Part shown: positions 1-64,000 of the stretch, one piece after another
Layout: the number at the start of each line of letters is the position of its first letter
How positions within the stretch are numbered: position 1 is the first letter of the stretch
DNA from: Alphaproteobacteria bacterium
Lineage (GTDB): Bacteria > Pseudomonadota > Alphaproteobacteria > SP197
Length of the DNA stretch: 64,000 nt
NCBI GenBank assembly: GCA_965200215.1
Contig: OZ241369.1
Location: 1,754 to 65,753 of the forward strand
Reading direction: 5' to 3'
The notes under the pieces: generated by a model
What the model saw: the letters and a program-made list of their open reading frames with translations, nothing else
Told to the model about the DNA's origin: nothing
Databases searched by the model: none
Made by a program: the position numbers and the translations under genes

Positions 1-100
1 CGCCCCACCCCCACCGCCAGGCACCGCCGCCCACCACCCGCTCTCACTAACCACTAGCCACCGGCCACCGGCCACTAACCACCCCCCCCCCCCCCCGCCA
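1..100 (+). repeat. Dispersed intergenic repeat copy (C-rich tail, CCACT-type units) ending in a poly-C15 tract (82-96).
   Basis: CCACCGCCAGGCACCGCC...CCGCTCTCACTAACCACTAGCCAC motif shared with >25 other copies in the window; 15 consecutive C at 82-96. Confidence 0.7.
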
Positions 101-137
101 CACTTGCGCCGCCGCCCCCATGCCGCCTACAGTGGCC

Positions 138-236
138 ACCGGAAGGCTGGCCCGGACGGGCCGGCCCGTGAACCCGGTCAGGTCCGGAAGGAAGCAGCCG
201 TAGCGGGATGGGCCCGGGTCGAGCCGGTCTTCCGCA
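138..236 (+). ncRNA. ffs: Signal recognition particle RNA (4.5S, small SRP RNA).
   Basis: Contains the domain IV consensus GGUCAGGUCCGGAAGGAAGCAGCC (172-199). The 5' CGGAAG (140-145) can pair with the 3' CUUCCG (229-234). Sits in the classic position immediately upstream of dnaX. Ends approximate. Confidence 0.75.
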
Positions 237-244
237 TCGCAGCG

Positions 245-2023
245 ATGGCAGAACGGGCAGAGCAGGAACGGGGTCCGGCGGGCGGCGCTTCCGCCTATCG
301 CGTGCTGGCGCGCAAATACCGCCCCACCGCCCTGGACGGCCTGCGCGGCCAGGACGTGCTGGTGCGCACGCTGCGCAACGCCGTCGCCAGCGGCCGCATC
401 GCCCAGGCCTTTCTGCTGGCCGGCGTGCGCGGCGTCGGCAAGACCACCACCGCCCGCATCCTGGCCCGCATGTTGAACTGCGTCGGGCCGGACGCAGCCG
501 GCGGCGTCACGGCCGATCCCTGCGGCGTCTGCGAGCAATGCGCCGCCATCGCCGAAGACCGCCATGTCGACGTGCTGGAGATCGACGCGGCCAGCCATAC
601 CGGCATCGACAACATGCGCGAGCTGCTGGAGGCGGCCCGCTACCGTCCGGTGATGGGGCGCTACCGCATCTATGTCATGGACGAGGTCCACATGCTCTCC
701 AACGCCGCCTTCAACGCCCTGCTGAAGACGCTGGAGGAACCGCCCGAGCATCTGAAATTCGTCTTCGCCACCACCGAGCTGCGCAGGATTCCGGCCACCG
801 TGCTCTCGCGCTGCCAGCGTTTCGATCTGCGCCGCGTCGATGCCGGGGAGCTCGCCGGCTATTTCGCCGCCATCGTCGCCAGCGAGGGCGCCTCCTCGCC
901 GCCCGGCGCCCTGGCGCTGATCGCGCGGGCGGCCGATGGCTCGGTGCGCGACGGCCTCTCGATCCTCGACCAGGCGCTGGCCCGCGGGCGGGGCAGGCTC
1001 GACGAGGAGGATGTGCGCGAGATGCTGGGCCTCGCCGACCGCGGCCTCGTCTTCGACCTCTGCGAGGCGGTCATGGCCGGCGACGCCGCCGCCGCCCTCG
1101 CCAATCTGGAGGGGCAGTACGCCGCCGGCGTCGATCCGGCCGCCGTCCTGGAGGATCTGCTGGCCCTCGCCCACTGGCTCGCCCGCTACAAGGCGGCCCC
1201 GCGCGCCACCGCCCGCGACGCGCCTCAGTTCGAGCGCGAGCGGGGCGCCGCCATGGCCGGCAGGCTGGACATGCCGCAGCTGGTCCGCGCCTGGCAGCTG
1301 CTGCTGAAGGGCATGGAGGAGCTGCGCTGGGCGCCCGACGCGCGCCAGGCCGTCGAGATGACGCTGGTCCGCCTGGCCTACAGCGCCGGCCTGCCCACGC
1401 CTCGGGAGGCGCTGAAGGCGGCGCTCGGCCCCGCGCCCGCCACTCCGCTGCCGCAGGCGCCGCCGGCCCGGCAGGCGGCTGCCCGCCCGCCGCCGCCCGC
1501 GCCGGGACCACCGGCGTTGCCGCCCACGCCGGAGCCACCGCCGCCCGCGCCGGAATCATCGGAGCCGCCGTCCGCGCCGGAGCCGCCGCCGCCCGCCTGC
1601 CCGGCCTCGCCCCTGCCGCACAGCTTCGAGGCGCTGCTGGCGCTGGCCGAGCGGCGCCGCGCCGGCATCCTGCTCGCCCATCTCCGCAACCATGTCCATC
1701 TGGTTTCCTATGCGCCCGGCCGGCTGGCCTTCCGCCCCGGCCAGGGGGCGCCCGCCGGCCTCGACCGCGATCTCGCCACCGCCCTCGAGCGCTGGACCGG
1801 GCAGGCGTGGCAGGTGGAGGTCTCGTCCGACGAGGGCGGCGCCACGGTGGCCGACCGGGAGAGGGAGGCGCGCCGCCGCCGCCTGGACGCGGTGGCGGCC
1901 GAGGCGGACGTAGCGCGCATTCTGGACGGCCTTCCGGGTTCCGAGGTCGTGGCCGTCGACGACGCGCGCGGCGGCTCCCCGGAAGGGGCGCCGGGGGAGG
2001 GGGAGGGGGGGCGACAGCGATGA
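245..2023 (+). CDS. dnaX: DNA polymerase III subunits gamma/tau.
   Basis: Translation has YRVLARKYRP, the Walker A GVRGVGKTTTARILA and the clamp-loader motifs. ORF 104..2023, first ATG at 245. The start could instead lie slightly downstream near the ASAYRVLARKYRP region. Confidence 0.93.
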   Translation: MAERAEQERGPAGGASAYRVLARKYRPTALDGLRGQDVLVRTLRNAVASGRIAQAFLLAGVRGVGKTTTARILARMLNCVGPDAAGGVTADPCGVCEQCAAIAEDRHVDVLEIDAASHTGIDNMRELLEAARYRPVMGRYRIYVMDEVHMLSNAAFNALLKTLEEPPEHLKFVFATTELRRIPATVLSRCQRFDLRRVDAGELAGYFAAIVASEGASSPPGALALIARAADGSVRDGLSILDQALARGRGRLDEEDVREMLGLADRGLVFDLCEAVMAGDAAAALANLEGQYAAGVDPAAVLEDLLALAHWLARYKAAPRATARDAPQFERERGAAMAGRLDMPQLVRAWQLLLKGMEELRWAPDARQAVEMTLVRLAYSAGLPTPREALKAALGPAPATPLPQAPPARQAAARPPPPAPGPPALPPTPEPPPPAPESSEPPSAPEPPPPACPASPLPHSFEALLALAERRRAGILLAHLRNHVHLVSYAPGRLAFRPGQGAPAGLDRDLATALERWTGQAWQVEVSSDEGGATVADREREARRRRLDAVAAEADVARILDGLPGSEVVAVDDARGGSPEGAPGEGEGGRQR

Positions 2024-2376
2024 ATCTCGCGAAGATGATGAAACAGGCTCAGGAATTGCAGGCCAGGGTGGCGGCGCTGCAGGAGCAGCTGGCGGCCGCC
2101 GAGATCGAGGGCAGCGCCGGCGGCGGCATGGTCAGGGCGACGACCGACGGCAGGCACAGGCTCAAGCGCCTGGCCATCGACCCGTCGCTGCTCGTGCCCG
2201 CCGAGGCGGAGGTGCTGGAAGACCTGGTCTGCGCGGCCGTCAACGACGCCCGCACCAGGGCCGAGGAACACGCCAAACGGGAGACCGCGAAGCTCACCGG
2301 CGGCCTCGGCCTGCCGCCGGGCCTCCTCGTGGCGGCGGCCATGCTGTGCGGGCCTCACCTGCCGCTGCCGTTGTGA
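2020..2376 (+). CDS. ybaB: Nucleoid-associated protein YbaB/EbfC.
   Basis: [14 protein letters not shown]...[12 protein letters not shown] is the typical YbaB sequence. ATGA overlap with the dnaX stop. The C-terminal tail is atypical. Confidence 0.85.
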
Positions 2377-2380
2377 CGCC

Positions 2381-2977
2381 GTGGCGGGCGCGGCGGAGAT
2401 CGAGCGTCTGGCGGCGTTGCTGGCCCGCCTGCCGGGGCTGGGCCGGCGCTCGTCGCTGACCGCCGTCCTCCATCTCCTGAACAACCGCGAGCAGCTGCTG
2501 GAGCCGCTGGGCGAGGCGTTGCGGGCGGCGGCCGCGGCCGTCGGCCCCTGCGAAGTCTGCGGCAACCTGGACACGCGCTCGCCCTGCGGCCTCTGCGCCG
2601 ACCCGCGCCGCGACCGCGCCCGCATCTGCGTCGTCGAGGAGGTCGCCGACCTGTGGGCGGTGGAGCGCGCCGGCATCTTCACCGGCCTCTACCACGTCCT
2701 GGGCGGCGCCCTGTCGGCGCTGGACGGCGTCGGCCCCGAACGGCTCGCCATCGCCGGCCTGGTGGCCCGCGCCGGCGCGGCGGAGGTGCGCGAAGTGATC
2801 CTCGCCACCAACGCCACGGTGGACGGCCAGACCACGGCCCATTACCTGGCCGACCGCCTGGCGGCTTCCGCCGTCGAGGTCTCGCGCCTGGCCCTGGGAG
2901 TGCCGGTGGGCAGCGAGCTCAACTATCTCGACGAAGGCACCCTGCGCCAGGCATTCCAAGCCCGCCGCGCCCCATAG
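2381..2977 (+). CDS. recR: Recombination protein RecR (GTG start).
   Basis: N-terminal [17 protein letters not shown] HhH motif, a C4 zinc finger ([16 protein letters not shown]) and a Toprim-like C-terminus. Conserved dnaX–ybaB–recR synteny. Confidence 0.9.
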
Positions 2978-2994
2978 AGGGCGCCAAACCGTCC

Positions 2995-3144
2995 ATCCCC
3001 TATATCATCGCAAATCCCCCATTTCATGGAGGATTTACAAGTATTCTCCTTTGTATCATCGCAAATCAACCACTCCACCGATGGACTGCAAGCATAATCC
3101 CCCGTATCATCGCAAATCCCCCACCCCCCGGGAGATTTGCTGGC
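2995..3144 (+). promoter_or_regulatory. Three direct copies of TATCATCGCAAATC(C/A) spaced about 53 bp apart, in a lower-GC patch just upstream of the ATPase gene. Copies 1 and 3 are embedded in imperfect palindromes (GCAAATCC...GGATTT).
   Basis: Direct repeats at ~2999, ~3052 and ~3103. Local GC is clearly below the window average. The third copy abuts the ATG at 3145. Confidence 0.45.
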
Positions 3145-4317
3145 ATGATCCCCCGCCTCGCCACCCAGGACATCGAAGACGCCCTGCGCCGCCAGGCCGC
3201 CGTCGCCCTGGTCGGGCCGCGCCAGGTCGGCAAGACGACGCTGGCCATGGAGATCGGCCGCGCCCGCGGCGCCCTCTATCTCGACCTCGAAGACCGCGAC
3301 GACCGCGACCGTCTCGCCGAGCCGGCGCTGTTCCTCGACGCCATGGAGGACCGCCTCGTCGTCCTCGACGAAATCCACCGCCTGCCGGAACTCTTCCGGA
3401 CCCTGCGCGGGGCGATCGACAGAGGCCGCCGCCGGGGCAGGGGCAGGGGCCGTTTCCTGGTTCTGGGTTCGGCGTCCCTCGACCTGCTCCGCGGATCCGG
3501 CGAGACGCTGGCCGGGCGCATCGCCTATGTGGACATGGCGCCGCTGTCCGCCCTCGAAGTGGAGGACGACCGCAGGGAGCGCGAGAAGCTGTGGCTGCGC
3601 GGCGGCTTTCCGGAGAGCTTCCTGGCCGATTGCGACCGCGACAGCCTGGCGCTGCGCCGGGACTTCATCCGCAGCTATCTGGAACGGGAGGTGGCGATCT
3701 TCGGCCCGCGCGTTCCGGCCACTGCCCTGGAGCGCCTGTGGACGATGCTGGCGCACCGCCAGGGCGGCCTGCTGAACGTGGCGGCCCTCGCCAGGGCGCT
3801 GGAGGTCAGCACCCAGTCGACAGGCCGCTACATCGACCTGCTGGCGGACCTGCTGCTGCTGCGCCGCCTGCCGCCGCTCAAGGCCAATGTCGGCAAGCGC
3901 CTGGTGAAGTCGCCCAAGCTCTACGTGCGGGACAGCGGCCTGCTGCACGCGCTGCTGGGCCTGGGCTCCCTGGAACAGCTGGCGGGGCATCCGGTGGTCG
4001 GCGCCAGCTGGGAGGGCCACGTCGTCGAAACGCTGCTTTCCGTGTTGCCGCCGCTGGCGCGGGCGTCCTTCTACCGCACGGCCGCCGGGGCGGAGGTCGA
4101 TCTCGCCATCGAGCATCCCGGCGGCGGCCTGTGGGCGATCGAGATCAAGCGTTCGCTGGCCGCCAGGGTCAGCCGGGGCTTCCATCAGGCCTGCACCGAT
4201 CTGCGCCCGGCGCGGGCCTTCGTCGCCCATGCCGGCGAGGACCGCTATCCGGTCGGCGAGGGCGTGGAGGCCATCGGCGTCCGCGCCCTAGCCGCAACCC
4301 TGCGCGCCGAAGCCTAG
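3145..4317 (+). CDS. AAA+ ATPase of the DUF4143 family (ATP-binding protein).
   Basis: Walker A GPRQVGKTT, Walker B LVVLDEIH and the typical DUF4143 C-terminal region. ATG at 3145 within ORF 2653..4317. Confidence 0.85.
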   Translation: MIPRLATQDIEDALRRQAAVALVGPRQVGKTTLAMEIGRARGALYLDLEDRDDRDRLAEPALFLDAMEDRLVVLDEIHRLPELFRTLRGAIDRGRRRGRGRGRFLVLGSASLDLLRGSGETLAGRIAYVDMAPLSALEVEDDRREREKLWLRGGFPESFLADCDRDSLALRRDFIRSYLEREVAIFGPRVPATALERLWTMLAHRQGGLLNVAALARALEVSTQSTGRYIDLLADLLLLRRLPPLKANVGKRLVKSPKLYVRDSGLLHALLGLGSLEQLAGHPVVGASWEGHVVETLLSVLPPLARASFYRTAAGAEVDLAIEHPGGGLWAIEIKRSLAARVSRGFHQACTDLRPARAFVAHAGEDRYPVGEGVEAIGVRALAATLRAEA

Positions 4318-4319
4318 CG

Positions 4320-4595
4320 CCCCGGCCTGAAAAGCCTGCCGCTTGGCCCCCACACCCCAGGCGTCCCGCGCCCAGGCACCGCCGCCAGCGTCACGCCCCC
4401 GGCGGGCCGCCAGGCCCGCCCACGCACTATCCCGAGCGCCGGCGTCCCGCCGGCAACGGGCCGCAGGCCCGTCGACGCACCGCCCCAGGCCACCCGCTCT
4501 CACTAACCACTGGCCACCGACCACTAGCCACAGCGGCCAGCCCCGAAATCGCAACCGATACCCGGCCCCGAGGGTAGCCCCCCGCCGCGGACCGC
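4320..4595 (+). repeat. Dispersed intergenic repeat copy (core + CCACT tail), + orientation.
   Basis: Contains GAGCGCCGGCGTCCCGCCGGCAACGGGCCGCAGGCCCGTCGACGCACC followed by CCGCTCTCACTAACCACTGGCCAC. Confidence 0.8.
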
Positions 4596-5693
4596 CTAGT
4601 ACCCGGCCTTGACCTCCTCGAACAGGGCCTGCAGCTCCGTCTGCCCCTTGATCGACAGCTGGTAGATGCCGGCCGAGAGGATCTCCTCCGGGTTCTTGGA
4701 GAGGCCGAGGGCGGCCAGGGTCTCCTCGCTCACCCGGTCGAAGGCCGACTTGGTGGCGGCGCCATAGCCGAAATTCTCGATCTCCCAGGCGCGGGAACGC
4801 GGGTCCAGGAAGGCGTCGATCAGCTGATGCGCCTTTTCCCGGAACGGCGTGCCGGCGACGATGGAAAGCCCGCACACCCAGGTCATGGCCCCTTCCTTCG
4901 GGTTCATGTAGGCGATGGGCAGCCCCATCTCCTTCAGGCGCACCACCGATTCGTTCCAGGTGGTGGCCGCCACCAGCTCGCCGCTGGCGATGCCCTGCTC
5001 CAGGGTGGTGACGTCGTTGGAGTAGTAGCGGATGTTGGCGGTCAGCTCCCGCAGGCGCGGGCGGATGGCGTCCAGCGCCTCCTGGCTGGAATAGTCGAAG
5101 GGGTCTTCCATCCCCTCGACGATGCCGGCGATCACCGCCCCGTCCACCAGGCTGTCGAAGACGGCCAGGCGGCCCTTGTATTTGGGATCCCACAGCATCT
5201 CCCAGGTCTCGTTGCCGACATATTCGGGCGCCAGGTCGGTGCGGTAGGTGATGGAGGTCTGCCCCCAGTCGATGGGAACCCAATAGCGCTTGCCGTCCAC
5301 CACGCTGCCGGGCACGCCGCGCATGCTCTCCATCACGTCTTCCCAGTTGCTGAGCAGCGAGGTGTCGATGGGGTCGAGGATGCCGGCGTTGAACCACTTC
5401 TCGATCTTGTAGTTGCAGGGGAAGATCACGTCCGGGTTGTAGCCGGCGCGGATCTTGGCCAGCGCCTCTTCCTCGTCGCCCCAGAAGGAGATGTTGGGCG
5501 AGGTGCCGTAGCGCTCGACATAGGCGGGAAACAGGTTCTGGTCGTCATAGCCGTTCCAGCCGAAGAAGGTCGGGTGCTCGCTGTCCTGCGCCCGGGCCGT
5601 CACGGGCCAGGCGGTGGCCACCACCCCCAGGGCGGAGAGGGCTTTCAGCGCCTGGCGCCGGCTGGGCGCGAAGCCGTGTTTGGTCGTCTGCAT
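4596..5693 (-). CDS. ABC transporter periplasmic substrate-binding protein (polyamine/PotD-like family 1 SBP) with a Tat-type signal peptide.
   Basis: Start MQTTKHGFAPSRRQALKALSALGVVATAWPVTARA (twin-arginine). SBP family 1 fold motifs. No cognate permease or ATPase gene is adjacent. Confidence 0.85.
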   Translation of the reverse strand: MQTTKHGFAPSRRQALKALSALGVVATAWPVTARAQDSEHPTFFGWNGYDDQNLFPAYVERYGTSPNISFWGDEEEALAKIRAGYNPDVIFPCNYKIEKWFNAGILDPIDTSLLSNWEDVMESMRGVPGSVVDGKRYWVPIDWGQTSITYRTDLAPEYVGNETWEMLWDPKYKGRLAVFDSLVDGAVIAGIVEGMEDPFDYSSQEALDAIRPRLRELTANIRYYSNDVTTLEQGIASGELVAATTWNESVVRLKEMGLPIAYMNPKEGAMTWVCGLSIVAGTPFREKAHQLIDAFLDPRSRAWEIENFGYGAATKSAFDRVSEETLAALGLSKNPEEILSAGIYQLSIKGQTELQALFEEVKAGY

Positions 5694-5699
5694 GAGAAC

Positions 5700-6125
5700 C
5701 TCCCGGAAATGTGATTCTGCGACGCCCGCCATCATGCCGCAGCGCCCGCCACCATGCAAGCACGCCCGCCAGCCCAGAGCAAACACCCCCCACCGCCCTT
5801 TGGCACCGCCACCCGCACCCCAGGCCCCGACCAAGCGTCCCGCCGTCCGGCCCACCCACGCACCGACCGAGCGTCCCGTCCCCCAGGCACTATCGCCAGC
5901 GTCACGCCCCCCGGCGGGCCGAAAGGCCCGCCCACACACCATCCCGAGCGCCGGCGTCCCGCCGGCAAACGGGCCGCAAGGCCCGTCAACGCACCACCCC
6001 CCACCGCCAGGCACCGCCGCCAGGCACCACCGTCCACCCCCGCTCTCACTGGCTACCGGCCACTGGCTACTGGCCACTAGCCACCAACCACCACCCACTA
6101 ACCACCGCGCCGCCCCCCACGCCAG
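5700..6125 (+). repeat. Dispersed intergenic repeat, about two core units plus a long CCACT/GCCACT tail, + orientation.
   Basis: GGGCCGAAAGGCCCGCC and GGGCCGCAAGGCCCGTCAACGCACC cores, followed by CACTGGCTACCGGCCACTGGCTACTGGCCACTAGCCACC. Confidence 0.8.
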
Positions 6126-6138
6126 ACCCCCACGCCCG

Positions 6139-7287
6139 TCAGCCTCGCCTTTCGGGCGCCGCGCCGGGCGCGTCGAACAACCCTTCGCCGGCCCCGCCGC
6201 CGCTCCCTTCGGCCAGGGCGGGCGGGGCGTCTTCCTCCATCTCCAGCTCGGCGATCTTCTCGGCTCTGTCGACGATCTTGCCGGTGGAGATGCGGATCTG
6301 GCGCACGTCTTCTTCCGTCTGGCCGAAATGCCTGCCCAGCTGGCCGACCCGCTCGTCCAGGCGGCGCACGTCGTCCATCACCTTCATCAGCTCCTGCTGG
6401 ATGAGGCCCGCCTGCTCGCGCATCCGGGCGTCCTTCAGCACCGCGCGCACGGTGTTCAGCGTCGCCATCAGCGTCGTCGGCGAGACGATGAAGACGCGGC
6501 GGCGGAAGGACTCCTCCACCACGCTGCCATGGCGGGCGTGGAGTTCGGCATAGACCGCCTCGCTGGGCAGGAACATGATCGCCTGATCCGCCGTCTCGCC
6601 GGGCAGGATGTATTTTCCGGCGATGTCCCGGATATGCTTCGCCACGTCGCCGCGAAAGTCGCGCCCGGCCCTGGCCTTCTCCTCCGGCGTGGCGGCGTCC
6701 TGCAGCCGGCGGTAGCCGTCCAGCGGGAATTTGGCGTCCACCGCGATCGCCCCCGGCGGGTTGGGCAGCTTCAGCAGGCAATCGGGCCGGCTGCCATTGC
6801 CGAGCGTCGCCTGCAGGGCATAGGCGCTGGGCGGCAGGATGTCGGCGACCAGGTCGGCGAGCTGCATCTCGCCGAAGGCGCCGCGGCTCTGCTTGTCGGA
6901 GAGGATGTCCTGCAGGCCGACGATCTGGCTGCCCAGCGACTGGATGTTCTGCTGAGCCGCGTCGATCACCGCCAGCCGCTCCTGCAGCTTGCCCATCGTC
7001 TCCATCGTCTGCTTCGTGGATTCGTGGAGCGAGCTGCCGACCCGCTGGCCGATGCCGTCGAGCCGCTGGCCCAGGCTGTCGGAAAGCGCCTGTTGCGAGG
7101 CCTGGCCGCTCTGGGCGAGCCGGTCGAGGCGGTCGGCCAGGGCGGCGTTCTCGGCCTTCATATGCTCGGCCACCCGCTGGGCGAGCGCCCCGTCGCCGCC
7201 CTGCTGCCCATCCCGCCGCCCATGCACGAAGACGGCCACCGCCACGGCCGCCAGCGCCACCAGTACCGCGATCTCGAATACGCCCAT
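6139..7287 (-). CDS. rmuC: DNA recombination protein RmuC.
   Basis: N-terminal TM helix followed by a long coiled coil, with conserved RmuC C-terminal motifs (FLPSEAVYAEL, VSPTTLMATL). Confidence 0.9.
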   Translation of the reverse strand: MGVFEIAVLVALAAVAVAVFVHGRRDGQQGGDGALAQRVAEHMKAENAALADRLDRLAQSGQASQQALSDSLGQRLDGIGQRVGSSLHESTKQTMETMGKLQERLAVIDAAQQNIQSLGSQIVGLQDILSDKQSRGAFGEMQLADLVADILPPSAYALQATLGNGSRPDCLLKLPNPPGAIAVDAKFPLDGYRRLQDAATPEEKARAGRDFRGDVAKHIRDIAGKYILPGETADQAIMFLPSEAVYAELHARHGSVVEESFRRRVFIVSPTTLMATLNTVRAVLKDARMREQAGLIQQELMKVMDDVRRLDERVGQLGRHFGQTEEDVRQIRISTGKIVDRAEKIAELEMEEDAPPALAEGSGGGAGEGLFDAPGAAPERRG

Positions 7288-7372
7288 CTCTCCCCCTTAA
7301 CCACGCCTGCCACCGTCATTATAGTGTGGGGCCGCGCCACACGGGCTCCCGCCCCGGGATCCTCCTCGAGCC

Positions 7373-7882
7373 ATGGCCATCCTGCCCATCGTCCACGCTC
7401 CCGATCCGCGCCTGCGGGCCGTCTCCGCGCCCGTGACGGCGGTGGACGCATCCGTCCGCCGGCTGATGGAGGACATGCTGGCCACCATGTATGCCGAGCC
7501 CGGCATCGGCCTGTCGGCGGTGCAGGTGGGCGTGCCGAAGCGCGTCGTCGTGGTCGATGTCGGCGAGGGGCCGCTGCGCATGGCCAACCCGCGCATCCTG
7601 CGCTTTTCGCCCCAAACGGCGCTCCTCGAGGAAGGCTGCCTGTCGCTGCCCGAACAGTTCGCCGCCATCGAGCGCCCGGCCGCCATCGAGCTGCGCTATC
7701 TCGACCAGCGCGGCGAGCCCCGCCGGCTGGCGGCCGACGGCCTGCTGGCCCGCTGCATCCAGCACGAGCTCGACCATCTCGAAGGCGTGCTGCTCATCGA
7801 CCGCCTTTCGGCGCTGAAGCGCGGCATCGTCCTGCGCCGCCTCGCCAAGCGGAAGAAGGCGCAGCTGCGGGAGAGCGCGTGA
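7373..7882 (+). CDS. def: Peptide deformylase.
   Basis: GIGLSAVQVG, EGCLSLP and QHELDHLEG metal-binding motifs. Confidence 0.95.
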   Translation: MAILPIVHAPDPRLRAVSAPVTAVDASVRRLMEDMLATMYAEPGIGLSAVQVGVPKRVVVVDVGEGPLRMANPRILRFSPQTALLEEGCLSLPEQFAAIERPAAIELRYLDQRGEPRRLAADGLLARCIQHELDHLEGVLLIDRLSALKRGIVLRRLAKRKKAQLRESA

Positions 7883-8787
7883 GGCTCGCCTTCATGGGCG
7901 CGGCCCGCTTCGCCGTTCCCGCCCTGGAGGCGCTGGCCGCCTCGGGCCACGAGATCGCTTGCGTCTACAGCCAGCCGCCGCGCCCGGCCGGGCGCGGGCG
8001 CCGCCTGCGGGCGACGCCGGTGGCCCAACGGGCGGCGGAGCTGGGGCTGGATCTGCGCGTCCCCACCGCCCTCGCCGGCGAAGAGGCGGCCTTCGCGGCC
8101 CTGGGCGTGGAGGCGGCCGTGGTCGCCGCCTATGGGCTGCTGCTGCCGCCGCCGTTGCTGGCGGCCCCGCCGCTGGGCTGCATCAACCTGCACCCCTCGC
8201 TGCTGCCGCGCTGGCGCGGCGCCGCGCCGATCGCTCACGCCATCCTGGCCGGCGACCGCGAGACCGGCATGACCGTCATGCGCATGGATGCCGGCCTCGA
8301 TACCGGCCCCATCCTGGCCCAGCGCCGCCTGCCGCTGCCGGCCCGCGCCACGGCCCCCGCCCTGGAGGCGCAGCTGGCGCAGCTGGGCGCCGCCATGGCG
8401 GTGGAGGTGCTGGCGGCCCTGGCGGCCGGACGGGCCCGCCCGCGCCCGCAGCCGGCCCGGGGCGCCACCCATGCCGCCCGGCTCGCCCGCGCCGACGGGC
8501 GCCTGGACTGGCGCCGCCCGGCCGAGGCCATCGATCGGCAGGTGAGGGCGTTTTCGCCCTGGCCCGGCGCCTTCACCGGGGCCGGCGGCGTGACCGTCAA
8601 GGTGCTGGAAGCCCATCCCGCCGCCGGCAGCGGCCGTCCGGGCGAGCTGCTCGACCGGGAGCTGACCGTCGCCTGCGGCGCCGGCGCCCTGCGGCTGGCG
8701 AAGGTGCAGCGTCCCGGCCGTCCGCCCACCGGCGGCCCCGCCTTCCTGCGCGGCCTGCGGCTGCGGCCGGGCGCCGTCTTCGGCTGA
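7879..8787 (+). CDS. fmt: Methionyl-tRNA formyltransferase (GTG start overlapping the def stop).
   Basis: [16 protein letters not shown]...[17 protein letters not shown] is the formyltransferase signature. def–fmt operon. Confidence 0.9.
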
Positions 8788-8791
8788 AGCC

Positions 8792-9541
8792 GTGGCCCGC
8801 TACCGCCTGTTGCTGGAATACGACGGCGCCGGCTTTGTCGGCTGGCAGCGCCAGCGCCACGGCCCCTCCATCCAGCAGGCCCTGGAGCGCGCCTTCCACG
8901 CCTTCTGCGGCCAGGCGGCGGTGCCGGTGGCCGCCGGGCGCACCGATGCCGGCGTCCACGCCCTGGGCCAGGTGGCGCATGTCGATCTGGACCGCGAATG
9001 GCCCGCCGCCACCATCCGCGACGCCCTCAACAGCCATCTGCGGCCCGCCGCCATCGTCGTCCTGGCGGCCGCCAGGGTCGGCGACCGCTTCCACGCCCGC
9101 TTCGACGCCGTGGAACGGGCCTATCTCTACCGCATCGCCGCCCGCCGGGCGCCGCCGGCCCTGCAGCGCGGCCGCGTCTGGCACCTGCCGCGCCCGCTCG
9201 CCGCCGGGGCCATGCACGAGGCGGCGCAGCGCCTGGTGGGCCGCCACGACTTCAGCACCTTCCGCGCCGCCCAGTGCCAGGCGGCCTCGCCGCTGAAGAC
9301 CCTGGACGCGCTGACGGTGGCCGCCGAGGGCTGCGAGGTCGTGGTCCGCGCCCGCGCCCGTTCCTTCCTGCACCGCCAGATGCGCTCCATGGTCGGCGCG
9401 CTGCGGCTGGTAGGCGAGGGCCGGTGGAGCGCCGACGACCTCGCCGCCGCCCTCGCGGCCCGCGACCGCCGCGCCTGCCCCCCCATAGCCCCCGCCCAAG
9501 GCCTCTACCTGGCCGCCATCCGCTACCAAAGCGAAAGGTGA
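8792..9541 (+). CDS. truA: tRNA pseudouridine(38-40) synthase TruA (GTG start).
   Basis: [18 protein letters not shown] and the catalytic GRTDAGVHA motif. Confidence 0.9.
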
Positions 9542-9544
9542 GGG

Positions 9545-9765
9545 ACCCGCCGGGCACCGCCGCCAGCCACACGCCTCTGGAAGCGCCGAACCCCCACCGC
9601 CAGGCACCGCCCCCACCACCGGCGCCCCCCTGGGAGCGCCGGCGTCCCGCCGGCAAACGGGCCGCAGGCCCGTCGACGCACCACACGCCCGCCGCCAGGC
9701 ACCACCCCCACCACCGCTCTCACTAACCACTAACCACTGACCACCGGCCACCGGCCACTACCCCC
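9545..9765 (+). repeat. Dispersed intergenic repeat copy, + orientation.
   Basis: CCCTGGGAGCGCCGGCGTCCCGCCGGCAAACGGGCCGCAGGCCCGTCGACGCACC plus a CTCACTAACCACTAACCACTGACCACCGGCCAC tail. Confidence 0.8.
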
Positions 9766-9766
9766 C

Positions 9767-10609
9767 TCAATCCCGCAACAGCTCGTTGATCGAGGTCTTG
9801 GCCCGGGTCCCCTCGTCCACGCGCTTGATGATCACGGCGCAGGCCAGCGAAGGCTCGCCCGCCCTGCGGGGCGGCAGGGCGCCGGGCACCACCACCGAGA
9901 AGGCCGGCACCCGCCCGCGATGCACCTCGCCCGTGGCCCGGTCCACGATCCTGGTGGAGGCGCCGATGAACACCCCCATCGAGAGGACGGCCCCGCGCTC
10001 CACCACCACCCCTTCCACCACCTCGCTGCGGGCGCCGATGAAGCAGCCGTCCTCCACGATCACCGGCGCCGCCTGCAACGGCTCCAGCACGCCGCCCAGC
10101 CCGGCGCCGCCGGAGATGTGGCAGTTCTCGCCCACCTGGGCGCAGCTTCCCACCGTCGCCCAGCTGTCGATCATGCTGCCGGCCCCGACATGGCCGCCGA
10201 TATTGACGAAACAGGGCATCAGCACCACCCCCGGCGCGATATAGGCGCCGCGCCGCACGATGGCGTGAGGCACGGCGCGAAAGCCGGCGGCCGCGAAGCG
10301 GGTCTCGTCCCAGCCCTCGAATTTGTTGTCCACCTTGTCGAACCAGCCGGCCCGGTTGCCGGGCGCGCCGGGGATCACCCTGGTCGGCGTGAGCCGGAAG
10401 GAGAGCAGCACCGCCTTCTTCAGCCACGGGTTGAGCGTCCAGCCCGTCCCGGCGGGCTCGGCGACGCGCCGCCGCCCGCTGTCGAGCAGTTCCAGGGCCT
10501 CGCCGACCGCCTCGCGGGCAGGGCCTCCGCTCTGCGGGGTCAGGCTTTCGCGCGCTTCCCAGGCATCGTCGATGGCCGCTTCGAGGTCGCGATGAGGATG
10601 GTCGGGCAT
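9767..10609 (-). CDS. dapD: 2,3,4,5-tetrahydropyridine-2,6-dicarboxylate N-succinyltransferase.
   Basis: [17 protein letters not shown] start and left-handed beta-helix hexapeptide repeats; typical alphaproteobacterial DapD length of 280 aa. Confidence 0.88.
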
Positions 10610-10621
10610 GGCTGTCTCGCG

Positions 10622-10835
10622 CGCTGACTCACCGCCCGGCGGATAACACCCCCACCCCCCCCTGGCAACGCCCCCAGGCACCGCCGCCAGCCACACGCCC
10701 CCTGGGAGCGCCGGCGTCCCGCCGGCAACGGGCCGGAGGCCCGTCAACGCACCACCTGCCCACCGCCAGGCACCACCCCCACCCCCCGCTCTCACTAACC
10801 ACTAGCCACCGGCCACTGACCACCGGCCACCCACA
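10622..10835 (+). repeat. Dispersed intergenic repeat copy, + orientation.
   Basis: CCCTGGGAGCGCCGGCGTCCCGCCGGCAACGGGCCGGAGGCCCGTCAACGCACC plus CCGCTCTCACTAACCACTAGCCACCGGCCACTGACCAC. Confidence 0.8.
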
Positions 10836-10893
10836 CGCTTGGCCACCCGCCCCCCATACGCTAAGGTGGCGAACGAGACCGGCGGAAACCGTC

Positions 10894-11262
10894 ATGCCGA
10901 AGATCAACCCCCTCGTCACCCTGTTCCTCGCCATCGCGGCCATCAACGTCGGCCTGTTCGGCTGGCAGCGGGCCGACATGACCGCCCTGGAAACCCGCAT
11001 CGAGGCGCGCTTCGCCGCCCTGGAGATCCGCATCGAGGAACGCTTCAACCGCATCGAAGCCGGACAGACGGAGTTGCGCGAGCGCATGGCCCGCATCGAG
11101 GCCGGACAGACGGAGTTGCGCGAGCGCACGGCCCGCATCGAGGCCGGGCAGTCGGAGCTGCGCGAGCGCATGGCGCGCATCGAAGGCACGGTTGCCGGCG
11201 CCCTGGCCCGCCCCGACCGCCTGGCCCAGGCGCCCACCGAAGAAGCCGAAGCCGCCAACTGA
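10894..11262 (+). CDS. Small N-terminally membrane-anchored coiled-coil protein with tandem RIEAGQxELRER repeats. Paralog of 45751..46107.
   Basis: TM helix (VTLFLAIAAINVGLFGW) followed by three RIEAGQ(T/S)ELRER(M/T)A repeats. About 90% identical to the ORF at 45751. Shares an LRERMARIEG motif with the ORF at 22519. Confidence 0.6.
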   Translation: MPKINPLVTLFLAIAAINVGLFGWQRADMTALETRIEARFAALEIRIEERFNRIEAGQTELRERMARIEAGQTELRERTARIEAGQSELRERMARIEGTVAGALARPDRLAQAPTEEAEAAN

Positions 11263-11264
11263 AA

Positions 11265-11445
11265 GGCGCCCCCCCCAGGACCGACCGAGCGTCACGCCTC
11301 CTGGGAGCGCCGGCGTCCCGCCGGCAAACGGGCCGCAGGCCCGCCAACGCACCGTCCGCCCGCCGCCAGGCACCGCCTCTGCCACCGCCCCATGCCGGCG
11401 CTTCCAGGCCGCGGCTGGCGGCGAGAGTGTCGCCCCGGCGCGACC
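11265..11445 (+). repeat. Dispersed intergenic repeat copy, + orientation.
   Basis: CCTGGGAGCGCCGGCGTCCCGCCGGCAAACGGGCCGCAGGCCCGCCAACGCACC. Confidence 0.75.
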
Positions 11446-11447
11446 CG

Positions 11448-11753
11448 CTACGACGGCAGCAACCTGTCGGCGGCGAGGATGGCGAAGACCACCCCGACCA
11501 GCGCCAGATAGATGCGCGCCTCCTGCCGCGCCATGGCGGCGGTGAGGCGGCCTTCGAGGTGAGCGAGGTCGGCTTTGGTGGCGAAGTCCTTGATGTCCGC
11601 CTTGGTGGCCAGCTCACCATGGCCGGTGACGGCCGCCTGCGCTGTCACCTCGGCGACGGCCTCCGCCTGGCGCCGCTCCATGCCGGCCGCTTCCAGATCG
11701 CGGGTGGCGGCGAGGGTGTCGAAGGCGGCAATGGTCATTGGCGATGGCTCCAT
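11448..11753 (-). CDS. DUF1640-like small coiled-coil protein with a C-terminal TM anchor.
   Basis: AFDTL...AGMERRQAEAVAEV...LATKADIKDFATKADLAHLEGRL then the hydrophobic tail YLALVGVVFAILAA. Paralog of 23275..23568. Confidence 0.6.
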   Translation of the reverse strand: MEPSPMTIAAFDTLAATRDLEAAGMERRQAEAVAEVTAQAAVTGHGELATKADIKDFATKADLAHLEGRLTAAMARQEARIYLALVGVVFAILAADRLLPS

Positions 11754-11759
11754 GCAAGG

Positions 11760-11989
11760 CGGTCACGACAGCTTGCCCCGTGGCAGCAGCGCAAGCAAGC
11801 CGAAAACAAGACCACTTCCCCCGCCACCCACCACCCGGTGCCCCTGGCACACTACCCGCCACACGCCCCCTGGGAGCGCCGGCGTCCCGCCGGCAACGGG
11901 CCGCAAGGCCCGCCAACGCACCACACGCCCGCCGCCAGGCACCACCACCATTCCCCGCTCTCACTAACCACTAGCCACTGGCTACTGGC
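11760..11989 (+). repeat. Dispersed intergenic repeat copy, + orientation.
   Basis: CCCTGGGAGCGCCGGCGTCCCGCCGGCAACGGGCCGCAAGGCCCGCCAACGCACC plus CTCACTAACCACTAGCCACTGGCTACTGGC. Confidence 0.75.
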
Positions 11990-14900
11990 TTACCAGCTCA
12001 TACGCAGTTCCAGGCCCAGTCCGTGGCTCACAGCGGGGTGTTCGCTGCGGGTGGCTTCGATCTTCAGGCCCAGGGCGGTGCCCAGCGCCAGGCGCTGGCC
12101 CAGGCTGTAGCGGCGCTCGTCGCCGCCCAGGGCCAGGCCGCCATAGGGCGTCAGCGTGCCGGCCTCGCCCCAGGCCGCCAGGCCGTAGCCCAACTCGCCC
12201 TCCAGGCGACCGCCGCCCTCGCCGCCGACGCCGTCGCGCGAGGCCATGCCTTCCTCCCACAGCCGCGCAAGCCCGCTGCCGGAAGCGCCCCAGGCCGGCG
12301 ACAGCGACAGCGACAGGCCGCGCCCGTCGCCGCCCGCGTCCATATGCAGGCTGCCGGACGCGCCCCATTCCTCCACATCGCTGCCATGCGCCACCAGGCT
12401 GCGACCCGATACCGACGCCGACAGCCCGGCCGCGGCGTCCGACCAGGCCAGCCCGCCGCCCAGTTCCACGCCCACGCCGGTGGCGCCGTCGCCATCGTCC
12501 CAGCGCAGACCCGCCTCCAGCGACGGCTCCAGCAGACGACCGCCCCGCAGCGCCCAGTTCCAGCTGCCCACCGTCGCCAGCCGCACCCGCCGCGTCGAGA
12601 CGCTCACCCCGGCAATCGCCTCGCCGTTGTCGGCCAGCACATAGCGGGTCGCCTCCGCAGAGGCACGCATCTCCACGGCGGAATCCCCGTCGCCATAGAC
12701 CGGCACCGCACCGCCCAACGCGCCGGCCACAAGCCGCCCGTCGCTCTCCTGCCACTCATAGCGGTCGAAGATGCCCGTGTCGGCGATCCGGACCTCGCCA
12801 TGGCCGTAGCCCAGCGCCGCCCACAGACGCTCGCCGCCGCCACCCGACCAGCCCAGATAGGGATGCACCGCCACCATCCGATGCTCGTGGTCGCCCTCGA
12901 TGGCCCCCGCGTCCTCGTCGCTGCGGTCCGTGTAGTCGATGGCGCTCTCGAAGCGCGAGACCGCCACGCCGCCCATGACGCCGCCGCCCAGGGCCACATC
13001 CGCCCCCACATGGGCGGAAAACAGCTTCCCGGACCACGACAGCAGGCCGTCCTCGCGCGACAGGTCGCGCCAGTCGCCGCCGCCCCACATCACCACCGCC
13101 GAGCCGCCGCCGCCGGAACCGTCCTCGCCCTCGCCGCCCAGGGCCAGCGCGAAGCTCTCGCCGCCCACCAGCTCGCGCCACGAACCCTCGCCGTCCTCCA
13201 GGGCCTCGCCCTTCGAGCGCAGAAAGTCCGCCGCAGCCGCAAGGCCCTGCTCCATCGCGCCGCCCCCCGAACCGCCGCCGCCGGGGGCTCCCAGGCGGGC
13301 GCCGATGGCGTCCAGCGCGCTGCCCCACATGGCACGCGACAACTCCGGCAGAACCGAGCGGTTCACCGCCGCCAGACGCTCGCGAGCCGCAGCCAGCGCC
13401 GGGACCACCTCGATGGTGAACTCCAGCGTCACAGGCTGGCCATCGACGTCGGTCGCCGTCCAGGTGTAGCGCGTGACCGCCATCTCCGCCGTCGGCGCCC
13501 CCGACAACCGATCACCACCCTCGTCGCACTCGAAGCCCTCGCACATGACACCGTCCGGAAGCGCCGGCGACAGCGCGTATATGAACGGCGCGTCGCCCGT
13601 CGCCGCCGGCAGCGTCTCCGGGGCGATCTCCTCGCCCACCGTCCAGGAAAGCGCCTCCGGGAAGTCCACCGCGAAGGACGGCGCCGTGTCCGCGTAGCCC
13701 ACCGCAAACGGCGAGAACGACATCACCCTGTCCGCGCACACCTGCGCGCCCTCGTCTCTCGATCCCTCCACCCGTTCCCCGCGACGCAACAGGAGCAGCG
13801 TCCGGCCCTTTGCCGCCTCGCGCACATCTGGGGTCACCGGCAGGCACAGCCGCAGGCCACCCGGCGGCACGGGAGAAACCGCGATATTCATCACCACCCG
13901 CGCCGCTGCCGGCCCCAGGCTGTGTTCGCTTCCCGCCGCCTCCGCCGCCCGGTCCTCAGGCCACGGCGAGAACGTCAGCGCCAGCTCCGGACCCGGCCCC
14001 ACACCCCTCAGATCGACCTCGATCCTCGTCGTCACCCCGGAGGCCACCGTCAACCCGGGGGCCACCGTCACCTTCACCAGCCGGTCCTCGACGCGGTAGC
14101 TCGTCGTGCCCGCATCGGCGGCCACCGCGATCCGGGTCGCCCCCGCCACCGACGCCGCGACATCCAGGCTCGCGGATACCCCTCCGTAATCGCCGCCCGA
14201 TGCCCGGTGCATCACCGACAGCGCCGCCGCGTAGCCGTCCGCCCCCACCGACGACCCCACCGTCACCGTCACCGCCTGCGCCCGGTTCCAATCCGCCATC
14301 GTGAAGGTCAGCGACGAAGGCGCGGCCCGCACATCGCCCGCCGCCGCGACCGTCACCGTCACCGGCCCCGTGGGCTGCGAGTTCAGCGCCACCGTGTAGC
14401 TCGCAGCTCGCGACCCCGACGCCACCTCCACCACGCTGGCGGTCGTGCCGGCGGCGAGGAACAGCAACCCCTTCTCGTCGTCGTCCACGATGGTCAGCTT
14501 CGCGTCGTCGTCGTCCACGTCCACGATCTCGTTGTTCATCGTGGCCTGGGCGTTCACCGCCGTCCCGGAGACCGTCACCGTCTTGTTATCCGCGTCCACG
14601 GCGTTGTTCACCGCCGTCACCGTCACCAGGCCGGTGCTGGTGGTCTCCCCCGCCGCGATGGTCAGCGTCGCCGCCGCGCTCAGCGTGAAGTCCCCCGCCA
14701 CCGCAGGGGCGACCGGCGCCGCCGTCACCGTCACCACCGTCTCCGCAACCGACGGGTGCTCCTTCACCGCCGTCACCGTCGCCACACCGCCATCCTCCGA
14801 GATCGAGGAAGGCGCCAGCGCCAGCGTCACCTCCGGCGGCTCGTCGTCGGTCGTGGTCCCGTTCACGTCCACGGGGTCGAGGCTGTCGTAGTCGGCATCG

Positions 14901-17900
14901 CCGCTCGACGGGGCCAGGCGCACCCGCCAAGGCTGGGGGCCATCGTGGAGGTTGTCCTTCACCCCCGTCACCGTCACCGTCTGCGCCGTCTCCCAGTTCC
15001 CCGTCGTGAACACCAGCGACGAAGGCGCGACCGTCCCCTCGCTCGTATCCAGGCTGGTCACCGCCACCGTCACCGCCGCCGAAGGCTGCGTCTGCAACGC
15101 CACCGTGAAGGTGGCCTGCCCCCCCGCCTCCGTCGCCTGGCCGCTCACCGCGCTCTCGGACAGACCGAACTCGTCGTCGCGGATGGTAAGCGTCGCGTTG
15201 GAAGGCGCCGCCACCCCCCGGCCCCCCGCCGCCGTCGCCGACACCGTCACCCGCTTGCGCCCCTCCGCAGCGGTGTTGTCCACCGAGGTGATCGTCACCA
15301 CGCCGGCGCTGGTCGTCGCCCCCGCCGCGATGGTCAGCGTGTTGGTCGAACTCAGCGTGAAGTCCCCCGCCACCGCCGGGGAGACCGGCGCCGCCGACAC
15401 CGTCAGCGTCGTCGCCACCGTCGTCGGGTGCGACAGCACCGCCGTCACCGTGCTCACCTCCCCGTTCTCCAGGATCGCCGCCGGGGCCAGCGCCAGCGTC
15501 GCCGTCGCCGTCGCCTCGTCGTCGGTCAGCGTCAGCGTCACGGCGGAAGGCGCCGCAACCCCGTTGCCGCCGGTCGCCGTCGCCGAGACCGTCACGCTCT
15601 TGTTCGCCGCGTCCACGGCGTTGTCGTTGCCCCGCACCGTCACCGCCCCGGTGCTGGTGGTCGCCCCCGCCGCGATGGTCAGGGTCGCCGCCGTGCTCAG
15701 CGTGAAGTCGCCCGCCACCGCCCCCGTCGAGGCCACCGCCGCCACCGTCAGCGTCGTCGCCACCGTCGTCGGATGCGACAGCGTCGCCCTCACCGTGCTC
15801 ACGCCGCCGTTCTCCGAGATCGAGGCCGGCCCCAGCGCCAGCGCCGCCGTCGGCAGCGCGTCGTCGTCGGCGAGCGTCAGCGACGCCCCCGTCACCGCCC
15901 CCGCCCCCTGGCCGTTGGTCAGCGCCGCCGTCACCGTCACGCTGCGACCCGCGCTGCCCTGATAGACGTCGTCGTCCACCGCCGTCACCAGCGCCGTATC
16001 CGAGGCCGCCGTGGTGGCGCCCGCCGCGATGACGATGGTCGCGTCCGTCCCCGCCGCGTAGGCACCGGCAACCGCCTGAACCGTCACCGTCGAGGGCTCC
16101 GACGACAGGCCCGACAGCGTCGCCGTCACCGTCGCGACGCCGCCGTTCTCGGAAACCGACGCCGGCATCACCGAAAGCGTCGCCCCCGGCGCCGCCTCGT
16201 CGTCCTCCAGCGTCAGCGTCGCGCCCGTCACCGTCATGGTCCGGCTGTCGGCCGCCGCCCGGGCGTTGGTCACCGTCGCCGTCACCGTCGCCGTCCGGTT
16301 CGGCTCGTCGGTCGTGTTGTCCACCGCCGTCACCAGCACCGTGTCCGTGGGCGCCGCCGTCGCCTCCGCCGGGATGACGATGGTGGCGTCCGTCCCCACC
16401 GTGAACGACCCGGAGGCCGCGCCCACCGTCAGCGTCGTCGCCGCCCCCGACCCATGCGAAAGCCGCGCCGTCACCGTCGCCACGCCGCCCATCTCCGCCA
16501 CCGAAGACGGCGACAGCGCCATCGTCACCCCCGGCGCCCCGTCGTCGTCGGTGGTGGTCACGTCCTGGTCCACCTCCACGCTGTCGCCGTTGTAGTTGGG
16601 GTCGCTGCTCGACGGGTCCAGGCGCACCTGCCAGGTCACCGTCCCGTCGTCGATCGTGTCCTGAACCCCCGTCACCGTCACCGTCTGCGGCGTGCTGTAA
16701 GCCCCCGGCGCGAAGGTCAGCGCCGGCGGCGACACCGTCCCCTCGCTCGCATCCCGGCTCGTCACCGCCACCGTCACCGCCGCCGTCGGCACCGTGTTCA
16801 GCCGCACCGTGAAGGTGGACGTCCCGCCCGCCTCCGTCGCCTGGCCGCTCACCGCGCTCTCCGACAGCCCGAACTCGTCGTCGCGCAGGATCAGCGTCGC
16901 GTTGGACGGGTTCTCCACCCCCCGGCCCCCCGCCGCCGTCGCCGACACCGTCACCTGCTTGTTCCCCGTGGCCACGGCGTTGTCCACCGCCGTCACCGTC
17001 ACCACGCCGGTGCTGGTGGTGGCGTTGGCCGCGATGGTCAGCGTCGTCGTCGAACTCAGGCTGAAGTCCGCCGCCACCGCGCCGGTCCCCGCCGCCGCCG
17101 CCACCGTCAGCGTCGCCGCCTCGGTGGTCGGATGCGACAGCCGCGCCGTCACCGTGCTCACCCCGCCGTTCTCCGTAATCGTCGACGGATCCAGCACCAG
17201 ACTCGCCGTCGCGTCGTCGTCGTTGGTCAGCGTCAGCACGGTGAGCCCCGGGTTCTGTACGCCGTTGCCGCCCGTCGCCGTCGCCGAAAGCCGCAACAGC
17301 TTGTCGGCCGCGTCCACGTTGTTGTCGACGCCCGTCACCGTCACCAGCCCCGTGCTGGTCCGCGAACCCGCCGCGACGGTCAGCGTCGTCCCCGACTGCG
17401 TGAAGTCGCCCGCCACCGCGCCCGACGTCGCCACCGCCGTCACCGTCACCGTCACCGTCACCGCCTCGCTCGACTTGCCCGAAAGCCCCGCCAGCTGCGC
17501 CGTTATCGTGGCGATGCCGCCGTTCTCCGAGATCGAACTGGCAAGGGGGTCGATCAACAGCGACGCCGTCGGCAGGTTCTCGTCGTCGGTGATCGTCAGC
17601 GACGCCCCCGTCACCGAACCCGCCCCCTGGCCGTTGGTCAGCGTCCCCGTCACCGTCGCCGAACGCCCCGCGTTGCCATGGTGGAGGTCGTCGTCCACCA
17701 CCACGATCAGCGCCGTATCCGAGGCCGCCGTGGTGGCGCCCGCCGCGATGACGATGGTCGCGTCCGCCCCCGCCGTATAGGCGCCGGAGACCGCCGTCAC
17801 CGTCACCGTCGAGGGCTCCGACGACGGATGCGACAGCGTCGCCGTCACCGTCGAGACGCCGCTGGGCTCCGCGATCGACGCCGGGTTCACCGCCAGCGTC

Positions 17901-20900
17901 ACCCCCGGCCCCGCGTCGTCGTCGGCGATCGCCAGCGTCACGTCGGGCGGGTCGTTGGTCAGGTTGAGGCTGTCGGCAGCCGTTCCCGAGACCGTCACCG
18001 ACTTGTCCGGCGCGTCCGTGGTGTTGTTCACCGCCGTCACCGTCACCAGCCCCGCGCTGGTGGTCGCGTTGGCCGCGAAGGTCAGCGTCCTCGCCGTGCT
18101 CAGGCTGAAGTCCCCCGCCACCGCGCCGGTCCCCGCCGCCGCCGCAACCGTCACCGTCACCGCCACGCTCGAGGTCCGGTCCAGCGTCGCCGTCACCGTC
18201 GCCACACCGCCGTTCTCCGCGATCGACGCCGGGTCCAGCGCCAGCGTCGTCTGCGGCGTGTCGTCGTCGGTGATGGTCAGCGTCCGGTTGGCCGGGTTCG
18301 CCACGCTGTTGCCGCCGGCCGCCGTCCCCGAGACCGTCACCTGTATGCTGCCCGTGGTCCCCGTATCGTCCACCGCCGTCACCGTCACCACACCGGCGCT
18401 GGTCGTCGCGCCCGCCGCGATGGTCAGCGTCGCCGCCGTGCTCAGGCTGAAGTCCGCCGCCGTCGCGCCCGTCCCCGCCGCCGCCCCAACCGTCACCGTC
18501 ACCGCCTCGCTCGACTTGCCCGACAACCCCGCCGTCACCGTGCTCACGCCGCCGTTCTCCGAGATCGAGGTGGAAGACAGCGCCAGACTCAACGTCGGCA
18601 GCGTCTCGTCGTCGGTCAGCGTCAGCGACCCACCCGTCACCGCCCCCGCGCCCTGGCCGTTGGTCAGCGCCGCCGCCACCGTCACCGAACGCCCCGCGCT
18701 CCCCTGGTGAATGTCGTCGTCCACCGCCGTCACCGTCGTCGTATCCGTGGTCACCGTGAAGCCCGCCGCGACGGTGAGCGTCGCGTTCGCAGCCACCGTG
18801 TAATCCCCCACAACCGCCGTCACCGTCACCGTCGAAGGCTCCGACGACGGGCGCGACAGCACCACCGCCACCGACGCCACGCCCCCGTTCTCCGAAACCG
18901 AAGACGGAGCCAGGAACAGCACCGCACCCGTCGCCGGGTCGTCGTCGGTGATCGCCAGCGTCGCGCCCGTCACCGCCATGGTCGTCGAATCCGCCGCCGC
19001 CCGGTCGTTCGTCACCGCCGCCGTCACCGTCGCCGTCCGGTCCGGCGCGTCGGTCACATTGTCCACCGCCGTCACCAGCACCGTGTCGGAAGCCGCCGTC
19101 GTCTCGCCCGCCGCGATGACGATGGTCGCGTCCGTCCCCACCGTGAAGGCCCCCGTCACCGCCGCCACCGTCAGCGTCGTCGCCGCCCCCGACCCATGCG
19201 AAAGCCGCGCCGTCACCGTCGAAACACCGCCCATCTCCGAAACCGAAGACGGGTCCAGGGCCAGCGTCACACCCGGCGGCCCGTCGCCGTCGGTGGTCGT
19301 CACGTCCACATCCACATTGGCGAGGCCGTTGTAGTCGATATCCCCGCTCGCCGGGTCCAGGCGCACCTGCCACGTCACGTCCGCGTCGTCGGTCGAGTCC
19401 TGGACGCCCGTCGCCGTCACCGTCTGCGCCGTGTCCCAGCCCCCCGCCCCCGTCGCCGTCGTGAACGTCAGCAACGAAGGATCCACCGTCCCCTCGCTCG
19501 TATCCAGGCTCGCGACCGCCACCGTCACCGCCGCCGAAGGCTCCGTGTTCAACCGCACCGTGAACGTGGCCTGCCCGCCCGTCTCCGTCACCGTCCCGCT
19601 CACCGCGCCCACGGCCAGCCCGAATTCATCGTCGCGCAGGATCAGCGTCGCGTCGGCCGGGGCCGCCAACATGCCCCCCCCCGCCGCCGTCGCCGAAACC
19701 GTCACCCGCTTGCGCCCCTGCGCATTGTTGTTGTCCACCGCCGTCACCGTCACCAGCCCCGTGCTGGTCGTGTCGCCGGCCGCGATGGTCAGCGTCGTGG
19801 TCGAACTCAGGCTGAAGTCCGCCGCCACCGCCGGCGACACCGGCGCCGCCGTCACCGTCAGCGTCGCCGCCGCCGTCGTCGGGTTCGACAGCCGCGCCGT
19901 CACCGTGCTCACCTCGCCGTTCTCCAGGATCGAGGCCGGGTCCAGCACCAGCGTCGCCGTCGCGTCGTCGTCGTCGGTCAGCGTCAGCGTCGCGTCCGGC
20001 GGGTCCGCCACGCCGGTGCCCCCCGCCGACGTCCCCGTAATCGTCACCGTCTTGGTCGCGGTCCCGATGTCCACGTTGTTGTCCACGCCCGTCACCGTCA
20101 CCAGCCCCGTGCTGGTCGTCGCCCGCGCCGCGATCGTCAGCGTTGTCCCCGTCAGCGTGAAATCGCCCGCCACCGCCCCCGTCGAGGCCACCGCCGCCGC
20201 CGCCACCGTCACCGTCACCGCCTCGCCCGACTTGCCCGACAGCGTCGCCGTCACCGTGCTCACCCCGCCGTTCTCCGAGATCGTGTCCGCCGACATCGGG
20301 TCCGGCTCCGACAGCGCCAGCGCCACCGTCGGCAGAATCGTCTCGTCGTCGGTGCGCGTCAGCGTCGCGTCCGCCGGGTTCGGCACGCCGTTGCCCCCGG
20401 CCACCGTCCCCGAAATCGTCACCCTGCTGCCCGCGCTCCCCTGATAGGCGTCGTCGTCCACCGACGTCACCGTCACCACGCCCGTGCTCGTCGTCGCGTT
20501 CGCCGCGATCGTCAGCGTCGTCCCCGCCTGCGTGAAGTCGCCCGCCGCCGCGCCGGTCCCCGCCGCCGCCGCCACCGTCACCGTCGCCGCCTCCGTCGTC
20601 GGATACGACAGCGTCGCCGTCACCGTCGAAAGGCCGCCGTTCTCCGCCACCGTCGCCGGGTCCGGCACCAGCGTCACCGCCAGCACGTCGTCTTCGGTAA
20701 TCGTCAGGGTGGCGCTCAGGTCGGCGAGCCGCCGCCCGACCGGGGCCGTGGTCCGCACGGCAGCCGGGGCCGTCCGGACCGTCACCGACTTGCTGAACGG
20801 CCTGTGAACCATGTTGTCCACCGCCGTGATCGTCACCAGCCCCGTGTTGACCGTCGCCCCCGCCGGGATGATCACTCCCGGCTGCGACAGCGTGAAGTCC

Positions 20901-22141
20901 GCCGCCACCGTGTTCGTGTCCCCCGCCACCGCTTGCAGGCCCACCGTCACCGCCGCGCTCGCCGCCGTCGTCAGCGTCGCCGTCACCGTCGAGACGCTGC
21001 CCTCCGCGATCGAGGTCGGGTTCAGCACCACCTTCACATACGGCTCGTCGTCCGGGATGGTCAGCGTCACGCTCGCCGGGTCCACCGCCCCGCCGCTCGG
21101 CGTCACGCTTCCCGAAACCGTCACCGTCTTGGCGGCCGCGACCACGTTGTTGTTCACCGCCGTCACCGTCACCGTGCCGGTGCTGGCCGTCGCCCCCGCC
21201 GGGATGGTCAGCGTCGTCGCCGTGCTCACCGTGAAGTCGCCCGCCACCGCCGGCGACACCGGCGCCGCCGTCACCGTCACCGTCACCGGCCGCACCGGCG
21301 TCTTGCTCAGCGTCGCCCTCACCGTCGCCACCCCGCCGTTCTCCGCGATCGAGGCCGGCGACAGCGACAGCGTCGTCCGCGGCTGCGAACCCGTCGCCCC
21401 CACGATCGCCTGGTTGGTGGAGGTCACGGTCAGGCCGCCGGAATGGGCGCCGGGCGCCACCTGCACGCGGAAGGCCCGGTCGCCGCTGAGCGCCGTCGAC
21501 CCGCTGTAGGAGAGCGTCACCGTCGCCGTCGTGCCGCCGCTCGTGGCCGACGCGCCGGTGATGCTCAATCCCGCGATCGCCGGCGTGGCGCTCACCGTGA
21601 AGTGGGAGGCGGCCACGCTGCTGCCGTACGTCTGGCCGTTCAGCTCCACATCCAGCGTCGCGTTGTTCAGGTTCCCCCACGTCAGCCACGCCCGGTTCGA
21701 GGACACGATCTTCGCCACGCTGCCATCGACCTTGTGGCCCGCCTGGTTGGTCACCGCGGCATGGTCGCGGTTGACGTTACCGAATCCGAAGGACCTGTAA
21801 GCGGGGCCGCCGATCGAGTTTTGCGGAATGGAGATGCCGTCGGCGTCGACGTCGCCCGCCTGCACCGTGTAGCTGAATTGGGAGTTTGTCCTCCGGACGG
21901 TGTACCCGTGGCTGATGTACGCCCGTCGCGTGTTGGCGCCGATGGTGATGTTCATATAGATGGTGGTGAAAGAGCCACCGGAGACGCCGAAGACCTGCCC
22001 GTGGTTGAGCTGGGTGGTGATGGTCTCGCCGACGCCGTAGGTGTCGCCGCTGGCCGGCGTGGAGGTGATGACGGGGTTCGCAAAAGCCGGCCCCACCCCC
22101 AACAACACCAACCCCACCCCCAACACCAAAGCCCGAACCAC
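11990..22141 (-). CDS. Giant (~3380 aa) type Va autotransporter adhesin. Signal peptide, about 25 tandem Calx-beta-like roughly 100-aa repeats, a putative Ig/cadherin-like domain and a C-terminal beta-barrel translocator.
   Basis: ORF 11990..22912. Signal-peptide-like RALVLGVGLVLLGVGPAFA with an in-frame GTG at 22141. Repeats of the type AGDFTL...TLTIAAGATTSTGxVTVTAVDNxxD...VTVSxTAxGGxGVxxPxxATLTLTDDD. The C-terminus has Gly-rich beta-strands ending ...GLGLELRMSW (aromatic terminal residue, typical of the autotransporter barrel). The exact start is uncertain. Confidence 0.85.
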   Translation of the reverse strand: MVRALVLGVGLVLLGVGPAFANPVITSTPASGDTYGVGETITTQLNHGQVFGVSGGSFTTIYMNITIGANTRRAYISHGYTVRRTNSQFSYTVQAGDVDADGISIPQNSIGGPAYRSFGFGNVNRDHAAVTNQAGHKVDGSVAKIVSSNRAWLTWGNLNNATLDVELNGQTYGSSVAASHFTVSATPAIAGLSITGASATSGGTTATVTLSYSGSTALSGDRAFRVQVAPGAHSGGLTVTSTNQAIVGATGSQPRTTLSLSPASIAENGGVATVRATLSKTPVRPVTVTVTAAPVSPAVAGDFTVSTATTLTIPAGATASTGTVTVTAVNNNVVAAAKTVTVSGSVTPSGGAVDPASVTLTIPDDEPYVKVVLNPTSIAEGSVSTVTATLTTAASAAVTVGLQAVAGDTNTVAADFTLSQPGVIIPAGATVNTGLVTITAVDNMVHRPFSKSVTVRTAPAAVRTTAPVGRRLADLSATLTITEDDVLAVTLVPDPATVAENGGLSTVTATLSYPTTEAATVTVAAAAGTGAAAGDFTQAGTTLTIAANATTSTGVVTVTSVDDDAYQGSAGSRVTISGTVAGGNGVPNPADATLTRTDDETILPTVALALSEPDPMSADTISENGGVSTVTATLSGKSGEAVTVTVAAAAVASTGAVAGDFTLTGTTLTIAARATTSTGLVTVTGVDNNVDIGTATKTVTITGTSAGGTGVADPPDATLTLTDDDDATATLVLDPASILENGEVSTVTARLSNPTTAAATLTVTAAPVSPAVAADFSLSSTTTLTIAAGDTTSTGLVTVTAVDNNNAQGRKRVTVSATAAGGGMLAAPADATLILRDDEFGLAVGAVSGTVTETGGQATFTVRLNTEPSAAVTVAVASLDTSEGTVDPSLLTFTTATGAGGWDTAQTVTATGVQDSTDDADVTWQVRLDPASGDIDYNGLANVDVDVTTTDGDGPPGVTLALDPSSVSEMGGVSTVTARLSHGSGAATTLTVAAVTGAFTVGTDATIVIAAGETTAASDTVLVTAVDNVTDAPDRTATVTAAVTNDRAAADSTTMAVTGATLAITDDDPATGAVLFLAPSSVSENGGVASVAVVLSRPSSEPSTVTVTAVVGDYTVAANATLTVAAGFTVTTDTTTVTAVDDDIHQGSAGRSVTVAAALTNGQGAGAVTGGSLTLTDDETLPTLSLALSSTSISENGGVSTVTAGLSGKSSEAVTVTVGAAAGTGATAADFSLSTAATLTIAAGATTSAGVVTVTAVDDTGTTGSIQVTVSGTAAGGNSVANPANRTLTITDDDTPQTTLALDPASIAENGGVATVTATLDRTSSVAVTVTVAAAAGTGAVAGDFSLSTARTLTFAANATTSAGLVTVTAVNNTTDAPDKSVTVSGTAADSLNLTNDPPDVTLAIADDDAGPGVTLAVNPASIAEPSGVSTVTATLSHPSSEPSTVTVTAVSGAYTAGADATIVIAAGATTAASDTALIVVVDDDLHHGNAGRSATVTGTLTNGQGAGSVTGASLTITDDENLPTASLLIDPLASSISENGGIATITAQLAGLSGKSSEAVTVTVTVTAVATSGAVAGDFTQSGTTLTVAAGSRTSTGLVTVTGVDNNVDAADKLLRLSATATGGNGVQNPGLTVLTLTNDDDATASLVLDPSTITENGGVSTVTARLSHPTTEAATLTVAAAAGTGAVAADFSLSSTTTLTIAANATTSTGVVTVTAVDNAVATGNKQVTVSATAAGGRGVENPSNATLILRDDEFGLSESAVSGQATEAGGTSTFTVRLNTVPTAAVTVAVTSRDASEGTVSPPALTFAPGAYSTPQTVTVTGVQDTIDDGTVTWQVRLDPSSSDPNYNGDSVEVDQDVTTTDDDGAPGVTMALSPSSVAEMGGVATVTARLSHGSGAATTLTVGAASGSFTVGTDATIVIPAEATAAPTDTVLVTAVDNTTDEPNRTATVTATVTNARAAADSRTMTVTGATLTLEDDEAAPGATLSVMPASVSENGGVATVTATLSGLSSEPSTVTVQAVAGAYAAGTDATIVIAAGATTAASDTALVTAVDDDVYQGSAGRSVTVTAALTNGQGAGAVTGASLTLADDDALPTAALALGPASISENGGVSTVRATLSHPTTVATTLTVAAVASTGAVAGDFTLSTAATLTIAAGATTSTGAVTVRGNDNAVDAANKSVTVSATATGGNGVAAPSAVTLTLTDDEATATATLALAPAAILENGEVSTVTAVLSHPTTVATTLTVSAAPVSPAVAGDFTLSSTNTLTIAAGATTSAGVVTITSVDNTAAEGRKRVTVSATAAGGRGVAAPSNATLTIRDDEFGLSESAVSGQATEAGGQATFTVALQTQPSAAVTVAVTSLDTSEGTVAPSSLVFTTGNWETAQTVTVTGVKDNLHDGPQPWRVRLAPSSGDADYDSLDPVDVNGTTTDDEPPEVTLALAPSSISEDGGVATVTAVKEHPSVAETVVTVTAAPVAPAVAGDFTLSAAATLTIAAGETTSTGLVTVTAVNNAVDADNKTVTVSGTAVNAQATMNNEIVDVDDDDAKLTIVDDDEKGLLFLAAGTTASVVEVASGSRAASYTVALNSQPTGPVTVTVAAAGDVRAAPSSLTFTMADWNRAQAVTVTVGSSVGADGYAAALSVMHRASGGDYGGVSASLDVAASVAGATRIAVAADAGTTSYRVEDRLVKVTVAPGLTVASGVTTRIEVDLRGVGPGPELALTFSPWPEDRAAEAAGSEHSLGPAAARVVMNIAVSPVPPGGLRLCLPVTPDVREAAKGRTLLLLRRGERVEGSRDEGAQVCADRVMSFSPFAVGYADTAPSFAVDFPEALSWTVGEEIAPETLPAATGDAPFIYALSPALPDGVMCEGFECDEGGDRLSGAPTAEMAVTRYTWTATDVDGQPVTLEFTIEVVPALAAARERLAAVNRSVLPELSRAMWGSALDAIGARLGAPGGGGSGGGAMEQGLAAAADFLRSKGEALEDGEGSWRELVGGESFALALGGEGEDGSGGGGSAVVMWGGGDWRDLSREDGLLSWSGKLFSAHVGADVALGGGVMGGVAVSRFESAIDYTDRSDEDAGAIEGDHEHRMVAVHPYLGWSGGGGERLWAALGYGHGEVRIADTGIFDRYEWQESDGRLVAGALGGAVPVYGDGDSAVEMRASAEATRYVLADNGEAIAGVSVSTRRVRLATVGSWNWALRGGRLLEPSLEAGLRWDDGDGATGVGVELGGGLAWSDAAAGLSASVSGRSLVAHGSDVEEWGASGSLHMDAGGDGRGLSLSLSPAWGASGSGLARLWEEGMASRDGVGGEGGGRLEGELGYGLAAWGEAGTLTPYGGLALGGDERRYSLGQRLALGTALGLKIEATRSEHPAVSHGLGLELRMSW

Positions 22142-22149
22142 CCGCCCCC

Positions 22150-22515
22150 CCGGCAGCGCCAAACGCCCACCGCCAGGCACCGCCCAGGCAGCCCGCCTCC
22201 CGGCGACCGGCCACTGGCCACCGGCCCCCTGGGAGCGCCGGCGTCCCGCCGGCAACGGGCCGCCAGGCCCGCCAACGCACCACCGGCCACCGCCAGGCAC
22301 CAACCGAGCGTCACACCCACCGGCGAAGCCCGCCCCCGGCAGCGCCCAGCGCCCACCGCCAGGCACCGACCGAGCGTCACGCCCCCTGGGAGCGCCGGCG
22401 TTCCGCCGGCAACGGGCCGCCAGGCCCGCCAACGCACCGCAAGCCCACCGCCAGGCACCACCCAGGCAGCCCGCTCTCACCGGCCACTGGCTACCGGCGA
22501 CCGGCCACCGAACCC
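22150..22515 (+). repeat. Dispersed intergenic repeat, two or three core units, + orientation.
   Basis: Three GGGAGCGCCGGCG(T)TCCGCCGGCAACGGGCCGCCAGGCCCGCCAACGCACC-type cores, then CTCACCGGCCACTGGCTACCGGCGACCGGCCAC. Confidence 0.8.
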
Positions 22516-22518
22516 CCC

Positions 22519-22800
22519 TCACGCCGCCGCCGTCTCCGACTCCCGCGCCTGCCGAGACTCCCGCCGCAGGAACCCCTCGAACATCCCTTCGATCCGGGCC
22601 ATCCGCTCCCGCAACTTCGCCATCTCGCCGCGCACGGCTTCGAACTGCTGGCTCGTATCCTCCCGCAGCTCCTTGATCTCGCCGCGCAGTTCCCTCATCT
22701 CGCCGCGGCGCTCGCGGTTCAAGACCAGCGCCAGGCCAGCCAATGCCACGCCCACCGTGGCAATGCCGATCGGCTCCGGGATCATGCCCGCTCCTCCCAA
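22519..22800 (-). CDS. Small membrane-anchored coiled-coil protein (N-terminal TM, LRERMARIEG motif).
   Basis: MIPEPIGIATVGVALAGLALVL TM helix followed by the heptad-rich ELRGEIKELRED...KLRERMARIEGMFEG. Alternative start at 22785. Confidence 0.5.
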   Translation of the reverse strand: MGGAGMIPEPIGIATVGVALAGLALVLNRERRGEMRELRGEIKELREDTSQQFEAVRGEMAKLRERMARIEGMFEGFLRRESRQARESETAAA

Positions 22801-23274
22801 ACCAGGATGCGCAACCTACACCCCCGGCGCGCGCATTCCCAGGCGATAACGGCGCCGGAACCGGCATTCCGCCCCACCGGCTACCGCCCGCCCCCATCAC
22901 CGCCTCACCCATGCGCGGGGGGGGGGGGGGGGGTACAACGTCGGCCCGGCAGCGAACGGCGAAGCAAGAAAGCCCATAATCCCCTCACTCGGCAGCGCAA
23001 CGGCGGCTGCAACCCCTCATAGCCCACCCCCCGGCGATGTCAAGCCCGCCGTCAAGGTCAAGCACAGCATCAACCACCCGCCGCAAACACAAGCACCATA
23101 GCACAAAACCCCACCCCCAACCACCACCGCCCGGCAAGCCGCCAGGCCCGCCCACACACCGCTCCCCAAGCGCCACCCACCCACCGCCAGGCACCACCCC
23201 CAGCCACCCGCTCCCACGAACCACTAGCCGCTGGCTACCGGCCACGGGCCACTAGCCACCGGCCAACCCACCGC
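22801..23274 (+). repeat. Intergenic region with a poly-G18 tract (22916-22933) and a dispersed repeat copy (23040-23270), + orientation.
   Basis: 18 consecutive G at 22916-22933. CCGCCAGGCACCACC...CCACGAACCACTAGCCGCTGGCTACCGGCCAC tail. Confidence 0.75.
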
Positions 23275-23568
23275 CTACAGCAACAGCTTGATAATGGCGA
23301 CGGTGAGAGCAGCGTTGGCGAGGGCGAAGGCGAGGAAAGCCAGATAGATGCGCGCTTCGAGGCGAGCGAGGCCGGCAGCGAGGTCGCCCCTGGTGGCGAA
23401 GTCCTTGAGGTCGGCCTTGGTGGCCAGCTCGCTATGACCGGCGCCGGCAGCGCGGGCAGCGGTCTCGACGACAGCTTCCGCCTGGCGCTCGTCGAAGCCA
23501 GCCTCCCGAAGCGCCTTGGCGGCCGCATAGGTATCGAAGGCAGCAAGCGCCACGGCGATGACTCCCAA
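23275..23568 (-). CDS. DUF1640-like small coiled-coil protein with a C-terminal TM anchor.
   Basis: AFDTYAAAKALREAGFDERQAEAVVE...LATKADLKDFATRGDL...ARIYLAFLAFALANAALTVAIIKLLL. Paralog of 11448..11753. Confidence 0.6.
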   Translation of the reverse strand: MGVIAVALAAFDTYAAAKALREAGFDERQAEAVVETAARAAGAGHSELATKADLKDFATRGDLAAGLARLEARIYLAFLAFALANAALTVAIIKLLL

Positions 23569-23815
23569 ACGGCAGGGACGATACCAGGCAGGCTAGACGA
23601 AGACGCCGCTAGGCGCAAGGTGCGCCACCGCCCCCGGCGGGCCGCAAGGCCCGCCCACGCACCACACGCCCGCCGTCAGGCACCACCACCATTCCCCGCT
23701 CCCACTGGCTACTGGCTACTAACCACTAACCACCCCCACCACCCCCCAGCCTCCCCACCAGCGCGGCAAGCCAGGGGGTGAGTTCCGGCGCGATATGGCC
23801 GTCGTCGCGCCGGGG
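23569..23815 (+). repeat. Dispersed repeat copy plus a ~70-bp duplicate of the 3' end of the HAD nucleotidase gene (23740-23815).
   Basis: GGCGGGCCGCAAGGCCCGCCCACGCACC core plus CCACTGGCTACTGGCTACTAACCACTAACCAC. Then CCCCAGCCTCCCCACCAGCGCGGCAAGCCAGGGGGTGAGTTCCGGCGCGATATGGCCGTCGTCGCGCCGGG, which matches 25023-25105 apart from a 10-12 bp indel. Confidence 0.75.
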
Positions 23816-23833
23816 CAAGCACCGTGACTCCAA

Positions 23834-24196
23834 TCAATGACTATCCAGATACCGGCGTATGTAACTCGCTCCCAGACCGACAATGGCGCCGCTCAAGACG
23901 GAGTTCTTTATGTCCTGCAATTCATCCGGGTTGAGCCAGTGCCATTTGTTTGGCGTCAGGAGGTGATATCCCAAGGTGGACACGGCCCCGGCGACGACGA
24001 TAAAAACCATCACCAGGAGAATCCACGTGCACAAGGCAAGGATTGTCCGGGACGTCTGATCCCGATAGTGTTCGCTCCGTCTTTTTTGCAGTTCTTGTTC
24101 TTCGGATTCCGCAAGGGAGTCCCCATGGGAGGAAGGAGCCGGCTGAGGCGGAACACGCTGCCGGCTTTCCGGAGGCTTATTCCCGCTCTTTTTCAT
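23834..24196 (-). CDS. Small (120 aa) membrane protein; candidate toxin partner (PanT-like) of the upstream Panacea-domain gene.
   Basis: ATG at 24196 (MKKSGNKPPES...) overlaps the upstream gene stop by 4 bp (ATGA). Hydrophobic segment ILALCTWILLVMVFIVVAGAVSTLGY. Low GC (~52%). The role is inferred from gene context only. Confidence 0.45.
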   Translation of the reverse strand: MKKSGNKPPESRQRVPPQPAPSSHGDSLAESEEQELQKRRSEHYRDQTSRTILALCTWILLVMVFIVVAGAVSTLGYHLLTPNKWHWLNPDELQDIKNSVLSGAIVGLGASYIRRYLDSH

Positions 24197-24690
24197 TCGC
24201 TTGCAGCCGCAAGTTCGGCAAAATGCTCCTCGATGAGCTCGTCGGGAATGATGGAGTTGCAGCCCGTTTGATGCCAGATCTGATGCCAGGGCGTCCCGCG
24301 CGCATGCGTGAGCTGCGACAGCTGGACACCCGAAAATTCGCAATAGACGTTGAACACCTGTCGGATCAGGTCTTCTTCCAGGGGATCGAAATCGCTATCC
24401 GGAAAGTCCTGGACGACGTTGACGGGTTTGCGTCCATAACGCTTCAGCCCGTGATATACATCCGGAATGACCGGACCGTATTTCCAGGCTTCGACGGGCT
24501 GCGCCGATAATGGGCGATGGTATAACCCGAGCATCCATCCGTGGCACAGATAGGTGAGCTTGATCAGTTGCAGAGGATCGCGGGGCTTGCCCCCATTGAT
24601 GCCCAGTCGGATCAGAGCGTTTGCGACGGCTCGAGAATCGTGCTTCCGAGAGTTGTGTTTCATGGCATAAAGGTCCGATGTTGGGAACAT
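24193..24690 (-). CDS. Panacea-domain (DUF4065, SocA/PanA-like) protein; putative antitoxin.
   Basis: LQLIKLTYLCHGWMLGLYHRPLSAQPVEAWKYGPVIPDVYHGLKRYG matches the DUF4065/Panacea consensus (KLqKLlYfaqgw...AWkyGPVvpevY). Low-GC island. Confidence 0.65.
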   Translation of the reverse strand: MFPTSDLYAMKHNSRKHDSRAVANALIRLGINGGKPRDPLQLIKLTYLCHGWMLGLYHRPLSAQPVEAWKYGPVIPDVYHGLKRYGRKPVNVVQDFPDSDFDPLEEDLIRQVFNVYCEFSGVQLSQLTHARGTPWHQIWHQTGCNSIIPDELIEEHFAELAAASE

Positions 24691-24834
24691 AAGCCGGGAA
24701 AGAACAAACGTTCCTTTAGGGAAAAGCGCTTTATGCTGGCATGATCATGGGCGAGCTGCCATTATGTTTCCTGGCTCCCCACAGACAGAGGCCGTCAGGA
24801 TAGGCCCCACCGCCGCGCTATGTCAAACTCTTCA

Positions 24835-25015
24835 TGCCGGCTCCCGAAGCCACCGCCCCCACCGCCCCCACCGCCCGCGCGCCCCTGGGAGCGCCGGCGT
24901 CCCGCCGGCAAACGGGCCGAAGGCCCGTCAACGCACCACCCGCCCACCGCCAGGCACCGCCCAAGCGTCACGCCCCCGGCGACCGGCCACTAGCCACTAA
25001 CCACTAGCCACTAAC
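24835..25015 (+). repeat. Dispersed intergenic repeat copy, + orientation.
   Basis: CCCTGGGAGCGCCGGCGTCCCGCCGGCAAACGGGCCGAAGGCCCGTCAACGCACC plus CCACTAGCCACTAACCACTAGCCACTAACC. Confidence 0.8.
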
Positions 25016-25691
25016 CCCCACCCCCCAGCCTCCCCACCAGCGCAGCAAGCCAGGGGGTGAGCTCCGGCGCCCGATGGTCGATATGGCCGTCGTCGCGCCG
25101 GGCCATGGCGAAGTCGCCCCCGATCCACACGGTGGTCATGCCGCGTTCCTTGGCCGGCTTGAGGTTGCGGGCGATATCCTCGATCAGCGCCGCCCGCCGC
25201 GGCCGGATGGCGTGGCGTCGCAGCAGCAGGTCGTAGGCGGCCGGCTGCGGCTTGGGCACGAAGCCGGCCGCCTCGATGTCGAACACCGCCTCGAAATGGC
25301 GGGCGATCCCCAGCCGCGCCATCACCCGCCCGGCATGGGCCTCGTCGCCATTGGTGAAAATCAGCTTGCGCCCCGGCAGCCCGCCCAGCGCCCGATCCAG
25401 CGCCGGATCGGGCGGGATCGGGCGGTAATCGATGTCGTGGACATAGGCCAGGAAGGCGCGCGGGTCGCATTCGTGCCGCGCCATCAGGCCGGCCAGCGTG
25501 GTCCCGTATTCCAGGAAATAGCGCTTCTGCAGCGCCCTGGCCGCGTTGCGGTCCTCCTGGCCCAGCAGCGCGCAGACATAATCGGTGATGCGCCGCGAGA
25601 CCTGCTCGAAAAACCCGTGGCGGGCGGCATACAGCGTGTTGTCGAGGTCGAAGACCCAGCACTCGACCGCCGCCAGGCCGCCCCCGCTCAC
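25011..25691 (-). CDS. HAD-family pyrimidine 5'-nucleotidase (YjjG/SDT1-like); GTG start overlapping the argB stop.
   Basis: WVFDLDNTLY (DxD motif) ... KPQPAAYD ... HAD motifs III/IV (IEDIARNLKPAKERGMTTVWI). Confidence 0.8.
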   Translation of the reverse strand: MSGGGLAAVECWVFDLDNTLYAARHGFFEQVSRRITDYVCALLGQEDRNAARALQKRYFLEYGTTLAGLMARHECDPRAFLAYVHDIDYRPIPPDPALDRALGGLPGRKLIFTNGDEAHAGRVMARLGIARHFEAVFDIEAAGFVPKPQPAAYDLLLRRHAIRPRRAALIEDIARNLKPAKERGMTTVWIGGDFAMARRDDGHIDHRAPELTPWLAALVGRLGGGG

Positions 25692-26608
25692 GGGTCGATC
25701 TTGGTGCCGGTGCCGTCGGCGGTGAACAGCTCCAGCAGCAGCACATGGGGGATGCGCCCGTCCAGCACATGGGCGGCGCCCACACCGCCCGCCAGCGCCT
25801 TCAGGCAGGTCTCCAGCTTCGGAATCATGCCGCCTTCGACCGCGCCCGACGCCAGCAGCGCCTCGCCCTCGGCGGCGCTCATCTCGGAGATCAGGGCGCC
25901 GTCGCCGTCCAGCACGCCGGCCACATCGGTCAGCATCAGCAGCTTGGAGGCGCCCACCGCCTCGGCGATGGCCCCGGCCGCCGTATCGGCGTTGATGTTG
26001 TAGGTCGCCCCGTCGGCGCCGACGCCGATGGGCGCGATCACCGCGATGGCGTCCGAGTTCTCGAAGATGCGGATGATGTCGGCGTTCACCCGGGCGGGCT
26101 CGCCGACGAAGCCCAGGTCGAGCAGCTTCTCGATGTTGGAGTCCGGGTCGCGCCGCGTCCGTCGCAGCTTCACCGCTTCGATCAGCCGCCCGTCCTTGCC
26201 CGAAATGCCGATGGCGCGCCCGCCCTCCTCGTTGATGGCGGCGACGATCTGCTTGTTGACGCCCCCCGCCAGCACCATCTCGACCACCGCCACCGCCTCG
26301 CCGTCGGTCACGCGCAGCCCGTCCACGAAGCGCGAGGTGATGTTCATCTTCTCCAGCATGGCGCCGATCTGCGGCCCGCCGCCATGGACGACGATGGGAT
26401 GGATGCCGACCTGCTTGACGAGCACGATGTCGCGGGCGAAATCCCGCGCCAGCGCAGCATCGCCCATGGCGTGGCCGCCATATTTGATGACGAAGGTCTG
26501 CCCCGAGAACTGGCGCAGAAAGGGCAGCGCTTCGGCCAGGGTGCGGGCGGTCTTCAGCCAGTGCCTGGTGGCGCCGAAGTCGCGCCCGGCGATGTCGCGC
26601 TTTTCCAT
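25688..26608 (-). CDS. argB: Acetylglutamate kinase.
   Basis: FVIKYGGHAM...VVHGGGPQI...NINAD amino-acid-kinase motifs. Confidence 0.95.
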   Translation of the reverse strand: MEKRDIAGRDFGATRHWLKTARTLAEALPFLRQFSGQTFVIKYGGHAMGDAALARDFARDIVLVKQVGIHPIVVHGGGPQIGAMLEKMNITSRFVDGLRVTDGEAVAVVEMVLAGGVNKQIVAAINEEGGRAIGISGKDGRLIEAVKLRRTRRDPDSNIEKLLDLGFVGEPARVNADIIRIFENSDAIAVIAPIGVGADGATYNINADTAAGAIAEAVGASKLLMLTDVAGVLDGDGALISEMSAAEGEALLASGAVEGGMIPKLETCLKALAGGVGAAHVLDGRIPHVLLLELFTADGTGTKIDP

Positions 26609-26617
26609 GGCGCGACC

Positions 26618-27274
26618 TTAGGCGACGCTCGCCTCCGCCGCCAGGGCGGCCAGGTCGTCCTGCAGGGCGCCGATGCCCTCGCCGCTCCTGGCGCTGGTGG
26701 CGAGGATGTGCGGGAAGGCGGCCGGGCGGCTGCCGAGCTCGCCCGCGACCGCCGCCATCGCCCGCCCGCGCTCCGCCTCCTTCACCTTGTCGGCCTTGGT
26801 CAGCACGATGCGATAGGCCAGGGCGATGGCGTCGAAATGGCGACAGGCCTCGCGGTCGGCGTCCATCACGCCCCGCCTGGCGTCCAGCAGCAGCACGGCG
26901 TGGCGCAGGCTGGCCCGCTGCGCGAGGAAGGCCAGCATGGCGGCCGTCCAGTGCGCGATCTCGCCCTTTCCCGCCCGCGCGTAACCGTAGCCCGGCAGGT
27001 CGATCAGCCGCAGCCTGGCGCCGATCTCGAAGACGTTGACCTGGCGCGTCCGCCCCGGCGTCTTCGAGATGCGCGCCAGCTGGCGGCGCCCGGTAAGCGC
27101 GTTGATCAGCGACGATTTGCCGGCGTTGGAACGCCCGGCGAAGGCGACCTCCGGCAGCCCCGTCGCCGGCAGCGAGCCGGGGCCGGCGGCCGCGCCGACG
27201 AAGACGGCCGGCGCGGCGAAGAGGCGCTTTGCCGCCGGCGAGGCGCGCCCCGCCGTCTTCGCCCTGCGGTCCAT
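26618..27274 (-). CDS. engB: Ribosome biogenesis GTP-binding protein YihA/EngB.
   Basis: G1 GRSNAGKSSLIN, G3 DLPGYG, G4 TKADK. Confidence 0.9.
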   Translation of the reverse strand: MDRRAKTAGRASPAAKRLFAAPAVFVGAAAGPGSLPATGLPEVAFAGRSNAGKSSLINALTGRRQLARISKTPGRTRQVNVFEIGARLRLIDLPGYGYARAGKGEIAHWTAAMLAFLAQRASLRHAVLLLDARRGVMDADREACRHFDAIALAYRIVLTKADKVKEAERGRAMAAVAGELGSRPAAFPHILATSARSGEGIGALQDDLAALAAEASVA

Positions 27275-27283
27275 GGCGCGGCC

Positions 27284-29032
27284 TCAATCGACGCCCATGC
27301 GCTTCATGATCCACCATTGCTGGGCGATGGAAAGCAGGTTGTTCCAGGTCCAGTAGATCACCAGGCCGGCCGGGAAGGTGGCGAACAGGAACAGGAAGAT
27401 CAGCGGCATGAACAGGAAGATCTTCGCCTGCGTCGGGTCCGGCGGCTGCGGGCTGATCTTCTGCTGCAACCACATGGTGCCCGACATCAGCAGCGGCCAG
27501 GCGCCGACCAGCAGAAAGGCCGGCAGGAAGGCGGCGGGCTCGAAAGGCAGCAGGCCGAACAGGTTCCAGATCACCACCGGGTCGGGCGCCGAAAGGTCCT
27601 CGATCCAGCCATAGAAAGGCACATGCCGCATCTCGATGGTGACGAACAGCACCTTGTAGAGCGCGAAGAAGACGGGGATCTGCACCAGGATGGGAAGGCA
27701 GCCCGAAGCCGGGTTGACCTTCTCCTTCTTGTACATCGCCATCAGCTCCTGCTGCATCTTCTGCTTGTCGTCGGCATAGCGCTCCCGCAGCTTCTTCATC
27801 TCCGGGGCCAGCTTGCGCATCTTGCTCATCGCCTTGTAGGACTTGTTGGCGAGCGGATAGAAGACGATCTTGATGACCACGGTGAGCGCCAGGATGGCGA
27901 GGCCGAAATTGCCGATCTGATTCTTCAGCCACAGCAGCACGAAAAAGATCGGCTTGGTCAGGAAATAAAACCAGCCGAAATCGACCGACCGGTCGAACAG
28001 CGGGATCGAGAACGCCTCGGCATAGGCGTCGAGCCTGGTCACCACCTTGGCCCCGGCGAAAAGCCGGTTCTTCGCTTCCACCGTCTCGCCCGCCCCCAGC
28101 GCCACGGCGGGGCCCAGATAATCGGCCTGATAGGTGTCCGTGGTCCCGTTCCTCAGATGGTAGAGAAAGCGGCCCTTGAACGCCAGCTCCTGGTCGGGGA
28201 TCAGCGCCGCCAGCCAGTATTTGTCGGTGATGCCGAGCCAGCCGCCGCTGCTCTCATAGCCGATCTGCGAGGGGTCGTCCGGGTCGCTGAGATCGTCGTA
28301 ATCGATCTCTTCGAGGGTCTCGTCGAAGACGCCGATCAGGCCCTCGTGCAGAATGTAGAAGCCCAGGGTGGGAGGCGTGCCGTGGCGGTTGACGAGTCCG
28401 TAGGGGAAGAGCGTGACCGCCCGGCCGCTGTTGTTGGCGACCGTCTGCGTCACCGTGAACATATAGCCGTCGTCGATCTCCACGCTGCGGCGGAAGACGA
28501 GGCCCTGGCCGTTGTCCCAGGTGAGGGTGAGGGGGCGGCCGGGCGCCAGCCGCTCGTCGTCGGCCCGCCACAGGCTGTCCGGGCCGGGCAGCGCCACGTC
28601 CTCCTCCTGCGCCAGCCAGCCGAATTCGGCGAAATAGGGCGATGGCCCGCCGACCGGCGAGAACAGAATCACCTCCGGTGCCAGGGGATCGACCCCGGTC
28701 CTGTAGCCGGTGAGCGTCAGGTCGTCGAGGCGCGCGCCCTTGAGCGCGATGGAGCCGTGAAGGCCGGGCGAGGACAGCGCCACGCGCTCGGCCTGCGCCA
28801 GCGCCTCCGGGCGGCTGAGCGCGGCCTCGCCTCGGGCCCTGCCGCCGCCCTCGACGACGTCGATCTCCGGCAGGCTGGCATCCGCGCTTTCGGTGGCCGC
28901 CAGCTCCTGCTGGCGTTGCAGCGTCTCCTGCTGCCGTTCCAGGCGGGGCAGTTCGTAGAAGACCTGCCAGGCGACGAACATCACGACGATGATCGCCATC
29001 GCCAGCCAGACGTTCTTCTGCTCCGTCTGCAT
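27284..29032 (-). CDS. yidC: Membrane protein insertase YidC.
   Basis: Start MQTEQKNVWLAMAIIVVMF (ATG at 29032), a large periplasmic domain and the conserved C-terminal TM core (GCLPILVQIPVFFALYKVL...YWTWNNLLSIAQQ). Confidence 0.95.
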   Translation of the reverse strand: MQTEQKNVWLAMAIIVVMFVAWQVFYELPRLERQQETLQRQQELAATESADASLPEIDVVEGGGRARGEAALSRPEALAQAERVALSSPGLHGSIALKGARLDDLTLTGYRTGVDPLAPEVILFSPVGGPSPYFAEFGWLAQEEDVALPGPDSLWRADDERLAPGRPLTLTWDNGQGLVFRRSVEIDDGYMFTVTQTVANNSGRAVTLFPYGLVNRHGTPPTLGFYILHEGLIGVFDETLEEIDYDDLSDPDDPSQIGYESSGGWLGITDKYWLAALIPDQELAFKGRFLYHLRNGTTDTYQADYLGPAVALGAGETVEAKNRLFAGAKVVTRLDAYAEAFSIPLFDRSVDFGWFYFLTKPIFFVLLWLKNQIGNFGLAILALTVVIKIVFYPLANKSYKAMSKMRKLAPEMKKLRERYADDKQKMQQELMAMYKKEKVNPASGCLPILVQIPVFFALYKVLFVTIEMRHVPFYGWIEDLSAPDPVVIWNLFGLLPFEPAAFLPAFLLVGAWPLLMSGTMWLQQKISPQPPDPTQAKIFLFMPLIFLFLFATFPAGLVIYWTWNNLLSIAQQWWIMKRMGVD

Positions 29033-29525
29033 CACCCTCACCCCACCCGCCCCAGCACCACCCACTCGCGCGGCAGTCGCCATGAAGGCGACCCCCGCTT
29101 GCGTGGCAGTCGCCATGAAAGAATCGCTTCCCGCCGCCAGGCACCACCCAGGCGCCCCGCCCCCTGGGAGCGCCGGCGTTCCGCCGGCAAACGGGCCGTC
29201 AGGCCCGTCAACGCACCGACCCCTGCCGTCAGGCACCGACCGAGCGTCCCGTCTCCTGGGAGCGCCGGCGTTCCGCCGGCAACGGGCCGCCAGGCACCGC
29301 ACCCACCACCCGCTCTCACCGGCCACCGGCCACCGGCCACTGGCCACAAGCCAGAGCGCCGGCGTCCCGCCGGCAACGGGCCGCCAGGCCCGTCAGCGCA
29401 CCCAACGCCCGCCGCCAGGCACCGCACCCACCACCCGCTCTCACCGACCACTAGCCACTGGCCACCGGCCACCGGCCACAAGCCAGAGCACCGGCGTCCC
29501 GCCCCCCGGCGTGCCGCCAGGCCCG
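29033..29525 (+). repeat. Tandem array of about 4 repeat core units plus tails, upstream of yidC. Also carries a duplicated GCAGTCGCCATGAA(G)GCGAC palindromic motif at 29066-29112.
   Basis: Four GGGAGCGCCGGCGTTCCGCCGGCAA(A)CGGGCC(G)NNNGGCCCGTCA(A/G)CGCACC units at ~29160, 29260, 29345 and 29490, each followed by a CCGCTCTCACCG(A/G)CCAC...GGCCAC tail. Confidence 0.8.
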
Positions 29526-29789
29526 TCAACGCACCGCCCCCCGCGCGCCCCGCCCGTCGCCGCCGGCCTCCGGCACCGGGTCGAAGCCGTGGCCGCCCAG
29601 CGGGTGGCAGCGGGCCAGCCGCCGCAGGGTCAGCGCCAGGCCCCGCCGCAGGCCGTGGCGGGCCAGGGCCTCCTCGGCATAGGCCGAGCAGCTGGGCAGG
29701 AAACGGCAGCAGGCCGGCGTGAACGGCGACAGGCCGTAGCGATAGAGCGCCAGCAGGCCGCGCAGCGCCAGGGTGGCGAGCCGCGTCAT
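29526..29789 (-). CDS. yidD: Membrane protein insertion efficiency factor YidD.
   Basis: YRYGLSPFTPACCRFLPSCSAYAEEALARHG...CHPLGGHGFDPVP is the YidD signature. Confidence 0.88.
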   Translation of the reverse strand: MTRLATLALRGLLALYRYGLSPFTPACCRFLPSCSAYAEEALARHGLRRGLALTLRRLARCHPLGGHGFDPVPEAGGDGRGARGAVR

Positions 29790-30160
29790 CGGCGCGGGGC
29801 CGCCGCCTGGCGTCGCAGCCGCCGCAGGGCGTCTTCCAGGTCCCGCCGCAGGGCGTCGAAACGGCGGCTGGCGGTGGCGTGCCGCGCGATCAGCACATAG
29901 TCGGTGGCCGGCAGGCCGCAGCGCGGCAGCATCTCGGCGGCCAGCGCCTTCAGCCGCCGCCTGGCGCGGTTGCGCCGCACGGCGCCGCCCACCTTGCGGC
30001 TCGCCGTGAAGCCGGCGCGCATGGCGCTGCCGCCGTCGTCGCGCCGGCAGGCCTGGACCACCATGCCGGGCGTTACCGCCTTGCGCCTGGCGGCGGCGAC
30101 GCGGAGATAGTCGCGCCTGCGCTTCAGGCGCGCCGGGGCACCGTCGGCGGCATCGGTCAT
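29786..30160 (-). CDS. rnpA: Ribonuclease P protein component.
   Basis: Basic small protein with the RNR motif region (AVRRNRARRRLK). Confidence 0.88.
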   Translation of the reverse strand: MTDAADGAPARLKRRRDYLRVAAARRKAVTPGMVVQACRRDDGGSAMRAGFTASRKVGGAVRRNRARRRLKALAAEMLPRCGLPATDYVLIARHATASRRFDALRRDLEDALRRLRRQAAAPRR

Positions 30161-30164
30161 GAAC

Positions 30165-30299
30165 TCAGGCCGACAGGCGCTTGCGACCCTTGGCGCGCCG
30201 GCGCGCGATCACGCGCCGCCCGCTCACCGTCCTCATGCGGGCGCGAAAACCGTGGCGGCGTTTGCGGATGATCCGGCTGGGCTGATAGGTGCGCTTCAC
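30165..30299 (-). CDS. rpmH: 50S ribosomal protein L34 (GTG start).
   Basis: [44 protein letters not shown]; canonical rpmH-rnpA-yidD-yidC gene order. Confidence 0.9.
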
Positions 30300-30359
30300 C
30301 GTCTGTCTCCCCGAACGCCCGCGACCGCCGCGAGCGGGCGGCACCATATAGACGCCCCA

Positions 30360-30595
30360 CCCCCCCACTGTCAACGCCATCGCCAGGCAGCGCCCAGGCT
30401 TGAAAACGGGCAGGCCCCGTTCACCACCACCCTCAGCCACCGCTAGGCACCGCCGTCAGCATCACGCCCCCTGGGAGCGCCGGCGTCCCGCCGACAACGG
30501 GCCGAAGGCCCGTCGACGCTCCACACCCCGCTCCCACTAACCACTAGCCACTAACCACTAGCCACTGCCATTATCCCACCCGCGTTACGGGAGAA
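30360..30595 (+). repeat. Dispersed repeat copy with head hairpin (TTGAAAACGGGCAGGCCCCGTTCACC), core and tail; + orientation.
   Basis: The head hairpin has AACGGG/CCCGTT arms (compensatory relative to AATGG/CCATT in other copies). Core GGGAGCGCCGGCGTCCCGCCGACAACGGGCCGAAGGCCCGTCGACGC, tail CCCACTAACCACTAGCCACTAACCACTAGCCACTGCC. Confidence 0.8.
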
Positions 30596-30601
30596 ACGGC
30601 G

Positions 30602-31256
30602 ATGGCCGCAGAGGTCGTCCTCTACACCAACCCCATGTCGCGGGGGCGGATCGTCCGCTGGATGCTGGAGGAGGTGGGCTGCCCCTACCGCGCCGAACTC
30701 CTCGACTACGGCCCGGCGATGAAGTCCGCCGCCTATCTGGCCGTCAACCCGATGGGCAAGGTTCCCGCCATCCGCCACGGCGGCGCGGTCGTCACCGAGG
30801 CGGCCGCCATCTGCGCCTATCTCGCCGACGCCTTCCCGGCCGCCGGCTTGGCGCCGCCGCAAGGCGGCCGCGGCCCCTTCTACCGCTGGCTGTTCTTCGC
30901 CGCCGGCCCCCTGGAAGCGGCCACCGCCGGCCGCTTCATGGGCTGGCAGGCGCCGCCCGACCGCGAGGGAATGTTGGGCTACGGCACCTTCGCCGCCGTC
31001 ATGAACACGCTGGAACAGGGGCTGGAACGGGCGCTGACAGGGGCGGCTGGATCGCCGGCCAGGCCTTCTCGGCCGCCGACGTCTATGTCGGCTCCCACTC
31101 GGCTGGGGCCTGCAACTGGATTCCATCGACAAGCGCCCCGCCTTCGTCGACTACTGGTCCAGGCTCGCCGCGCGCGAGGCATACCGGCGCGCCACCGCCA
31201 TCGACGACGCCCTCGAAAGCGAGCGCGCCGGAAAAGGCGGAGCGCCTGACCCGTGA
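30602..31256 (+). pseudogene. Glutathione S-transferase gene disrupted by two -1 frameshifts (near 31035 and near 31098).
   Basis: The N-terminal GST fold (VVLYTNPMSRGRIVRWMLEEVG...VPAIRHGGAVVTEAAAICAYLAD) is in frame A. The C-terminal domain continues in frame B (DRGGWIAGQAFSAADVYVGSH) and then frame C (LGWGLQLDSIDKRPAFVDYWSRLAAREAYRRA...*). Sequencing error cannot be excluded. Confidence 0.55.
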
Positions 31257-31680
31257 CCCCGCCACCAGGGAGCCCGCGCCGTGGGGGAAGGGGCCCCTGC
31301 CGCCACCAGGCACCACCCCCACCACCCGCACCCCCCTGGGAGCGCCGGCGTCCCGCCGGCAACGGGCCGAAGGCCCGCCGACGCACCGCCGTCCGCCATC
31401 CGCACCCCCCTGGGAGCGCCGGCGTCTCGCCGGCAAACGGGCCGCAAGGCCCGTCAACGCACCACCGCCTGCCGCCAGGCACTACCCCCACCACCCGCAT
31501 CCGGCCACTGGCCACTGGCATCCCCTGGGAGCGCCGGCATCTCGCCGGCAAACGGGCCGCAAGGCCCGTCAACGCACCGCCGCCCACCGCCAGGCACCGC
31601 ACCCACCATCCGCTCTCACCGGCCACTGGCCACTGGCGCCTGGCCACCGGCATCCCACCGCCAGCTAGCGTGCCGATGAG
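31257..31680 (+). repeat. Tandem of about 4 repeat core units plus tail, + orientation.
   Basis: Cores at ~31325, 31405, 31510 and 31560 (GGGAGCGCCGGC(G/A)TC(C/T)CGCCGGCAA(A)CGGGCCG(A/C)AGGCCCG), tail CCGCTCTCACCGGCCACTGGCCACTGGCGCCTGGCCACC. Confidence 0.8.
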
Positions 31681-33378
31681 ATGAGCGGGCGCCGCCGCGG
31701 CAGCCGCCGCCCCCGACAGCCTTCGCCCCCGCCGGAGGGCGCCGCCCGGCCCTTCCTGCCGCCCGGCTTCCCGTCATCCGTGGGCGAGGCCTTCTGGTTC
31801 GCCCCCGCGCTGACCGCCGCCTACGCCCTGGTGCTGGCCTTCGCCATGTCCCATCACGAAATGTGGCGCGACGAACTCCAGCACTGGATGCTCGTGCGCG
31901 ACAGCGCGGGACCGTGGGAGCTGTTCCGCAACGCGAAATACGAAACCATCCCCAAGCTGTGGCATCTGTTGCTGCTGCCGGTCGCATGGCTGACGCCGTC
32001 CCCGCTGGGGATGCAGATCCTCCACGGGGCCCTCGCCTCGGCGGTCGTCTTCGTCGTGGCGCGCTATGCGCCCTTCGACCCGCTCCAGAAGCTCCTGTTC
32101 GCCTTCGGTTATTTTCCCCTCTTCGAATACGGAGTGATGTCGCGCAACTATGCGCTCGGCCTGCTGTTCGTCGTCATGGCCTGCGCGCTTTGGCGCTCCC
32201 GCCATCGAAGGCCGCTGCGGCTGGCCCTGGTGCTGGCCCTGATGAGCAACACCGGCGCTCACGCCTGCATCGTCGCTATCGCCCTGCTGCTCGCCCTGCT
32301 GCTCGATGGCTGGCTCGCCCGCCGCGCCCTGGCCCGGGACGGCGCGGTGGATCCGCGCAGGCTCTGCTGCGGCCTCGCCATCGTCGCCGCCGGCATCGCG
32401 CTCTCGGTGCTTCAGATGATTCCGCCGCCCGACGTAACCCTGTCCACGCCGACCGCCACCTGGAAGCATTCGTGGTATCTGGAATGGAATCCTGCATGGC
32501 TGGCGATATGCCTGAAAACCATTCCTTTCGCGCTCTTCTTTCCCGCCGATCCGGAATTCGTGCCGGTGGTGGGCTTGATTACCGGGGTGCATGGGGCCGT
32601 CTACGGGGTAGCGGTGGCGCTGGCGTTTCCGGCCGTCGCCGCCGCCTTCTGCTGGCGCCGGCCCGTCGCGCTTTTCCTGTTTCTCTGCCTCGTGGCGGGA
32701 TTTCTGACCTTCTTCTACGCCGTCCATCTCGGCTCCTTCCGGCACTGGGGTTTTCTTCTGATCTCCCTTCTGATCGTGGCCTGGGTTTCCGCTCAAGGCG
32801 GAAGCGGCCCGACCGGCCCTGCCGCCGGCCCCGGCCCTGAAAGCCGCCGCGCGCTCCACGCAAGGCGCATCGGCCGCCTCCTGCTGACGGGCCTCCTGGC
32901 GATGCACGCCTTCGGCGGCATAAGGGCGGTGGCCATGGAGGTCGAGCGCCCCTTTTCCCAGGCGGCGGCCGCCGCCGCATACATCCGGGCCAACGGCCTG
33001 GAGCCCCTGCCGATGATCGGTTTCCCGGACTGGCCCGCCAGCGCCGTGCTCGGGCATCTGTCGCCGGAGAAACGCATCCACTATGTGCAGGGAAACCGGG
33101 AGGGTTCCTTCGTCCGCTGGGACGGAGCGCGCATCGGCACCGGGCCGCGGGGCGGCATCGAGGACCGGACCCTGTTCTTCCAGACCCAGGCCCTGGCCGC
33201 CCGCAACCACGGCAGGGTCCTGATGCTCCTGAACGTCCCGCTGGAGATTCCGCCCGAAGAACGGCGTCTCGAACCGCTCGCGTCCTTCACGGGGGCCATC
33301 GCTACCGATGAGGACTTCTATCTCTATCTCTACCGGCCGCCGCCCGGCGACGCTCGATCCGGCTCCCATGTCGAGTGA
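31681..33378 (+). CDS. Polytopic integral membrane protein (565 aa), probably a GT-C-type glycosyltransferase; first gene of the glycosylation island.
   Basis: More than 10 predicted TM helices, a C-terminal soluble region, and a position immediately upstream of the GT2 gene. Family assignment is uncertain. Confidence 0.6.
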   Translation: MSGRRRGSRRPRQPSPPPEGAARPFLPPGFPSSVGEAFWFAPALTAAYALVLAFAMSHHEMWRDELQHWMLVRDSAGPWELFRNAKYETIPKLWHLLLLPVAWLTPSPLGMQILHGALASAVVFVVARYAPFDPLQKLLFAFGYFPLFEYGVMSRNYALGLLFVVMACALWRSRHRRPLRLALVLALMSNTGAHACIVAIALLLALLLDGWLARRALARDGAVDPRRLCCGLAIVAAGIALSVLQMIPPPDVTLSTPTATWKHSWYLEWNPAWLAICLKTIPFALFFPADPEFVPVVGLITGVHGAVYGVAVALAFPAVAAAFCWRRPVALFLFLCLVAGFLTFFYAVHLGSFRHWGFLLISLLIVAWVSAQGGSGPTGPAAGPGPESRRALHARRIGRLLLTGLLAMHAFGGIRAVAMEVERPFSQAAAAAAYIRANGLEPLPMIGFPDWPASAVLGHLSPEKRIHYVQGNREGSFVRWDGARIGTGPRGGIEDRTLFFQTQALAARNHGRVLMLLNVPLEIPPEERRLEPLASFTGAIATDEDFYLYLYRPPPGDARSGSHVE

Positions 33379-33393
33379 CGCCACCCCCGGGCG

Positions 33394-34119
33394 GTGGCGG
33401 CCATGCCGGCGGAGGCTCCCTTGATCCCGGACGCCCTCACCATCGCGGTGCTCTGCCGCAACGAGGCGGGGACCATCCGCGCGGTCCTCGAGGACGCGCG
33501 CCGCGCCGTCCCCGGTGCGAGGCTTCTGGTCATCGACAACGCTTCCACCGACGGTTCGGGCGACCGCGCCCGGGAGGCGGGCGCCAGGGTCGTCTTCGTG
33601 CCCGAACCCGGTTTCGGCCGTGCCTGGCGCGCTGTGCTCGCTTCGGTCGAGACGCCGTGCTGCGTCGTCACCGATGGCGACGGCGAATGGCCCCTCGAAC
33701 CGGTCCTTCCCCGGCTCATCGGCGAGTTCGAGCGTTCGGGCGCCGACTTCATGCTGGGCTGGCGCACGTCGAGCGTCCGCTCCTGGTACAATGCTAGGCT
33801 CGGTCTGCCTGCGCTCAACGGGCTTGCCCGATGCGTGCGGGGCGTCCCGCTCCGGGATCTGCACACCGGGGTGCGCCTGTTTCGCACCGCGTCGCTGCGC
33901 GGCCTGCCGATCCGCTGCCGCGGCATGGGCGCGCAGACCGAGCTCGTCCTCCGCATCCACAAGGCGGGCCTGCGCTTCGCCGAGGGTCCGGTCGCCATGG
34001 CCCCGGCCATCCCGGGCCGCCGCCCCCATCTTCGCCCGCTTCGCGACGGCCTAGCCTGCGCCGCCCTGACCCTGGGCGGCCTCGAGCTCCTGGACCTCCT
34101 GGCCACCCGCCGCCGCTAA
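33394..34119 (+). CDS. Family 2 glycosyltransferase, polyprenyl-phosphate mannose/glucose synthase-like (DPM1-like).
   Basis: LTIAVLCRNEAGTIRAVLED...LLVIDNASTDGSGD...TDGDGEW are GT2 motifs (DxD/DGD). Confidence 0.78.
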   Translation: MAAMPAEAPLIPDALTIAVLCRNEAGTIRAVLEDARRAVPGARLLVIDNASTDGSGDRAREAGARVVFVPEPGFGRAWRAVLASVETPCCVVTDGDGEWPLEPVLPRLIGEFERSGADFMLGWRTSSVRSWYNARLGLPALNGLARCVRGVPLRDLHTGVRLFRTASLRGLPIRCRGMGAQTELVLRIHKAGLRFAEGPVAMAPAIPGRRPHLRPLRDGLACAALTLGGLELLDLLATRRR

Positions 34120-34255
34120 CCCCCACCGCCAGCCACACGCCCCCGGAGCGCCGCCGCCAGGCACCGCCCCACCGCCAGGCACCACCGCTTCCACCCGCTC
34201 TCACTAACCACTAGCCACCGACCACTGGCCACCGGCCACTAGCCCCCACCCCCCA
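34120..34255 (+). repeat. Dispersed intergenic repeat copy (tail-dominant), + orientation.
   Basis: CCACCGCCAGGCACCACCGCTTCCACCCGCTCTCACTAACCACTAGCCACCGACCACTGGCCACCGGCCACTAGCC. Confidence 0.75.
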
Positions 34256-35989
34256 TCACCCCGCCTTGACAAAGCGAATGTTAAAACCAGCCGGCGGCGC
34301 CGGCGCGTCGGGAAAGACGCGGCGCAGGAACTCCTCGCTGTACGTGTTCGGTATGAAGGGCCTGTACTCCTCCCAGCGGCGGACCGGCGCGTCGTTCTCC
34401 TCGCGGCGCAGGATGCGGAGATTGCCGAACGCCTTCTCCACCGCATAGCCGGGAACGACCAGCTCCGGGAGTTCGGTCACGATGTGGCTGGCCGAGACCC
34501 GGAGCGTTTCCAGCTGGTGCAGGTCGTTGGCGACCCCGGTCTGCGAATCGTAGAACGGGATCTTGCGGTGCAGATGGTAGTAGCCGGGGGTGGCGAGATA
34601 GGCGCGGTCGATCTGCCACACCGCTTCGACCCCCGGAGCGGTGGCGAGATAGCGATATGCCGCGAACGTGGCGTCCTGGTCGCGGAGAAAGCGGATGGGC
34701 AGCGGGTTGCCCGCGCAGCACGCTTCGTCCTGTTCCGGCAGCGCGTTCAGAATCCCGACCAGCGACACCGCCGCGAACAGGGCACCGGCCAGCCCATAGG
34801 CCAGCGCCGGCTTGCCGGCTCGCTCGGCGAGCCGCGCCACCAGGTCGGCGCCGGCCAGCAGCCAGAGGGGGACCACCGCGAAGACGAAGCGATATTCCTT
34901 GTGCGTCTGGGTGGAATGGATGAGTAGGATCAGGGCGATGGAGAGGAGCAGGAACCCGTAGCGGCGCGGTGCGGAGGCCGCCGCCGCCGCGCACAACGCG
35001 CTCAGGCCCCCGCCGGTGAACAGCAGCCACACCAGGTACTGATACGCCGGCTTCGTTTCATAGGCGGTCCGTTCCAGCCCCAGGTTGAAACGGAGGTTGT
35101 TGACATAGGACTGGAACAGCCCGGCGTCCCACGTCACCGCGTCGAACGCGCCGACCGCCAGCAGCACCGCCGCCGCGGCGAACGCCGCCTGCACCCTCGC
35201 GGCCTTGCCGGCCCGCAGGAACCACAGGCCCAGCAGCGCCAGCGCCAGGGGCGCATACTGGATCCGCACCGCCGCCGCCAGCACCGCCAGCAAGGCCACC
35301 GCCCAGGCGCCGCCCGCCCGGGCCGTTCCCGATCCGTCCGGCGAGGCGCGCACGCACAGCGCCAGCAGCGCCGTCAGCAGGGCGGTCGCGACCAGCTCGG
35401 TCAGCGGCTTGTGCGCGTAGCCGGCCAGCTCGTACCAGAACGCACCGGCCACCAGCGCCACCCGTGCCGACATTTCCCCCAGATGCCGCCGCGCGAAGAA
35501 ATACATCCCGGCCGGAATGGCCAGCGAGAGGGCGCAGAACGCCAGTTCGACCCCGCCGACGTACCAGGCCGGCTGCCCTAGCCCCACGGCGTCGAACAGG
35601 ACCAGAATCCCGGCGATCGCCACCGGCAGCAGCAGCGAGCGCGCGCCGTAGACCTGCTCCCAATACATGACGCCGTTGCCGAAGGCGAGCAGGTGCCCGA
35701 CCTCCAGATACTGCATGTACTCGTCGAAATGCAGCCGGGAATCGCCGTAGAGCGCGATACCCGCCCGCACCGCGAAGGCCAGCGCCAGCACCGGCCAGAA
35801 CCACCTCCACACCGGCTCGTCACCCGCCCGCAGATGCAACAACCCATCCACCGCCCCACCCAGGCGGGCAAGCGCGCGTCCGGGCAATCCCCGGCCCGAC
35901 GCCGCCTCGCGCCCCTCCGCCACCCCGCGCGTCTGCGAGGGCAGGGGCCGCGCCCCCCGCCGCCCAGCCTTTCTCTCCCGCCTAGCCAT
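34256..35989 (-). CDS. GT22-like (PIG-B/ALG9-type) integral-membrane mannosyltransferase, paralog 1 of 4.
   Basis: 577 aa, polytopic. HFDEYMQYLEVGH is a variant of the GT22 HPDExFQxLE motif. C-terminal region about 50% identical to paralogs 2-4. Confidence 0.72.
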   Translation of the reverse strand: MARRERKAGRRGARPLPSQTRGVAEGREAASGRGLPGRALARLGGAVDGLLHLRAGDEPVWRWFWPVLALAFAVRAGIALYGDSRLHFDEYMQYLEVGHLLAFGNGVMYWEQVYGARSLLLPVAIAGILVLFDAVGLGQPAWYVGGVELAFCALSLAIPAGMYFFARRHLGEMSARVALVAGAFWYELAGYAHKPLTELVATALLTALLALCVRASPDGSGTARAGGAWAVALLAVLAAAVRIQYAPLALALLGLWFLRAGKAARVQAAFAAAAVLLAVGAFDAVTWDAGLFQSYVNNLRFNLGLERTAYETKPAYQYLVWLLFTGGGLSALCAAAAASAPRRYGFLLLSIALILLIHSTQTHKEYRFVFAVVPLWLLAGADLVARLAERAGKPALAYGLAGALFAAVSLVGILNALPEQDEACCAGNPLPIRFLRDQDATFAAYRYLATAPGVEAVWQIDRAYLATPGYYHLHRKIPFYDSQTGVANDLHQLETLRVSASHIVTELPELVVPGYAVEKAFGNLRILRREENDAPVRRWEEYRPFIPNTYSEEFLRRVFPDAPAPPAGFNIRFVKAG

Positions 35990-36174
35990 AAAAGCGCCTA
36001 ACCCCCACCCTCACGCACCGTCATCAGCCACCCGGCGCCCCCCTGGCACCGACCGAGCGTCACGCCCCCTGGGAGCGCCGGCGTCCCGCCGGCAACGGGC
36101 CGAAGGCCCGCCAGGCACCACCCCCACCCCCCGCTCTCACTAACCACTAGCCACTGGCCACTATCCACGAACCA
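35990..36174 (+). repeat. Dispersed intergenic repeat copy, + orientation.
   Basis: CCCTGGGAGCGCCGGCGTCCCGCCGGCAACGGGCCGAAGGCCCGCCAGGCACC plus CCGCTCTCACTAACCACTAGCCACTGGCCACTATCC. Confidence 0.8.
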
Positions 36175-37881
36175 CTATTCCCCAACCAACCCCGCCCCCA
36201 CAAAGCGAATGCCGAAATTCGCCGGCGGCGGCGGCGCCTGCGCGTACAGCCGGGGCAGGTATCCCTCGCCGAACAGGTTGGTAACGGTCGGGTTGAAGCC
36301 CCGCCATCCGCGCACCGGCGCCTCGTTCTCCTCGCGGCCCAGGATGCGGACGCGGCCGAACTCCCACTCCACGGCGTAGCCGGCAACGGCGAGGTCCGGG
36401 CGCACGGTCACCAGATGGCTGACCGACCCCCGCAGCGTTTCCAGGTCGGCATGAAGCTCGTTGGCGAGGCCGGCCTGGCGATCGTAGAACGGCACCTTGC
36501 GGTGCAGGTAATAGTAGCCGGGCGTCTCCAGATAGTCGTTGTCGAGATCCCACACCGCCTTCACCCCGGGCGCGGCGGCCAGCCAGCGATAGGCGGCAAA
36601 CTCCGCATCCTGGCCGTGCAGGAATCTCACGGGGTGTCTCACGCCCACGCTGAACCTCTCCGTGAGCGCCTCGTCCCAGCGCGGCAACTGGTTCAGAATG
36701 CCGGCCACCGACGCCGCCGCGAACAGGACGCCCGCCAGCCCGTAGATCGGCGCTCGTTTGCCCGTGCGCTCGGCAAGACGGGCGACGAGGCCGGCCCCGA
36801 CCAGCAGCCACAGCGGAGCGAGGACGAACAGGTAGCGGTATTCCTTGTGCTCCTCGATGGAATGGGGCACCAGGATCAGGGCGATGAGGACGAGCAGAAA
36901 CCCGTAGCGGCGCAGGTCGAGCAGCGCCGCCGCCGCGCACAGCGCGCTCAGCCCGCCCCCGAGGAACAGGAGCCACACCAGATACTGGCCCCTCGGCCAG
37001 ACGTGCTCGACCCTGTGCCGGTCGATCGCGAGGTTGAATTCCAGATAGGTGCGGTAGGAGTGGAACAGCCCGCCGTCCCACGTCACGGCGTCGAACAGTC
37101 CGACCGCGAAGACGAACACGCTCGCCGCCGCCATGGCGTGCAGCCTGGCGGCCGTGCCGGCGCGCAGGAACCACAGGCCCAGCAGCGCCAGCGCCACCGG
37201 CGCATACTGGATCCGCACCGCCACCGTCAGCACCGCCAGGAAGGCGACCGTCCAGGCCGCCGCCGCCCCGTCCTTGCGCGGCGGGCGGACGCACAGCGCC
37301 AGCAGCGCCATCGCCAGGGCGGCGCCGACGAACTCGGTCATCGGCTTGTGGGCGAAACCGGCCAGCTCGTACCAGAACGCCCCCGCCACCAGCGCCACCC
37401 GCGCCGCCGCCTCGTCGAAATGCCGCCGCGCGAAGAAATACATCCCCGCCGGCACCGCCAGCGAGAGGGCGCAGAACGCCAGCTTGACCCCGCCGACATA
37501 CCAGGCCGGCTGCCCCAGCCCCACGGCGTCGAACAGGACCAGGATGCCGCCGATCAGGCCGGGGACGAGCCACGAGCGGGCGCCGTAGAAGAACTCCCAA
37601 TAGACGACGCCGTTGCCGAAGGCCAGCCGGTGCCCCTGCTCCAGATACTGCATGATCTCGTCGGGGTGTAGGACGAAATCGCCGTGGAGCGCGATAGCCG
37701 CCCGCGCCGCGAAGGCCAGCGCCAGCACCGGCCACAACCATCGCCACACCGGCCCGTCGCCCGCCCGCAAATGCAACAACCCATCCACCACCCCGCGCAG
37801 CCGCCCCAACCCACGCGGCCGCGAGGGCGCGGCGCGCTGCCTCCGCCGCGCCTTCCTCGCCTTTCTCTCCCTCTCAGCCAT
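36175..37881 (-). CDS. GT22-like mannosyltransferase, paralog 2 of 4.
   Basis: MAERERKARKARRRQRAAPS..., the HPDEIMQYLEQGH motif, 568 aa. N-terminal half nearly identical to paralog 4; C-terminal half nearly identical to paralog 3. Confidence 0.75.
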   Translation of the reverse strand: MAERERKARKARRRQRAAPSRPRGLGRLRGVVDGLLHLRAGDGPVWRWLWPVLALAFAARAAIALHGDFVLHPDEIMQYLEQGHRLAFGNGVVYWEFFYGARSWLVPGLIGGILVLFDAVGLGQPAWYVGGVKLAFCALSLAVPAGMYFFARRHFDEAAARVALVAGAFWYELAGFAHKPMTEFVGAALAMALLALCVRPPRKDGAAAAWTVAFLAVLTVAVRIQYAPVALALLGLWFLRAGTAARLHAMAAASVFVFAVGLFDAVTWDGGLFHSYRTYLEFNLAIDRHRVEHVWPRGQYLVWLLFLGGGLSALCAAAALLDLRRYGFLLVLIALILVPHSIEEHKEYRYLFVLAPLWLLVGAGLVARLAERTGKRAPIYGLAGVLFAAASVAGILNQLPRWDEALTERFSVGVRHPVRFLHGQDAEFAAYRWLAAAPGVKAVWDLDNDYLETPGYYYLHRKVPFYDRQAGLANELHADLETLRGSVSHLVTVRPDLAVAGYAVEWEFGRVRILGREENEAPVRGWRGFNPTVTNLFGEGYLPRLYAQAPPPPANFGIRFVGAGLVGE

Positions 37882-38056
37882 GCCCGCCCCCCGCCGTCAG
37901 GCACCACACCCCACCACCCGCGCCCCCCTGGGAGCGCCGGCGTCCCGCCGGCAAACGGGCCGAAGGCCCGTCAACGCACCACACGCTCACCGCCAGGCAC
38001 CACCCCCACCACCCGCTCCCACCGGCCACCGACCACTGGCTACTGGCCACTAACCA
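37882..38056 (+). repeat. Dispersed intergenic repeat copy, + orientation.
   Basis: CCCTGGGAGCGCCGGCGTCCCGCCGGCAAACGGGCCGAAGGCCCGTCAACGCACC plus CCGCTCCCACCGGCCACCGACCACTGGCTACTGGCCACTAACCACTATCC. Confidence 0.8.
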
Positions 38057-39823
38057 CTATCCACCCCCCACCCCCGCCTCCACAAAGCGAATCCCAAAAT
38101 TCCCCGCCGGCACAGGCGCTTCCGGATACAGCCGGCGCATGATCCCCTCCCCATAGGTGTGGGTGATGGTCGGCGTAAAGTCCCGCCATCCGCGCACCGC
38201 CGCCCCGTCCCCCTCGCGGCCCAGGATGCGGACCCGGCCGAACTCCCACTCCACGGCGTAGCCGGCAACGGCCAGGTCCGGGCGCACGGTCACCAGATGG
38301 CTGACCGACCCCCGCAGCGTCTCCGGGTCGCTATGCAGGTGGTTGGCGGCGCCCGCCGCCCGGTCGTAGAACGGCACTTTGCGGTGCAGGTAATAGTAGC
38401 CGGGCGTGTCCAGATAGTCGTGATCGAGGTCCCATACCGCTTGCACCCCGGGCGTGTCGGCCAGCCAGCGATAGGCGGCGAACGCCGGGTCCTGGCCGTA
38501 GAGGAACCGCACGGGGTGCCTTATGTCCGCGCTGATCCCCTCCGTGAGCGCCTCGTCCCAGCGCGGCAACAGGTTCAGGGCGCCGGCCACCGACACCGCC
38601 GCGAACAGGGTGCCGGCGGTCCCGTACACCAGCGCGGCCCTGCCTCCGCCCCCGCGCGCATCGGGGGCAGGGGAGGGGCGTCGCCCGGCCAGCCACGCCA
38701 CCGCGCCGGCCCCGACCAGCAGCCACAGCGGCACCGCCGCGAACACGAAGCGGTATTCCTTGTGCTCCTCGATGGAATGGGGCACGAGGATCAGGGCGAT
38801 GAGGACGAGCAGGAACCCGTAGCGGCGCAGGTCGAGCAGCGCCGCCGCCGCGCACAGCGCGCTCAGCCCGCCCCCGAGGAACAGGAGCCACACCAGATAC
38901 TGGCCCCTCGGCCAGATCCGCACGACCGCATCGCGGTCGATCGCGAGATTGAATTCCAGATAGGTGCGATAGGAATGAAACAGCCCGCCGTCCCACGTCA
39001 CGGCGTCGAACACGCCCACCGCGAAGAAGAACGCGCTCGCCGCCGCCATGGCGTGTAGCCTGGCGGCCGTGCCGGCCCGCAGGAACCACAGGCCCAGCAG
39101 CGCCAGCGCCACCGGCGCATACTGGATCCGCACCGCCACCGTCAGCACCGCCAGGAAGGCGACCAGCCACGCCGCTGCCGCCCCGTCGCCGCCCGCCGCC
39201 GCCCCACCGCCGCGCGGCGCCCGCATGAACAGCGCCAGCAGCGCCATCGCCAGGGCGGCGCCGACGAACTCGGTCATCGGCTTGTGGGCGAAGCCGGTCA
39301 GCTCGTACCAGAACGCCCCCGCCACCAGCGCCACCCGCGCCGCCGCCTCGTCGAAATGCCGCCGCGCGAAGAAATACATCCCCGCCGGCACCGCCAGCGA
39401 AAGGGCGCAGAACGCCAGCTTGACCCCGCCGACATACCAAGCCGGCTGCCCCAGCCCCACGGCGTCGAACAGGACCAGGATGCCGCCGATCAGGCCGGGG
39501 ACGAGCCACGAGCGGGCACCGTAGAAGAACTCCCAATAGACGACGCCGTTGCCGAAGGCCAGCCGGTGCCCCTGCTCCAGATACTGCATGATCTCGTCGG
39601 GGTGCAGGACGAAATCGCCGTGGAGCGCGATAGCCGCCCGCGCCGCGAAGGCCAGCGCCAGCACCGGCCACAACCATCGCCACACCGGCTCGTCACCCGC
39701 CCCCAAATGCAACAACCCATCCACCACCCCACCCAGGCGGGCCGCCCAGCGCCCGCGCGGCTGCGAGGGCGCAGCGCGCTGCCTCCGCCGCGCCCTCCTC
39801 GCCTTTCTCTCCCTCTCAGCCAT
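38057..39823 (-). CDS. GT22-like mannosyltransferase, paralog 3 of 4.
   Basis: ATG at 39823 (MAERERKARRARRRQRAAPSQ...), HPDEIMQYLEQGH, 588 aa. Contains a short insertion (RAPRGGGAAAGGDGAAAAW) relative to paralogs 2 and 4. Confidence 0.75.
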   Translation of the reverse strand: MAERERKARRARRRQRAAPSQPRGRWAARLGGVVDGLLHLGAGDEPVWRWLWPVLALAFAARAAIALHGDFVLHPDEIMQYLEQGHRLAFGNGVVYWEFFYGARSWLVPGLIGGILVLFDAVGLGQPAWYVGGVKLAFCALSLAVPAGMYFFARRHFDEAAARVALVAGAFWYELTGFAHKPMTEFVGAALAMALLALFMRAPRGGGAAAGGDGAAAAWLVAFLAVLTVAVRIQYAPVALALLGLWFLRAGTAARLHAMAAASAFFFAVGVFDAVTWDGGLFHSYRTYLEFNLAIDRDAVVRIWPRGQYLVWLLFLGGGLSALCAAAALLDLRRYGFLLVLIALILVPHSIEEHKEYRFVFAAVPLWLLVGAGAVAWLAGRRPSPAPDARGGGGRAALVYGTAGTLFAAVSVAGALNLLPRWDEALTEGISADIRHPVRFLYGQDPAFAAYRWLADTPGVQAVWDLDHDYLDTPGYYYLHRKVPFYDRAAGAANHLHSDPETLRGSVSHLVTVRPDLAVAGYAVEWEFGRVRILGREGDGAAVRGWRDFTPTITHTYGEGIMRRLYPEAPVPAGNFGIRFVEAGVGGG

Positions 39824-40000
39824 ACCCGCACCCCGCCCCCAGCCAGCCGTCCAGCCCACCCACGCACCGTTCCCCGAGCGCCGGCGCCCCGCCGGCAAAC
39901 GGGCCGAAGGCCCGTCAACGCACCACACGCTCACCGCCAGGCACCACCCCCACCACCCGCTCCCACCGGCCACCGACCACTGGCTACTGGCCACTAACCA
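39824..40000 (+). repeat. Dispersed intergenic repeat copy, + orientation.
   Basis: Near-identical to the 37882-38056 copy. Confidence 0.8.
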
Positions 40001-41692
40001 CTAACCACCCCCCACCCCCGCCCCCACAAAGCGAATCCCAAAATTCCCCGCCGGCACAGGCGCTTCCGGATACAGCCGGCGCATCAGCCCCTCCCCATAG
40101 GTGTGGGTGATGGTCGGCGTAAAGTCCCGCCATCCGCGCACCGCCGCCCCGTCCCCCTCGCGGCCCAGGATGCGGACGCCGCCGAACTCCCACTCCACCG
40201 CCCAGCCGGCAACGGCAAGGTCCGGGTCCTCGGTCACCAGGTGGCTGACCGAACCCAAGAGCGCCTCCAGGTCGCTATGCAGGTGGTTGGCGAAGCCGGT
40301 CACCCGGTCGTAGAACGGCACCTTGCGGTGCAGGTAATAGTAGCCGGGAAGGTCGTGATAGGGGCGGTCGACCTGCCACACCGCCAGGACCCCGGGCGCG
40401 TCGGCGAGGTAGCGGTAGGCGGCGAACACCGGGTCCTGCTCGCGGACGAACCGGATGGGGGTGGAGGCGTTCGCGCCCAGCCCTTCATCCTCGCCCGGCA
40501 GGACGTTCAGGATGCCGCCCACAGAGATCGCCGCGAACAGAACGCCGGCCGCCCCGAACACCAGGGCCCGCCGCCCTCCGGCGCGGTCGGCCAGCCGCGC
40601 CACGACGCCGGCGCCGGCGAGCAGCCACAGCGGCACCACCGCGAAGACGAAGCGGTATTCCTTATGCGGCTCCACGGTGTGAAGCAGCAGGATCACGGCG
40701 ATCAGCGCGAGCACCAACCCGTAGCGGCGCAGGTCGAACAGCGCCATCGCCACGCACAGCGCGCTCAACCCCGCCCCGGTCCACAGCAGCCACGGCAGAT
40801 ACTGATGGGTTGGCCAGGCCGCCCTGTCGATCGCCAGATTGAATGCGAGATTGGCGCGATAGGAGTGGAACAGCCCGCCGTCCCACGTCACGGCGTCGAA
40901 CACGCCCACCGCGAAGAAGAACACCGCCGCGGCGATGGCGGCGTGCATCTTCGCGGCCTTGCCGGCGCGCAGGAACCACAGGCCCAGCAACGCCAGCGCC
41001 ACGGGCGCGTATTGTATTCGCACTGCCGCCGTCAGCACCGCCAGCAGGGCGACCGTCCAGGCCGCCGCCGCCCCGTCCTTGCGCGGCGGGCGGACGCACA
41101 GCGCCAGCAGCGCCATCGCCAGGGCAGCGCCGACGAACTCGGTCATCGGCTTGTGGGCGAAGCCGGCCAGCTCGTACCAGAACGCCCCGGCCACCAGCGC
41201 CACCCGCGCCGCCGCTTCGTCGAAATGCCGCCGCGCGAAGAAGTACATCCCCGCCGGAACCGCCAGCGAGAGGGCGCAGAACGCCAGCTTGACCCCGCCG
41301 ACATACCAGGCCGGCTGCCCCAGCCCCACGGCGTCGAACAGGACCAGGATGCCGCCGATCAGGCCGGGGACGAGCCACGAGCGGGCACCGTAGAAGAACT
41401 CCCAATAGACGACGCCGTTGCCGAAGGCCAGCCGGTGCCCCTGCTCCAGATACTGCATGATCTCGTCGGGGTGCAGGACGAAATCGCCGTGGAGCGCGAT
41501 AGCCGCCCGCGCCGCGAAGGCCAGCGCCAGCACCGGCCACAACCATCGCCACACCGGCTCGTCACCCGCCCCCAAATGCAACAACCCATCCACCACCCCA
41601 CCCAGGCGGGCCGCCCAGCGCCCGCGCGGCTGCGAGGGCGCAGCGCGCTGCCTCCGCCGCGCCTTCCTCGCCCTTCTCTCCCTCTCAGCCAT
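40001..41692 (-). CDS. GT22-like mannosyltransferase, paralog 4 of 4.
   Basis: ATG at 41692 (MAERERRARKARRRQRAAPSQ...), HPDEIMQYLEQGH, 563 aa. Has a distinct central and C-terminal segment (QYLPWLLWTGAGLSALCVAMALFDL...). Confidence 0.75.
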   Translation of the reverse strand: MAERERRARKARRRQRAAPSQPRGRWAARLGGVVDGLLHLGAGDEPVWRWLWPVLALAFAARAAIALHGDFVLHPDEIMQYLEQGHRLAFGNGVVYWEFFYGARSWLVPGLIGGILVLFDAVGLGQPAWYVGGVKLAFCALSLAVPAGMYFFARRHFDEAAARVALVAGAFWYELAGFAHKPMTEFVGAALAMALLALCVRPPRKDGAAAAWTVALLAVLTAAVRIQYAPVALALLGLWFLRAGKAAKMHAAIAAAVFFFAVGVFDAVTWDGGLFHSYRANLAFNLAIDRAAWPTHQYLPWLLWTGAGLSALCVAMALFDLRRYGLVLALIAVILLLHTVEPHKEYRFVFAVVPLWLLAGAGVVARLADRAGGRRALVFGAAGVLFAAISVGGILNVLPGEDEGLGANASTPIRFVREQDPVFAAYRYLADAPGVLAVWQVDRPYHDLPGYYYLHRKVPFYDRVTGFANHLHSDLEALLGSVSHLVTEDPDLAVAGWAVEWEFGGVRILGREGDGAAVRGWRDFTPTITHTYGEGLMRRLYPEAPVPAGNFGIRFVGAGVGGG

Positions 41693-42017
41693 GCCCGCAC
41701 CCCGCCCCCAGCCAGCCGTCCAGCCCACCCACACACCGTTTCCCCGAGCGCCACCGCCAGGCACCCCCGCCAGCGTCACGCCCCCCGGCAGCACCCAACG
41801 CCCACCGCCAGGCACCGACTGAGCGTCCGCCCCCTGGGAGCGCCGGCGTCCCGCCGGCAAACGGGCCGCAAGGCCCGTCAACGCACAAGCGCCCACCGCC
41901 AGGCACCACACCCACCCCCGCTCCCACCGACCACTGGCCACTGGCTACTGGCCACTAACCACTAACCACTAACCACTAACCACTAACCACTAACCACTAA
42001 CCACTAACCACCCCCCA
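41693..42017 (+). repeat. Dispersed repeat (two cores) ending in a minisatellite of about 8 TAACCAC units (41941-42012).
   Basis: CCCCTGGGAGCGCCGGCGTCCCGCCGGCAAACGGGCCGCAAGGCCCGTCAACGCACAAGCGCCC... then CCACTGGCCACTGGCTACTGGCCACTAACCACTAACCACTAACCACTAACCACTAACCACTAACCACTAACCACTAACCACC. Confidence 0.85.
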
Positions 42018-43583
42018 TCATTCCGGCGCAGACAGCCAGAGGATCGGCCTCGGATTGTCGACGTACTGCCGCATCACGTGCCGCTTCTCCGCCCTCTGCT
42101 GCTCGAAGTTGGCCACATGCCAGCCGATCTGCGAGCGCTGCCACCAGGGAGCGCTCTCGGAGGCGCCATGCGCCTCCTGTTGCTCCAGCCAGCCCAGGAT
42201 GTTGTAGGACCAGGCGCCGACGAACTGCACCGCGACCGACCACAGCAGCGCCGCCCCGAACAGCGCCGCCACCCGCCGCCCGGCCATGACCCGTTCCATC
42301 GCCGGCAGCATCGACAGCGCCAGCAACGGCGCCGTATCGACGATCGACCGGTAGCCCCAGGCCGCCCCACCCCACCAATCGTACCACCGGGCGGCCACCA
42401 CGATCATCGCCAGAGCGGCGACCTGGAGCGGCACCAGAGGGCGCCAGCGCGCCTGCCTCCAGGCCAGCGCCATGCCCGCGAATCCGAACAGCAGCACCGG
42501 CGAATAGAACGCCAGGCCCCGTTGCGGGCTGACCAGCAGCCCCGGCAGGCTCTCCCACAGCGGCCCCGACCAGATGTCCCCGGACCCCGTGGTCAGGAGC
42601 GCGATGGCTCTCGACGCGATCGTCTGCCCGAACTCGAAGGGACTGCCGAACCACCAGGCGTTGTATGCGAACAGAACGACGGCGAAGGGCGCCCCGCCGG
42701 CGAGATAGGCGGGCAGGCGGCGCCGGTCCGCCCACAGCAGCCAGAGGCCCACGCACAGCGCCGCCAGGACGCTCGGAGGCCGGCACAGCACCGCCATCCC
42801 CAGCGCCGCCCCGCAACAGGCCCCGGGGCGCCGCCGTTCGGGAGAGGCGAGCAGGAAGAAGGCGCCCAGCGTCAGGAAGAAGGAGTTGGCCGGATGCTGC
42901 CACAGCGCCTGGCTGCTCACCGGCCAGGCGCAGCTTCCCAGCCCGAAGGCCAGGGCCACCAGCAGGGCCGGCAGGGGGGCGGCGAAGCGCCGCGCGGCCA
43001 GGAAGATCAGCAGCGCCGTGGCTGCGGTCAGCAGGGAGGCGGTCAGGGCGCCGCCATGCCACCACCAGTGGCGGTCGGCCTCGATGTCGGTGAACAGGTC
43101 GAGGGCGGCATAGACCGGCAGCCCGGTCAGCGCCGCCCCGATGCCGAAGGTGTTGACGAACACGCCCGGCTGCCTGCTTTCGACCACCCAGTAGCGCCCG
43201 GTTGGCACCAGCCGTCCCTGCTGGTACAGGGCGGCGGCCTCCCGGTTCCATTCGCTGACCCGGTTCCAGCTGTCGAGGATGGCGCCCTGCGCTTCCTCGC
43301 CGGCCTCTTCCAGCCTCCACCGGAAGGCGTCCGGCGCGTCCGCCGGCGTGAGCGAGAAGGAGTGCCGCTTCAGCAGGTTGACGCTGAACAGCATGTTGGC
43401 TTCCTGGTCGCCGCCGTAGAGAAAGTCGCCATTGCCCACATAGGCCCCGAAACAGGCCAGGAACAAAAGCGCGGGCAGAAGCATCCGCCGGCGGGGCTTC
43501 TCCACCGCCAGGCGCTGCGGCTTCGGCGCCGCAGCCCCGGGCCCAACCCGCCCCCGCACCTTTTTCCGGGCACTCCTCACCAC
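42018..43583 (-). CDS. Polytopic membrane protein, putative GT-C glycosyltransferase (ArnT/PMT-like); paralog A.
   Basis: 521 aa, more than 10 TM helices, N-terminal LLLPALLFLACFGAYVGNGDFLYGGDQEANMLFSVNLLKRHSF. GTG start. Near-identical core to paralog B. Family assignment is tentative. Confidence 0.6.
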   Translation of the reverse strand: MVRSARKKVRGRVGPGAAAPKPQRLAVEKPRRRMLLPALLFLACFGAYVGNGDFLYGGDQEANMLFSVNLLKRHSFSLTPADAPDAFRWRLEEAGEEAQGAILDSWNRVSEWNREAAALYQQGRLVPTGRYWVVESRQPGVFVNTFGIGAALTGLPVYAALDLFTDIEADRHWWWHGGALTASLLTAATALLIFLAARRFAAPLPALLVALAFGLGSCAWPVSSQALWQHPANSFFLTLGAFFLLASPERRRPGACCGAALGMAVLCRPPSVLAALCVGLWLLWADRRRLPAYLAGGAPFAVVLFAYNAWWFGSPFEFGQTIASRAIALLTTGSGDIWSGPLWESLPGLLVSPQRGLAFYSPVLLFGFAGMALAWRQARWRPLVPLQVAALAMIVVAARWYDWWGGAAWGYRSIVDTAPLLALSMLPAMERVMAGRRVAALFGAALLWSVAVQFVGAWSYNILGWLEQQEAHGASESAPWWQRSQIGWHVANFEQQRAEKRHVMRQYVDNPRPILWLSAPE

Positions 43584-43804
43584 CGCCTCCCCATCCCTCG
43601 CCAGTGTTTAGGTTCGAAAATGGGCAGGCACCGCTCGCCACCACCCCCAGGCACTGCCCAGGCAGCCCGCCCCCGGCGGGCCATCCGGCCCGTCAACGCA
43701 CCACACGCCCACCGCCAGGCACCACCACCAGCCATCCACTCTCACCGACCACTGGCCACTGGCCACCGACCACTAGCCACCGACCACTAGCCACTAACCC
43801 CCCA
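43584..43804 (+). repeat. Dispersed repeat with head hairpin (GGTTCGAAAATGGGCAGGCACCGCTCGCC), core and tail; + orientation.
   Basis: Head, core GGCGGGCCATCCGGCCCGTCAACGCACC, tail CCACTCTCACCGACCACTGGCCACTGGCCACCGACCACTAGCCACCGACCACTAGCCACTAACC. Confidence 0.78.
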
Positions 43805-45331
43805 TCATTCCCCCACAGACAGCCAGAGGATCGGCCCCGATTTGCCGGCATAGTCCCGCATGATCGCCTGCTTCAGCGCCCTCTGCGGCCCGAAATGGGC
43901 CACATGCCAGACGATCTGCGGGCGCGTCCACTGCCACAGGCTGGCCTTGTCCGGATCGTCGTGCTCCTGCCACTGTTTCATCCAGCCCACCTGGCTGTAG
44001 GACCAGGCGCCGACGAACTGCACCGCGACCGACCACAGCAGCGCCACCCCGAACAGCGCCGCCACCCGCCGCCCGGCCATGACCCGCTCCATCGCCGGCA
44101 GCATCGACAGCGCCAGCAGCGGCGCCGTATCGACGATCGACCGGTAGCCCCAGGCCGCACCGCCCCACCAGTCATACCACCGGGCGGCCACCACGATCAT
44201 CGCCAGGGCGGCGACCTGGAGCGGCACCAGAGGGCGCCAGCGCGCCTGCCTCCAGGCCAGCGCCATGCCCGCGAATCCGAACAGCAGCACCGGCGAATAG
44301 AACGCCAGCCCCCGTTGCGGGCTGAACAGCAGCCCCGGCAGGCTCTCCCACAGCGGCCCCGACCAGATGTCCCCGGACCCCGTCAGCGCCAGCGCGATGG
44401 CCCGCGACGATATTGTCTGCCCGAACTCGAAGGGGCTGCCGAACCACCAGGCGTTGTATGCGAACAGAACGACGGCGAAGGGCAGACCGCCGGCGAGATA
44501 GGCGGGCAGGCGGCGCCGGTCCGACCACAGCAGCCAGAGGCCCACGCACAGCGCCGCCAGGGCGCTCGGAGGCCGGCACAACACCGCCATCCCCAGCGCC
44601 GCCCCGCAATAGGCCCCATGGCGCCGCCGTTCGGGAGAGGCGAGCAGGAAGAAGGCGCCCAGCGTCAGGAAGAAGGAGTTGGCCGGATGCTGCCACAGCG
44701 CCTGGCTGCTCACCGGCCAGGCGCAGCTTCCCAGCCCGAACGCCAGGGCCACCAGCAGGGCCGGCAAGGGGGCGACGAAGCGCCGCGCGGCCAGGAAGAT
44801 CAGCAGCGCTGTGGCTGCGGTCAACAGGGAGGCGGTCAGGGCGCCGCCATGCCACCACCACCAGCGGTCGGCCTCGATGTCGGTGAACAGGTCGAGGGCG
44901 GCATAGACCGGCAGCCCGGTCAGCGCCGCCCCGATGCCGAAGGTGTTGACGAACACACCCGGCTGCGCGGTCGTGGCCAGATAATGGGCATAGGCGGTCG
45001 GCACCAGCCGCCCCTGCTCCCAGAGCGCGGCGTCGAAGGCGACGGCCCGCCCTTCCTCCGCCAGCTTCCAGTGGAAGGAGGCCGGCGCGTCCGCCAGGGT
45101 GAGCGAGAAGGAGTGCCGCTTCAGCAGGTTGACGCTGAACAGCATGTTGCCTTCCTGGTCGCTGCCGTAGAGGAAGTCGCCATTGCCCACATAGGCCCCG
45201 AAACAGGCCAGGAACAAAAGCGCGGGCAGGAGCATCCGCCGGCGGGGCTTCTCCACCGCCCGGCGCTGCGGCCCGGGCGGTGCCTGCCCAGCCCGCCCCC
45301 GCACCCTTTTTCGGGCACTTCTCACCACCAC
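43805..45331 (-). CDS. Polytopic membrane protein, putative GT-C glycosyltransferase; paralog B (tandem duplicate of 42018..43583).
   Basis: About 85% identical to paralog A over the TM core, with divergent N-proximal loop and C-terminal tail. Probable GTG start near 45325-45331 (VVVRSARKRVRG). Confidence 0.6.
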   Translation of the reverse strand: MVVRSARKRVRGRAGQAPPGPQRRAVEKPRRRMLLPALLFLACFGAYVGNGDFLYGSDQEGNMLFSVNLLKRHSFSLTLADAPASFHWKLAEEGRAVAFDAALWEQGRLVPTAYAHYLATTAQPGVFVNTFGIGAALTGLPVYAALDLFTDIEADRWWWWHGGALTASLLTAATALLIFLAARRFVAPLPALLVALAFGLGSCAWPVSSQALWQHPANSFFLTLGAFFLLASPERRRHGAYCGAALGMAVLCRPPSALAALCVGLWLLWSDRRRLPAYLAGGLPFAVVLFAYNAWWFGSPFEFGQTISSRAIALALTGSGDIWSGPLWESLPGLLFSPQRGLAFYSPVLLFGFAGMALAWRQARWRPLVPLQVAALAMIVVAARWYDWWGGAAWGYRSIVDTAPLLALSMLPAMERVMAGRRVAALFGVALLWSVAVQFVGAWSYSQVGWMKQWQEHDDPDKASLWQWTRPQIVWHVAHFGPQRALKQAIMRDYAGKSGPILWLSVGE

Positions 45332-45359
45332 CGCCTCCCGGGAGCCGACCCGATCGCAT

Positions 45360-45700
45360 GATAGCCGGGAAGCCTGAAGCCGGGCAGCCCGCCCCCGGCG
45401 GGCCATCCGGCCCGCCCATACACCATCCCCCCGAGCGCCGGCGTCCCGCCGGCAACGGGCCGAAGGCCCGCCAACGCACCGCCCCCACCGCCAGGCGCCA
45501 TCCCCCATTTCCCGCTCTCACTGACTACCAGCCACTGGCCACTGGTCACAAGCCAGAGCCCCGCCGGCAAACGGGCCGAAGGCCCGCCAACGCACCACCC
45601 CCCACCGCCAGGCACCACACCCCACCACCCGCTCTCACTAACCACTAGCCACTAGCCACTGGCACCACCGCCTGCCACTCACAGCCCCGCCACGCTTGGC
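45360..45700 (+). repeat. Dispersed repeat, two or three core units plus tail, + orientation.
   Basis: GGCGGGCCATCCGGCCCGCC, GAGCGCCGGCGTCCCGCCGGCAACGGGCCGAAGGCCCGCCAACGCACC and GCCGGCAAACGGGCCGAAGGCCCGCCAACGCACC, tail CCGCTCTCACTAACCACTAGCCACTAGCCACTGGC. Confidence 0.8.
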
Positions 45701-45750
45701 CACCCGCGCCCCATGCGCTAAGGTAGCGAACGAGACCGGCGGAAACCGCC

Positions 45751-46107
45751 ATGCCGAAGATCAACCCCTTCATCACCCTGTTCTTCGCCATCGCAGCCAT
45801 GAACGTCGTCTTGTTCGGCTGGCAGCGTGCCGACATGACCGCCCTGGAAGCGCGCTTTGCCGCCCTGGAAACTCGCATCGAGGAACGCTTCAACCGCATC
45901 GAAGCCGGACAGGTGGAGCTGCGCGAGCGCATGGTCCGCATCGAAGCCGGACAGACGGAGTTGCGCCAGCGCACGGCCCGCATCGAGGCCGGTCAGGCGG
46001 AGTTGCGCGAGCGCATGGCGCGCATCGAAGGCACGGTCGCCGGCGCCCTGGCCCGCCCCGACCGCCTCGCCCAGGCGCCCACCGAAGAAGCCGAAGCCGC
46101 CAACTGA
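45751..46107 (+). CDS. Small N-terminally membrane-anchored coiled-coil protein with RIEAGQxELR repeats (paralog of 10894..11262).
   Basis: MPKINPFITLFFAIAAMNVVLFGWQRADMTALE...RIEAGQVELRERMVRIEAGQTELRQRTARIEAGQAELRERMARIEGTVAGALARPDRLAQAPTEEAEAAN. Also shares 40 bp of upstream sequence with the 10894 copy. Confidence 0.6.
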   Translation: MPKINPFITLFFAIAAMNVVLFGWQRADMTALEARFAALETRIEERFNRIEAGQVELRERMVRIEAGQTELRQRTARIEAGQAELRERMARIEGTVAGALARPDRLAQAPTEEAEAAN

Positions 46108-46398
46108 AGGGCGCCCCCAGTACCGACCGAGCGTCCCGCCCCCCGGCGGGCCGCCAGGCCCGCCCACACACCGTTCCCCGAGCGCCGGCGTCCCGCCGGC
46201 AAACGGGCCGGAGGCCCGCCAACGCACCACTCGCCACCGCCAGGCACCACTCCCCACCACCCGCTCTCACCGACCACTGGCCACTGGCCACCAGTCAGAG
46301 CGCCGGCGTCCCGCCGGCAACGGGCCGAAGGCCCGTCAACGCACCGCCCCCACCACCAGGCACCATCGCCATTCCCCGCTCTCACTAGCCACTAACCA
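46108..46398 (+). repeat. Dispersed repeat, three core units plus tail, + orientation; the IS is inserted into its tail.
   Basis: GGCGGGCCGCCAGGCCCGCCCACACACC, GAGCGCCGGCGTCCCGCCGGCAAACGGGCCGGAGGCCCGCCAACGCACC and GAGCGCCGGCGTCCCGCCGGCAACGGGCCGAAGGCCCGTCAACGCACC, tail CCGCTCTCACTAGCCACTAACCACTAG. Confidence 0.8.
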
Positions 46399-46399
46399 C

Positions 46400-47251
46400 T
46401 AGGCTCAGGACCCATAAACGGTCTTGAGTATTGTTGTGAGAAGTGGTTCAAGCTCTTCCAGATATAGAGGAGGCTATCATGTCTGACCACCACTTCTGGT
46501 TATCGGATGCCCAGTTCGCCCGCATCCAGCCGCTGTTGCCCAACAAGGTGCGCGGTGTGCCCCGGGTCGATGACCGGCGCGTCATCTCGGGCATCATCCA
46601 CGTCATTCGCAACGGGCTGAGGTGGCGTGACGCGCCGCCTGAATACGGTCCTCACAAGACCCTCTACAACCGCTTCGTGCGCTGGAGCAGGGCTGGCGTA
46701 TTCGGACGCATCTTCGAGGCTCTGGCTGCCGACAGCCGGGCGTCGGGGACGGTGATGATCGACGCCACCTACCTGAAGGCTCACCGGACTGCGGCCAGCC
46801 TGCTCAAAAAGGGGCTTTTCCGCGATGTATCGGGCGTAGCCGAGGCGGCTTGAACTCGAAGCTGCACGCGGTTTGCGACGGCGATGGCAAGCCCTTGATC
46901 CTGCTGCTGACCGAGGGGCAGGCCAGCGACTACCGGGGTGCCGAGGCCATCTTGCCGGCAGTGCCGGACGCCGATGTCCTGATCGCCGACAAGGGCTATG
47001 ACAGCGACCGTTTCCGCCAAGCCCTGGCCGAACGGCGCATCGAGACATGCATCCCCGGACGGGCGAACCGCAAGAGGCCGGTAGAATATGACCCAAAGCT
47101 ATACCAGCGGCGAAACCTCATCGAACGGATGTTCGGAAGGCTCAAGGACTGGAGGCGCATCGCCACACGATACGACCGATGCGCGCACACCTTCTTTAGC
47201 GCTATCTGCATCGCCGCCACCGTCATCTTCTGGTTATGAGTCCTGAGCCTA
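46400..47251 (+). mobile_element. IS5-family (IS427-group) insertion sequence, about 850 bp. Terminal inverted repeats GGCTCAGGAC(C/T)CATAA. Transposase in two ORFs (orfA 46479..46853, orfB 46850..47239) joined by a probable -1 frameshift at CAAAAAG (46805-46811). Inserted at a CTAG site with a TA duplication.
   Basis: Left end ...CTAGGCTCAGGACCCATAAACGG. Right end CCGTTTATGAGTCCTGAGCCTAG (rc matches the left end). orfA MSDHHFWLSDAQFARIQPLLP... has the HTH. orfB ...GGLNSKLHAVCDGDGKPL...ADKGYDS has the DDE motifs. Lower GC than the flanks. Confidence 0.85.
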
Positions 47252-47381
47252 GCCAAAGCGCCGCCGCCCGCCGCCAGGCACCGCCACATCCTCGACCACC
47301 GCCGCCCCGCCCCGTGGCGGCCAGGGCCGGTTCGTGCTAGGCAAGCGGCTGCTCCCCGCAACGCCAGGACCGCCGCCCGCC

Positions 47382-48776
<1,395 letters not shown>

Positions 48777-48795
48777 CCGCCGCCGCCGGCAAGCC

Positions 48796-50448
48796 GTGGC
48801 CGCCCCGCCCGCATCGGCGTCCGCGCGCCTGCTGCCGGCCGCCGTGCTGGCGGTGGCGGCGCTGGTGGCGCTGCCGATCGTGGCCGTGGCGCTGAACCTG
48901 TTCGCCGACAGCGGCGGCCTGTGGCAGCGGCTGGCGGCCCGCGCCCTGCCGGTCTATCTGCTCAACACGGCGGTGCTGCTGGCCGGCGTCGGCCTCGTGG
49001 CGGCCATCGTCGGCACCGGCACCGCCTGGCTGGTGACGGCCTGCGACTTCCCCGGCCGCCGCGCCGTGGAATGGGCGCTGCTGCTTCCCTTCGCCGTGCC
49101 CGCCTATGTGCTGGCCTACGTCTATACCGACCTGCTGGAATTCGCCGGCCCGGTGCAGACGGCACTGCGCGAGGCGTTCGGCTGGTCCAGGGGCGAATAC
49201 TGGTTCCCCGCCATCCGCTCCACCTCCGGGGCCGTCGCCATGCTGTCGCTGGCCCTCTACGCCTATGTCTATCTGCTGGTGCGCGCCGCCTTCCTGGCCC
49301 GCTCGGTGGCGCTGGCCGAGGCGGCGCGCAGCCTGGGGCAGGGGCCGTGGCGGGCCTTCCTGACGGTGGCGCTGCCCATGGCCCGGCCCGGCCTGGCGGC
49401 GGGCCTCGCGCTGGCACTGATGGAGACTCTGGCCGATTTCGGCACCGTGGAGTTCTTCGGCGTGCGCACCTTCACCACCGGCATCTATCGCAGCTGGTTT
49501 CTGCGCGGCTCGCCGGTGGCGGCCGGCCAGCTCGCCAGCGTCCTGATGCTCTTCGTCTTCGCCGTCCTGGCCCTGGAAGCCGCCTCGCGCGGGCGCGCGC
49601 GCTATGCCAGCGGCAACGCCCGCTTCGCCCCGCCCGCCCGCTGCCGCCTGACCGGCTGGAAGGCCGCGCTCGCCGCCCTGGCCTGCTGGCTGCCGGTGGC
49701 GCTGGGCTTCCTGCTGCCGGCCGCCGTGCTGCTCTTCTTGAGCCTGACGCGGGGCGACCGCCTGTTCGGCGCCGCCTTCCTGCCGCTGGCGGCGAACACG
49801 GTGACGGTGGCCTCGCTGGCGGCGCTGCTGGCGCTGGCGGCGGCGCTGTTGCTGGGCTATGGCGGGCGGCTGCGCCCGTTCGCCCGCTGGGCCGCCCGCT
49901 TCGCCACGCTGGGCTATGCCGTTCCCGGCTCGGTGATCGCCGTCGGCGTGCTGCTGCCGCTGGCCCGCTTCGACAACGCCCTCGACGGCTGGATGCGCGC
50001 CGCCTTCGGCGTCTCCACCGGGCTGCTGCTCACCGGTTCCGTCGCCGCCCTGCTGTTCGCCTATGTCGTCCGTTTCCTGGCGGTCGCCTGCAACGCCGTC
50101 GATGCCGGGCTGGCCAGGGTGACGCCCGCCATGGACGACGCCGCCCGCAGCCTGGGCCACGGTCCGGCCTCGACTCTGGCCCGCGTCCACGCGCCGCTGC
50201 TGAAGGGCAGCCTGCTTTCCGGCGCCCTGCTGGTGTTCGTGGACGTGACCAAGGAACTGCCGGCGACGCTGCTGCTGCGCCCCTTCGGCTTCGAGACGCT
50301 GGCCACCAGGGTCTATCGCCTGGCGGCCGACGAGCGCCTCGCGGAAGCCTCGACGGCGGCGCTGGCGATCGTCGCCGTCGGGGCCGTTCCCGTCTTCCTG
50401 CTGTCGCGGGCCATCACCCGCTCGCGCCCGGGCGGCGCCCCGCCGTGA
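48796..50448 (+). CDS. Fe(3+) ABC transporter permease (FbpB-like, fused double TMD).
   Basis: Two repeats of the ABC TMD with EAA-like loops (AARSLGQGPWRAFLTVALPMARPG; AARSLGHGPASTLARVHAPLLKGS). 550 aa. Confidence 0.85.
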   Translation: MAAPPASASARLLPAAVLAVAALVALPIVAVALNLFADSGGLWQRLAARALPVYLLNTAVLLAGVGLVAAIVGTGTAWLVTACDFPGRRAVEWALLLPFAVPAYVLAYVYTDLLEFAGPVQTALREAFGWSRGEYWFPAIRSTSGAVAMLSLALYAYVYLLVRAAFLARSVALAEAARSLGQGPWRAFLTVALPMARPGLAAGLALALMETLADFGTVEFFGVRTFTTGIYRSWFLRGSPVAAGQLASVLMLFVFAVLALEAASRGRARYASGNARFAPPARCRLTGWKAALAALACWLPVALGFLLPAAVLLFLSLTRGDRLFGAAFLPLAANTVTVASLAALLALAAALLLGYGGRLRPFARWAARFATLGYAVPGSVIAVGVLLPLARFDNALDGWMRAAFGVSTGLLLTGSVAALLFAYVVRFLAVACNAVDAGLARVTPAMDDAARSLGHGPASTLARVHAPLLKGSLLSGALLVFVDVTKELPATLLLRPFGFETLATRVYRLAADERLAEASTAALAIVAVGAVPVFLLSRAITRSRPGGAPP

Positions 50449-50499
50449 CGCCGGGGCGGGCGCCGTCACGGCGCGGGCGGGATCGCCGCCGGGGCCCGC

Positions 50500-51522
50500 T
50501 CACTTCCAGCCATTGGCCTCCATGATCTCCAGGGCCAGCGCCCGCCTGGCGCCGAAGGCGGCGGCGTCGATGTCGTCGTCGGCGAAGCTGCCATAGAGGT
50601 CGTCGAGCACCGTGGCATGGGCGATGCCTTCCACCGCCGGCCATTCGTTGTTGCCTTCGGCGAAGGCCCGCTGCGCCTCGTCGCCGGCCAGGAACTCCAG
50701 CAGGGCTATGGCGTTGTCGGCATGGGGCGCGTTGGCGGCGACACCGGCCCCGCTGACGTTGACGTGGACGCCGCGGTCCCCCTGGTTGGGCAGGATGACG
50801 GCGATGTTCTCCGCGATGGCGGCGTCGGCGGCATCGTCGGAGCGCATCAGCCTCGCCAGGTAATAGCTGTTGGCGACGGCGATGTCGCATTCGCCGGCGG
50901 CCACCGCCTTGATCTGGCCGGTGTCGTTGGATTCGGGCTCGCGCGCCATGTTGGCCACCAGTCCGCGCACCCAGGCCGCCGTCGCCTCTTCGCCGTTGGC
51001 CGCGATCAGCGAGGCCACCAGCGACTGGTTGTAGACGTTGCCCGACGAGCGGATGCAGACGCTGCCGGCGAAGCGGGGATCGGCGAGGTCTTCGTAGCGT
51101 TCCAGGCCCGCCGCATCGAAGCCCTTGCGATACATGACGACGCGCGCGCGCCGGGTGAAGGCGAACCACAGGCCGTCTTCGTGGCGCAGATGGGCCGGGA
51201 TGCGCCGCTCGAGCAGGGGCGAGGAGACCGGTCGCAGGAGGCCGCGCCCGGCCGCCTCCATCAGATTGCCGGCATCGACGGTCATGAAGACGTCGGCGGG
51301 GCTGTTGGCGCCCTCGGCGGCCAGGCGCTCGATCAGCGCCCCGGCCTTGCCCTCGACCACGTTGACGGCGATGCCGGTGGCGTTGGTGAAAGCCTCGTAG
51401 AGGGCGGTGTCGCTGTCGTAATGGCGGGAGGTGTAGAGGTTGACCTCGTCCTGGGCGGCACTCGGCGGCGAGGCGAGGGCGGCCGCCAGAACGCAGGCGG
51501 CGAGCGGCAGTCGAAAGCGCAT
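50500..51522 (-). CDS. Fe(3+) ABC transporter periplasmic binding protein (FbpA/AfuA-like).
   Basis: Signal peptide MRFRLPLAACVLAAALASPPSAAQ. NLYTSRHYDSD...VFMTVDAGNL are typical iron SBP motifs. Convergent with the permease; no ATPase gene adjacent. Confidence 0.85.
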   Translation of the reverse strand: MRFRLPLAACVLAAALASPPSAAQDEVNLYTSRHYDSDTALYEAFTNATGIAVNVVEGKAGALIERLAAEGANSPADVFMTVDAGNLMEAAGRGLLRPVSSPLLERRIPAHLRHEDGLWFAFTRRARVVMYRKGFDAAGLERYEDLADPRFAGSVCIRSSGNVYNQSLVASLIAANGEEATAAWVRGLVANMAREPESNDTGQIKAVAAGECDIAVANSYYLARLMRSDDAADAAIAENIAVILPNQGDRGVHVNVSGAGVAANAPHADNAIALLEFLAGDEAQRAFAEGNNEWPAVEGIAHATVLDDLYGSFADDDIDAAAFGARRALALEIMEANGWK

Positions 51523-51599
51523 GGCGCATCTCCAAGGTTTGCGATTGCAAGTGACTTGCAATCTCGAAGAAGGCACCATAAGCCCCCCACAACAACGGC

Positions 51600-51860
51600 G
51601 CAAGGGGGTTAAAACGGCAGCAGCGCCCCGGCTCGAACACGGCCAGGCACCGCCGGTGCCACAGGCCCCGGCGGGCTGAAAGGCCCGCCCCCGCACGAAA
51701 TTCCCCCAAGCGCCAGCGTCCCACCGCCAGGCACCGACCGAGCGTCCCGTCCCCTGGGAGCGCCGGCGTCCCGCCGGCAAACGGGCCGTAAGGCCCGCCA
51801 ACGCACCACCCCTCACCGCCAGGCACCACACCCCACCACCCGCTCTCACCAACCACCAGC
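51600..51860 (+). repeat. Dispersed repeat with degenerate head, two cores and tail; + orientation.
   Basis: GGCTCGAACACGGCCAGGCACCGCC... GGCGGGCTGAAAGGCCCGCC... CCCTGGGAGCGCCGGCGTCCCGCCGGCAAACGGGCCGTAAGGCCCGCCAACGCACC, tail CCGCTCTCACCAACCACCAGCCACC. Confidence 0.78.
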
Positions 51861-51956
51861 CACCGCCCACAACGCCAACCGATCCACCACCAACCTGCTA
51901 CGATAAACGGGCACCAAAACCCGCTGCGGCACCCCGCCGCGCGAAAGGAGTCGGCG

Positions 51957-52993
51957 ATGGCGGCACCGGCGATGGCCGACTGGAACACGGAAGCATTCTG
52001 GAAAACCGCCACGGAGGCGGACGTCTCGCGCTGCCTGGCGGACGGCGCCGACCCGAAGGCGCGAGCCGAGGACGGGATGACACCCCTGCACCATGCGGCG
52101 GCGGGTAGCGCGGCTCCGGCTGTGGTGACGGCGTTGCTTGATGCCGGCGCCGGCCTGGAAGCGCGGGACGAAGGCCGACGGACACCTCTGTACCGGGCGG
52201 CGGCGTTCAGCAAGGCCCCGCTGGTGGTAGTGGCGCTGCTGGACGCCGGCGCCGATCTGGAAGCGCGGGACGAAGTCGGGGGGACACCCCTGCATGTGGC
52301 GGCAGCGCTCAGCAAGGTCCCGGCGGTGGTAGTGGCGCTGCTGGGCGCTGGCGCCGATCTGGAAGCGCGGAGCGGAGGCGGGCTGACACCCTTGCATGTG
52401 GCGGCGGCGCTCAGCAAGGTCCCGGCGGTGGTAGTGACGCTGCTGGGAGCTGGCGCCGATCTGGAAGCGCGGACCGAAGGTGGACAGACACCTCTGCACC
52501 GGGCGGCGGCGTTCAGCAAGGTCCCGGCGGTGGTAGTGGGGTTGCTGGACGCCGGCGCCGATCTGGAAGCGCGGGACGAGGACGGGGCGACGCCCTTGCA
52601 CTATGCAGCGGGGTGGAACAAGACCCCGGCGGTGGCGACGGCGTTGCTGGATGCCGGTGCCGACCCGGCGGCACGGACCGAAGGCGGGCGGACGCCCCTG
52701 CATATAGCGGCGACGTTCAGCAAGACCCCGGTGGTAGTGACGGCGTTGCTGGCCGCTGGCGCCGATCTGGAAGCGCGGGATGAATACGGATGGACGCCTC
52801 TGCATGTGGCGGCGGTGGGCAGCGAGGCCCCCCCTCGGCGGTGGTGACGGCGCTGCTGGCTGCCGGCGCTAACCCGGCGGCGAGAGACGCGGACGGCTGC
52901 ATCCCCTGGGATCTCATCGAGGACGACTCTCCGCTCAAGGGAAGCGACGTCTATCGGCAGTTGAAAGACGCCCGCTTCCAGCGGCGGCGGTGA
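51957..52993 (+). CDS. Ankyrin-repeat protein (8-9 ANK repeats) interrupted by a -1 frameshift in a C7 homopolymer at 52829-52835. A C8 tract would restore a 345-aa ORF.
   Basis: Repeats of the type G(x)TPLH(x)AAxxSKxPAVVVALLxAGADLEARD. Frame 1 stops at 52847 (..GSEAPPRRW*). Frame -1 (52790..52993) continues the ANK consensus (SAVVTALLAAGANPAARDADGCIPWD...). Confidence 0.75.
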
Positions 52994-53084
52994 GCAGGAC
53001 CCTGGCGGTGACAGCGCTGGATGCTGGCGCCGCAAGCAGCATGGCTACGGCCTGCGCCGCCAGCAACGACGGCAGGCGGTAACG

Positions 53085-53290
53085 CCTCGGTTTGAAAATG
53101 GGCAGGTGCCGTTTGCCGCTACTTCCCAGGCGTCCCGCCTCCAGGCACCGACCGAGCGTCCCGCCCCCTGGGAGCGCCGGCGTCCCGCCGGCAAACGGGC
53201 CGAAGGCCCGCCGACACACCGCCCCCACCGCCGGGCACTGCCGCCATTTCCCGCTCTCACTAACCACTGACCACTGACCGAAGCGCCGGC
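53085..53290 (+). repeat. Dispersed repeat (head hairpin + core + tail), + orientation; left boundary of BrnTA cassette copy 1.
   Basis: CGGTTTGAAAATGGGCAGGTGCCGTTTGCC head, GGGAGCGCCGGCGTCCCGCCGGCAAACGGGCCGAAGGCCCGCCGACACACC core, CCGCTCTCACTAACCACTGACCACTGACC tail. Confidence 0.8.
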
Positions 53291-53342
53291 GCGCGAGAGG
53301 CGGCGTAGAAAAACATTGTGATTCTTCGCCCCCGTGCGGCGG

Positions 53343-53600
53343 TCACACAGTGCCGTTTCTCCCGATCCACTCCCGAAGCGCCTCGTCGATCCGCGTCTGC
53401 CAGCCGTGACCTCCGGCCTTGAAGTGATCGATCACGTCCCGCGACAGGCGGATCGTCGTCGATACCTTCGGTTTGGCGACCGGCGGCCGGCCGCGCCGAA
53501 CAGCCGTCTTGGCGAACTTTTCCGGCCAACCGTCTTCGGAAAGGTCAGGCGCGGTGTCCCGATCGAAATCTCGGGCCATAGAGCGTTCGTTCCCGTTCAT
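53343..53600 (-). CDS. brnA: BrnA-family antitoxin (copy 1).
   Basis: RRGRPPVAKPKVSTTIRLSRDVIDHFKAGGHGWQTRIDEALREWI is the BrnA signature (RHH-like). Confidence 0.75.
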   Translation of the reverse strand: MNGNERSMARDFDRDTAPDLSEDGWPEKFAKTAVRRGRPPVAKPKVSTTIRLSRDVIDHFKAGGHGWQTRIDEALREWIGRNGTV

Positions 53601-53833
53601 TGGCTTTCCTCACACTAATGATCCGATGCGCACCGTCGCGCGGTGTCCAGACCAGGACCACCATCGCGCCGTCGAGAAACCCCACGGTGATGAAGCGGTC
53701 CTCAACCATAGTCCCGCCGGTCGTCCTCGATGGTCAGCGTGGCACCCGCGAACACCTCCCCAGCCCGGGCCATATCCAGCCCCCTGACCCTGAGCGTGGC
53801 CGCGCGCTTCGCCGCGTCAAACTCAATCGGCAT
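53545..53833 (-). pseudogene. brnT: BrnT-family (DUF497) toxin gene with a +1 frameshift (extra T in GGT[T]GAG at ~53702); copy 1.
   Basis: N-terminal ORF MPIEFDAAKRAATLRVRGLDMARAGEVFAGATLTIEDDRRDYG* (ends 53702). The BrnT C-terminus continues in the +1 frame: EDRFITVGFLDGAMVVLVWTPRDGAHRIISVRKANERE.... The identical lesion is present in copy 2. Confidence 0.6.
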
Positions 53834-53919
53834 GATTAATGTTACAACACTAAATCTGCTTGTCCAAGAGATTCCTCATTCCCCGGCTAAGGCCGGAAAG
53901 TCAGGGCTTCCTGGGTAGT

Positions 53920-54060
53920 GCCTCGGTTTGAAAATGGGCGGATGGTGTTTGCCACCCCCGGGGCAGGCCGCCCCCGGGAGCGCCGGCGTCCCGCCGGAAA
54001 ACGGGCCGCAAGGCCCGTCAACGCACCACCCGCCCACCGCCAGGCGATCGAGCGGCCGGA
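53920..54060 (+). repeat. Dispersed repeat (head hairpin + core), + orientation; right boundary of BrnTA cassette copy 1.
   Basis: CGGTTTGAAAATGGGCGGATGGTGTTTGCCACC plus CCCGGGAGCGCCGGCGTCCCGCCGGAAAACGGGCCGCAAGGCCCGTCAACGCACC. Confidence 0.78.
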
Positions 54061-54084
54061 GGCATCGCCGGCGGCCATCGGGGG

Positions 54085-54546
54085 CTAGCTGTCGAGCTTG
54101 GGCAGGTCCGGCAGCTGGCCGAACGCGATGCCTTCGTCGCGCAATTGCCGGGCCTGGTCGCGGGTCGCCTGGCCGTAGATGTTGCGCCGCTCGCCCTCGC
54201 CGTAGTGGATCTTGCGCGCCTCCTCGGCGAAACCGGTGCCGACGTCGTCGAAATGACGCTCCACATGCTCCTTCAGGGCGTGCATCATGGCCACGGCACC
54301 GCTCGTCTTTTCCTTGTGCCGGGCGAGCGTCACCCGCTCCTTCCCCTTCGCCTCGGCGGGCGCCTCTCCGCCGGCCCCGCCGCCGGTCGCCACATGGGGA
54401 GCCATCAACGCCTTCTCCACCCTGGTATCGCCGCAGACCGGGCAGGCGATGCCGCCCGCCTCGGCCTGGGCGCGGAAATCGTCGCTGCTGCGGAACCAGC
54501 CCTCGAACACATGGTCCTTGCCGCATTTCACGTCGAAGACGATCAT
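54085..54546 (-). CDS. DUF1178-family zinc-ribbon protein.
   Basis: MIVFDVKCGKDHVFEGWFRSSDDFRAQAEAGGIACPVCGD is the characteristic DUF1178 N-terminus. Confidence 0.8.
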   Translation of the reverse strand: MIVFDVKCGKDHVFEGWFRSSDDFRAQAEAGGIACPVCGDTRVEKALMAPHVATGGGAGGEAPAEAKGKERVTLARHKEKTSGAVAMMHALKEHVERHFDDVGTGFAEEARKIHYGEGERRNIYGQATRDQARQLRDEGIAFGQLPDLPKLDS

Positions 54547-54566
54547 GGCCCGTGCCGACTCCGGCG

Positions 54567-55172
54567 ATGCCACCCGACTATATGGACCTCGCGATGGCGG
54601 CGGACAAGACGGCGCGGGCGGCCGGCCCGGCGCCCAGCCCCTGGATCCTGCGTTTCGCGCCGCAGGTGGCCGCCGGCGGCACGGTGCTGGACGTAGCGGC
54701 CGGCAGCGGCCGCCACGCCCGCCTGTTCCTGGCGCGCGGCCACAGCGTGGTGGCGGTGGACCGCAGGCCGGACGGCCTGGCGGACATCGCCCGCCATCCC
54801 CTGGCCCGCATCGTGAAGGCCGACCTGGAAGACGGCGGCCCCTGGCCCTTCGGCGAGCGGCGCTTCGCGGCCGTGGTGGTGACCAATTACCTCCATCGCC
54901 CGCTGCTGCCCGCATTGGTGGCGGCGGTGGCCACCGGCGGCCACCTGCTCTACGAGACCTTCGCGCGGGGCAACGAGCGCTTCGGCCGCCCCGCCAACCC
55001 CGACTTTCTGCTCCGTCCGGGCGAACTGCTGCGGGCGGTCGCCGGCCAGCTGCGCGTCGTCGCCTATGAGGACCGCATCGTCCGCCGCCCGCGTCCGGCG
55101 GCCGTGCAGAGGATCTGCGCCCGCCGCGAGGGCTACTCCGCCGCTTCGTCCAGCGCCAGCGGCGGCGCATAG
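54567..55172 (+). CDS. Class I SAM-dependent methyltransferase.
   Basis: SAM-binding motif VLDVAAGSGRHARLFLARGHSVVAVD. Confidence 0.75.
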   Translation: MPPDYMDLAMAADKTARAAGPAPSPWILRFAPQVAAGGTVLDVAAGSGRHARLFLARGHSVVAVDRRPDGLADIARHPLARIVKADLEDGGPWPFGERRFAAVVVTNYLHRPLLPALVAAVATGGHLLYETFARGNERFGRPANPDFLLRPGELLRAVAGQLRVVAYEDRIVRRPRPAAVQRICARREGYSAASSSASGGA

Positions 55173-55981
55173 GGCCGGTCGTGCGCCAGGGCGGGGACGG
55201 TCGCCCGCACCCGCGCCACCTCGGCCATATCGACCTCGGCCATGCACAAGCCCGTGCCGACGCCGGCATCGGCGAGCACCCGCCCCCAGGGATCGACGAT
55301 CAGCGAATGGCCGCAGGTGCGCCGCCCGCCGGGATGATGCCCCGTCTGGCAGGCGGCGAAGACGAAGGCGCCGCATTCGATGGCGCGCGCCCGCAGCAGC
55401 ACCTCCCAATGGGCGTCGCCGGTCACCTTGGTGAAGGCGGCCGGCACGCTCAGCAGCACGGCCCCGGCCTTGGCGAGATCGCGGTAGAGATGGGGAAAGC
55501 GCAGGTCGTAGCAGACCGTCATGCCCAGCTTTCCCCAGGGCGTGGACGCCAGCACCGCCTTGCCGCCGGGATGGAACATGGCCGATTCCCGGTAGCGCGA
55601 GCCATCCGGCAGATCCACGTCGAACATGTGGATCTTCTCGTAATCGGCGACCGTGCGCCCGCATCCGTCGAACAGGAAGGCGTGGTTGGCGAGGGTGCCG
55701 TCGGCGCGCAGGGCGGCGACCGAGCCGGCCTGCAGCCATATCCCGGTCTCGGCGGCGACGGCGGCGAAGGCCCGCAGCGCCGGATGGTCGGCGGGGCGGT
55801 GCGCGTTCTCCAGCCGCTCCTCCTCGCTGGCCGCCATCAGGGCGACGTTCTCCGGCAGGCCGACCAGATGAGCGCCTTTCGCCGCCGCTTCGCGCACCAG
55901 GGCGCAGGCGGCGGCGATGTTGGCGTCCATGTCGAGCTGCGCGTTCACCTGCACGCAGGCGATTTTCAGAGGGGCGCTCAT
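55133..55981 (-). CDS. Carbon-nitrogen hydrolase (nitrilase superfamily amidohydrolase).
   Basis: Catalytic E (GLPE), K (YEKIHMFD) and C (TVCYDLRFP) triad. Confidence 0.85.
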   Translation of the reverse strand: MSAPLKIACVQVNAQLDMDANIAAACALVREAAAKGAHLVGLPENVALMAASEEERLENAHRPADHPALRAFAAVAAETGIWLQAGSVAALRADGTLANHAFLFDGCGRTVADYEKIHMFDVDLPDGSRYRESAMFHPGGKAVLASTPWGKLGMTVCYDLRFPHLYRDLAKAGAVLLSVPAAFTKVTGDAHWEVLLRARAIECGAFVFAACQTGHHPGGRRTCGHSLIVDPWGRVLADAGVGTGLCMAEVDMAEVARVRATVPALAHDRPYAPPLALDEAAE

Positions 55982-56238
55982 GCGGCCTCGCCCAGCCTGG
56001 CGTCCAGCAGGCCGTCGCGCTCCAGCGCGTGCAGCTCGTCGCAGCCGCCCACCGGCTCGCCGTCGATCACGACCTGCGGCACGGTGCGGGCGCCGCACAA
56101 CGCCTCCATCTCGGCGCGCCGGGCGGCATCCATCGTCACGTCGATCTCGCGAAAGGCGACGCCCTTGGCGCGCAACAGGCGCTTCGCCCGCTCGCAGAAC
56201 GGGCACAGAATGCCAGTATAGACGACCACCTCGGCCAT
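55978..56238 (-). CDS. grxC: Glutaredoxin 3.
   Basis: VVVYTGILCPFCERAKRLL (CPFC active site) ... TVPQVVIDG. Confidence 0.9.
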   Translation of the reverse strand: MAEVVVYTGILCPFCERAKRLLRAKGVAFREIDVTMDAARRAEMEALCGARTVPQVVIDGEPVGGCDELHALERDGLLDARLGEAA

Positions 56239-56284
56239 GGGCCGAAACTAAGGCATGGCCCGCCCACCCGCAAGTGGGCAGTGC

Positions 56285-56460
56285 CCCGGTTTGAAAATGG
56301 GTAGGCGCCATTCACCGCCATCCCCAGGCGCCCCCCTGGGAGCGCCGGCGTCCCGCCGGCAAACGGGCCAAAGGCCCGTCAACGCACTGCCCCCACCGCC
56401 AGGCACTACCGCCATTTTCCCGCTCTCACTAACCACTAACCACTGACCAAAGCGCCGGCG
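56285..56460 (+). repeat. Dispersed repeat (head hairpin + core + tail), + orientation; left boundary of BrnTA cassette copy 2.
   Basis: CGGTTTGAAAATGGGTAGGCGCCATTCACCGCC, GGGAGCGCCGGCGTCCCGCCGGCAAACGGGCCAAAGGCCCGTCAACGCAC, CCGCTCTCACTAACCACTAACCACTGACC. Confidence 0.8.
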
Positions 56461-56511
56461 CGCGAGAGGCGGCGTAGAAAAACATTGTGATTCTTCGCTC
56501 CCGTGCGGCGG

Positions 56512-56769
56512 TCACAAAGTGCCGTTTCTCCCGATCCACTCCCGAAGCGCCTCGTCGATCCGCGTCTGCCAGCCGTGACCTCCGGCCTTGAAGTGATCGA
56601 TCACGTCCCGCGACAGGCGGATCGTCGTCGATACCTTCGGTTTGGCGACCGGCGGCCGGCCGCGCCGAACAGCCGTCTTGGCGAACTTTTCCGGCCAACC
56701 GTCTTCGGAAAGGTCAGGTGCGGTGTCCCGATCGAAATCTCGGGCCATAGAGCGGTCGTTCCCGTTCAT
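56512..56769 (-). CDS. brnA: BrnA-family antitoxin (copy 2; 1 aa different from copy 1).
   Basis: Same sequence as 53343..53600 apart from E5D. Confidence 0.75.
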   Translation of the reverse strand: MNGNDRSMARDFDRDTAPDLSEDGWPEKFAKTAVRRGRPPVAKPKVSTTIRLSRDVIDHFKAGGHGWQTRIDEALREWIGRNGTL

Positions 56770-57002
56770 TGGCTTTCCTCATGCTGATGATCCGATGCGC
56801 GCCGTCGCGCGGTGTCCAGACCAGGACCACCATCGCGCCGTCGAGAAACCCCACGGTGATGAGGCGGTCCTCAACCATAGTCCCGCCGGTCGTCCTCGAT
56901 GGTCAGCGTGGCACCCGCGAACACCTCCCCAGCCCGGGCCATATCCAGCCCCCTGACCCTGAGCGTGGCCGCGCGCTTCGCCGCGTCAAACTCAATCGGC
57001 AT
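56714..57002 (-). pseudogene. brnT: BrnT-family toxin gene with the same +1 frameshift (copy 2).
   Basis: Identical TATGGTTGAGGACCGC junction to copy 1; N-terminal 43-aa ORF then the BrnT C-terminus in the +1 frame. Confidence 0.6.
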
Positions 57003-57089
57003 GATTAATGTTACAACACTAAATCTGCTTGTCCAAGAGATTCCTCATTCCCCGGCTAAGGCCGGAAAGTCAGGGCTTCCTGGGTAGTG

Positions 57090-57265
57090 CCTCGGTTTGA
57101 AGATGGGCAGGCGCCATTCACCGCCATCCCCAGGCGCCCCCCTGGGAGCGTCGGCGTCCCGCCGGCAAACGGGCCGCAAGGCCCGCCAACGCACCACACG
57201 CCCACCGCCAGGCACCATCCCCACCCCCGCTCCCACCGACCACTGGCCACTAACCACTATCCACC
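57090..57265 (+). repeat. Full-length dispersed repeat (head hairpin + core + tail), + orientation; right boundary of BrnTA cassette copy 2.
   Basis: CGGTTTGAAGATGGGCAGGCGCCATTCACCGCCATCCCCAGGCGCCCCCCTGGGAGCGTCGGCGTCCCGCCGGCAAACGGGCCGCAAGGCCCGCCAACGCACCACACGCCCACCGCCAGGCACCATCCCCACCCCCGCTCCCACCGACCACTGGCCACTAACCACTATCC. Confidence 0.85.
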
Positions 57266-57294
57266 CAGCGCGCGCCCCGCCCGGCGACCGCCCG

Positions 57295-58044
57295 TCAGGG
57301 GAAGACGACCCGCGCCAGCACGGCGACATCGACCCGCGCCGCGCCTGCCCGCCTGAGCGCCGCGGTGCAGGCTCCGACCGTAGCGCCGGTGGTCATCACG
57401 TCGTCGATCAGCAGCACGCGGCGGTCTTCGACGGCGGCGGCGCGGCGGCCCCGCACGGCGATGGCGCCGCGCAGATTGGCGATCCGCTGGTGCCGGTCCA
57501 GCCCGCCCTGGGAGGACGTGGCCCGGCGGCGGACCAGCAGGTCGGGCATGGCGGGGCGGCTGGCGCGGCGCGCCAGGGCATTGGCCAGCAGGGCCGACTG
57601 GTTGAACCGCCGCCACCACAGCCGCCGCCAGTGCAGCGGCACCGGGCAGACGATCTCCGCCTCGGCCAGCGCCTCCGCGCTCACCAACTCCAGCCAGCGG
57701 ACGAAGACGTCGAGATGGTGCAGGCGGTCGCCGCGCTTGAAGCCGACCAGCAGCTGCGCGATGGTGTTGTTGTAGCGCAGCGCGGCGCGGGCGCGATCGA
57801 AGGCCGGCGGTTGGGCGGCGCAGCCGGCGCATATCGCCTTCGGCCCGTGGTCCAGACGGAAGGGCAGGCCGCAGCGCGCGCATTGGGGCGCAGAGATGAA
57901 GTCCAGACCCGACCAGCAGGTCCCGCACAGCGCGCCCTGCAGGTGGACGATTTCGCCGCAGGCGAGGCAGCGCGGCGGCAGCGCGGTATCGACGGCGCGC
58001 CTGCCGGCCCGCTTCAGGAAGGCGAGCGAATGCATAGGCGCCAT
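57295..58044 (-). CDS. comF: ComF-family phosphoribosyltransferase (double zinc ribbon + PRT domain).
   Basis: CLACGEIVHLQGALCGTCWSGL...CARCGLPF (two zinc ribbons) and the PRPP-binding VLLIDDVMTTGATV. Confidence 0.8.
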   Translation of the reverse strand: MAPMHSLAFLKRAGRRAVDTALPPRCLACGEIVHLQGALCGTCWSGLDFISAPQCARCGLPFRLDHGPKAICAGCAAQPPAFDRARAALRYNNTIAQLLVGFKRGDRLHHLDVFVRWLELVSAEALAEAEIVCPVPLHWRRLWWRRFNQSALLANALARRASRPAMPDLLVRRRATSSQGGLDRHQRIANLRGAIAVRGRRAAAVEDRRVLLIDDVMTTGATVGACTAALRRAGAARVDVAVLARVVFP

Positions 58045-58170
58045 CGGGCACCGTGCCGCTGGCGCGGTCAACCGCCCCGCGCGGAGGCATCCAGCACCGG
58101 CGCGCCCGCCTGCGAGGCGCCAGGTCCGCGCGCTTCCCCCCGCCGCCGGCGGGGAGCGCGAACCGGCGCC

Positions 58171-59043
58171 ATGAGCGACGCCGCCCCCTTCGACCGCCGC
58201 GCGCTGGACCTGCACCGGCAGCGGGCGCTGCACCTGGCCGGCGACGACCTCCTCTTCCGCGAGGTCGGTGCCAGGCTGGCGGAGCGGCTGGACGACATCG
58301 CCCGCCGCTTTCCCCTGGCGCTGGAACTGGGCGCGCGGCGCGGCATCCTGCGCCCGCTGCTGGAGGGCCGCGCCGGCATCCGCACGCTGATCCAGGCCGA
58401 GGCCTCGCCCGCCTTCGCCCGCCTCCTGGCCCCGCCCCGCCTGGTCGCCGACGAAGAGCGTCTGCCGCTGGCGCCCGCCTCCCTCGACCTGGTGGCGAGC
58501 AATCTCGCCCTCCACTGGGTCAACGATCTGCCGGGGGCGCTGCTGGCCGTCCGCCGCGCCCTGCGCCCCGACGGCCTCTTCCTCGCCTCGCTTCTGGGCG
58601 GCGACACGCTGGCGGAGCTGCGCGGCGTCCTCGCCGAGGCCGAGTTCGCCGCCACCGGCGGCCTCGCCCCCCGCCTCTCGCCCATGGTCGATATCCGCGC
58701 CGCCGGCGGGCTGCTGCAGCGCGCCGGCTTCGCGCTGCCGGTGGTCGATGTCGACCGCCTGGAGCTGCGCTATCCCGATGCGCTGGCGCTGATGCGCGAA
58801 CTGCGGGCCATGGGCGAGACCAACGCCCTGGCCCTGCGCCCCAGGGGCTTCGCCCGCCGCGACGTGCTTCTGGGCGCGGCGGCGCTCTACGCGCAGCGCC
58901 ACGGCGACGGCGAAGGCCGCATCGCGGCCCGCTTCGAGGTCGTCTATCTGGCCGGCTGGGCGCCCCACCGGTCGCAGCAGCGGCCGCTCGCCCCCGGCAG
59001 CGCCCGGGCGAGTCTGGCCGAGGCCCTGGGCGGCGATGCCTGA
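58171..59043 (+). CDS. SAM-dependent methyltransferase (type 11 methyltransferase domain).
   Basis: ALELGARRGILRPLL...LDLVASNLALHWVNDLPGALLAVRRALRPDGLFLAS. Divergent from comF. Confidence 0.75.
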   Translation: MSDAAPFDRRALDLHRQRALHLAGDDLLFREVGARLAERLDDIARRFPLALELGARRGILRPLLEGRAGIRTLIQAEASPAFARLLAPPRLVADEERLPLAPASLDLVASNLALHWVNDLPGALLAVRRALRPDGLFLASLLGGDTLAELRGVLAEAEFAATGGLAPRLSPMVDIRAAGGLLQRAGFALPVVDVDRLELRYPDALALMRELRAMGETNALALRPRGFARRDVLLGAAALYAQRHGDGEGRIAARFEVVYLAGWAPHRSQQRPLAPGSARASLAEALGGDA

Positions 59044-60232
59044 GCGGCCCCCGGCAGGCGCGCCGGCGGCCCGCCGCCCGCCGCTATGGGTGCTGATCCT
59101 GGCGACGGCGCTCGCCCCTTTCGCCATGCAGGCGCAGGTGCCGGCCATGCCCGGCATGGCGCGCGAGTTCGGCACCGATTTCGGCACGATGCAGCTTTCC
59201 CTGGGCGCCTATCTGCTGGGTATGGCGGTAGGCCAGCTGTTCTACGGGCCGCTTTCCGACCGCTTCGGCCGCCGCCTCATGCTGCTGGCGGGAATGGCGG
59301 TGTTCCTGGCCGGCACCCTCGTCTGCCTCGCCGCCTGGGACGTGATGCCGCTGGCGGTCGGGCGCGCCTGCCAGGCGCTGGGGGGCTGTTCCGGCGTGGT
59401 GCTCTCGCGCGCCATCGTGCGCGACCTCTTCGAGCGCGAGCGGGCGGCGCAGATGATCGCCTACATCACCGCCGGCATGATCCTGGCGCCGACCGTGGCG
59501 CCCCTGGTGAGCGGCCATCTCTACCAGTGGTTCGGCTGGCGGTCGGTGTTCTGGCTGGTGCTGGCCTTCGGCGCGGTCGCCGTCTGGACCTGCTTCGCCC
59601 TGCTCCACGAGACCCATGTCGAGCGCGCGCGCCAGGAGGGCTTCCGCCAGCTGTGGCGCGGCTGCGGCGCGCTGCTGCGCCAGCGCCGCTTCTGCGGCTA
59701 TGCCTTCCAGGTCGCCTTCACGACCGCGTCCTTCTACAGCTTCCTGGGCAGCGCTTCGCTGGTGGCGATCGACATCTTCGGCCGCTCCGCCTCCGGTTAC
59801 GGCTGGTGGTTCGTGCTGATCTCCGGGTGCTACATGGCGGGCAACATCGTCTCCGCCAGGATCGGCGCCAGGATCGGCTCCGACCGCATGATCGCCATCG
59901 GCACCGGCTTTTCGATGGCCATGGCCGCCCTGCTGCTCGCCGTGCTGCTCGCGGGCGGCCTCGACGTGGCCGGCTTCTTTCTGCTGGCCGGCGCCATGTC
60001 GATAGGCCACGGCTTCAGCATGCCCAACGGCTTCGCCGGCACCGTCAGCGTCGACCCCCGCCGGGCGGGGACGGCCTCGGGCCTGGCCGGCGCCCTGCAG
60101 ATGACCATCGGCGCAGCGGCGATGACGGCGGTGGGCCAGACGCTGGCGGATTCGCCTCTGCCGGTCGTCCTCGCCATGCTGGCGATGGCGGTGCTGGCGT
60201 GGCTCGCCCACTTGCACGGGGTCGGGCGTTGA
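59036..60232 (+). CDS. MFS transporter, Bcr/CflA drug-resistance subfamily.
   Basis: 12 TM helices; GPLSDRFGRRLMLLAG motif A; overlaps the upstream stop. Confidence 0.88.
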   Translation: MPERPPAGAPAARRPPLWVLILATALAPFAMQAQVPAMPGMAREFGTDFGTMQLSLGAYLLGMAVGQLFYGPLSDRFGRRLMLLAGMAVFLAGTLVCLAAWDVMPLAVGRACQALGGCSGVVLSRAIVRDLFERERAAQMIAYITAGMILAPTVAPLVSGHLYQWFGWRSVFWLVLAFGAVAVWTCFALLHETHVERARQEGFRQLWRGCGALLRQRRFCGYAFQVAFTTASFYSFLGSASLVAIDIFGRSASGYGWWFVLISGCYMAGNIVSARIGARIGSDRMIAIGTGFSMAMAALLLAVLLAGGLDVAGFFLLAGAMSIGHGFSMPNGFAGTVSVDPRRAGTASGLAGALQMTIGAAAMTAVGQTLADSPLPVVLAMLAMAVLAWLAHLHGVGR

Positions 60233-60266
60233 GTAGGGTGCGGCGGCGCAGCGGCGGAGGCGGGCG

Positions 60267-61232
60267 ATGAAAGCGGTCATGTGCCGGCAGCTGGGGGGAA
60301 CGCTGGCCGTCGAGGAGGTGGCCGATCCGGTGCCCGCCGCCGGCGAGATCGCCATCCGCGTCGAGGCCTGCGGCGTCAACTTCGCCGACACGCTGATCGT
60401 TCGGGGCCAGTATCAGGTCAAGCCGGAACTGCCGTTCATCCCCGGCATGGAGGTGGCGGGGCGGGTGGCGGCCGTCGGCCCCGGCGTGGAAGGCCATGGT
60501 GTCGGCGATGCCGTGATCGGCCTGGTGGGGACCGGCGGCTTCGCCGAGCTGGTCGTCTGCCCGGCGGCCAGGGCCATCCCCCGCCCGGCGGGCGTGGCCA
60601 GCGAGGTGGCGGCGGCCATCCCCGTCGCCTACGGCACCGCCCATGTCGCCCTGGAGCATCGCGCCGCCCTGCGCCCGGGCGAGACCCTGCTGGTCCACGG
60701 CGCCTCGGGCGGTGTCGGCCTGGCGGCGGTGGAGACGGGCAAGGCCATGGGCGCGACGGTGATCGCCACGGCGAGCAGCGCCGAAAAGCTCGCCATCGCC
60801 CGCGAGCACGGCGCCGACCATCTCGTCGACTATGCCCGGGGGCCGTTTCGCGAGCGGGTCAAGGAGATCGCCGGCGGCGGCGCCGACGTCATCTTCGATC
60901 CCGTGGGCGGCGACGTCTTCGATCAGTCCCTGCGCTGCATCGCCTGGGGCGGGCGGCTGCTGACGGTGGGCTTCGCCGCCGGGCGCATCCCCCAGGCGCC
61001 GGCCAACATCCTGCTGGTCAAGAACATCTCGGTGGTGGGCATCCACTGGTCGAGCTATCGCGGGCGGGCCGACGGTGTGCTGGCCGCCTCCTTCGCCCGC
61101 CTGTTCGCCTGGCTGCGGGAAGGGCGCATCCGCCCCCTGGTCTCGCGCGGCTACCCCCTGCGCGAGACGCCGGCCGCGCTGGCGGCGCTGGCGGGGCGCC
61201 GTGCGCAGGGCAAGATCGTCGTTCTGCCCTGA
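60267..61232 (+). CDS. NADPH:quinone oxidoreductase (zinc-independent MDR family).
   Basis: Rossmann motif HGASGGVGLAAVE; MDR fold. Confidence 0.9.
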   Translation: MKAVMCRQLGGTLAVEEVADPVPAAGEIAIRVEACGVNFADTLIVRGQYQVKPELPFIPGMEVAGRVAAVGPGVEGHGVGDAVIGLVGTGGFAELVVCPAARAIPRPAGVASEVAAAIPVAYGTAHVALEHRAALRPGETLLVHGASGGVGLAAVETGKAMGATVIATASSAEKLAIAREHGADHLVDYARGPFRERVKEIAGGGADVIFDPVGGDVFDQSLRCIAWGGRLLTVGFAAGRIPQAPANILLVKNISVVGIHWSSYRGRADGVLAASFARLFAWLREGRIRPLVSRGYPLRETPAALAALAGRRAQGKIVVLP

Positions 61233-61251
61233 ACGCCTTCAGGGGGCGCTT

Positions 61252-63528
61252 TCAGGACCGGCGCCGCCCCACCTCCAGCCTGACCAGGAAGATCAGCAGC
61301 AGCACCGCGCCCAGCGCGAAGACGATGTCGCCCGGCACCCGCAGCCACACCAGGGTTTCCATCGTCGGCGAGTGCATGAGCTCCGGCGCCCGGGCGTGCC
61401 AGTAGCCGCGGTCGAACGACACCAGCGCCTGCACGATGCCCTGCGGCAGCAGCGAGCCGAACACCATCAGCGCCAGCCCGCCGTTGAAGAGCCAGAACAC
61501 CCACACCAGCATGCGGTCGGACCACGCGCCGGCGGCCTGCGGCAGATCGCGGCGGCACAGCAGCATCAGGCCGATCCCCAGCATCCCATAGACGCCGAAC
61601 AGCGCCGCATGGCCGTGGGTGGGCGTCGTCAGCAGGCCCTGCAGATAGTAGAGCGCCAGCGGCGGGTTGATGAGGAAGCCCAGCACGCCGGCGCCCACCA
61701 GGTTCCAGAAGGCCACCGCCAGGAAGAACATCAGCGGCAGATGGTAGCGCCGCACCCAGGGCGCCTGCCGTTCGGCGCGCCAGTGGTCGTGCGCCTCGAA
61801 GGCGATCAGCGCCAGCGGCACCACTTCGAGCGCCGAGAACACCGCGCCCAGCGCCAGCACCGATTCCGGCGTGCCGGCGAAATAGAGGTGATGGAAGGTG
61901 CCCAGCACGCCGCCGCCCAGGAAGATCATGGCCGAGAACATGACATAGATCGCCGCCGTGGAGGGCCGCAGCAGCCGCATATGCACGAACACCCACGCCA
62001 CCCAGGCGGTGGCGAACACCTCGAAGACGCCTTCCACCCACAGATGCACCACCCACCAGCGCCAGTATTCGGCGACGGTGAGATGGCTGTCGCGCCCGTA
62101 GAGGAAGCCGGCGCCGAACAGCAGGCCGATGCCGGCCGAAGACAGCAGCAACAGCAGCAGCAGGTGCCTGTCGGCGCCCGCCCGGCGGATGGCCGGCAGC
62201 AGGCAGCGCATCATCAGGGCCAGCCAGATCAGCAGGCCGGCGAAGATCAGCATCTGCCAGAAACGGCCCATGTCGAGGAACTCGTAGCCCTGATGGCCGA
62301 ACCAGTAGACCAGGTCGGCATCCCGCAGGCGCCCGGTCAGGGTGAGCCACTCGCCCGCCAGCGATCCCAGAACGGCCACCACCAGCGCTACCCACAGCGC
62401 GTTCACGCCCAGCCGCTGCCAGGGCGGCTCGAAGCCGGCGATCATGGGCGCCAGATAGAGTCCGGCGCCCAGCCAGGCGGTGGCGATCCACAACACGGCG
62501 AGCTGCACGTGCCAGGTGCGGGTGAGCGCATAGGGGGCGATGTCGGCGAGCGGAATGCCGTAGAAGTCGTGGCCTTCCACGGCGTAATGGGCGGTGATCG
62601 CCCCCAGCGCGATCTGCAGGGCCATCAGGGCGGCGACGATCCAGACGTATTTCACCACCGCCCGCATGGAGTCGGTGGGTGCCGCGATCGGATTCTCCGC
62701 CGGGTATCCGGCCTCGGGCTCGCTGTCGCGCTGCCACTCGTCGCGCTCGCGCAGGAAGAACCAGCACAGCGCGCCGGCACCGGCGATCAGCAGCACGACC
62801 GAGACGAACGTCCAGATGAAGGCGGAGCTCGAAGGCCGGTTGCCGACCAGGGGCTCGTGCGGCCAGTTGCTGGTGTAGGTGACGTCGTCGCCGGGGCGCA
62901 GGGTGACGGCCGACCAGGCCGTCCACCACCACCACGCCACCAGGGTGCGGATGTCCTCGTCGGCATCGGCGCCCAGGGGGTCGTTGGGGATGGCGAAGGC
63001 CTCGCGCAGGGCTTCGGCCTCGGGGCCGTCGCCGCTGCCGCCGAAGAGCGCCGTGTAGTGGCCGATCAGGGACCGGATGGCGCTGGCCCTCTGCGGCGAG
63101 ATGACGATGCGCCCGCTCTCCTCGTCATAGGTGTTGACGCGCAGCTCGGCCGCCAGCGCCGCGATGCGCGCCGCCCGCTCCGGTTCCTCCAGGGCGTCGA
63201 TGTCCCCCTCCAAATTCAGCATACCAAGCGCTTCTTGATGGAGAACATCGGCCGTCCAGTCGGGAGCAAGATAACTCCCATGCCCCCAGACCGAGCCCAG
63301 CTGCATGCCGCCCAGGCGCCGCCACACGTCGCGCCCGGCGTGAATGTCGTCGCTGGTGAACAGCACCGTCGTCGCCTCGCCGTCGACGACCACGACCTCG
63401 TCCGGCAGGGGCGGGGCCATCTGGAAGGCGCGCCCGCCGACCGCCAGCAGGATGGCGAACATCGCCACCAGCAGCACGGCGAACATCGCCCACAGCCGGG
63501 GAAGGGTGAAGGTTTCGCGGTAGTTCAT
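61252..63528 (-). CDS. norB: Quinol-dependent nitric oxide reductase large subunit (qNOR; heme-copper oxidase superfamily).
   Basis: About 758 aa: an N-terminal TM helix plus periplasmic extension, then 12-TM helices of the heme-copper oxidase type with conserved His ligands (HHLYF, HGHAALFGVYG). Confidence 0.88.
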   Translation of the reverse strand: MNYRETFTLPRLWAMFAVLLVAMFAILLAVGGRAFQMAPPLPDEVVVVDGEATTVLFTSDDIHAGRDVWRRLGGMQLGSVWGHGSYLAPDWTADVLHQEALGMLNLEGDIDALEEPERAARIAALAAELRVNTYDEESGRIVISPQRASAIRSLIGHYTALFGGSGDGPEAEALREAFAIPNDPLGADADEDIRTLVAWWWWTAWSAVTLRPGDDVTYTSNWPHEPLVGNRPSSSAFIWTFVSVVLLIAGAGALCWFFLRERDEWQRDSEPEAGYPAENPIAAPTDSMRAVVKYVWIVAALMALQIALGAITAHYAVEGHDFYGIPLADIAPYALTRTWHVQLAVLWIATAWLGAGLYLAPMIAGFEPPWQRLGVNALWVALVVAVLGSLAGEWLTLTGRLRDADLVYWFGHQGYEFLDMGRFWQMLIFAGLLIWLALMMRCLLPAIRRAGADRHLLLLLLLSSAGIGLLFGAGFLYGRDSHLTVAEYWRWWVVHLWVEGVFEVFATAWVAWVFVHMRLLRPSTAAIYVMFSAMIFLGGGVLGTFHHLYFAGTPESVLALGAVFSALEVVPLALIAFEAHDHWRAERQAPWVRRYHLPLMFFLAVAFWNLVGAGVLGFLINPPLALYYLQGLLTTPTHGHAALFGVYGMLGIGLMLLCRRDLPQAAGAWSDRMLVWVFWLFNGGLALMVFGSLLPQGIVQALVSFDRGYWHARAPELMHSPTMETLVWLRVPGDIVFALGAVLLLIFLVRLEVGRRRS

Positions 63529-63607
63529 GGCCTCCTCCACCGCTGCGCCGGGCACCGTCGGCGCGCCGTGCATGGCAGGGGCAGGCTAGGCCCCGCCCGC
63601 TTCCCCT

Positions 63608-64000
63608 TCAAGGGGAGGGATGTCGCTGCAGCCGTTCGGCGAGCGGGCGGATATAGGCCAGTTCCGTATCCCAGGGGAAGTGGATCCAGGTGTCCTGGCT
63701 CACCTCGGTGAGATAGTGGTCCACCAGCGGGCATCCTTCGGGTTTGGCGTAGACGGTGGCGAAGAAGGCCTTGGGCAGCATTTCGCGCACGATGCGGGCG
63801 GTGCGTCCCGTGTCCACCAGGTCGTCCACCAGCAGCGCGTCGGCGCCGTCGCCCGCCACCTCCTTCAGCACGGTGACCTCGCCCTGGCGCATATGGTCGT
63901 AGGAGGCGGTGCATATCGTATCGATCAGCCGGATGCCGAGTTCGCGGGCGACGATGGTGGCCGGCACCATGCCGCCGCGGGCGATGGCGACGACGCGCTT
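63608..64000 (-). CDS. gpt: Xanthine-guanine phosphoribosyltransferase, N-terminus beyond the window edge (partial).
   Basis: [29 protein letters not shown]...[34 protein letters not shown] matches the Gpt PRPP-binding region. Confidence 0.85.

Follow-up and report, generated by a model that had tools for sequence, protein, structure and literature searches.

The closest described relatives of the repeats analysed here are the REP/REPIN-RAYT systems, typified by E. coli REP and Pseudomonas GTAG-1, with which they share a short G+C hairpin after a tetranucleotide and GA (the Pseudomonas REP reads GTAG-GA-GCGAGC-TT-GCTCGC). RAYTs (TnpA_REP) are Y1 HUH transposases of single-stranded DNA, each encoded by a single-copy gene with its own REPs on either side. 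REPINs consist of two inverted REPs with a short spacer, and the BIMEs of enterobacteria are modular mosaics of REP hairpins, in alternating orientation, and other conserved motifs, with a unit number that varies from site to site. Integron attC and Vibrio cholerae repeat (VCR) arrays hold many co-oriented imperfect palindromes that flank small cassettes, including toxin-antitoxin genes. Polar intergenic tandem short repeats overlapping the flanking stop and start codons are found in mycobacteria (MIRU), and intergenic heptamer tandem repeats in cyanobacteria (STRR). Published REPs carry GTAG or CGTC tags, with GYRG/GTGG variants allowed; they are usually located downstream of genes and are believed to function as RNA (PMC3733652). 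In the IS200/IS605 family (IS608, ISDra2) and its non-autonomous derivatives, Y1 HUH enzymes bind subterminal hairpins on one strand; the single-stranded DNA on which Y1 transposases act is that of the lagging-strand template, and the copies of IS200-family elements show an orientation bias with fork direction (PMC6006769, PMC3971601). REP multiplication has so far been inferred rather than observed, and ordinary REPINs, being symmetric, hide the strand of their making; an asymmetric, recent and polar unit offers a direct test.

The family that we describe, in a window of 64,000 nucleotides (the whole stretch of DNA analysed), is a variant of the known REP kind whose unusual part is its strict one-way layout. 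As reported for REPs (PMC3733652), the copies are numerous, intergenic, close to gene 3' ends and sometimes supply the stop codon. In other phyla the arm, unchanged in sequence, occurs as inverted doublets and next to Y1_Tnp genes. The tag, however, is CTGG, which is not among the published ones, every arm is a singlet in the one orientation, CGCTCYCA is all that remains of the 3' arm, and the unit has gained a tail of microsatellite heptamers. Head-to-tail arrangement, rare in published REP families, is the rule here, and the window holds no inverted arm, only CGCTCYCA, so the elements are not REPINs. Nor are they BIMEs, which they resemble in modular build and variable unit number but not in their uniform orientation and unrelated accessory modules. 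IS200/IS605 copies are alike in being orientation-biased with replication direction (PMC3971601, PMC6006769), whereas the present elements, at ~100-170 nt, have no internal transposase and ends that are not of the IS type. Their sequences are unrelated to MIRU and STRR, their heptamers form just the end of a REP-derived unit, and their orientation is independent of transcription.

The element family in the window

Module profiles (nhmmer, both strands, filters off, E < 0.01) identified ~33 cores, ~33 tails and 6 heads, all on the + strand, with no reversed copy among the ~70 module matches and no minus-strand match below E 0.6 anywhere in the window. Searching with a 28-mer core gave 21 matches at ≤3 mismatches, again all +, where shuffles expect 0. 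The original prediction of at least 27 intergenic regions was borne out: the matches merge into 28 composite elements in 27 regions (11-57263), intergenic on the gene map made in this analysis. With ~33 cores in 57 kb, all intergenic, the family answers to the description of a REP as a high-copy imperfect palindrome of 20-40 nt. The elements are as follows.

11-74, +, tail, cut by the window start; heptamer array 44-78, then poly-C 82-96
4434-4530, +, core and tail; variant hairpin module upstream (4384-4429); convergent
5893-6077, +, two cores and tail; 9-unit heptamer array 6046-6108
9628-9750, +, complete core-tail unit between truA (+) and dapD (-); dapD stop codon adjoins the array
10699-10822, +, complete core-tail unit; divergent
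11299-11353, +, core only; convergent
11868-11989, +, complete core-tail unit; a giant gene (11990-22129, -) ends at the array
22227-22282, +, core
22384-22507, +, complete core-tail unit
23180-23244, +, tail
23668-23732, +, tail; sister strains have a 903-bp HigB/HTH cassette inserted at this point, bracketed by an identical tail
24882-25010, +, core and tail; sister strains L116 and L118 lack the core, with CCCACCGCC at the indel borders
29161-29535, +, array core-core-tail-core-tail-core, upstream of yidC
30397-30564, +, head, core and tail in the rpmH|GST divergent region
31302-31646, +, array tail-core-core-tail-core-tail
34169-34244, +, tail with 6-unit array; convergent
36067-36167, +, core and tail between GT22 paralogs
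37925-38049, +, complete core-tail unit
39876-39993, +, core and tail; the array holds a GT22 gene stop codon
41831-41954, +, complete core-tail unit, then a 12-unit array reaching 42007
43611-43793, +, head, variant hairpin and tail
45433-45663, +, core-tail-core-tail
46180-46404, +, core-tail-core-tail; co-directional plus
51752-51869, +, complete core-tail unit
53088-53278, +, head, core and tail, left of BrnTA copy 1
53972-54028, +, core with a weak head at 53924, right of BrnTA copy 1
56287-56449, +, head, core and tail, left of BrnTA copy 2
57093-57263, +, head, core and tail, right of BrnTA copy 2; no element follows it in the window

Five of the 27 regions are convergent, 4 divergent, 15 co-directional minus, 2 co-directional plus and 1 of unknown context. 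Given that all of these carry elements in the same orientation, element orientation does not follow the flanking genes, which bears out the original prediction, and with the tandemly duplicated GT22 spacers discounted (~22 independent sites) this uniformity has p ~5e-7. Five element-bearing spacers fall in the tandem GT22 array, and other elements separate unrelated housekeeping genes (ffs/dnaX, def-fmt-truA|dapD, rpmH-rnpA-yidC, argB, fumC). Most genes have an element directly after their 3' end, and for 8 genes on the minus strand the stop lies inside or beside a heptamer array. The tail microsatellite, formerly read as CCACT/TAACCAC, is indeed a repeat array, but one of the heptamer (CCACYRR)n, present 20 times in the window with 3-12 units each and 0 reversed. 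The optional head hairpin also exists but is rare, only 2 of its 6 copies fitting the earlier consensus at ≤3 mismatches.

To the right of 57.3 kb there are no elements over ~21 kb, that is, the window end and ~7 kb beyond it in strain L124. Recent recombinational import of this stretch was rejected, because identity to a sister species (~84% at the nucleotide level) is alike on both sides of 57.3 kb, at 82-88%; 42 kb of that species, syntenic region included, held no elements. An abrupt stop at this point is not predicted by a replichore-wide process alone.

Anatomy of the unit and its REP arm in other phyla

The core is a 25-nt REP, CTGG-GA-GCGCCGGCG-TCC-CGCCGGC, in which the 4-nt tag CTGG and GA precede a 7-9 bp G+C hairpin with a TCC loop. 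Hairpin B (GGGCC-loop-GGCCC), ~45 nt of C-rich spacer, CGCTCYCA and (CCACYRR)n follow, and a head hairpin sometimes comes first; the complete unit is ~97 nt, with a constant span of 91-94 nt. On folding, CGCTCYCA is predicted to be a vestigial 3' arm closing an 8-bp outer stem with CTGGGAGCG. On the + strand, 10/14 units have a G.T wobble in this stem, CTGGGAGCG/CGCTCYCA, where the minus strand would have an A.C mismatch, and the loops of hairpin B are often GNRA on the + strand (GCAA, GTAA). Stems are nearly invariant among the young copies, leaving only the outer-stem wobble and the head-hairpin variants as informative, and the folding z-scores of the elements are modest (-0.3 to -2.1). Read in the + sense, the tail is 53% C and 16% G, with 28 YC dinucleotides per 100 nt. 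No Rfam family matched the repeats even at E ≤ 10, and only SRP RNA reached its gathering score in the window. Neither the sequence of the repeat nor the peptides that it encodes had a match in the literature searched, a tail-specific pattern had 0 matches in a metagenome scan, and repeat-derived peptides had 0 in a protein search for further loci; look-ups of BrnA and one small-protein paralog led back to the same region.

Among the matches listed in a 21-mer scan, the identical REP core occurred in contigs of many phyla, and 21-25 nt of the arm are the same from Acidobacteriota to Proteobacteria. In 67/135 listed copies from other genomes an inverted partner lies 2-143 nt downstream, giving REPIN-like doublets, and the tag borders are sharp in 133 listed copies (C 95, T 86, G 97, G 132). 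As to the tag itself, CTGG differs from the canonical GTAG, which speaks against a RAYT mechanism. Y1_Tnp (PF01797) genes adjoin or separate REP arms at three loci in other genomes (L080, L039, L024) and lie 2 kb off at another (L085), giving the pairing of a RAYT gene with its flanking REPs that characterizes REP-RAYT systems. These four loci come from four different phyla or classes, compared with a chance expectation of ~0.2 in 115 loci of 8 kb, and homologs are annotated 'REP element-mobilizing transposase RayT' by JGI. The core is a RAYT-type REP common to many phyla; the original prediction rightly called the family modular and REP/MITE-like but missed both this cross-phylum identity and the RAYT link. 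In the present lineage, whose chromosome measures 2.76 Mb, the ~410 kb of sequence scanned contained no RAYT gene, and none of the best 120 RAYT homologs lies on its large contigs, both of which weigh against a RAYT mechanism here. Identity of the arm over such a length across phyla suggests either a very tight protein-DNA constraint or horizontal movement of RAYT and REP.

Origin of the uniform orientation

We infer that the family is a lineage-specific, recently expanded mosaic of the REP/BIME type, spread in this genome as single-stranded DNA by a RAYT and coupled to replication, an account to which we give about an even chance. The REP arm, which in other phyla usually forms inverted doublets (REPINs), would in this species have come to belong to an asymmetric mobile unit. 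Copies of this unit would arise at replication forks and integrate there in single-stranded form, the CTGG-tagged strand lying on the lagging-strand template, as for IS200/IS608. Insertion in this manner would place all copies of one replichore in one direction, and the strand specificity of the spread would be visible because the unit is asymmetric. Once inserted, arrays may lengthen or shorten by module recombination or slippage, (CCACYRR)n being slippage-prone.

The KOPS-like octamer GGGNAGGG provides an independent polarity signal. It occurs 13:2 on the + strand of the window, in genes of both orientations, whereas other GGGNNGGG octamers show the opposite strand bias (30:141; Fisher 8e-8), and its strand ratio is 7:0 in L124 and 2:0 in L140. 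Elements and GGGNAGGG share a strand in the window and also in a second, unlinked 20-kb region, where 31 forward module matches stand against one inverted partial tail (L140:675-755); complete strand polarity thus holds for the window but not for the species. By analogy with IS200-family elements, the co-orientation with GGGNAGGG fits replication-coupled single-strand insertion, and the proposed link to replication direction is favoured, although the + strand is the leading one only on the E. coli-type KOPS convention, which may not be that of this taxon. The raw GC skew of the window points opposite to the KOPS-based leading strand. In + genes the GC3 skew is -0.157, in minus housekeeping genes it is +0.082, and the giant gene and the GT22 genes dominate the window; given that gene content confounds it, we rejected raw skew as a replication marker and as a means of naming the leading strand.

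A regional founder effect, in which a few copies spread by orientation-preserving local processes (unequal recombination, gene conversion, slippage, segmental duplication) with no link to replication or a transposase, has in its favour module-level indels between short direct repeats, element-bearing spacers in the tandem GT22 array, toxin-antitoxin cassettes bracketed by identical elements and a patchy distribution, dense to 57.3 kb and then empty. We nevertheless regard it as unlikely: elements between unrelated housekeeping genes require independent insertions, the second, unlinked contig has a near-total polarity and GGGNAGGG co-orientation like those of the window, and the core is a RAYT-type REP. 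The polarity might instead be selected if the element worked as RNA in one sense only. In the + sense two stable hairpins are followed by a C-rich, G-poor YC tract, a putative Rho loading (rut) site or polar terminator, and in the minus sense the hairpins would shield the 3' ends of upstream mRNAs. The rut-like composition of the tail is suggestive only; the GNRA loops on the + strand, the outer-stem G.U pairing kept only in the + sense and the position of elements directly after most gene 3' ends, with 8 minus-strand genes stopping at an array, point the same way. Against this, elements in divergent promoter regions have the same orientation as those in either co-directional context, so that transcription, where it reaches them, would read most elements in the G-rich sense. 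Between 28 and 47.5 kb, the stretch scanned, no intrinsic terminator-like sites or U-tracts coincide with elements, folding is modest, and RNA function would not account for the absence from the sister species or the rapid module turnover, making selection of this kind distinctly improbable.

The G-rich strand could also be a chromosome-polarity signal in DNA (Chi-like, KOPS-like or G-quadruplex) selected on one replication strand, given that the tails hold GGTGGTGG and GGCGGTGG on the minus strand, that GGTGGTGG resembles the Chi-type GNTGGTGG, and that G-rich octamers are strongly minus-biased. However, the candidate KOPS GGGNAGGG points the opposite way, so by the usual convention the G-rich tail strand is the lagging one, opposite to Chi in E. 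coli, and a short signal needs no hairpin mosaic of 100-170 nt. The G-quadruplex proposed earlier fared poorly when G4 prediction was run, with canonical G3N1-7 motifs in only 4/28 elements and 19/28 reached only with loops relaxed to 12 nt, and we give a selected DNA signal very little credence. Equally hard to credit are repeats that act as recombination sites of a cassette system, like integron attC/VCR arrays. BrnTA, HigB/HTH and small coiled-coil genes do lie between co-oriented elements and vary between strains, but these elements also border core housekeeping genes and operons, attC core sites are lacking, no integron integrase was present among the window ORFs scanned, and the core matches a RAYT-type REP rather than attC; the likeness is organisational only. 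Both an integron and a CRISPR reading were rejected on anatomy and context.

Implications and variation between strains

A switch of orientation at ori and dif would mean that REPs spread in a fork-coupled manner, like IS200/IS608 in transposition. It is a tentative and somewhat doubtful proposition that this asymmetric REP derivative logs its own insertion strand, its near-perfect co-orientation with chromosome polarity being the first genome-scale footprint of fork-coupled, RAYT-driven REP mobilisation, and that a 25-nt arm is kept identical in several bacterial phyla together with its RAYT clade. Were they true, a strand-recording unit and a cross-phylum arm would each challenge the picture of REP-RAYT as strictly lineage-private and vertically inherited.

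Strains that are 93-99% identical differ in module-level indels bordered by short direct repeats such as CCCACCGCC. Such borders suit recombination or slippage at least as well as transposition. By supplying stop codons, creating long spurious ORFs and driving cassette gain and loss between strains, the elements matter for the annotation of this high-G+C genome group.

A polar repeat family between genes

Both strands of the window were searched, with filters off, using one profile each for the head, the tail and the core (arm A plus hairpin B); at E<0.01 there were ~33 core, ~33 tail and 6 head matches, all on the forward (+) strand, and no minus-strand match had an E-value <0.6. A 28-nt stretch of the core gave 21 matches at ≤3 mismatches across the whole window (G+C ~71%), again all on +, where chance predicts none. 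Merging of the profile matches yielded 28 composite elements spanning 11-57263, and cores and tails also occur singly or as arrays of up to six modules. On a gene map drawn from codon-position G+C, Pfam and the gene tables of sister-strain contigs, 27 intergenic regions are occupied, bearing out the original prediction of at least 27. Their contexts are convergent (5), divergent (4), co-directional minus (15), co-directional plus (2) and unknown (1), and most neighbors are housekeeping genes with no relation to one another (ffs/dnaX, def-fmt-truA|dapD, rpmH-rnpA-yidD-yidC-engB-argB, fumC). Left of 57.3 kb only ~2 gaps of >80 nt lack an element; to the right they are absent as far as 64 kb and from the ~7 kb that follow in a sister strain (L124). 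Because the same strand is used in convergent, divergent and both co-directional contexts, element orientation is independent of local transcription, as had been proposed. Both the family and its strict polarity are confirmed.

The complete core-tail unit is ~97 nt long and constant in span. Its 5' part reads CCC-CTGG-GA-GCGCCGGCG-TCC-CGCCGGC-AA(A)C-GGGCC-loop-GGCCC-G(T/C)CAACGCACC, and its 3' part is a C-rich stretch of ~35 nt, containing CACCGCCAGGCACC, that runs through CGCTC(T/C)CAC into (CCACYRR)n. Folding predicts an 8-bp outer stem, CTGGGAGCG paired with CGCTCYCA, enclosing hairpins A and B; in 10 of the 14 distinct units its + strand contains a G.T wobble, which on the minus strand would be an A.C mismatch. 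Hairpin B keeps its stem and varies in its loop (GCAA, GTAA, GAA, GCA, GCCA, GGA), and the head hairpin varies in a compensatory way, with AAATGG/CCATT in the window and AAACGGC/GCCGTTT in L140, a locus from elsewhere in the same lineage. The window holds 20 heptamer arrays of 3-12 units each, with 0 reversed; six contain stop codons in all six frames, and eight minus-strand genes terminate within or beside an array. The first tail is closed by a 15-nt poly-C (82-96), directly upstream of the SRP RNA gene at 141-236 (Rfam RF00169, 62 bits).

The core as a cross-phylum REP

In 133 copies, the conserved block of arm A measures exactly 25 nt, CTGG+GAGCGCCGGCGTCCCGCCGGC, and conservation drops sharply at both borders. 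Among the matches listed, an exact 21-mer of the arm is present on >115 contigs from Acidobacteriota/Thermoanaerobaculia, Verrucomicrobiota, Planctomycetota, Alpha- and Gammaproteobacteria and others, a single MAG often contributing several of them. Six IMG/VR viral or prophage contigs (L132-L137) carry the 21-mer once each, a possible route between phyla. A downstream inverted partner, GCCGGCG(G/A)GACGCCGGCGCTCCC, lies 2-143 nt away in 67 of 135 copies, and upstream partners (6) and tandem arrangements (7) are rare; judged by sequence, the arm and its downstream partner in other genomes have the REPIN, or dumbbell, layout. Published GTAG-1 REPs share a similar architecture with arm A (tag, GA, G+C hairpin). 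In published families, REPs adjoin gene 3' ends and supply stop codons, and head-to-tail dimers are rare (PMC3733652). The head and tail modules are restricted to the lineage of the window.

A tblastn search, with RAYT/IS200 sequences and then the resulting matches as queries, placed Y1-type genes near arms at four loci.

Y1-type transposase genes near copies of arm A (tblastn)
L080 (Thermoanaerobaculia): arms on both sides of the gene
L039 (Gammaproteobacteria): gene flanked by arms
L024 (Verrucomicrobia): gene adjoins an arm
L085 (Alphaproteobacteria): gene 2 kb from an arm

Pfam assigned Y1_Tnp (PF01797) to all three genes tested from these loci, and the transposase family numbers at least 4,901 sequences at E≤1e-20, for many of which the JGI name is "REP element-mobilizing transposase RayT". 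Among 115 8-kb loci picked solely by the 21-mer, a single-copy gene would be expected as a neighbor ~0.2 times, and the four Y1 neighbors far exceed this. No RAYT gene was found in the ~410 kb of the window's lineage searched. By its sequence and its neighbors in other genomes, the core belongs to a RAYT-associated REP class with a striking sequence identity across phyla. The repeats are best classed with REP/BIME-type elements, as a new variant that is asymmetric and polar; no Rfam family matches the repeats, and their sequence was not found in the literature searched by sequence.

Polarity among relatives and its relation to replication

Sister strains that are 93-99% identical (ENA ERZ25070167 and others) carry the repeats in the same region and orientation, differing by module-level indels with short direct repeats at their bounds (e.g. 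CCCACCGCC) and by a 903-bp HigB/HTH cassette that has identical tails on either side. Paralogs of a multi-copy small-protein family led to another region, unlinked to the window (126-kb contig; L140-L142), with 31 forward module matches versus 1 inverted partial tail; the latter adjoins a forward element in the spacer between the divergent genes trmFO and dcd. The 100% orientation bias holds in the window (0 reversed) but is not absolute in this second region. The C-rich strand of the repeats is that of most genes in the second region, whereas most coding bases of the window lie opposite, so that polarity is independent of transcription here too.

In a sister species (ERZ26050812; circular genome of 2.82 Mb, 82-88% nucleotide identity), 20 kb at 1.27 Mb holds no elements, and none occur in 22 kb syntenic with window 47-64 kb, where there are only C-rich relic-like stretches. 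Given their absence from the regions examined, either the expansion is recent or the elements were lost in that species. Its intergenic C-rich stretches (L143 4449-4680, syntenic with the window, and L138 9563-10000; e.g. CCACCCGCCAGGCAACC...CCTCCTGGACGCGCC) resemble tail/core modules that have decayed.

On +, raw GC skew is negative but mostly reflects gene content: at third codon positions the skew is -0.157 for + genes and +0.082 for housekeeping genes on the minus strand, with the GT22 paralogs and the giant adhesin-like gene departing from the others. An independent and clearer marker, the motif GGGNAGGG, which we take to be the E. coli-type KOPS, favors + by 13:2 in the window, within genes of both strands and within spacers, against an opposite bias of 30:141 for the remaining GGGNNGGG octamers (Fisher p=8e-8); it stands at 7:0 in L124 and 2:0 in L140, and the signal extends to L138. 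The bias runs counter to the window's raw GC skew and amounts to a KOPS-like signal of polarity. The KOPS convention is established for gamma-proteobacteria; if it applies, as we assume, to the host taxon, + is the leading strand and the CTGG-tagged strand would be the lagging-strand template. Such placement is the product of IS200/IS608-type single-strand transposition (PMC6006769; PMC3971601), and the inferred position of the CTGG strand matches it. The repeats may thus have spread in a single-strand, IS200/IS608-like manner coupled to replication, a mechanism we consider plausible.

A Chi-like role for GGTGGTGG is disfavored, since this sequence and the KOPS-like motif lie on opposite strands. 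It is possible that the element acts as RNA in the + sense, in which the tail is rut-like (C 53%, G 16%), G.U pairing is specific to this strand and GNRA loops are present, although the majority of elements would be read in the opposite sense. A scan of 28-47.5 kb gave no intrinsic-terminator-like sites on elements. The suggested G-quadruplex potential of the minus-strand tail found little backing, canonical motifs being predicted in only 4 of 28 elements. An integron-like reading agrees with the cassette polymorphism but not with the housekeeping gene contexts, and was rejected.

Other features of the window

2978-3144: TATCATCGCAAATC directly repeated, three copies, in the spacer ahead of a DUF4143/AAA_14 ATPase gene
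10832-11262, 45690-46107 (+): two copies, 89% identical to each other, of a multi-copy family of coiled-coil membrane proteins (80-140 aa)
11990-22129 (-): giant gene, ~3,380 codons, tandem repeats of ~340 nt
12023-22849 (+): shadow ORF opposite the giant gene, open for 3,608 codons
34256-45508 (-): six tandem Glyco_transf_22-type membrane glycosyltransferase paralogs, one repeat element per spacer
51957-52847 (+): ankyrin-repeat protein, 102-nt tandem DNA repeats
53343-53900, 56512-57001 (-): two toxin-antitoxin cassettes (BrnT/BrnA), each lying between head-core-tail elements

The TATCATCGCAAATC triplet, whose spacer is among the few that lack an element of the family, is possibly an operator or iteron-like site. 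The homolog of the giant gene in the sister strain L116 gives faint LapA/Calx-beta matches. The Glyco_transf_22 array varies among strains in copy number and content, with phage-type integrases at the position in L116, and the ankyrin-repeat protein varies in length (168 aa in L124, 236 in L125 and 369 in L131). The BrnT gene at ~56.77-57.0 kb is interrupted by a premature stop, with an identical split in L131. The coiled-coil family, also found in L140-L142, has a conserved leader (...GCTAAGGTGGCGAACGAGACCGGCGGAAACCG) and >100 relatives apparently confined to this genus-level group, and its genes cluster with CCDC90-like small genes and autotransporters.

Follow-up and report, generated by a model that had tools for sequence, protein, structure and literature searches.

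The stretch of DNA analysed here, referred to below as the window, comprises 64,000 nucleotides of an alphaproteobacterial contig (OZ241369.1) and contains small genes of two families, A and B, each encoding single-pass membrane coiled-coil proteins (Table 1). The ORFs of the three N-terminally anchored A proteins and of the two DUF1640-like proteins with C-terminal anchors were all found where the initial annotation had placed them, A1 and A2 being close relatives and A3 a distant one. Its observation that neighbouring pairs occur twice was likewise borne out: A1 and B1 converge with 185 bp between them, whereas B2 and A3 share a strand and are 474 bp apart. The neighbours of the window copies are dapD, the gene for a giant repeat protein, glycosyltransferase genes and fumC.

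Table 1. Positions of the A and B genes, repeats and neighbouring elements in the window.
Feature	Position	Strand	Description
A1	10894..11262	+	122-aa family-A protein; N-terminal TM (residues 7-23), coiled coil, ERMARIEGTVAGAL box
A2	45751..46107	+	118 aa; A1 paralogue without B partner
A3	22519..22785	-	88 aa; A' subfamily; N-terminal TM, coiled coil, LRERMARIEG box
B1	11448..11738	-	96-aa DUF1640/CCDC90-like protein; two-helix head, LATKAD/FATKAD beta-layer nonads, stalk, C-terminal TM
B2	23275..23568	-	97-aa DUF1640-like protein; C-terminal TM
Block common to A1 and A2	10832..10893	+	~60 bp 5' of A1; putative private promoter and 5' UTR
33-bp (11-aa) tandem repeat	10982..11046	+	2 copies, in-frame in A1 (Tandem Repeats Finder)
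42-bp (14-aa, RIEAGQxELRERxA) tandem repeat	11049..11183	+	3.2 copies, in-frame in A1 (Tandem Repeats Finder)
42-bp tandem repeat, same as in A1	45894..46030	+	3.3 copies in A2 (Tandem Repeats Finder)
REP-like intergenic repeat	10682..10786	+	Left edge of the A1/B1 module
REP-like intergenic repeat	11282..11386	+	Separates A1 and B1
REP-like intergenic repeat	11851..11955	+	Right edge of the A1/B1 module
Giant secreted repeat protein	11990..22141	-	~3383 aa; Calx-beta and LapA domains, signal peptide ending AFA/N (cleavage at the stroke); between the two pairs
IS5-family insertion sequence	46399..47252	+	DUF4096 and DDE ORFs, 19-bp inverted repeats, CTAG on each flank; simple insertion, repeat tail

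A1 and A2 display 88.5% identity over 122 columns with one 4-aa gap (tblastn), or 92% leaving the gap out, and the common block 5' of both starts agrees with the shared upstream DNA described earlier. A consensus promoter scan of this block gave no match, and Rfam, promoter and terminator scans across 10500-12100 returned nothing usable. The internal 14-aa repeat reported for A1 and A2 was recovered as the 42-bp repeat of Table 1. A3 matched the A-family HMM at an E-value of 4e-5 only; the LRERMARIEG decamer noted previously is identical, and the protein was placed in a separate multi-copy subfamily, A'. From the sequence, the likely start of A3 is M6 at 22785, with GGGAGGAG just ahead of it.

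The AlphaFold2 (AF2) model of A1 consists of one helix (residues 6-105, pLDDT about 97). As modelled, an A protein begins with a TM helix continuing into one helix of about 100 residues, which is made up of 7-, 11- and 14-residue repeats and finishes in a conserved ERMAR[IL]EG box followed by a predicted disordered acidic tail. When A1, A2 and A3 were compared with curated families, no Pfam or NCBIfam model scored above its cut-off and only sub-threshold coiled-coil matches were obtained; across 42 A members the most frequent family was XhlA, matching six, and the A1 and A2 matches to it cover the coiled-coil part. A search of representative sequences gave 614 matches, mostly long coiled-coil proteins matching the repeats only, and inspection of the listed matched ranges indicated both the TM and the C-terminal box in only a few dozen of them. 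Metagenome and viral collections scanned with the A alignment yielded no relative. Judged by these profile searches, A is an undescribed family outside Pfam and NCBIfam coverage.

The B1 ORF reaches 11753; its second methionine, at 11738, is preceded by GGAG and is the likely start, fitting both a ribosome-binding site and the homologues. B1 and B2 are 56% identical and carry C-terminal hydrophobic segments at residues 74-90 and 77-93, respectively (mean Kyte-Doolittle hydropathy 2.27 each). Their proposed membership of DUF1640 holds for the family more clearly than for the two proteins themselves, since B1 (E 9.7e-5, 22.7 bits) and B2 (E 5.4e-5, 23.6 bits) fall below the 33.5-bit cut-off of PF07798, whereas 38 of 60 aligned B relatives match this model (E <= 0.001), the best at 6e-10. 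Positions 4-72 of the B family profile align to residues 20-94 of the chain in PDB 6H9M, the CCDC90B head (E 5.1e-5), and the profile also matches the beta-layer structures 7O92 (E 9e-6) and 5APZ. The beta-layer motif, [aliphatic]-A-T-K-[polar]-[DE], marks the start of a stalk (PMC4786415); it is represented in B1 by LATKAD and FATKAD, nine residues apart, and in B2 by LATKAD and FATRGD. The AF2 monomer model of B1 has two head helices (H8-17 and H22-38). Foldseek comparison of this model with the PDB returned noise only; the monomer is too small and helical to be informative.

DUF1640/CCDC90-like proteins (PF07798) include human MCUR1 and CCDC90B, yeast Put6 and Put7, and many uncharacterised bacterial proteins. 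B1 and B2 share with them the FDT...AG(M/F)..RQAEA head, the beta-layer motif, a coiled-coil stalk and the C-terminal TM. They differ in size (about 90 aa against a 175-position model), in scoring below the Pfam cut-off, and in their high copy number per genome, nonad and heptad counts varying between the copies. On this sequence evidence B is a bacterial DUF1640/CCDC90-like protein.

The surrounding DNA is repetitive and 71% G+C, spurious long ORFs are numerous on both strands, and the exact A1 and B1 products are absent from records of called genes (look-ups of A1, B1, P0013 and P0030 gave no match), so that the small ORFs could be suspected of being artefacts. This is exceedingly improbable. 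GC3 in the A and B genes is 0.78-0.92 versus a GC2 of about 0.48, dN/dS is 0.13-0.70, Shine-Dalgarno sequences are present, and homologues from other lineages, at 37-60% protein identity, keep both the TM and the C-terminal box. Coding signatures of this kind identify A and B as real genes.

Homologues range from 79 to 182 aa for A, from 68 to 120 aa for B and from 70 to 146 aa for A3-like proteins, and the differences are in-frame repeats, which agrees with the repeat-number variation suspected earlier. Among B relatives the counts of ATKAD nonads and LEGRLT heptads vary. The A paralogues reach eight tandem genes, and on one 2.76-Mb contig they fall into at least 12 separate clusters at 90% identity. 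For both families, same-family arrays (in other lineages A-A-A, up to 8 genes, or B-B-B) are commoner than mixed ones. The A and B families have expanded independently, with paralogues differing mainly by in-frame repeat number.

Adjacency of the two families was compared across lineages in about 60 fetched loci, not in whole genomes. In the window's lineage 11 of 13 B genes have an A neighbour, 11 of 22 A genes have a B neighbour, and the convergent arrangement B> <A recurs. Elsewhere none of 41 B genes and none of 17 A genes adjoins the other family, and the recurrent neighbours of B, among 29 loci of other lineages, were antisense ORF artefacts only. Among these loci, A-B adjacency is restricted to the window's lineage.

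The intergenic repeats account for the adjacency within this lineage. Their core occurs 28 times in the 64 kb, in almost every intergenic region, so the repeat-rich setting attributed to the pairs is real and not specific to them. The copies are strictly co-oriented in the window (28/28) as well as in loci L001 (14/14), L054 (13/13) and L057 (16/16). In this lineage such repeats flank each A and B gene on both sides, and almost all neighbouring A and B genes are separated by a copy. Window positions 10669-11989 can be aligned over their full length, at 75-80% identity, to tandem units of which L001 has three and L054 two; the module, REP-A-REP-B-REP, is ~1.25 kb in length, and sister strains carry two to three tandem copies. 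The interval between a dCTP deaminase gene and an autotransporter gene holds one A gene in L057 and five in L001, three of the latter within full B/A modules. The A-B adjacency of the lineage follows from tandem copying of this REP-bounded unit. A arrays are also found in lineages lacking this intergenic repeat, and the repeat is accordingly not needed for array formation.

A further suggestion, that a third pair had been displaced by the insertion sequence downstream of A2, was rejected: the element is a clean insertion inside a repeat tail, and there is no remnant of a B gene.

The initial annotation had suggested that the pairs could form a heteromeric scaffold; because the anchors lie at opposite chain ends, an antiparallel coiled coil would set both TM helices in the same membrane. 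The strong adjacency within the lineage and the recurring convergent order speak for such a system, conceivably as an interaction specific to this lineage, and, judging by K+R counts, both coiled coils may be cytoplasmic. We nevertheless consider a dedicated A-B scaffold unlikely, given that adjacency disappears outside the lineage, that A-only or B-only arrays are common and that the pair within the lineage is a DNA-level duplication unit. Partner lengths also fail to co-vary: B is nearly constant across the repeated modules, at 87-92 aa, whereas A varies between 83 and 114 aa (in the window, B1 has 96 aa and A1 122 aa), so that the two stalks are mismatched in length. Moreover, the known partners of DUF1640 proteins are other DUF1640 paralogues, which form hetero-oligomeric, matrix-facing membrane complexes.

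What does recur beside A arrays across lineages is one autotransporter family, not B. The arrays adjoin homologous PF03797 autotransporter genes (37-53% identity between lineages) in three lineages that otherwise have different flanking genes, and A3 is separated by 377 bp from the downstream gene for the giant secreted protein, so that A could be an accessory of this one family, an inner-membrane stalk aiding secretion, tethering or display by analogy with SadB. This is a rather doubtful reading, because A1, A2 and the L053 tandem do not adjoin such a gene, a helper would not usually come in six to eight paralogues per array, A lacks a lipoprotein signal, and K+R counts flanking the TM, although leaving the topology of A ambiguous, lean towards a cytoplasmic coiled coil. 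The adjacency could also be inherited synteny of a variable island, IS elements being present. The window itself contains no gene of this autotransporter family. The C-terminus of the giant protein gave no match as an autotransporter barrel by Pfam, NCBIfam, BLASTP, phmmer against the PDB or a local HMM built from the neighbouring autotransporters, and with the barrel test negative by every route we do not call it one. An origin of both families as phage lysis or holin-accessory remnants, with A likened to an Rz-type i-spanin or to XhlA and B to a phage DUF1640 protein, is very unlikely. B does match phrog_17872 (E 2.5e-11), A2 weakly matches Rz-like spanin PHROGs, two B relatives occur in IMG/VR contigs and the literature puts some DUF1640 genes in prophage regions. 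However, no phage genes surround any copy, A is absent from IMG/VR, its XhlA scores are sub-threshold, and there is no partner lipoprotein ORF or endolysin; tblastn against sequenced phages (A1, A3, B1) and plasmids (A1, B1) gave no match, although low-complexity filtering may have masked weak matches to coiled coils.

Like the Bdr proteins of Borrelia, B is small and inner-membrane-associated, with a C-terminal hydrophobic anchor and a central tandem-repeat coiled coil; Bdr too is a multi-copy paralogous family, often beside surface-protein loci with its own promoter, and has no known function. Bdr differs in its KID repeats (11 aa in the copy examined) and in being carried on spirochaete cp32 prophage plasmids. 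A relationship was rejected on an hhalign probability of 0.07% and on the lack of a KID (PF02524) match in B1 and B2, Bdr itself scoring 70.6 bits, and the resemblance is confined to architecture and genome behaviour. With Rz-type i-spanins and XhlA, A has in common an N-terminal TM leading into a ~100-residue coiled coil, together with weak PHROG and Pfam matches. It is set apart by sub-threshold scores, the lack of an o-spanin, holin or endolysin context, tandem paralogue arrays and absence from viral collections; the assignment of A as an Rz-like i-spanin was discarded because the PHROG E-values were only 0.003-0.03 and, on inspection of the ORFs, none with a lipobox overlaps or adjoins A1. 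SadB is an inner-membrane lipoprotein, a trimeric coiled coil whose gene lies upstream of that for the trimeric autotransporter SadA. It is listed as PDB 4C47 (PMC4786415). A and SadB are both small membrane-anchored coiled coils whose genes directly precede one for a type V secreted protein, a likeness by description; A has a TM helix and no lipobox cysteine at its N-terminus, forms arrays of up to 8 genes, and has classical PF03797 autotransporters as neighbours rather than trimeric ones, and it was rejected as a SadB-like helper of the lipoprotein/trimeric-operon type on these grounds.

We therefore favour, with moderate confidence, the interpretation that 10894-11753 is one copy of a ~1.25-kb duplicating unit, REP-A-REP-B-REP, with two unrelated small single-pass membrane coiled-coil genes, and that the pairs are by-products of co-amplification in envelope-gene regions rather than a conserved two-gene system. 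Unequal recombination between co-oriented repeats would duplicate A, B or A plus B, and such duplication would give the A-A-A, B-B-B and (B A)n arrays that are seen; slippage within the 21-, 33- and 42-bp repeats, or unequal exchange between their copies, may be the source of the indels. B, with its predicted two-helix head, LATKAD beta-layer motifs, short stalk and C-terminal anchor, may form a trimer facing the cytoplasm and act as a membrane scaffold like its mitochondrial relatives. A and B are most likely inner-membrane stalks or scaffolds, and A probably has a role in cell envelope or surface-protein biology.

More generally, recurrent adjacency in one genome may be a duplication artefact, and inference of a two-component system needs a cross-lineage test. 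It is improbable, in our view, that the A arrays are the dedicated partner set of a conserved autotransporter family in uncultured, probably sponge-associated, Alphaproteobacteria; were it true, they would constitute a new accessory layer of type V secretion or surface display, with stalk length tuned by in-frame repeat gain and loss. A together with A' makes up a family without a Pfam model and of unusually clean design, in which a TM helix is followed by a helix built of repeats and by a conserved box. B adds a strongly expanded bacterial branch to DUF1640, whose mitochondrial members MCUR1 and CCDC90B act as scaffolds of medical relevance. These loci illustrate how genes can be amplified in tandem by intergenic repeats that all point the same way, and the natural series of insertions in them, of 7, 11 and 14 residues and of ATKAD nonads, offers coiled-coil biology a ready set of variants.

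All five open reading frames named in the initial annotation are present in the window, which has a G+C content of 71.4%. They comprise three small coiled-coil genes with an N-terminal transmembrane (TM) segment (family A: A1, A2 and A3) and two DUF1640-type coiled-coil genes (family B: B1 and B2). Codon-position G+C (GC3 0.78–0.92, GC2 ∼0.48) and pairwise dN/dS values of 0.13–0.70 show the A and B reading frames to be real genes under purifying selection. The nearest relatives come from MAGs of uncultured Alphaproteobacteria (OZ251464.1 among others) and from ENA metagenome contigs; judging from names, several of the samples or bins resemble marine-sponge metagenomes.

Features of the window, with positions and strands
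Feature	Position	Strand	Description
A1	10894-11262	+	family A
B1	11448-11753	-	family B
Giant secreted repeat protein	11990-22141	-	~3383 aa; Calx-beta and LapA domains, clear signal peptide
A3	22519-22800	-	same LRERMARIEG decamer as A1/A2, distant elsewhere (A-family HMM E 4e-5)
Poly-C tract	22917-22933	-	C17, ~130 nt upstream of A3 start
B2	23275-23568	-	family B
Low-GC patch	23800-24800		55-56% G+C vs 71%
169-aa ORF	23834-24343	-	hydrophobic segment; overlaps Panacea gene
SocA/Panacea-domain gene	24193-24690	-	antitoxin-like, E 2.7e-16; within low-GC patch
Glycosyltransferase array	34256-45508	-	six paralogous membrane glycosyltransferase genes in tandem, period ~1.9 kb
A2	45751-46107	+	family A
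IS	46399-47252		19-bp terminal inverted repeats, two IS4/5-type ORFs
Tandem repeat	51933-52844		102 bp, about 7-9 copies, within overlapping long ORFs

The A1 and A2 products are 88.5% identical with one 4-aa gap (tblastn), and besides the generic intergenic repeat the two genes have in common ∼60 bp directly 5' of the start codon. The 14-aa tandem repeat previously noticed in both was borne out by Tandem Repeats Finder (42 bp; 3.2 copies in A1, 3.3 in A2), which also reported a 33-bp repeat in A1 (2 copies) and a 21-bp repeat in A3 (2.1 copies). A3 probably starts at M6 (22785), eight bases past GGGAGGAG, and its 88-aa product is 100% identical to P0358, encoded on a 2,763,832-bp contig that, given this identity, probably represents the source genome or a very near relative. 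B1 and B2 are 56% identical; homologues, together with a GGAG nine bases upstream, indicate a predicted B1 start at the second Met (11738), giving 96 aa.

Family A is undescribed. Pfam, NCBIfam, PHROG and PADLOC gave no family above threshold, and no member was found in the JGI metagenome and IMG/VR collections. The 175 relatives recovered by searching (79–182 aa) share one layout, in which the conserved N-terminal segment MPKINPF..LFLAIAA.N.GLFGW.RADM is followed by a variable region of 7-, 11- and 14-residue repeats and, toward the C-terminus, by a conserved box, ERMAR(I/L)EGTVAGAL.RP, and a short acidic tail. For A1, AF2 returned a single unbroken helix (residues 6–105, pLDDT about 97) and a disordered tail. 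A3 falls in a sister subfamily, A', with multiple copies in the same genome and lengths of 70–146 aa; on the 2.76-Mb contig A and A' together make up no fewer than 12 separate clusters at 90% identity. An exhaustive search of 1.8 billion representatives with the A profile gave 614 matches, mostly long coiled-coil proteins in which the repeats alone matched. Judging from the matched ranges that were listed, just a few dozen clusters have both TM and box, many of them ending in LRERMAKLEGLLEGLREAI. K+R counts on the two sides of the TM (0.75 versus 2.23 in A; 0.14 versus 3.93 in A') favour an N-out, C-in orientation that would place the coiled coil in the cytoplasm. However, net charge in subfamily A gives the opposite orientation, and the topology is uncertain. 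The likeness of A to i-spanins and XhlA-type proteins is in outline only, and neither A nor B was found in sequenced phages and plasmids.

Family B represents a new bacterial branch of DUF1640 that has expanded strongly. PF07798 (CCDC90-like, formerly DUF1640) matches B1 and B2 themselves under the gathering score (E about 1e-4); much stronger evidence comes from the family as a whole, with 38 of 60 aligned relatives matching at E ≤ 0.001 (best E 6e-10). In a profile of family B, the head region aligns with the crystal structure of the CCDC90B head (6H9M, E 5e-5) and the neck with two structures of beta-layer coiled coils, 7O92 and 5APZ. The B1 sequence LATKADIKD-FATKADLAH comprises two [aliphatic]-A-T-K-x-[DE] beta-layer motifs at nonad spacing, a motif typical of DUF1640 membrane proteins in prokaryotes and organelles (Hartmann et al., PMC4786415). 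A hydrophobic anchor closes both B1 and B2, and the AF2 monomer has a head of two helices, then a short helix and a long one that spans both stalk and TM. Paralogues (68–120 aa) vary in how many ATKAD nonads and LEGRLT heptads they carry. In addition, B has a match (E 2.5e-11) to the phage family phrog_17872, whose function is unknown. In eukaryotes, the DUF1640 paralogues MCUR1/CCDC90B and Put6/Put7 are membrane proteins that face the matrix and assemble with one another into hetero-oligomeric scaffold complexes; B probably serves as a membrane scaffold of the DUF1640 type.

The initial annotation had read the A and B genes as recurrent pairs whose products could form a heteromeric scaffold. 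Every fetched locus was scanned with HMMs built for both families, adjacency being scored within 700 bp. The pairing was confirmed in the window's own lineage (the window and loci L001, L003, L054, L055 and L057), in which 11/22 A and 11/13 B genes adjoin the other family, but did not extend further. Elsewhere none of 41 B genes adjoins an A (31 loci from Alpha- and Gammaproteobacteria, Arenicellales, Bryobacterales and two viral contigs), and 11 of them adjoin another B; the 17 A genes (L053, L060, L061) include none next to a B, and 16 adjoin another A. The largest of these A arrays have eight genes (L061/L062) and six (L060), in a single orientation and spaced ∼60–110 bp. Clustering of ORFs within 2.5 kb of B at 29 loci gave no other recurrent neighbour. 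Within repeated modules B is nearly constant (87–92 aa) while A varies (83–114 aa; B1 and A1 have 96 and 122 aa), which speaks against a heteromeric coiled coil with partners of matched length.

The account that best fits the recurrence of the pair is co-amplification, mediated by repeats, of two families that expanded independently. Window 10669–11989 (repeat, A1, repeat, B1, repeat) can be aligned from end to end, at 75–80% identity, with three units in a row in L001 and with two in L054. The interval between dCTP deaminase and autotransporter genes holds one A in L057 and five in L001, three of these within full B> <A modules, so that module copy number differs between strains. The intergenic REP-like repeat has a core, GAGCGCCGGCGTCCCGCCGGCAA, present in 28 copies from 4434 to 57168 (including 10706, 11305, 11874, 22233 and 46180), all on the + strand independently of neighbouring gene orientation, followed by a GGGCC-GNRA-GGCCC hairpin and a CCACTAG/CCACCGG heptamer tail. 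Sister loci are likewise co-oriented (14/14, 13/13, 16/16 and 3/3 copies), and almost every neighbouring A/B gene pair has one copy between. Such direct repeats at each gene boundary would be substrates for unequal crossing-over, which could yield A-only, B-only and alternating arrays. Since A arrays occur also in lineages lacking this repeat, it aids amplification and is not required. The B2/A3 pair is a different juxtaposition, on one strand and with the other A subfamily, and is kept in the sister-strain contig L063. The original observation was confirmed and its interpretation partly supported.

A third pair had also been proposed, which the IS near A2 may have displaced. The IS is flanked by CTAG on either side, within a CCACTAG-type repeat tail; its excision in silico leaves an ordinary ∼430-bp A2-fumC spacer in which no B-like remnant was found, and the insertion displaced nothing.

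Around the B2/A3 pair, a promoter-like site (TTGACA-N16-TATGAG) precedes the poly-C tract, and the equivalent tract in L063 (about 5835–5849) is C15. The tract may serve to switch A3 and the giant surface gene by phase variation; the length difference could equally be homopolymer error, given the 2.6x coverage of L063. The Panacea gene also occurs in L063, and the low-GC patch was probably acquired horizontally as a toxin-antitoxin-like module.

The most conserved genomic partner of A is an autotransporter family. In three lineages A arrays adjoin PF03797 beta-domain genes: an A gene lies 330–490 bp upstream on the same strand in L001, L054 and L057, six A genes precede the autotransporter by 169 bp in L060, and the two are divergent in L061/L062. 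These autotransporters show full-length homology (37–53% identity across lineages); the remaining flanking genes differ. L061 and L062 (1–5700) carry an identical eight-A array with different autotransporter sides. One strain encodes an autotransporter of 755 aa, a DDE transposase and an ORF of 616 aa there, and the other encodes intact autotransporters of 1418 and 1637 aa; an IS apparently disrupted or rearranged these surface-protein genes. The window has no gene of this family. Between its two A/B pairs sits the giant gene, built of units of about 336–348 bp (112–116 aa). The protein end, ...GLGLELRMSW, resembles an outer-membrane barrel terminus; no method tried identified an autotransporter barrel in the C-terminal domain, and no autotransporter model matched. 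A2 neighbours the array of Alg9-like and PMT-like glycosyltransferase genes, four being Alg9-like GT22 (PF03901, E 1e-23 to 1e-28) and two weakly PMT_2-like; the REP-like repeat lies between successive genes, which makes the array another repeat-bounded amplification. The recurring context is cell-envelope and surface-protein loci, to which A and B may be functionally linked.

As a phenomenon, the closest studied analogue in architecture and genome behaviour is Borrelia Bdr: small, multi-copy, inner-membrane-associated, C-terminally anchored proteins with a central block of 11-residue KID repeats, often encoded beside surface-lipoprotein loci and of a function still not known. No sequence relationship between B and Bdr was detected. 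No new mechanism has been demonstrated; the gene families, with their ladders of repeat lengths, are unusual and have not been described before.

Follow-up and report, generated by a model that had tools for sequence, protein, structure and literature searches.

The window, by which we mean the whole stretch of 64,000 nucleotides analyzed here, carries on its minus strand a gene of about 10 kb with a strongly repetitive product, and the question is what kind of protein this is, how it would reach the cell surface, and what it would do there. We consider it probable that the product of the gene is a monomeric fibrillar surface protein of type V (autotransporter-like) with a Ca-stiffened stalk, which would serve adhesion. 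The bacterium is an uncultured, high-GC Gram-negative, probably an alphaproteobacterium.

Gene structure and signal peptide

According to the ORF listing and its translation, the minus-strand frame is uninterrupted across 11990..22912. Based on the ORF listing, a start-codon survey, and a GC3 of 0.91 in the minus-strand CDS frame, the complete CDS runs from 22141 to 11990 (10,152 nt, 3,383 aa), with the stop codon at 11990-11992; this is the single ORF of about 10.2 kb that an earlier note on this DNA had described, at the same coordinates. The GTG at 22141 is likely the start codon, and a signal peptide is encoded directly after it. This Sec-type peptide, MVRALVLGVGLVLLGVGPAFA|NP (aa 1-21, 22079..22141), which had also been claimed before, was judged by inspection; its n-region is basic, its core is hydrophobic, and the cleavage site has the motif A-x-A. 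The same inspection revealed no extended signal-peptide region at the N-terminus. All protein features given below lie on the minus strand.

Two alternative gene calls were rejected as artefacts of the high GC content. An ATG start at 22912 would add 257 codons that consist of intergenic repeat element copies, and a plus-strand ORF at 12023..22849 is an Arg/His-rich shadow ORF opposite a gene of 72% GC. The 770 nt upstream of the GTG are in frame, yet made of the repeat element, and repeat comparison identified at least four copies of it in this non-coding region (22142..22912). A look-up of the exact 3,383-aa product returned no database record, and the public gene call probably uses a different start codon.

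Organization of the module array

An HMM built from the modules recognized 20 tandem modules (aa 254-2554, 14480..21382), plus one degenerate module (aa 2555-2660), with E-values of 1e-20 to 7e-49, and the repeat structure is far above the chance level. The modules are 112-116 aa long, with DNA periods of 333-351 nt (about 340 bp). The tandem Calx-beta array of the earlier note, further supported by alignment, AF2/Foldseek, and Pfam, is thus retained, with 20-21 units of this length in place of 25 units of about 100 aa (300 bp).

Three classes of modules were distinguished: class a (modules 1-5, 9, 10, 12, 13, 17, 18, and 20), class c (7, 8, 11, 15, and 16), and the divergent class B, delimited by the module HMM, alignment, and identity matrix and comprising module 6 (FTVRLNTEPSAAVTVAV..., 19277..19621), module 14 (16535..16867), and module 19 (14837..15163). 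Module 6 shares 66-68% amino acid identity with modules 14 and 19, against 31-41% with the type-a and type-c modules, and none of the three type-B modules had a Pfam match. By the module HMM and alignment, the degenerate module 21 (14162..14479), at the membrane-proximal end of the array, is B-like, and its motif YTV.L...TV...LTF..W...TVTV is conserved close to the barrel throughout the barrel family described below.

The modules are arranged in repeats of a higher order. One block occurs in three copies (modules 4-6, 12-14, and 17-19), and modules 4-9 recur 916 aa (2.75 kb) further on as modules 12-17, the nucleotide identity being 75% over 3.07 kb. Super-repeat copy 1 (modules 4-12, aa 610-1643, 17213..20314; chunked blastp and blastn) and copy 2 (modules 12-20, 14480..17572; chunked blastp, identity matrix, and blastn) are 75.1% identical over 3,071 columns in blastn, with offsets of about 915 aa in chunked blastp. 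Module 12 is common to both copies because the repeat is tandem, and the core block occurs for the third time within copy 2, as modules 17-19. A second blastn match, with modules offset by 13, extended over 1,361 columns with 76.9% identity. Whole-protein blastp of the sequence against itself gave the identity match only, and the repeat offsets were taken from chunked queries. The hierarchical structure proposed in the earlier note was therefore recovered by both blastp and blastn, as a three-module block in three copies and a six-module block in two copies spaced 2.75 kb. Its description of the DNA repeats as near-identical was not, since copies of the repeat families are 60-87% identical to their reference, module pairs are 69-85% identical at the nucleotide level, and the longest exact repeat in the gene is 59 bp.

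Calx-beta fold and putative calcium sites

The Calx-beta profile PF03160 scored 41.9 bits for the whole protein against a gathering score of 27, and the best stretch (aa 1179-1294) covered profile positions 3-119 of 119. Most modules taken singly were below Pfam detection, and only two stretches reached Pfam significance. The AF2 model of a module (pLDDT 92.9) had 3gin, 2dpk, and 3ead, the CBD1 domains of NCX1 and CALX, as top PDB fold matches in Foldseek (TM 0.72-0.78), and a PDB sequence search detected no similarity between the modules and solved Calx-beta domains. From the modeled fold and the profile score, the modules of the array are assigned to the Calx-beta fold, in agreement with the first description of them as Calx-beta-like.

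The modules share with the Calx-beta domains of NCX1 (CBD1 and CBD2) and Drosophila CALX (PF03160) the motifs E-N-x-G near the start, A-x-A-G-x-D-F/Y, and V-D-D/N, as well as a terminal D-D-D/E and conserved acidic positions. In contrast to those domains, the array is bacterial and extracellular, has 20 modules in tandem, and shows marginal sequence similarity, and the three type-B modules form a further divergent subclass. The modules are acidic, and aa 1-2765 contain no Cys. Conserved acidic columns were found at E14 (20 of 21 modules), D49 (17 of 21), D77 (14 of 21), and D111 and D112 (19 of 21 each). In a putative mapping of these columns to CBD1 residues, the CBD1 acidic site D421 would have no counterpart in the array modules. 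The pattern of acidic residues suggests that the modules probably bind Ca2+ and are stiffened by it.

Regions flanking the array

The distal end of the protein is formed by a 'head' (aa 22-253, 21383..22078) of about 230 aa, in which Pfam and PDB searches found no known domain. Its 22 homologues are all short (164-402 aa), and almost none has a precomputed Pfam match. At the other end of the array, a variable membrane-proximal spacer (aa 2661-2817, 13691..14161) has no family matches and contains two of the four cysteines of the protein (C2766 and C2802). Apart from a weak match to 9xg1, these PDB and Pfam sequence searches returned nothing significant for the modules, head, or spacer.

The spacer is followed by a He_PIG-type (cadherin-like) Ig domain (aa 2818-2912, 13406..13690), which was recognized from the 49% identity (E 4e-21) that it shares with a homologue (P0003) in the He_PIG region of the latter. 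It had no direct Pfam match, and the profile of its family matches the cadherin-like domains of SraP (4m03). One such domain thus stands directly ahead of the anchor, where an Ig/cadherin-like domain had been suspected. Next comes a linker (aa 2915-3001, 13139..13399), identified from the AF2 model and a conserved motif. In the model, a conserved helix of 37 residues (aa 2915-2951) leads into a Gly-rich loop, after which come another helix and a short strand. The first helix corresponds to model residues 36-72, with pLDDT values of 85-94 for residues 41-70, and its motif AR.RL...NE..LPEL.RA is conserved in alignments A1, A3, and A4.

C-terminal barrel and mode of anchoring

The protein ends with a predicted outer-membrane beta-barrel (aa 3016-3383, 11993..13096), as indicated by AF2, hydrophobicity, Foldseek, and homologues. 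It is about 370 aa long (366 aa in the model), and a single AF2 model predicted 18 DSSP strands with a pLDDT of about 90. An alternating dyad hydrophobicity pattern, which is independent of AF2, was also observed. The protein terminates in ...GLGLELRMSW, and a terminal W or F was found in 72 of 80 related loci. These features bear out the proposal of a C-terminal beta-barrel closing on LELRMSW with its terminal aromatic residue.

The assignment of this barrel to the type Va translocators holds in part. The earlier note had set a comparison of the C-terminus with autotransporter barrel models beforehand as its refutation test, and neither PF03797 nor TIGR01414 matched the C-terminal 504 aa of the window's protein even at E ≤ 10, which counts against the claim. 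The window's barrel is recognized by neither Pfam nor NCBIfam, and a search of solved structures by sequence or profile gave no barrel match, only one of the upstream Ig domain to SraP. On the other side, homologues at 34-55% identity scored 27-54 bits on PF03797 (cut-off 26), PF03797 matches occurred in 23 of 50 and 11 of 33 barrel-family members, and seven of ten members tested singly exceeded 26 bits. It is only via these homologues that the window's barrel would be tied to autotransporters. Foldseek also matched it to the beta-domains of BrkA, Hbp, EstA, and EspP, but superposition on 12-stranded barrels was poor (best TM 0.56), and LptD and TonB-dependent receptors gave similar scores.

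Canonical autotransporter barrels have 12 strands and about 250-300 aa, and the window's barrel is about 120 aa longer. To judge from the model, this family is related to the classical autotransporter barrels of 12 strands and has diverged from them and become enlarged. A stronger departure, to which we give somewhat less than an even chance, is that the barrel belongs to a separate class of larger outer-membrane anchors with 16-18 strands, which resemble autotransporter barrels only locally or through common ancestry. The passenger would in that case be exported by another topology or with the help of BAM/TAM, and the protein would belong to a new type-V subtype and not to type Va. The conservation of the unit of about 370 aa across more than 5,000 cluster representatives and the 18 strands predicted at high AF2 confidence argue for this anchor class, as does the presence of two helices plus a strand ahead of the barrel, against one helix in autotransporters. 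Furthermore, the homologues align to PF03797 from profile position 1 up to positions 201-218 out of 255, with 154-181 residues remaining C-terminal to the alignment, and TIGR01414 recognizes one of 50 members. However, the strand count comes from one AF2 model, the succession of signal peptide, passenger, helix, C-terminal barrel, and terminal aromatic residue is the type Va architecture, and hhalign of the barrel halves revealed no internal duplication to explain the extra strands. A literature search returned no relevant description of autotransporters with 14, 16, or 18 strands, which does not prove their absence.

Barrel family and relationship to sponge symbionts

The barrel family is large and barely annotated. 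Among the matches listed, the barrel was located at the extreme C-terminus in 150 of 150 members. Its best matches come exclusively from genomes of uncultured bacteria (MAGs) in many phyla; several of these MAGs bear sponge-symbiont names (Poriferihabitaceae, Porisulfidus, Azotimanducaceae, and jk18x Ircinia bins), and the passengers of the family include Calx-beta, fn3, cadherin, and He_PIG arrays. A sponge origin of the jk18x-type and sponge-named MAGs is supported by excerpts of PMC12859430, PMC12988363, PMC12625764, and PMC9531527. Many marine-sponge-associated bacteria seem to use the barrel family to display animal-like adhesion domains.

Excerpts of PMC9531527 and PMC11706023 report Calx-beta, fn3, and cadherin domains as enriched in sponge symbionts, and the eukaryotic-like proteins (ELPs) considered there belong to the same domain classes and to similar lineages of host-associated MAGs. 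In these excerpts the domains are counted, and a shared C-terminal barrel anchor is not among the features described.

Comparison with another allele, which lies on a separate contig (L085) of the same assembly, showed an equal module count and an almost gap-free array. The head is swapped between the two alleles (26% amino acid identity, the random level), the spacer is 55-71% identical at the nucleotide level, and some blocks are 100% identical in these co-occurring alleles, next to fast-diverging distal modules. Between the alleles, dN/dS was about 1.3 in the distal modules and 0.15 in the barrel, although the paralogy of the repeats and the GC3 of 91% confound these estimates. The ratio for the barrel points to purifying selection on it, and the exchange of the head suggests that the tip of the fibre may vary among strains.

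The symbiont names, the enriched passenger classes, and the allelic variation of the head and distal modules would fit a display of host-mimicking ELPs, as opposed to a generic biofilm adhesin, in which display the Calx-beta array imitates or engages the Calx-beta-rich, Ca2+-dependent Aggregation Factor of the sponge, the symbiont is kept in the mesohyl or spared phagocytosis, and the head and distal modules track host or strain. Excerpts from the literature on the Aggregation Factor also contain many mentions of Calx-beta. We regard this idea as possible but rather doubtful: the sponge origin of the window was deduced from relatives and contig names, a literature search for the sample identifiers gave no result, Calx-beta arrays are present also in free-living marine bacteria, and the confounding noted above applies to the dN/dS of the distal modules.

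Other secretion routes and integrity of the assembly

Type-I-secreted RTX or LapA-like adhesins are the usual setting of bacterial Calx-beta and BIg arrays, and a giant adhesin of this kind would agree with the acidic Ig-like repeats and a Pfam LapA-domain match in the array (49 bits), but it is very improbable and is contradicted by the N-terminal Sec signal peptide, by the predicted C-terminal barrel with its terminal Trp, by the lack of an RTX (HemolysinCabind) match in the whole-protein Pfam scan, and by the scan of 20 flanking genes, none of which encodes an ABC, MFP, or TolC component. TpsB genes were likewise not found among these 20 genes. An inverse autotransporter (type Ve) was rejected because the barrel forms the very C-terminal end, both in this protein and in the listed relatives.

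That the array is a collapsed or expanded assembly artefact, or the gene a pseudogene, would accord with a third, related allele whose short-read scaffold breaks within module 18 and has an N gap, but we give this hardly any credence in view of the intact ORF over 10 kb with a GC3 of 0.91, the divergence of the repeats with the longest exact repeat at only 59 bp, the equal module count of the second allele on a contig of different coverage (7x vs 34x), and contig names that suggest a long-read assembler. The same comparisons bear on two statements of the earlier note: the proneness to variation of repeat number by recombination is not supported, given the equal module count in two independent alleles, and the expected difficulty for short reads is partly right, as seen in the broken scaffold of the third allele.

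Proposed mechanism and significance

For the favored autotransporter-like surface protein, the following sequence of steps may be proposed. The unfolded giant protein would cross the inner membrane via Sec, and BAM would insert the barrel by means of the C-terminal beta-signal. The conserved linker helix may sit in the barrel pore, and the passenger would thread outward from its C-terminus to its N-terminus. The modules would then fold outside one by one, with putative Ca2+ sites (E14, D49, D77, and D111-D112) near the module junctions, and their folding may both power export and stiffen the stalk. Roughly 80-100 nm long, the stalk would keep the variable head at a distance from the cell. The inferred function is adhesion, with a ligand of the host or matrix as its target and a marine sponge as the probable setting.

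The protein has the same order of parts as the type Va proteins BrkA, EspP, Hbp, and EstA (Sec signal, passenger, helical linker, and C-terminal barrel), with a terminal aromatic beta-signal as in those proteins. It differs from them in its barrel of about 370 aa with 18 predicted strands against about 250-280 aa and 12 strands, in a linker of two helices, in the absence of an extended signal peptide, and in a passenger built as a string of Ig-like modules, where theirs is usually a beta-helix. Long tandem arrays of acidic beta-sandwich modules, probably Ca2+-stiffened, with a distal binding region are shared with LapA, MpIBP, SiiE, intimin, and invasin, in line with the weak Pfam LapA match. 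In contrast to the T1SS RTX adhesins LapA, MpIBP, and SiiE, the protein has a C-terminal barrel and lacks RTX and T1SS signals, and in the inverse autotransporters intimin and invasin (type Ve) the barrel is N-terminal.

The gene alone is a big repetitive adhesin of broadly familiar architecture. If the barrel prediction is true, type-V secretion extends beyond 12- and 16-stranded barrels, and standard autotransporter models overlook a family with thousands of members. The surface route of the fn3, cadherin, and Calx-beta domains of symbionts is rarely addressed, and a shared C-terminal anchor offers a concrete and testable route, as well as a simple marker for surface-displayed ELPs. Tentatively, the observations may be read jointly as an undescribed type-V subtype that serves as a sponge-symbiont display platform for ELP domains, with an array that mimics or binds the Aggregation Factor; its barrel would have about 370 aa, 18 strands, and a helical plug, and would be spread over more than 5,000 clusters in many phyla, with an apparent concentration in sponge symbionts. 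Additionally, the two co-occurring alleles make the locus naturally suited to studying how the surface of an uncultured symbiont varies at the level of strains.

Flanking DNA

The neighbors of the gene are housekeeping genes, among them one for a YidC that has a periplasmic domain, which indicates a Gram-negative chromosome. The intergenic repeat element found upstream matched no known Rfam RNA family. Directly 3' of the stop codon, sequence comparison identified another copy (11867..11989), and a fold of the mRNA strand showed that it has twin GC-rich hairpins; it is possible that this copy acts as a terminator or an mRNA-stabilizing element.

Gene structure and repeat architecture

The adhesin comprised a signal peptide, a module array, an Ig domain, a helix and a C-terminal barrel ending in a β-signal. 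Because the G+C content of the window is 72%, long ORFs occurred on both strands, and two giant ORFs, minus-strand 11990..22912 and plus-strand 12023..22849, overlapped the locus. The plus-strand ORF was dismissed, as its translation was Arg/His/Pro-rich nonsense. The minus-strand frame encoded a coherent repetitive protein with a GC3 of 0.91. An upstream start at 22912 was also rejected, since the 770 in-frame nucleotides concerned are copies of an intergenic repeat element, which explains the spurious 5' extension. A start-codon survey identified a typical Sec signal peptide (MVRALVLGVGLVLLGVGPAFA, followed by NP) immediately after GTG at 22141. Therefore, the signal peptide and the boundaries proposed in the earlier note (11990-22141; 10,152 nt, 3,383 aa) are correct, and the gene lies on the minus strand.

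An HMM built from the modules delineated 20 consecutive modules at aa 254-2554, with E values of 1e-20 to 7e-49 for 17 of them, the other three being a divergent "type B", and a degenerate B-like module at aa 2555-2660. Modules were 112-116 aa long, with a DNA period of 333-351 nt; the tandem array is thus real, and its numbers need revision from about 25 modules of ~100 aa (300 bp) to 20-21 modules of ~340 bp. The identity matrix separated class a (modules 1-5, 9, 10, 12, 13, 17, 18, and 20), class c (modules 7, 8, 11, 15, and 16), and class B (modules 6, 14, and 19). The nested periodicity that had been described was borne out by a block a-a*-B present three times (modules 4-6, 12-14, and 17-19) and a longer block present twice (modules 4-9 and 12-17, offset by 916 aa, or 2.75 kb). 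Contrary to what had been claimed, the DNA repeats were not near-identical: super-repeat copies shared 75% nucleotide identity over 3.07 kb, module pairs 69-85%, and repeat-family copies 60-87% with their reference, and the longest exact repeat within the gene was 59 bp.

Module fold and putative calcium binding

The Calx-beta-like nature of the modules was supported by both sequence and predicted structure. A Pfam scan of the whole protein matched Calx-beta (PF03160) at 41.9 bits (cut-off 27) and a LapA domain at 49 bits, and single modules scored at or under threshold. An AF2 model of module 1, with the 21 modules as alignment input, had a pLDDT of 92.9, and its best PDB matches were the Calx-beta domains of NCX1 and Drosophila CALX (TM 0.72-0.78), which module-profile sequence searches of PDB did not reach. 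Acidic columns were conserved among the 21 modules (E14 in 20, D49 in 17, D77 in 14, and D111-D112 in 19 each), the array was strongly acidic (231 D+E vs. 70 K+R), and Cys was absent from the first 2,765 residues. By eye and by alignment, the module motifs E-N-G-G, A-G-D-F, and T-D-D-D lined up with E-N-C-G, A-G-S-D-Y, and F-D-D-D of what we take to be the NCX1 CBD1 sequence. Together with the conserved acidic columns and the acidic array, this line-up makes Ca2+ binding by the modules plausible at the sequence level.

Allelic variation and assembly

The window contig (696 kb, placed via an identical ArgB) had 34x coverage, and its name, in the style of long-read metagenome assemblers, points to a long-read origin. 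The same assembly contains another allele (P0099, 3,418 aa) on a second contig (L085; ERZ25070167 ctg378720_7.18x_l, 7x; gene at 6001-16257), where its position with respect to dapD is as in the window. The predicted instability of repeat number was not obvious, with the two alleles having an equal module count and an almost gap-free array. The difficulty of short-read assembly was evident in a third allele (83-88% identical), whose short-read scaffold contains an N gap and ends inside module 18. The long-read version of the array looks sound.

Identity between the two complete alleles was mosaic, with blocks of 100% nucleotide identity adjoining blocks of 60-85%. The heads (aa 1-253) were non-homologous, modules 1-9 shared 59-96% nucleotide identity, aa 1329-1728 and 2329-2478 were 100% identical, the membrane-proximal region (aa 2629-2906) shared 55-71%, and the linker and barrel (aa 2907 to the end) mostly 91-100%. 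The dN/dS values, crude because repeat paralogy and extreme GC3 confound them, came to 0.15 in the linker plus barrel; most modules had values of 0.6-0.9, and the distal ones about 1.3. This locus seems to be a hot spot of recombination between strains. The genes upstream were entirely different: the window has argB, a Panacea-domain gene, and a HAD hydrolase gene, and L085 has genes for a TPR protein and for a toxin-antitoxin pair of the PIN/FitA type.

Part of the head (aa ~63-235; head at 21383-22078, minus strand) shared 33-45% identity with stand-alone proteins of 164-402 aa (P0077-P0098), almost none of which had a precomputed Pfam match. Judged from these alignments, the head seems to be an undescribed domain that occurs alone as well as at the tip of an adhesin.

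C-terminal region and barrel family

The Ig/cadherin-like domain postulated near the passenger end was located at aa 2818-2912. This segment had no Pfam match of its own in the window copy, and it aligned (49% identity, E 4e-21) to a segment of the homologue P0003 that Pfam calls He_PIG (putative Ig domain); the family profile also matched SraP cadherin-like domains (PDB 4m03).

Neither Pfam nor NCBIfam, including the autotransporter models PF03797 and TIGR01414, gave a match to the last 504 aa even when the limit was relaxed to E ≤ 10, a result that by the earlier note's own reasoning would refute its autotransporter call. Sequence searches of solved structures with this region likewise gave no match. 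For this region, 76 homologues were found, and 7 of 10 tested singly (34-55% identity) exceeded the PF03797 gathering score at 27-54 bits; in two family samples, 23 of 50 and 11 of 33 members matched this model. In an AF2 model made from 50 family sequences, with a pLDDT of about 90 in the barrel, the chain runs from the last part of the Ig domain through a 37-residue helix, a Gly-rich loop, and another helix into 18 β-strands that reach the terminal Trp, and alternating hydrophobicity of alignment columns backed the strand pattern independently of AF2. Top Foldseek matches included the β-domains of BrkA, Hbp, EstA, and EspP (TM ≤ 0.56), with LptD and TonB-dependent receptors scoring about as well. 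The autotransporter call holds only in modified form, as a divergent and enlarged barrel family.

When the 374-aa barrel was searched against the full library, 6,542 cluster representatives matched at E ≤ 1e-3, and 5,050 still did so at E ≤ 1e-10. The 150 matches listed came from proteins of 385 to 7,796 aa; every one lay at the C-terminal end, and nearly all spanned almost the full query. In species-representative genomes, at least 436 loci were confirmed relatives among the 599 pattern matches listed; the best 80 of these relatives were all from MAGs, often with several copies per genome, and 72 ended in W or F. The family occurred in Alpha- and Gammaproteobacteria, Nitrospirales, Nitrospinales, Thermodesulfobacteriota, Binatia, Latescibacterota, Acidobacteriota, and Gemmatimonadota. 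Additionally, a 12.8-kb contig binned as Dehalococcoidia (CATQGZ020000003.1) encoded an outer-membrane barrel-family member at 5746-7248. Dehalococcoidia are usually described as having no classical outer membrane; this is either a mis-binned contig or unexpected biology.

Several barrel-family MAGs bear sponge-symbiont names, including Poriferihabitaceae, Porisulfidus, and Azotimanducaceae, which are named in sponge genome or microbiome papers (PMC12859430, PMC12988363, PMC12625764), and "jk18x" bins, given as Ircinia symbionts in PMC9531527. We infer that the window itself may derive from a sponge. Family passengers carried Calx-beta (13 of 33), fn3 (12 of 33), He_PIG (14 of 33), and cadherin-type domains; PMC11706023 and PMC9531527 report Calx-beta, fn3, and cadherin as "eukaryotic-like" classes enriched in sponge symbionts. 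The barrel may represent an undescribed type-V subtype, a platform on which sponge symbionts would display their eukaryotic-like adhesion domains.

Predicted export and function

The neighboring genes, including yidC (with a periplasmic domain), dapD, truA, def, argB, and engB, were those of a Gram-negative chromosome, and none of the 20 flanking genes scanned encoded T1SS or TpsB components. The adhesin would cross the inner membrane by Sec, its barrel would be inserted by BAM, and the Cys-free passenger would be exported from C-terminus to N-terminus. Folding of the acidic modules outside the cell, each assisted by Ca2+, might then drive export and stiffen a stalk that, with each Calx-beta module taken as ~4.5 nm long, we estimate at roughly 80-100 nm, with the strain-specific head presumably at its tip. 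The most likely function is adhesion. Papers on the sponge Aggregation Factor carry many mentions of Calx-beta, which suggests that the adhesin might mimic this host factor in a sponge.

Genomic neighborhood

An intergenic repeat element, conserved and about 125-150 nt long, recurred throughout the window; it consists of two adjacent GC-rich hairpins (GCCGGCG-TCC-CGCCGGC and CGGGCC-GNAA-GGCCCG), the 16-mer CCCACCGCCAGGCACC, CCCGCTCTCAC, and a variable tail of CCACTRR heptamers; Rfam gave no match for it. With up to two mismatches, the 16-mer was found 41 times on the plus strand and never on the minus strand (0.46 expected), for example at 10, 6000, 9593, 9688, 10759, 11359, 11928, 22166-22459 (four copies), 23180, 23669, 24943, 29408, 31583, 34122-34168, 37890, 37986, 41750-41892, 43708, 45484-45601, 46233, 46349, 51720, 51812, 53134, 53224, 56392, and 57201. 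This bias was independent of neighboring gene orientation, and GC skew was negative in 29 of 32 2-kb windows. The element may be REP- or MITE-like, with its orientation set by replication. On L085, it changes orientation from one side of the adhesin gene to the other, and synteny with the window breaks off there too.

Between the adhesin and argB, 23900-25700 had lower GC (0.65) and copies of the repeat on its flanks; on the matching contig, it contains a HAD hydrolase gene, a small unknown gene, and one with a SocA_Panacea domain, known as an antitoxin domain of toxin-antitoxin systems. At 33394-34119 on the plus strand is a GT2 glycosyltransferase gene; next to it, six paralogues (521-646 aa) lie in tandem on the minus strand, and four of these matched Glyco_transf_22, the mainly eukaryotic Alg9-like mannosyltransferase family. 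The whole region (33394-45508) lies 12 kb from the adhesin and had an unusually strong positive AT skew; it may encode a system for periplasmic mannosylation. The sole Rfam match in the window was a bacterial small SRP RNA (RF00169, 62 bits) at 141-236 on the plus strand.

Follow-up and report, generated by a model that had tools for sequence, protein, structure and literature searches.

Genes and features of the islet

The window, as we call the whole 64,000-nt stretch of DNA that was analysed, carries a short two-gene islet between an intact housekeeping nucleotidase gene (HAD), whose GTG start overlaps the argB stop, and a DUF1640-like gene (Table 1). The insertion measures about 1.28 kb in total and contains only a promoter, panA and panT. 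The islet (23816-24830) has a GC content of 55.6% vs 71.4% for the whole window, so that the low-GC islet of the first-pass annotation stands while its figures (about 52% vs about 70%) are corrected. The islet genes have GC3 values of 0.66 and 0.64, those of HAD, argB and engB being 0.89-0.95, and both measures thus set the islet apart from the flanking genes, in agreement with the earlier view that it is compositionally foreign. By its composition the cassette (its own promoter and two genes, about 1.0 kb) is probably of foreign origin. The PanAT module was also AT-richer than its own host contig at 6 of 6 loci.

Table 1. Coordinates of the features in and around the islet, in window positions.
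Feature	Position	Strand	Basis or remark
DUF1640/CCDC90-like gene	23275-23568		Weak Pfam hit and orthologue in L006
Divergent interspersed repeat copy	23575..23735		Between displaced HAD fragment and DUF1640-like gene
Displaced truncated copy of the last ~25 HAD codons, with a 9-nt deletion	23736..23817	-	Repeat alignment; abuts cassette end
panT, small membrane protein, 120 aa	23834..24196	-	Family of 292, Panacea pairing, S1249 homology, hydropathy, AF2
panA, putative stand-alone Panacea-domain antitoxin, 156 aa from the most likely start	24193..24663	-	PF13274, phrog_1281, homologues
Imperfect palindrome AAAGGAAC-GTTT-GTTCTTT in the 5' leader	24699..24717	-	Read from sequence
Sigma-70-like promoter TTGACA-18-TATCCT	24797..24826	-	Upstream islet edge, 10/12 matches
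REP-like interspersed repeat copy	24840..25010		Between HAD stop and cassette promoter; host-type, outside the low-GC cassette
Pyrimidine 5'-nucleotidase (HAD), intact, 226 aa	25011..25691	-	TIGR01993, 193.6 bits (cutoff 142.9)

The upstream gene of the pair is a Panacea gene, as had been proposed. In a Pfam search the ORF 24193..24690(-) matched PF13274 (SocA_Panacea) with E=2.7e-16 and 60.9 bits (cutoff 25.7) over the full model (1-113 of 113); panA also matched phrog_1281 with E=1.2e-37 and has 535 homologues, mostly of 150-165 aa, and a PDB sequence search with PanA gave no match. The mechanical ORF reaches an upstream ATG at 24690, giving 165 aa. Because homologues are 153-156 aa long and the upstream similarity to two homologous loci (L005 and L004) stops some 20 nt short of the second ATG, the true start is most likely at 24663. 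PanA consists of the Panacea domain only and has no DNA-binding N-terminal domain.

The promoter at the islet edge is the only promoter-like site in 23500-25200, and both of its hexamers are identical in a close but diverged relative (L001). The leader palindrome does not reach the cutoff of the repeat finder; both of its arms are kept in L001, where the spacer reads ACGC. Rfam had no match in or near the islet. A GGAAC...GTTCC repeat, present at 24684-24714, had been put forward as a candidate autoregulatory operator. We do not retain this assignment since the pattern has a chance frequency (2 in the window vs 1.39 expected, and at least 2 in 38 of 100 shuffles), L001 does not preserve its distal arm and PanA lacks a DNA-binding N-terminal domain.

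PanT is the conserved partner of PanA

The ATG of panT overlaps the panA stop codon (ATGA). PanT LSGAIVGLGASYIRRYL has a charged N-terminus (18 charged residues within positions 1-50), a SEHYRD motif, a TM helix (51-79), a WHWL loop and a C-terminal helix. This architecture is conserved in a widespread family of 292 cluster representatives (E<=1e-3), nearly all of 100-135 aa. Of the original description, the 120-aa membrane protein and the overlap hold, while “single-pass” is plausible and not certain: hydropathy gives a single strongly hydrophobic segment at residues 51-79, and the AF2 model has helices at 26-80 and 90-119. No model of PADLOC, Pfam or NCBIfam matches PanT, tblastn against plasmids gave no match and Foldseek with the PanT model against BFVD returned nothing at E<=0.001. 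A weak match to the PHROG holin family phrog_6384 (E=0.0025) was obtained. Identity with a phage holin was rejected as this match is too weak, neither an endolysin nor a spanin gene lies beside panT and BFVD gave no fold match.

A PanT homologue directly follows a co-oriented Panacea gene in every locus examined (L001-L005, L086-L091, Aggregatibacter phage S1249 and a Pseudomonas phage; 4 of 4 among the sampled divergent members). The genes around these pairs are unrelated from one locus to the next, and the identities of PanA and PanT drop together across loci. The small membrane protein is a conserved PanA partner, and the first-pass proposal of a PanT-type toxin is credible.

PanT matched the S1249 protein YP_003344835.1 with E=6e-5 in tblastn, and hhalign of the PanT family profile against the same protein gave a probability of 98.9% and E=3.9e-17. 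YP_003344835.1 is listed in PanT cluster T12 of Kurata et al. 2022 (Dataset S1; PMC8832971). This cluster also holds a validated PanT of Bartonella apis and a Thalassospira (Rhodospirillales) pair, and every T12 pair shown has the A|T order and a PanA without N-terminal domain (PMC8832971). On sequence grounds PanT is thus assigned to the published cluster T12 (NetFlax D11), with the link to the B. apis toxin running via the T12 protein of the phage and the clusters of Kurata et al.; the PanT profile search itself returned only Pasteurellaceae and Pseudomonas relatives, and B. apis WP_077993242.1 was not among them. The toxin had been called uncharacterised, a description that does not apply since T12 (NetFlax D11) is already published and one of its members was validated by experiment. 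Within the known PanA/PanT family the islet pair is ordinary, and it leaves the current view of Panacea systems unchanged.

A probable PanAT toxin-antitoxin cassette

In our view the two genes of the islet probably form a type II toxin-antitoxin (TA) cassette of the PanAT kind. The toxicity, neutralization mode and recombination mechanism that we infer for the window cassette would be as follows, with the recombination steps given in the next section. panA would encode a stand-alone Panacea antitoxin and panT a translationally coupled, small inner-membrane toxin of T12/D11. By analogy with the B. apis (B. choladocola) member, free PanT would insert through its TM helix and depolarise or permeabilise the membrane; the B. 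apis T12 PanT causes membrane depolarisation and SYTOX uptake (PMC8832971). By the same analogy, PanA may neutralise PanT by binding its cytoplasmic N-terminal segment and short pre-TM helix. PanT_D11 is neutralised directly by a stand-alone Panacea protein touching the region before the TM helix, and this is lost in Y56A and H120E (PMC10440598). In window PanA, the conserved motifs WKYGPV and LTHARGTPW may be the counterparts of these two positions. The conserved SEHxRD motif of the PanT family sits in the proposed PanA-binding region.

The window pair resembles the PanAT system of B. apis/B. choladocola (T12; PanT_D11:PanA) in its upstream, putative stand-alone Panacea antitoxin, in its small downstream candidate toxin with charged N-terminus and C-terminal TM region, in the A|T order and in the small gap or overlap between the genes. 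It differs in that window PanT shares only about 29% identity with the T12 protein of the phage, the comparison with the B. apis toxin not being direct, and in its host, an uncultured high-GC Rhodospirillales-like alphaproteobacterium with a subfamily known from sequence alone. E. coli STEC O31 PanAT (T3) likewise has a small depolarising or permeabilising PanT with charged N-terminus and hydrophobic C-terminus; T3 was held possibly homologous to T12 by Kurata et al., yet placed in a separate cluster (PMC8832971). The type VI TA system SocAB of Caulobacter shares with the window an antitoxin-like protein carrying a Panacea domain. Identity with SocAB was rejected, as PanA reaches 90.7 bits vs a cutoff of 190 (NCBIfam NF047745, SocA) and its partner is a membrane protein and not SocB; the comparison gave no sign of ClpXP-adaptor action for window PanA. 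HokB, TisB and RmrT of RosmerTA have the same expected outcome as PanT, namely depolarisation by a small TM protein, but Hok/TisB are type I systems with RNA antitoxins, RmrT has another antitoxin and no sequence relation to PanT was found.

It is possible, though we hold it doubtful, that the same PanA and PanT proteins have an antiphage role rather than one in plasmid-like addiction or locus stabilisation. Pseudomonas phages carry homologous pairs, as does Aggregatibacter phage S1249, where the pair has an Abi-alpha gene beside it. Moreover, the gap between HAD and the DUF1640-like gene, which holds PanAT in all strains, also contains HigBA in two sibling strains (L174, L179) and, in L001, a type I CRISPR-Cas cluster, and so behaves as a hotspot for defence or TA genes. 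On the other hand, neither protein is matched by PADLOC and no antiphage activity was reported for T12/D11 pairs (PMC8832971, PMC10440598). An antiphage role is compatible with the PanAT explanation and does not replace it.

If PanT were not a toxin but a harmless membrane protein that works with PanA, for instance as an anchor or holin-like accessory, the function of the pair would lie outside TA. The weak holin family match would fit such a role, as would the finding that one third of the tested PanTs (8 of 25) were non-toxic in E. coli, where 5 were not rescued by their own PanA (PMC8832971). We find this unlikely in view of the homology to T12, a cluster in which the tested member proved strongly toxic and was neutralised, and of the tight translational coupling and co-divergence of PanT with PanA; the locus also has no lysis-cassette context and the structure search found nothing.

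Insertion and inheritance of the cassette

As the first-pass annotation had stated, a duplicated nucleotidase 3' end brackets the islet: 23736-23817 and 25015-25105 form a direct repeat of about 85 nt that is 86% identical including the 9-nt gap, and the window holds only these two copies. A longer duplication of 200-280 nt was rejected, as the extra part is a genome-wide interspersed repeat. The two copies of the latter that flank the cassette are 78% alike and other window copies match up to 96%; it yields 55 HSPs across the window, and each of its 27 core copies lies on the + strand. This interspersed repeat is a lineage-specific, strand-biased, double-hairpin element.

Relatives without the islet and with one copy of the HAD-end sequence had been regarded as informative, and such a relative was found. 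In L006, a genus-level relative, the site is empty and HAD is followed by about 95 nt and then the DUF1640-like gene. Searches with the HAD protein retrieved 80 genome loci and 80 from metagenomes, none with a Panacea gene or panT; of these only L006 is close enough to inform on the empty site. No same-species strain without the islet was found. All sibling strains and L001 carry the cassette at the same junction; the 9-nt deletion is the same in all siblings, and L001 has a further deletion of 35 nt. dS is 0.24-0.26 for the cassette vs 0.20-0.30 for argB and HAD, and dN/dS against L001 is 0.12 for panA and 0.24 for panT. Taken together, the cassette is old, fixed in the lineage, vertically inherited and under purifying selection. 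It still keeps its atypical GC, despite an age that reaches back to the L001 split.

We propose that an ancestor of the species-level lineage gained the cassette horizontally and that recombination placed it right behind the HAD gene, which would have duplicated the last ~85 nt of the gene. Vertical descent with purifying selection would have followed. The first-pass annotation had suggested a decayed integrative element, that is, the remnant of an integrase-borne element that entered site-specifically at the HAD 3' end (attL/attR) and whose integrase and cargo then disappeared. A direct repeat of a gene 3' end around foreign DNA, with the gene intact, is indeed the topology of site-specific integration, but a single homologous crossover over ~85 nt yields an equal topology. 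The HAD-end copies undergo gene conversion and their similarity is therefore no sign of a recent att event. Such a remnant is improbable given the small size of the insertion, the junction shared by all siblings and, later deletions aside, by L001, and the lack of any recombinase or integrase family among the called neighbours at L001 and L174-L179. It is also at odds with the cassettes found elsewhere: homology to them covers only the two coding sequences, and same-family cassettes at five other sites have no flanking duplication. That the gap between HAD and the DUF1640-like gene is an integrase-free capture site for minimal TA or defence cassettes, each bracketed by REP-like repeat copies or a short host-gene-end duplication, with the repeats or the ~85-nt duplication mediating insertion and possibly excision, is to our mind highly unlikely.

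Read as a probable PanAT cassette, the islet adds a chromosomal, vertically kept T12/D11 member from an uncultured high-GC alphaproteobacterium. It would offer a natural example of a minimal TA cassette that has its own promoter, no mobility genes and a duplicated gene end at its flank. Gene callers often skip panT, which is uncalled in L004 and called only as a 60-aa fragment in four sibling contigs. These short calls had suggested a decayed panT in the sibling strains, an idea that was rejected as alignment shows intact reading frames. Because panT is so often missed, PanA genes recorded without a partner may be under-annotated pairs.

The islet and its two genes

The two genes of the cassette lie on the minus strand in a segment (23816-24830) of 55.6% GC, against 71.4% for the window, with the lowest 200-nt windows at 52.5%. 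Their third codon positions are also poor in GC (GC3 of 0.66 and 0.64) when compared with the HAD pyrimidine 5'-nucleotidase gene (0.89), argB (0.93) and engB (0.95), and the low-GC islet reported by the first-pass annotation therefore stands. The upstream gene, panA, had been read as a Panacea-domain antitoxin gene. Indeed its ORF (24193..24690) matched PF13274 (SocA_Panacea) across the full model with E=2.7e-16 and 60.9 bits (cutoff 25.7); it scored 90.7 bits with NCBIfam SocA, under the cutoff of 190. The 535 homologues detected are mostly 150-165 aa long and the similarity to two cassettes at other sites (L005 and L004) begins about 20 nt ahead of the second ATG, which most likely places the true start at 24663 and gives a protein of 156 aa. 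The product of the downstream gene, panT, carries 18 charged residues within positions 1-50 and a single strongly hydrophobic segment at 51-79, and its AlphaFold2 model (mean pLDDT 78.7) consists of two helices, 26-80 and 90-119.

Features of the cassette, its flank and the rest of the window
Feature	Position	Strand	Remarks
sigma-70-like site TTGACA-18-TATCCT	24826..24797	-	only one within 23500-25200; both hexamers identical in the diverged relative L001
Imperfect palindrome AAAGGAAC-N4-GTTCTTT	24699-24717		tighter than GGAAC...GTTCC; kept in L001 with another spacer
panT	23834..24196	-	120-aa ORF; start in ATGA overlap with panA stop
HAD (pyrimidine 5'-nucleotidase), intact	25011-25691	-	TIGR01993 193.6 bits; GTG start overlaps argB stop
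Bacterial small SRP RNA	141-236	+	RF00169, 62.3 bits

A family of paired genes

A word-index search with the PanT protein found only three close relatives. An exhaustive profile search of 1.84 billion representatives returned 292 proteins with E<=1e-3, of which 32 reach E<=1e-10. Almost all of the 292 measure 100-135 aa, and the family has in common a charged N-terminus, a SEHxRD motif, a TM helix, a WHxLxP...WxWL loop and a C-terminal LSGAvVGLGtxYxRRY helix. Four divergent members (E-values 3e-26 to 8e-6) were sampled for context. All four have a PF13274 gene directly upstream on the same strand, overlapping or a few nt away, and the surrounding genes bear no relation between loci. panT also directly follows the Panacea gene in L001-L003, L005 and L004, so that this order, and with it the proposed pairing, held in all loci sampled. 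Identity to the window's PanA and PanT drops in parallel across loci (95/88, 78/66, 77/51, 56/47, 52/29, 46/28, 40/28 and 30/29%).

Automatic gene calling often misses these genes: panT is absent from the calls in L004 (6465-6842) and appears only as a 60-aa fragment in the sibling contigs L175, L177, L178 and L179, and the Panacea ORF of Pseudomonas phage vB_Pae_CF183a (L093 1532-1966) is unannotated.

By tblastn against phage genomes the PanT protein matched Aggregatibacter phage S1249 (E=6e-5); the target, YP_003344835.1, is encoded right after the DUF4065 protein YP_003344834.1, and hhalign of our family profile with YP_003344835.1 gave a probability of 98.9% and E=3.9e-17. Kurata et al. 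2022 (Dataset S1, PMC8832971) assigned this phage pair to toxin cluster T12, together with a Thalassospira pair and a Bartonella apis pair marked 'TA'; the T12 pairs shown are all antitoxin-then-toxin, with a PanA without N-terminal domain. The B. apis PanT simultaneously shuts down transcription, translation and replication, depolarises the membrane with entry of SYTOX Green, and is neutralised by its PanA (PMC8832971). Under the name PanT_D11 it is directly neutralised by a stand-alone Panacea domain, with predicted contacts on its N-terminal region and on the short helix preceding the TM segment, and neutralisation is lost upon Y56A and H120E substitutions (Ernits et al. 2023, PMC10440598). 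Taken together, the S1249 homology, the T12 listing and the B. apis characterisation argue that the window pair is a member of a known, partly characterised PanAT family, linked to it via the phage member of T12, and not the uncharacterised toxin type first suggested. The main proposal, a PanA with a membrane PanT on a foreign islet between two copies of a gene end, is upheld. By homology PanT would be toxic and neutralised by PanA, and the pair could serve in addiction or phage defence.

One old insertion beside the nucleotidase gene

The islet is bracketed, as previously noted, by a duplicated HAD 3' end: the final ~85 nt of the gene (25015-25105) are repeated, minus 9 nt, at 23736-23817, and these are the only copies in the window. 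Apparent similarity runs 130-190 nt further; this extra part belongs to an interspersed repeat (55 HSPs across the window), whose copies either side of the islet are 78% alike and up to 96% alike to copies elsewhere, which leaves a specific duplication of about 85 nt. In the sibling L179 the same derived variants occur in both HAD ends, e.g. GGTGGAGAGGGTGG (L179 1902-2022 vs 3179-3272), a pattern indicative of gene conversion between the functional copy and the displaced one. As the two exchange sequence, their 95% identity carries no information on how old the event is.

The best HAD match among GTDB species representatives, a set that does not include the source genome, was 77%, in an alphaproteobacterial MAG (L006). 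There HAD is followed by ~95 nt and then by the orthologue of a DUF1640-like gene, which in the window sits just past the displaced HAD fragment. L006 has no Panacea gene; it is a relative without the islet, as had been anticipated, and represents the empty site. The cassette was found in none of 160 HAD loci taken from genomes and metagenomes, and in every informative contig that encodes the same ArgB as the window (L174, L175 and L177-L179; DNA identity 95-99%); these share the junction and the 9-nt deletion of the displaced copy. A more distant relative (L001-L003; ArgB 98% and HAD 90% identical) is colinear from HAD through the cassette end, with 86% identity across 1390 nt, and its displaced copy has lost another 35 nt by deletion. 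For the window against L001, dS amounts to 0.255 in panA and 0.238 in panT, compared with 0.195 in argB and 0.30 in HAD, dN/dS is 0.12 and 0.24 for panA and panT respectively, and the panT frame is intact in every strain compared. The shared junction, flank-like dS, low dN/dS and intact panT argue for one old insertion, vertically inherited and under selection, neither a recent arrival nor a decaying remnant. We saw no sign of the decayed integrative element proposed at first, and none of the genes called around the cassette in the related loci is of recombinase type.

The panT C-terminus is slightly altered in one contig, and in L175 (~4770-4810), L177 and L178 the charged N-terminal region carries an in-frame 39-nt insertion in which the EEQELQK stretch seems partly duplicated. 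In these three contigs panA is ~88% identical to that of the window, versus 95-99% for flanking genes; strains may have exchanged alleles of the cassette.

The whole insertion (1.28 kb) comprises a host-type repeat, a promoter, panA, panT and the duplicate of the HAD end. DNA homology to the other-site cassettes covers the two coding sequences only (24642-23844), those cassettes show no flanking direct repeats, and in 6/6 loci the cassette has a higher AT content than the contig that carries it. The topology of intact gene, cassette and truncated copy of the gene's end is compatible with a single homologous crossover in which a circular molecule shared ~85 nt with the gene. It agrees equally well with site-specific integration into the HAD 3' end by an integrase, although no positive evidence favours the latter.

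Regulation

A GGAAC...GTTCC inverted repeat (24684-24714) had been put forward as an autoregulatory operator. It is no commoner than chance predicts, with two occurrences in the window against 1.39 expected (38 of 100 shuffles reach 2), and its distal arm is GTTTCC in L001. Operator autoregulation is also unsupported because the window's PanA is without a DNA-binding domain. The tighter imperfect palindrome (24699-24717) fell under the detection threshold of our repeat search, and L004 and L005 lack it.

Neighbourhood

The interspersed repeat is REP-like, with a ~80-nt core and 27 copies across the window, all on the plus strand and 80-97% identical to the query copy (for example 5946-6018, 9619-9707, 24874-24965, 29161-29425, 31325-31600, 45433-45616 and 57134-57216). 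Often two or three copies share an intergenic gap, and many are flanked by short tandem motifs of CCACTAGCCACTAACC type. The consensus, CCCCTGGGAGCGCCGGCGTCCCGCCGGCAAACGGGCCGcAGGCCCGtCAACGCACCACCgCCCACCGCCAGGCACC, contains two 7-bp hairpins and has no Rfam match; the family is present in L001 too. Interspersed repeats also underlie the 5' end of a giant ORF (11990-22912, minus strand), whose start is approximate. The product, of up to 3640 aa, contains many ~100-aa repeats in tandem, and its L174 orthologue gave only faint matches to LapA and Calx-beta; a large surface protein or adhesin of repetitive build is probable.

Close relatives differ in what lies between the displaced HAD fragment and the DUF1640-like gene, a gap that resembles a hotspot of TA and defence cassettes. 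L174 (9025-9618) and L179 (3430-4027) hold there an extra HigB-like toxin and HTH antitoxin pair flanked by interspersed-repeat copies, and L001 (10464-18944) a type I CRISPR-Cas cluster with Cas_GSU0053 and a Cas3 of 1172 aa that also matches the Fic domain.
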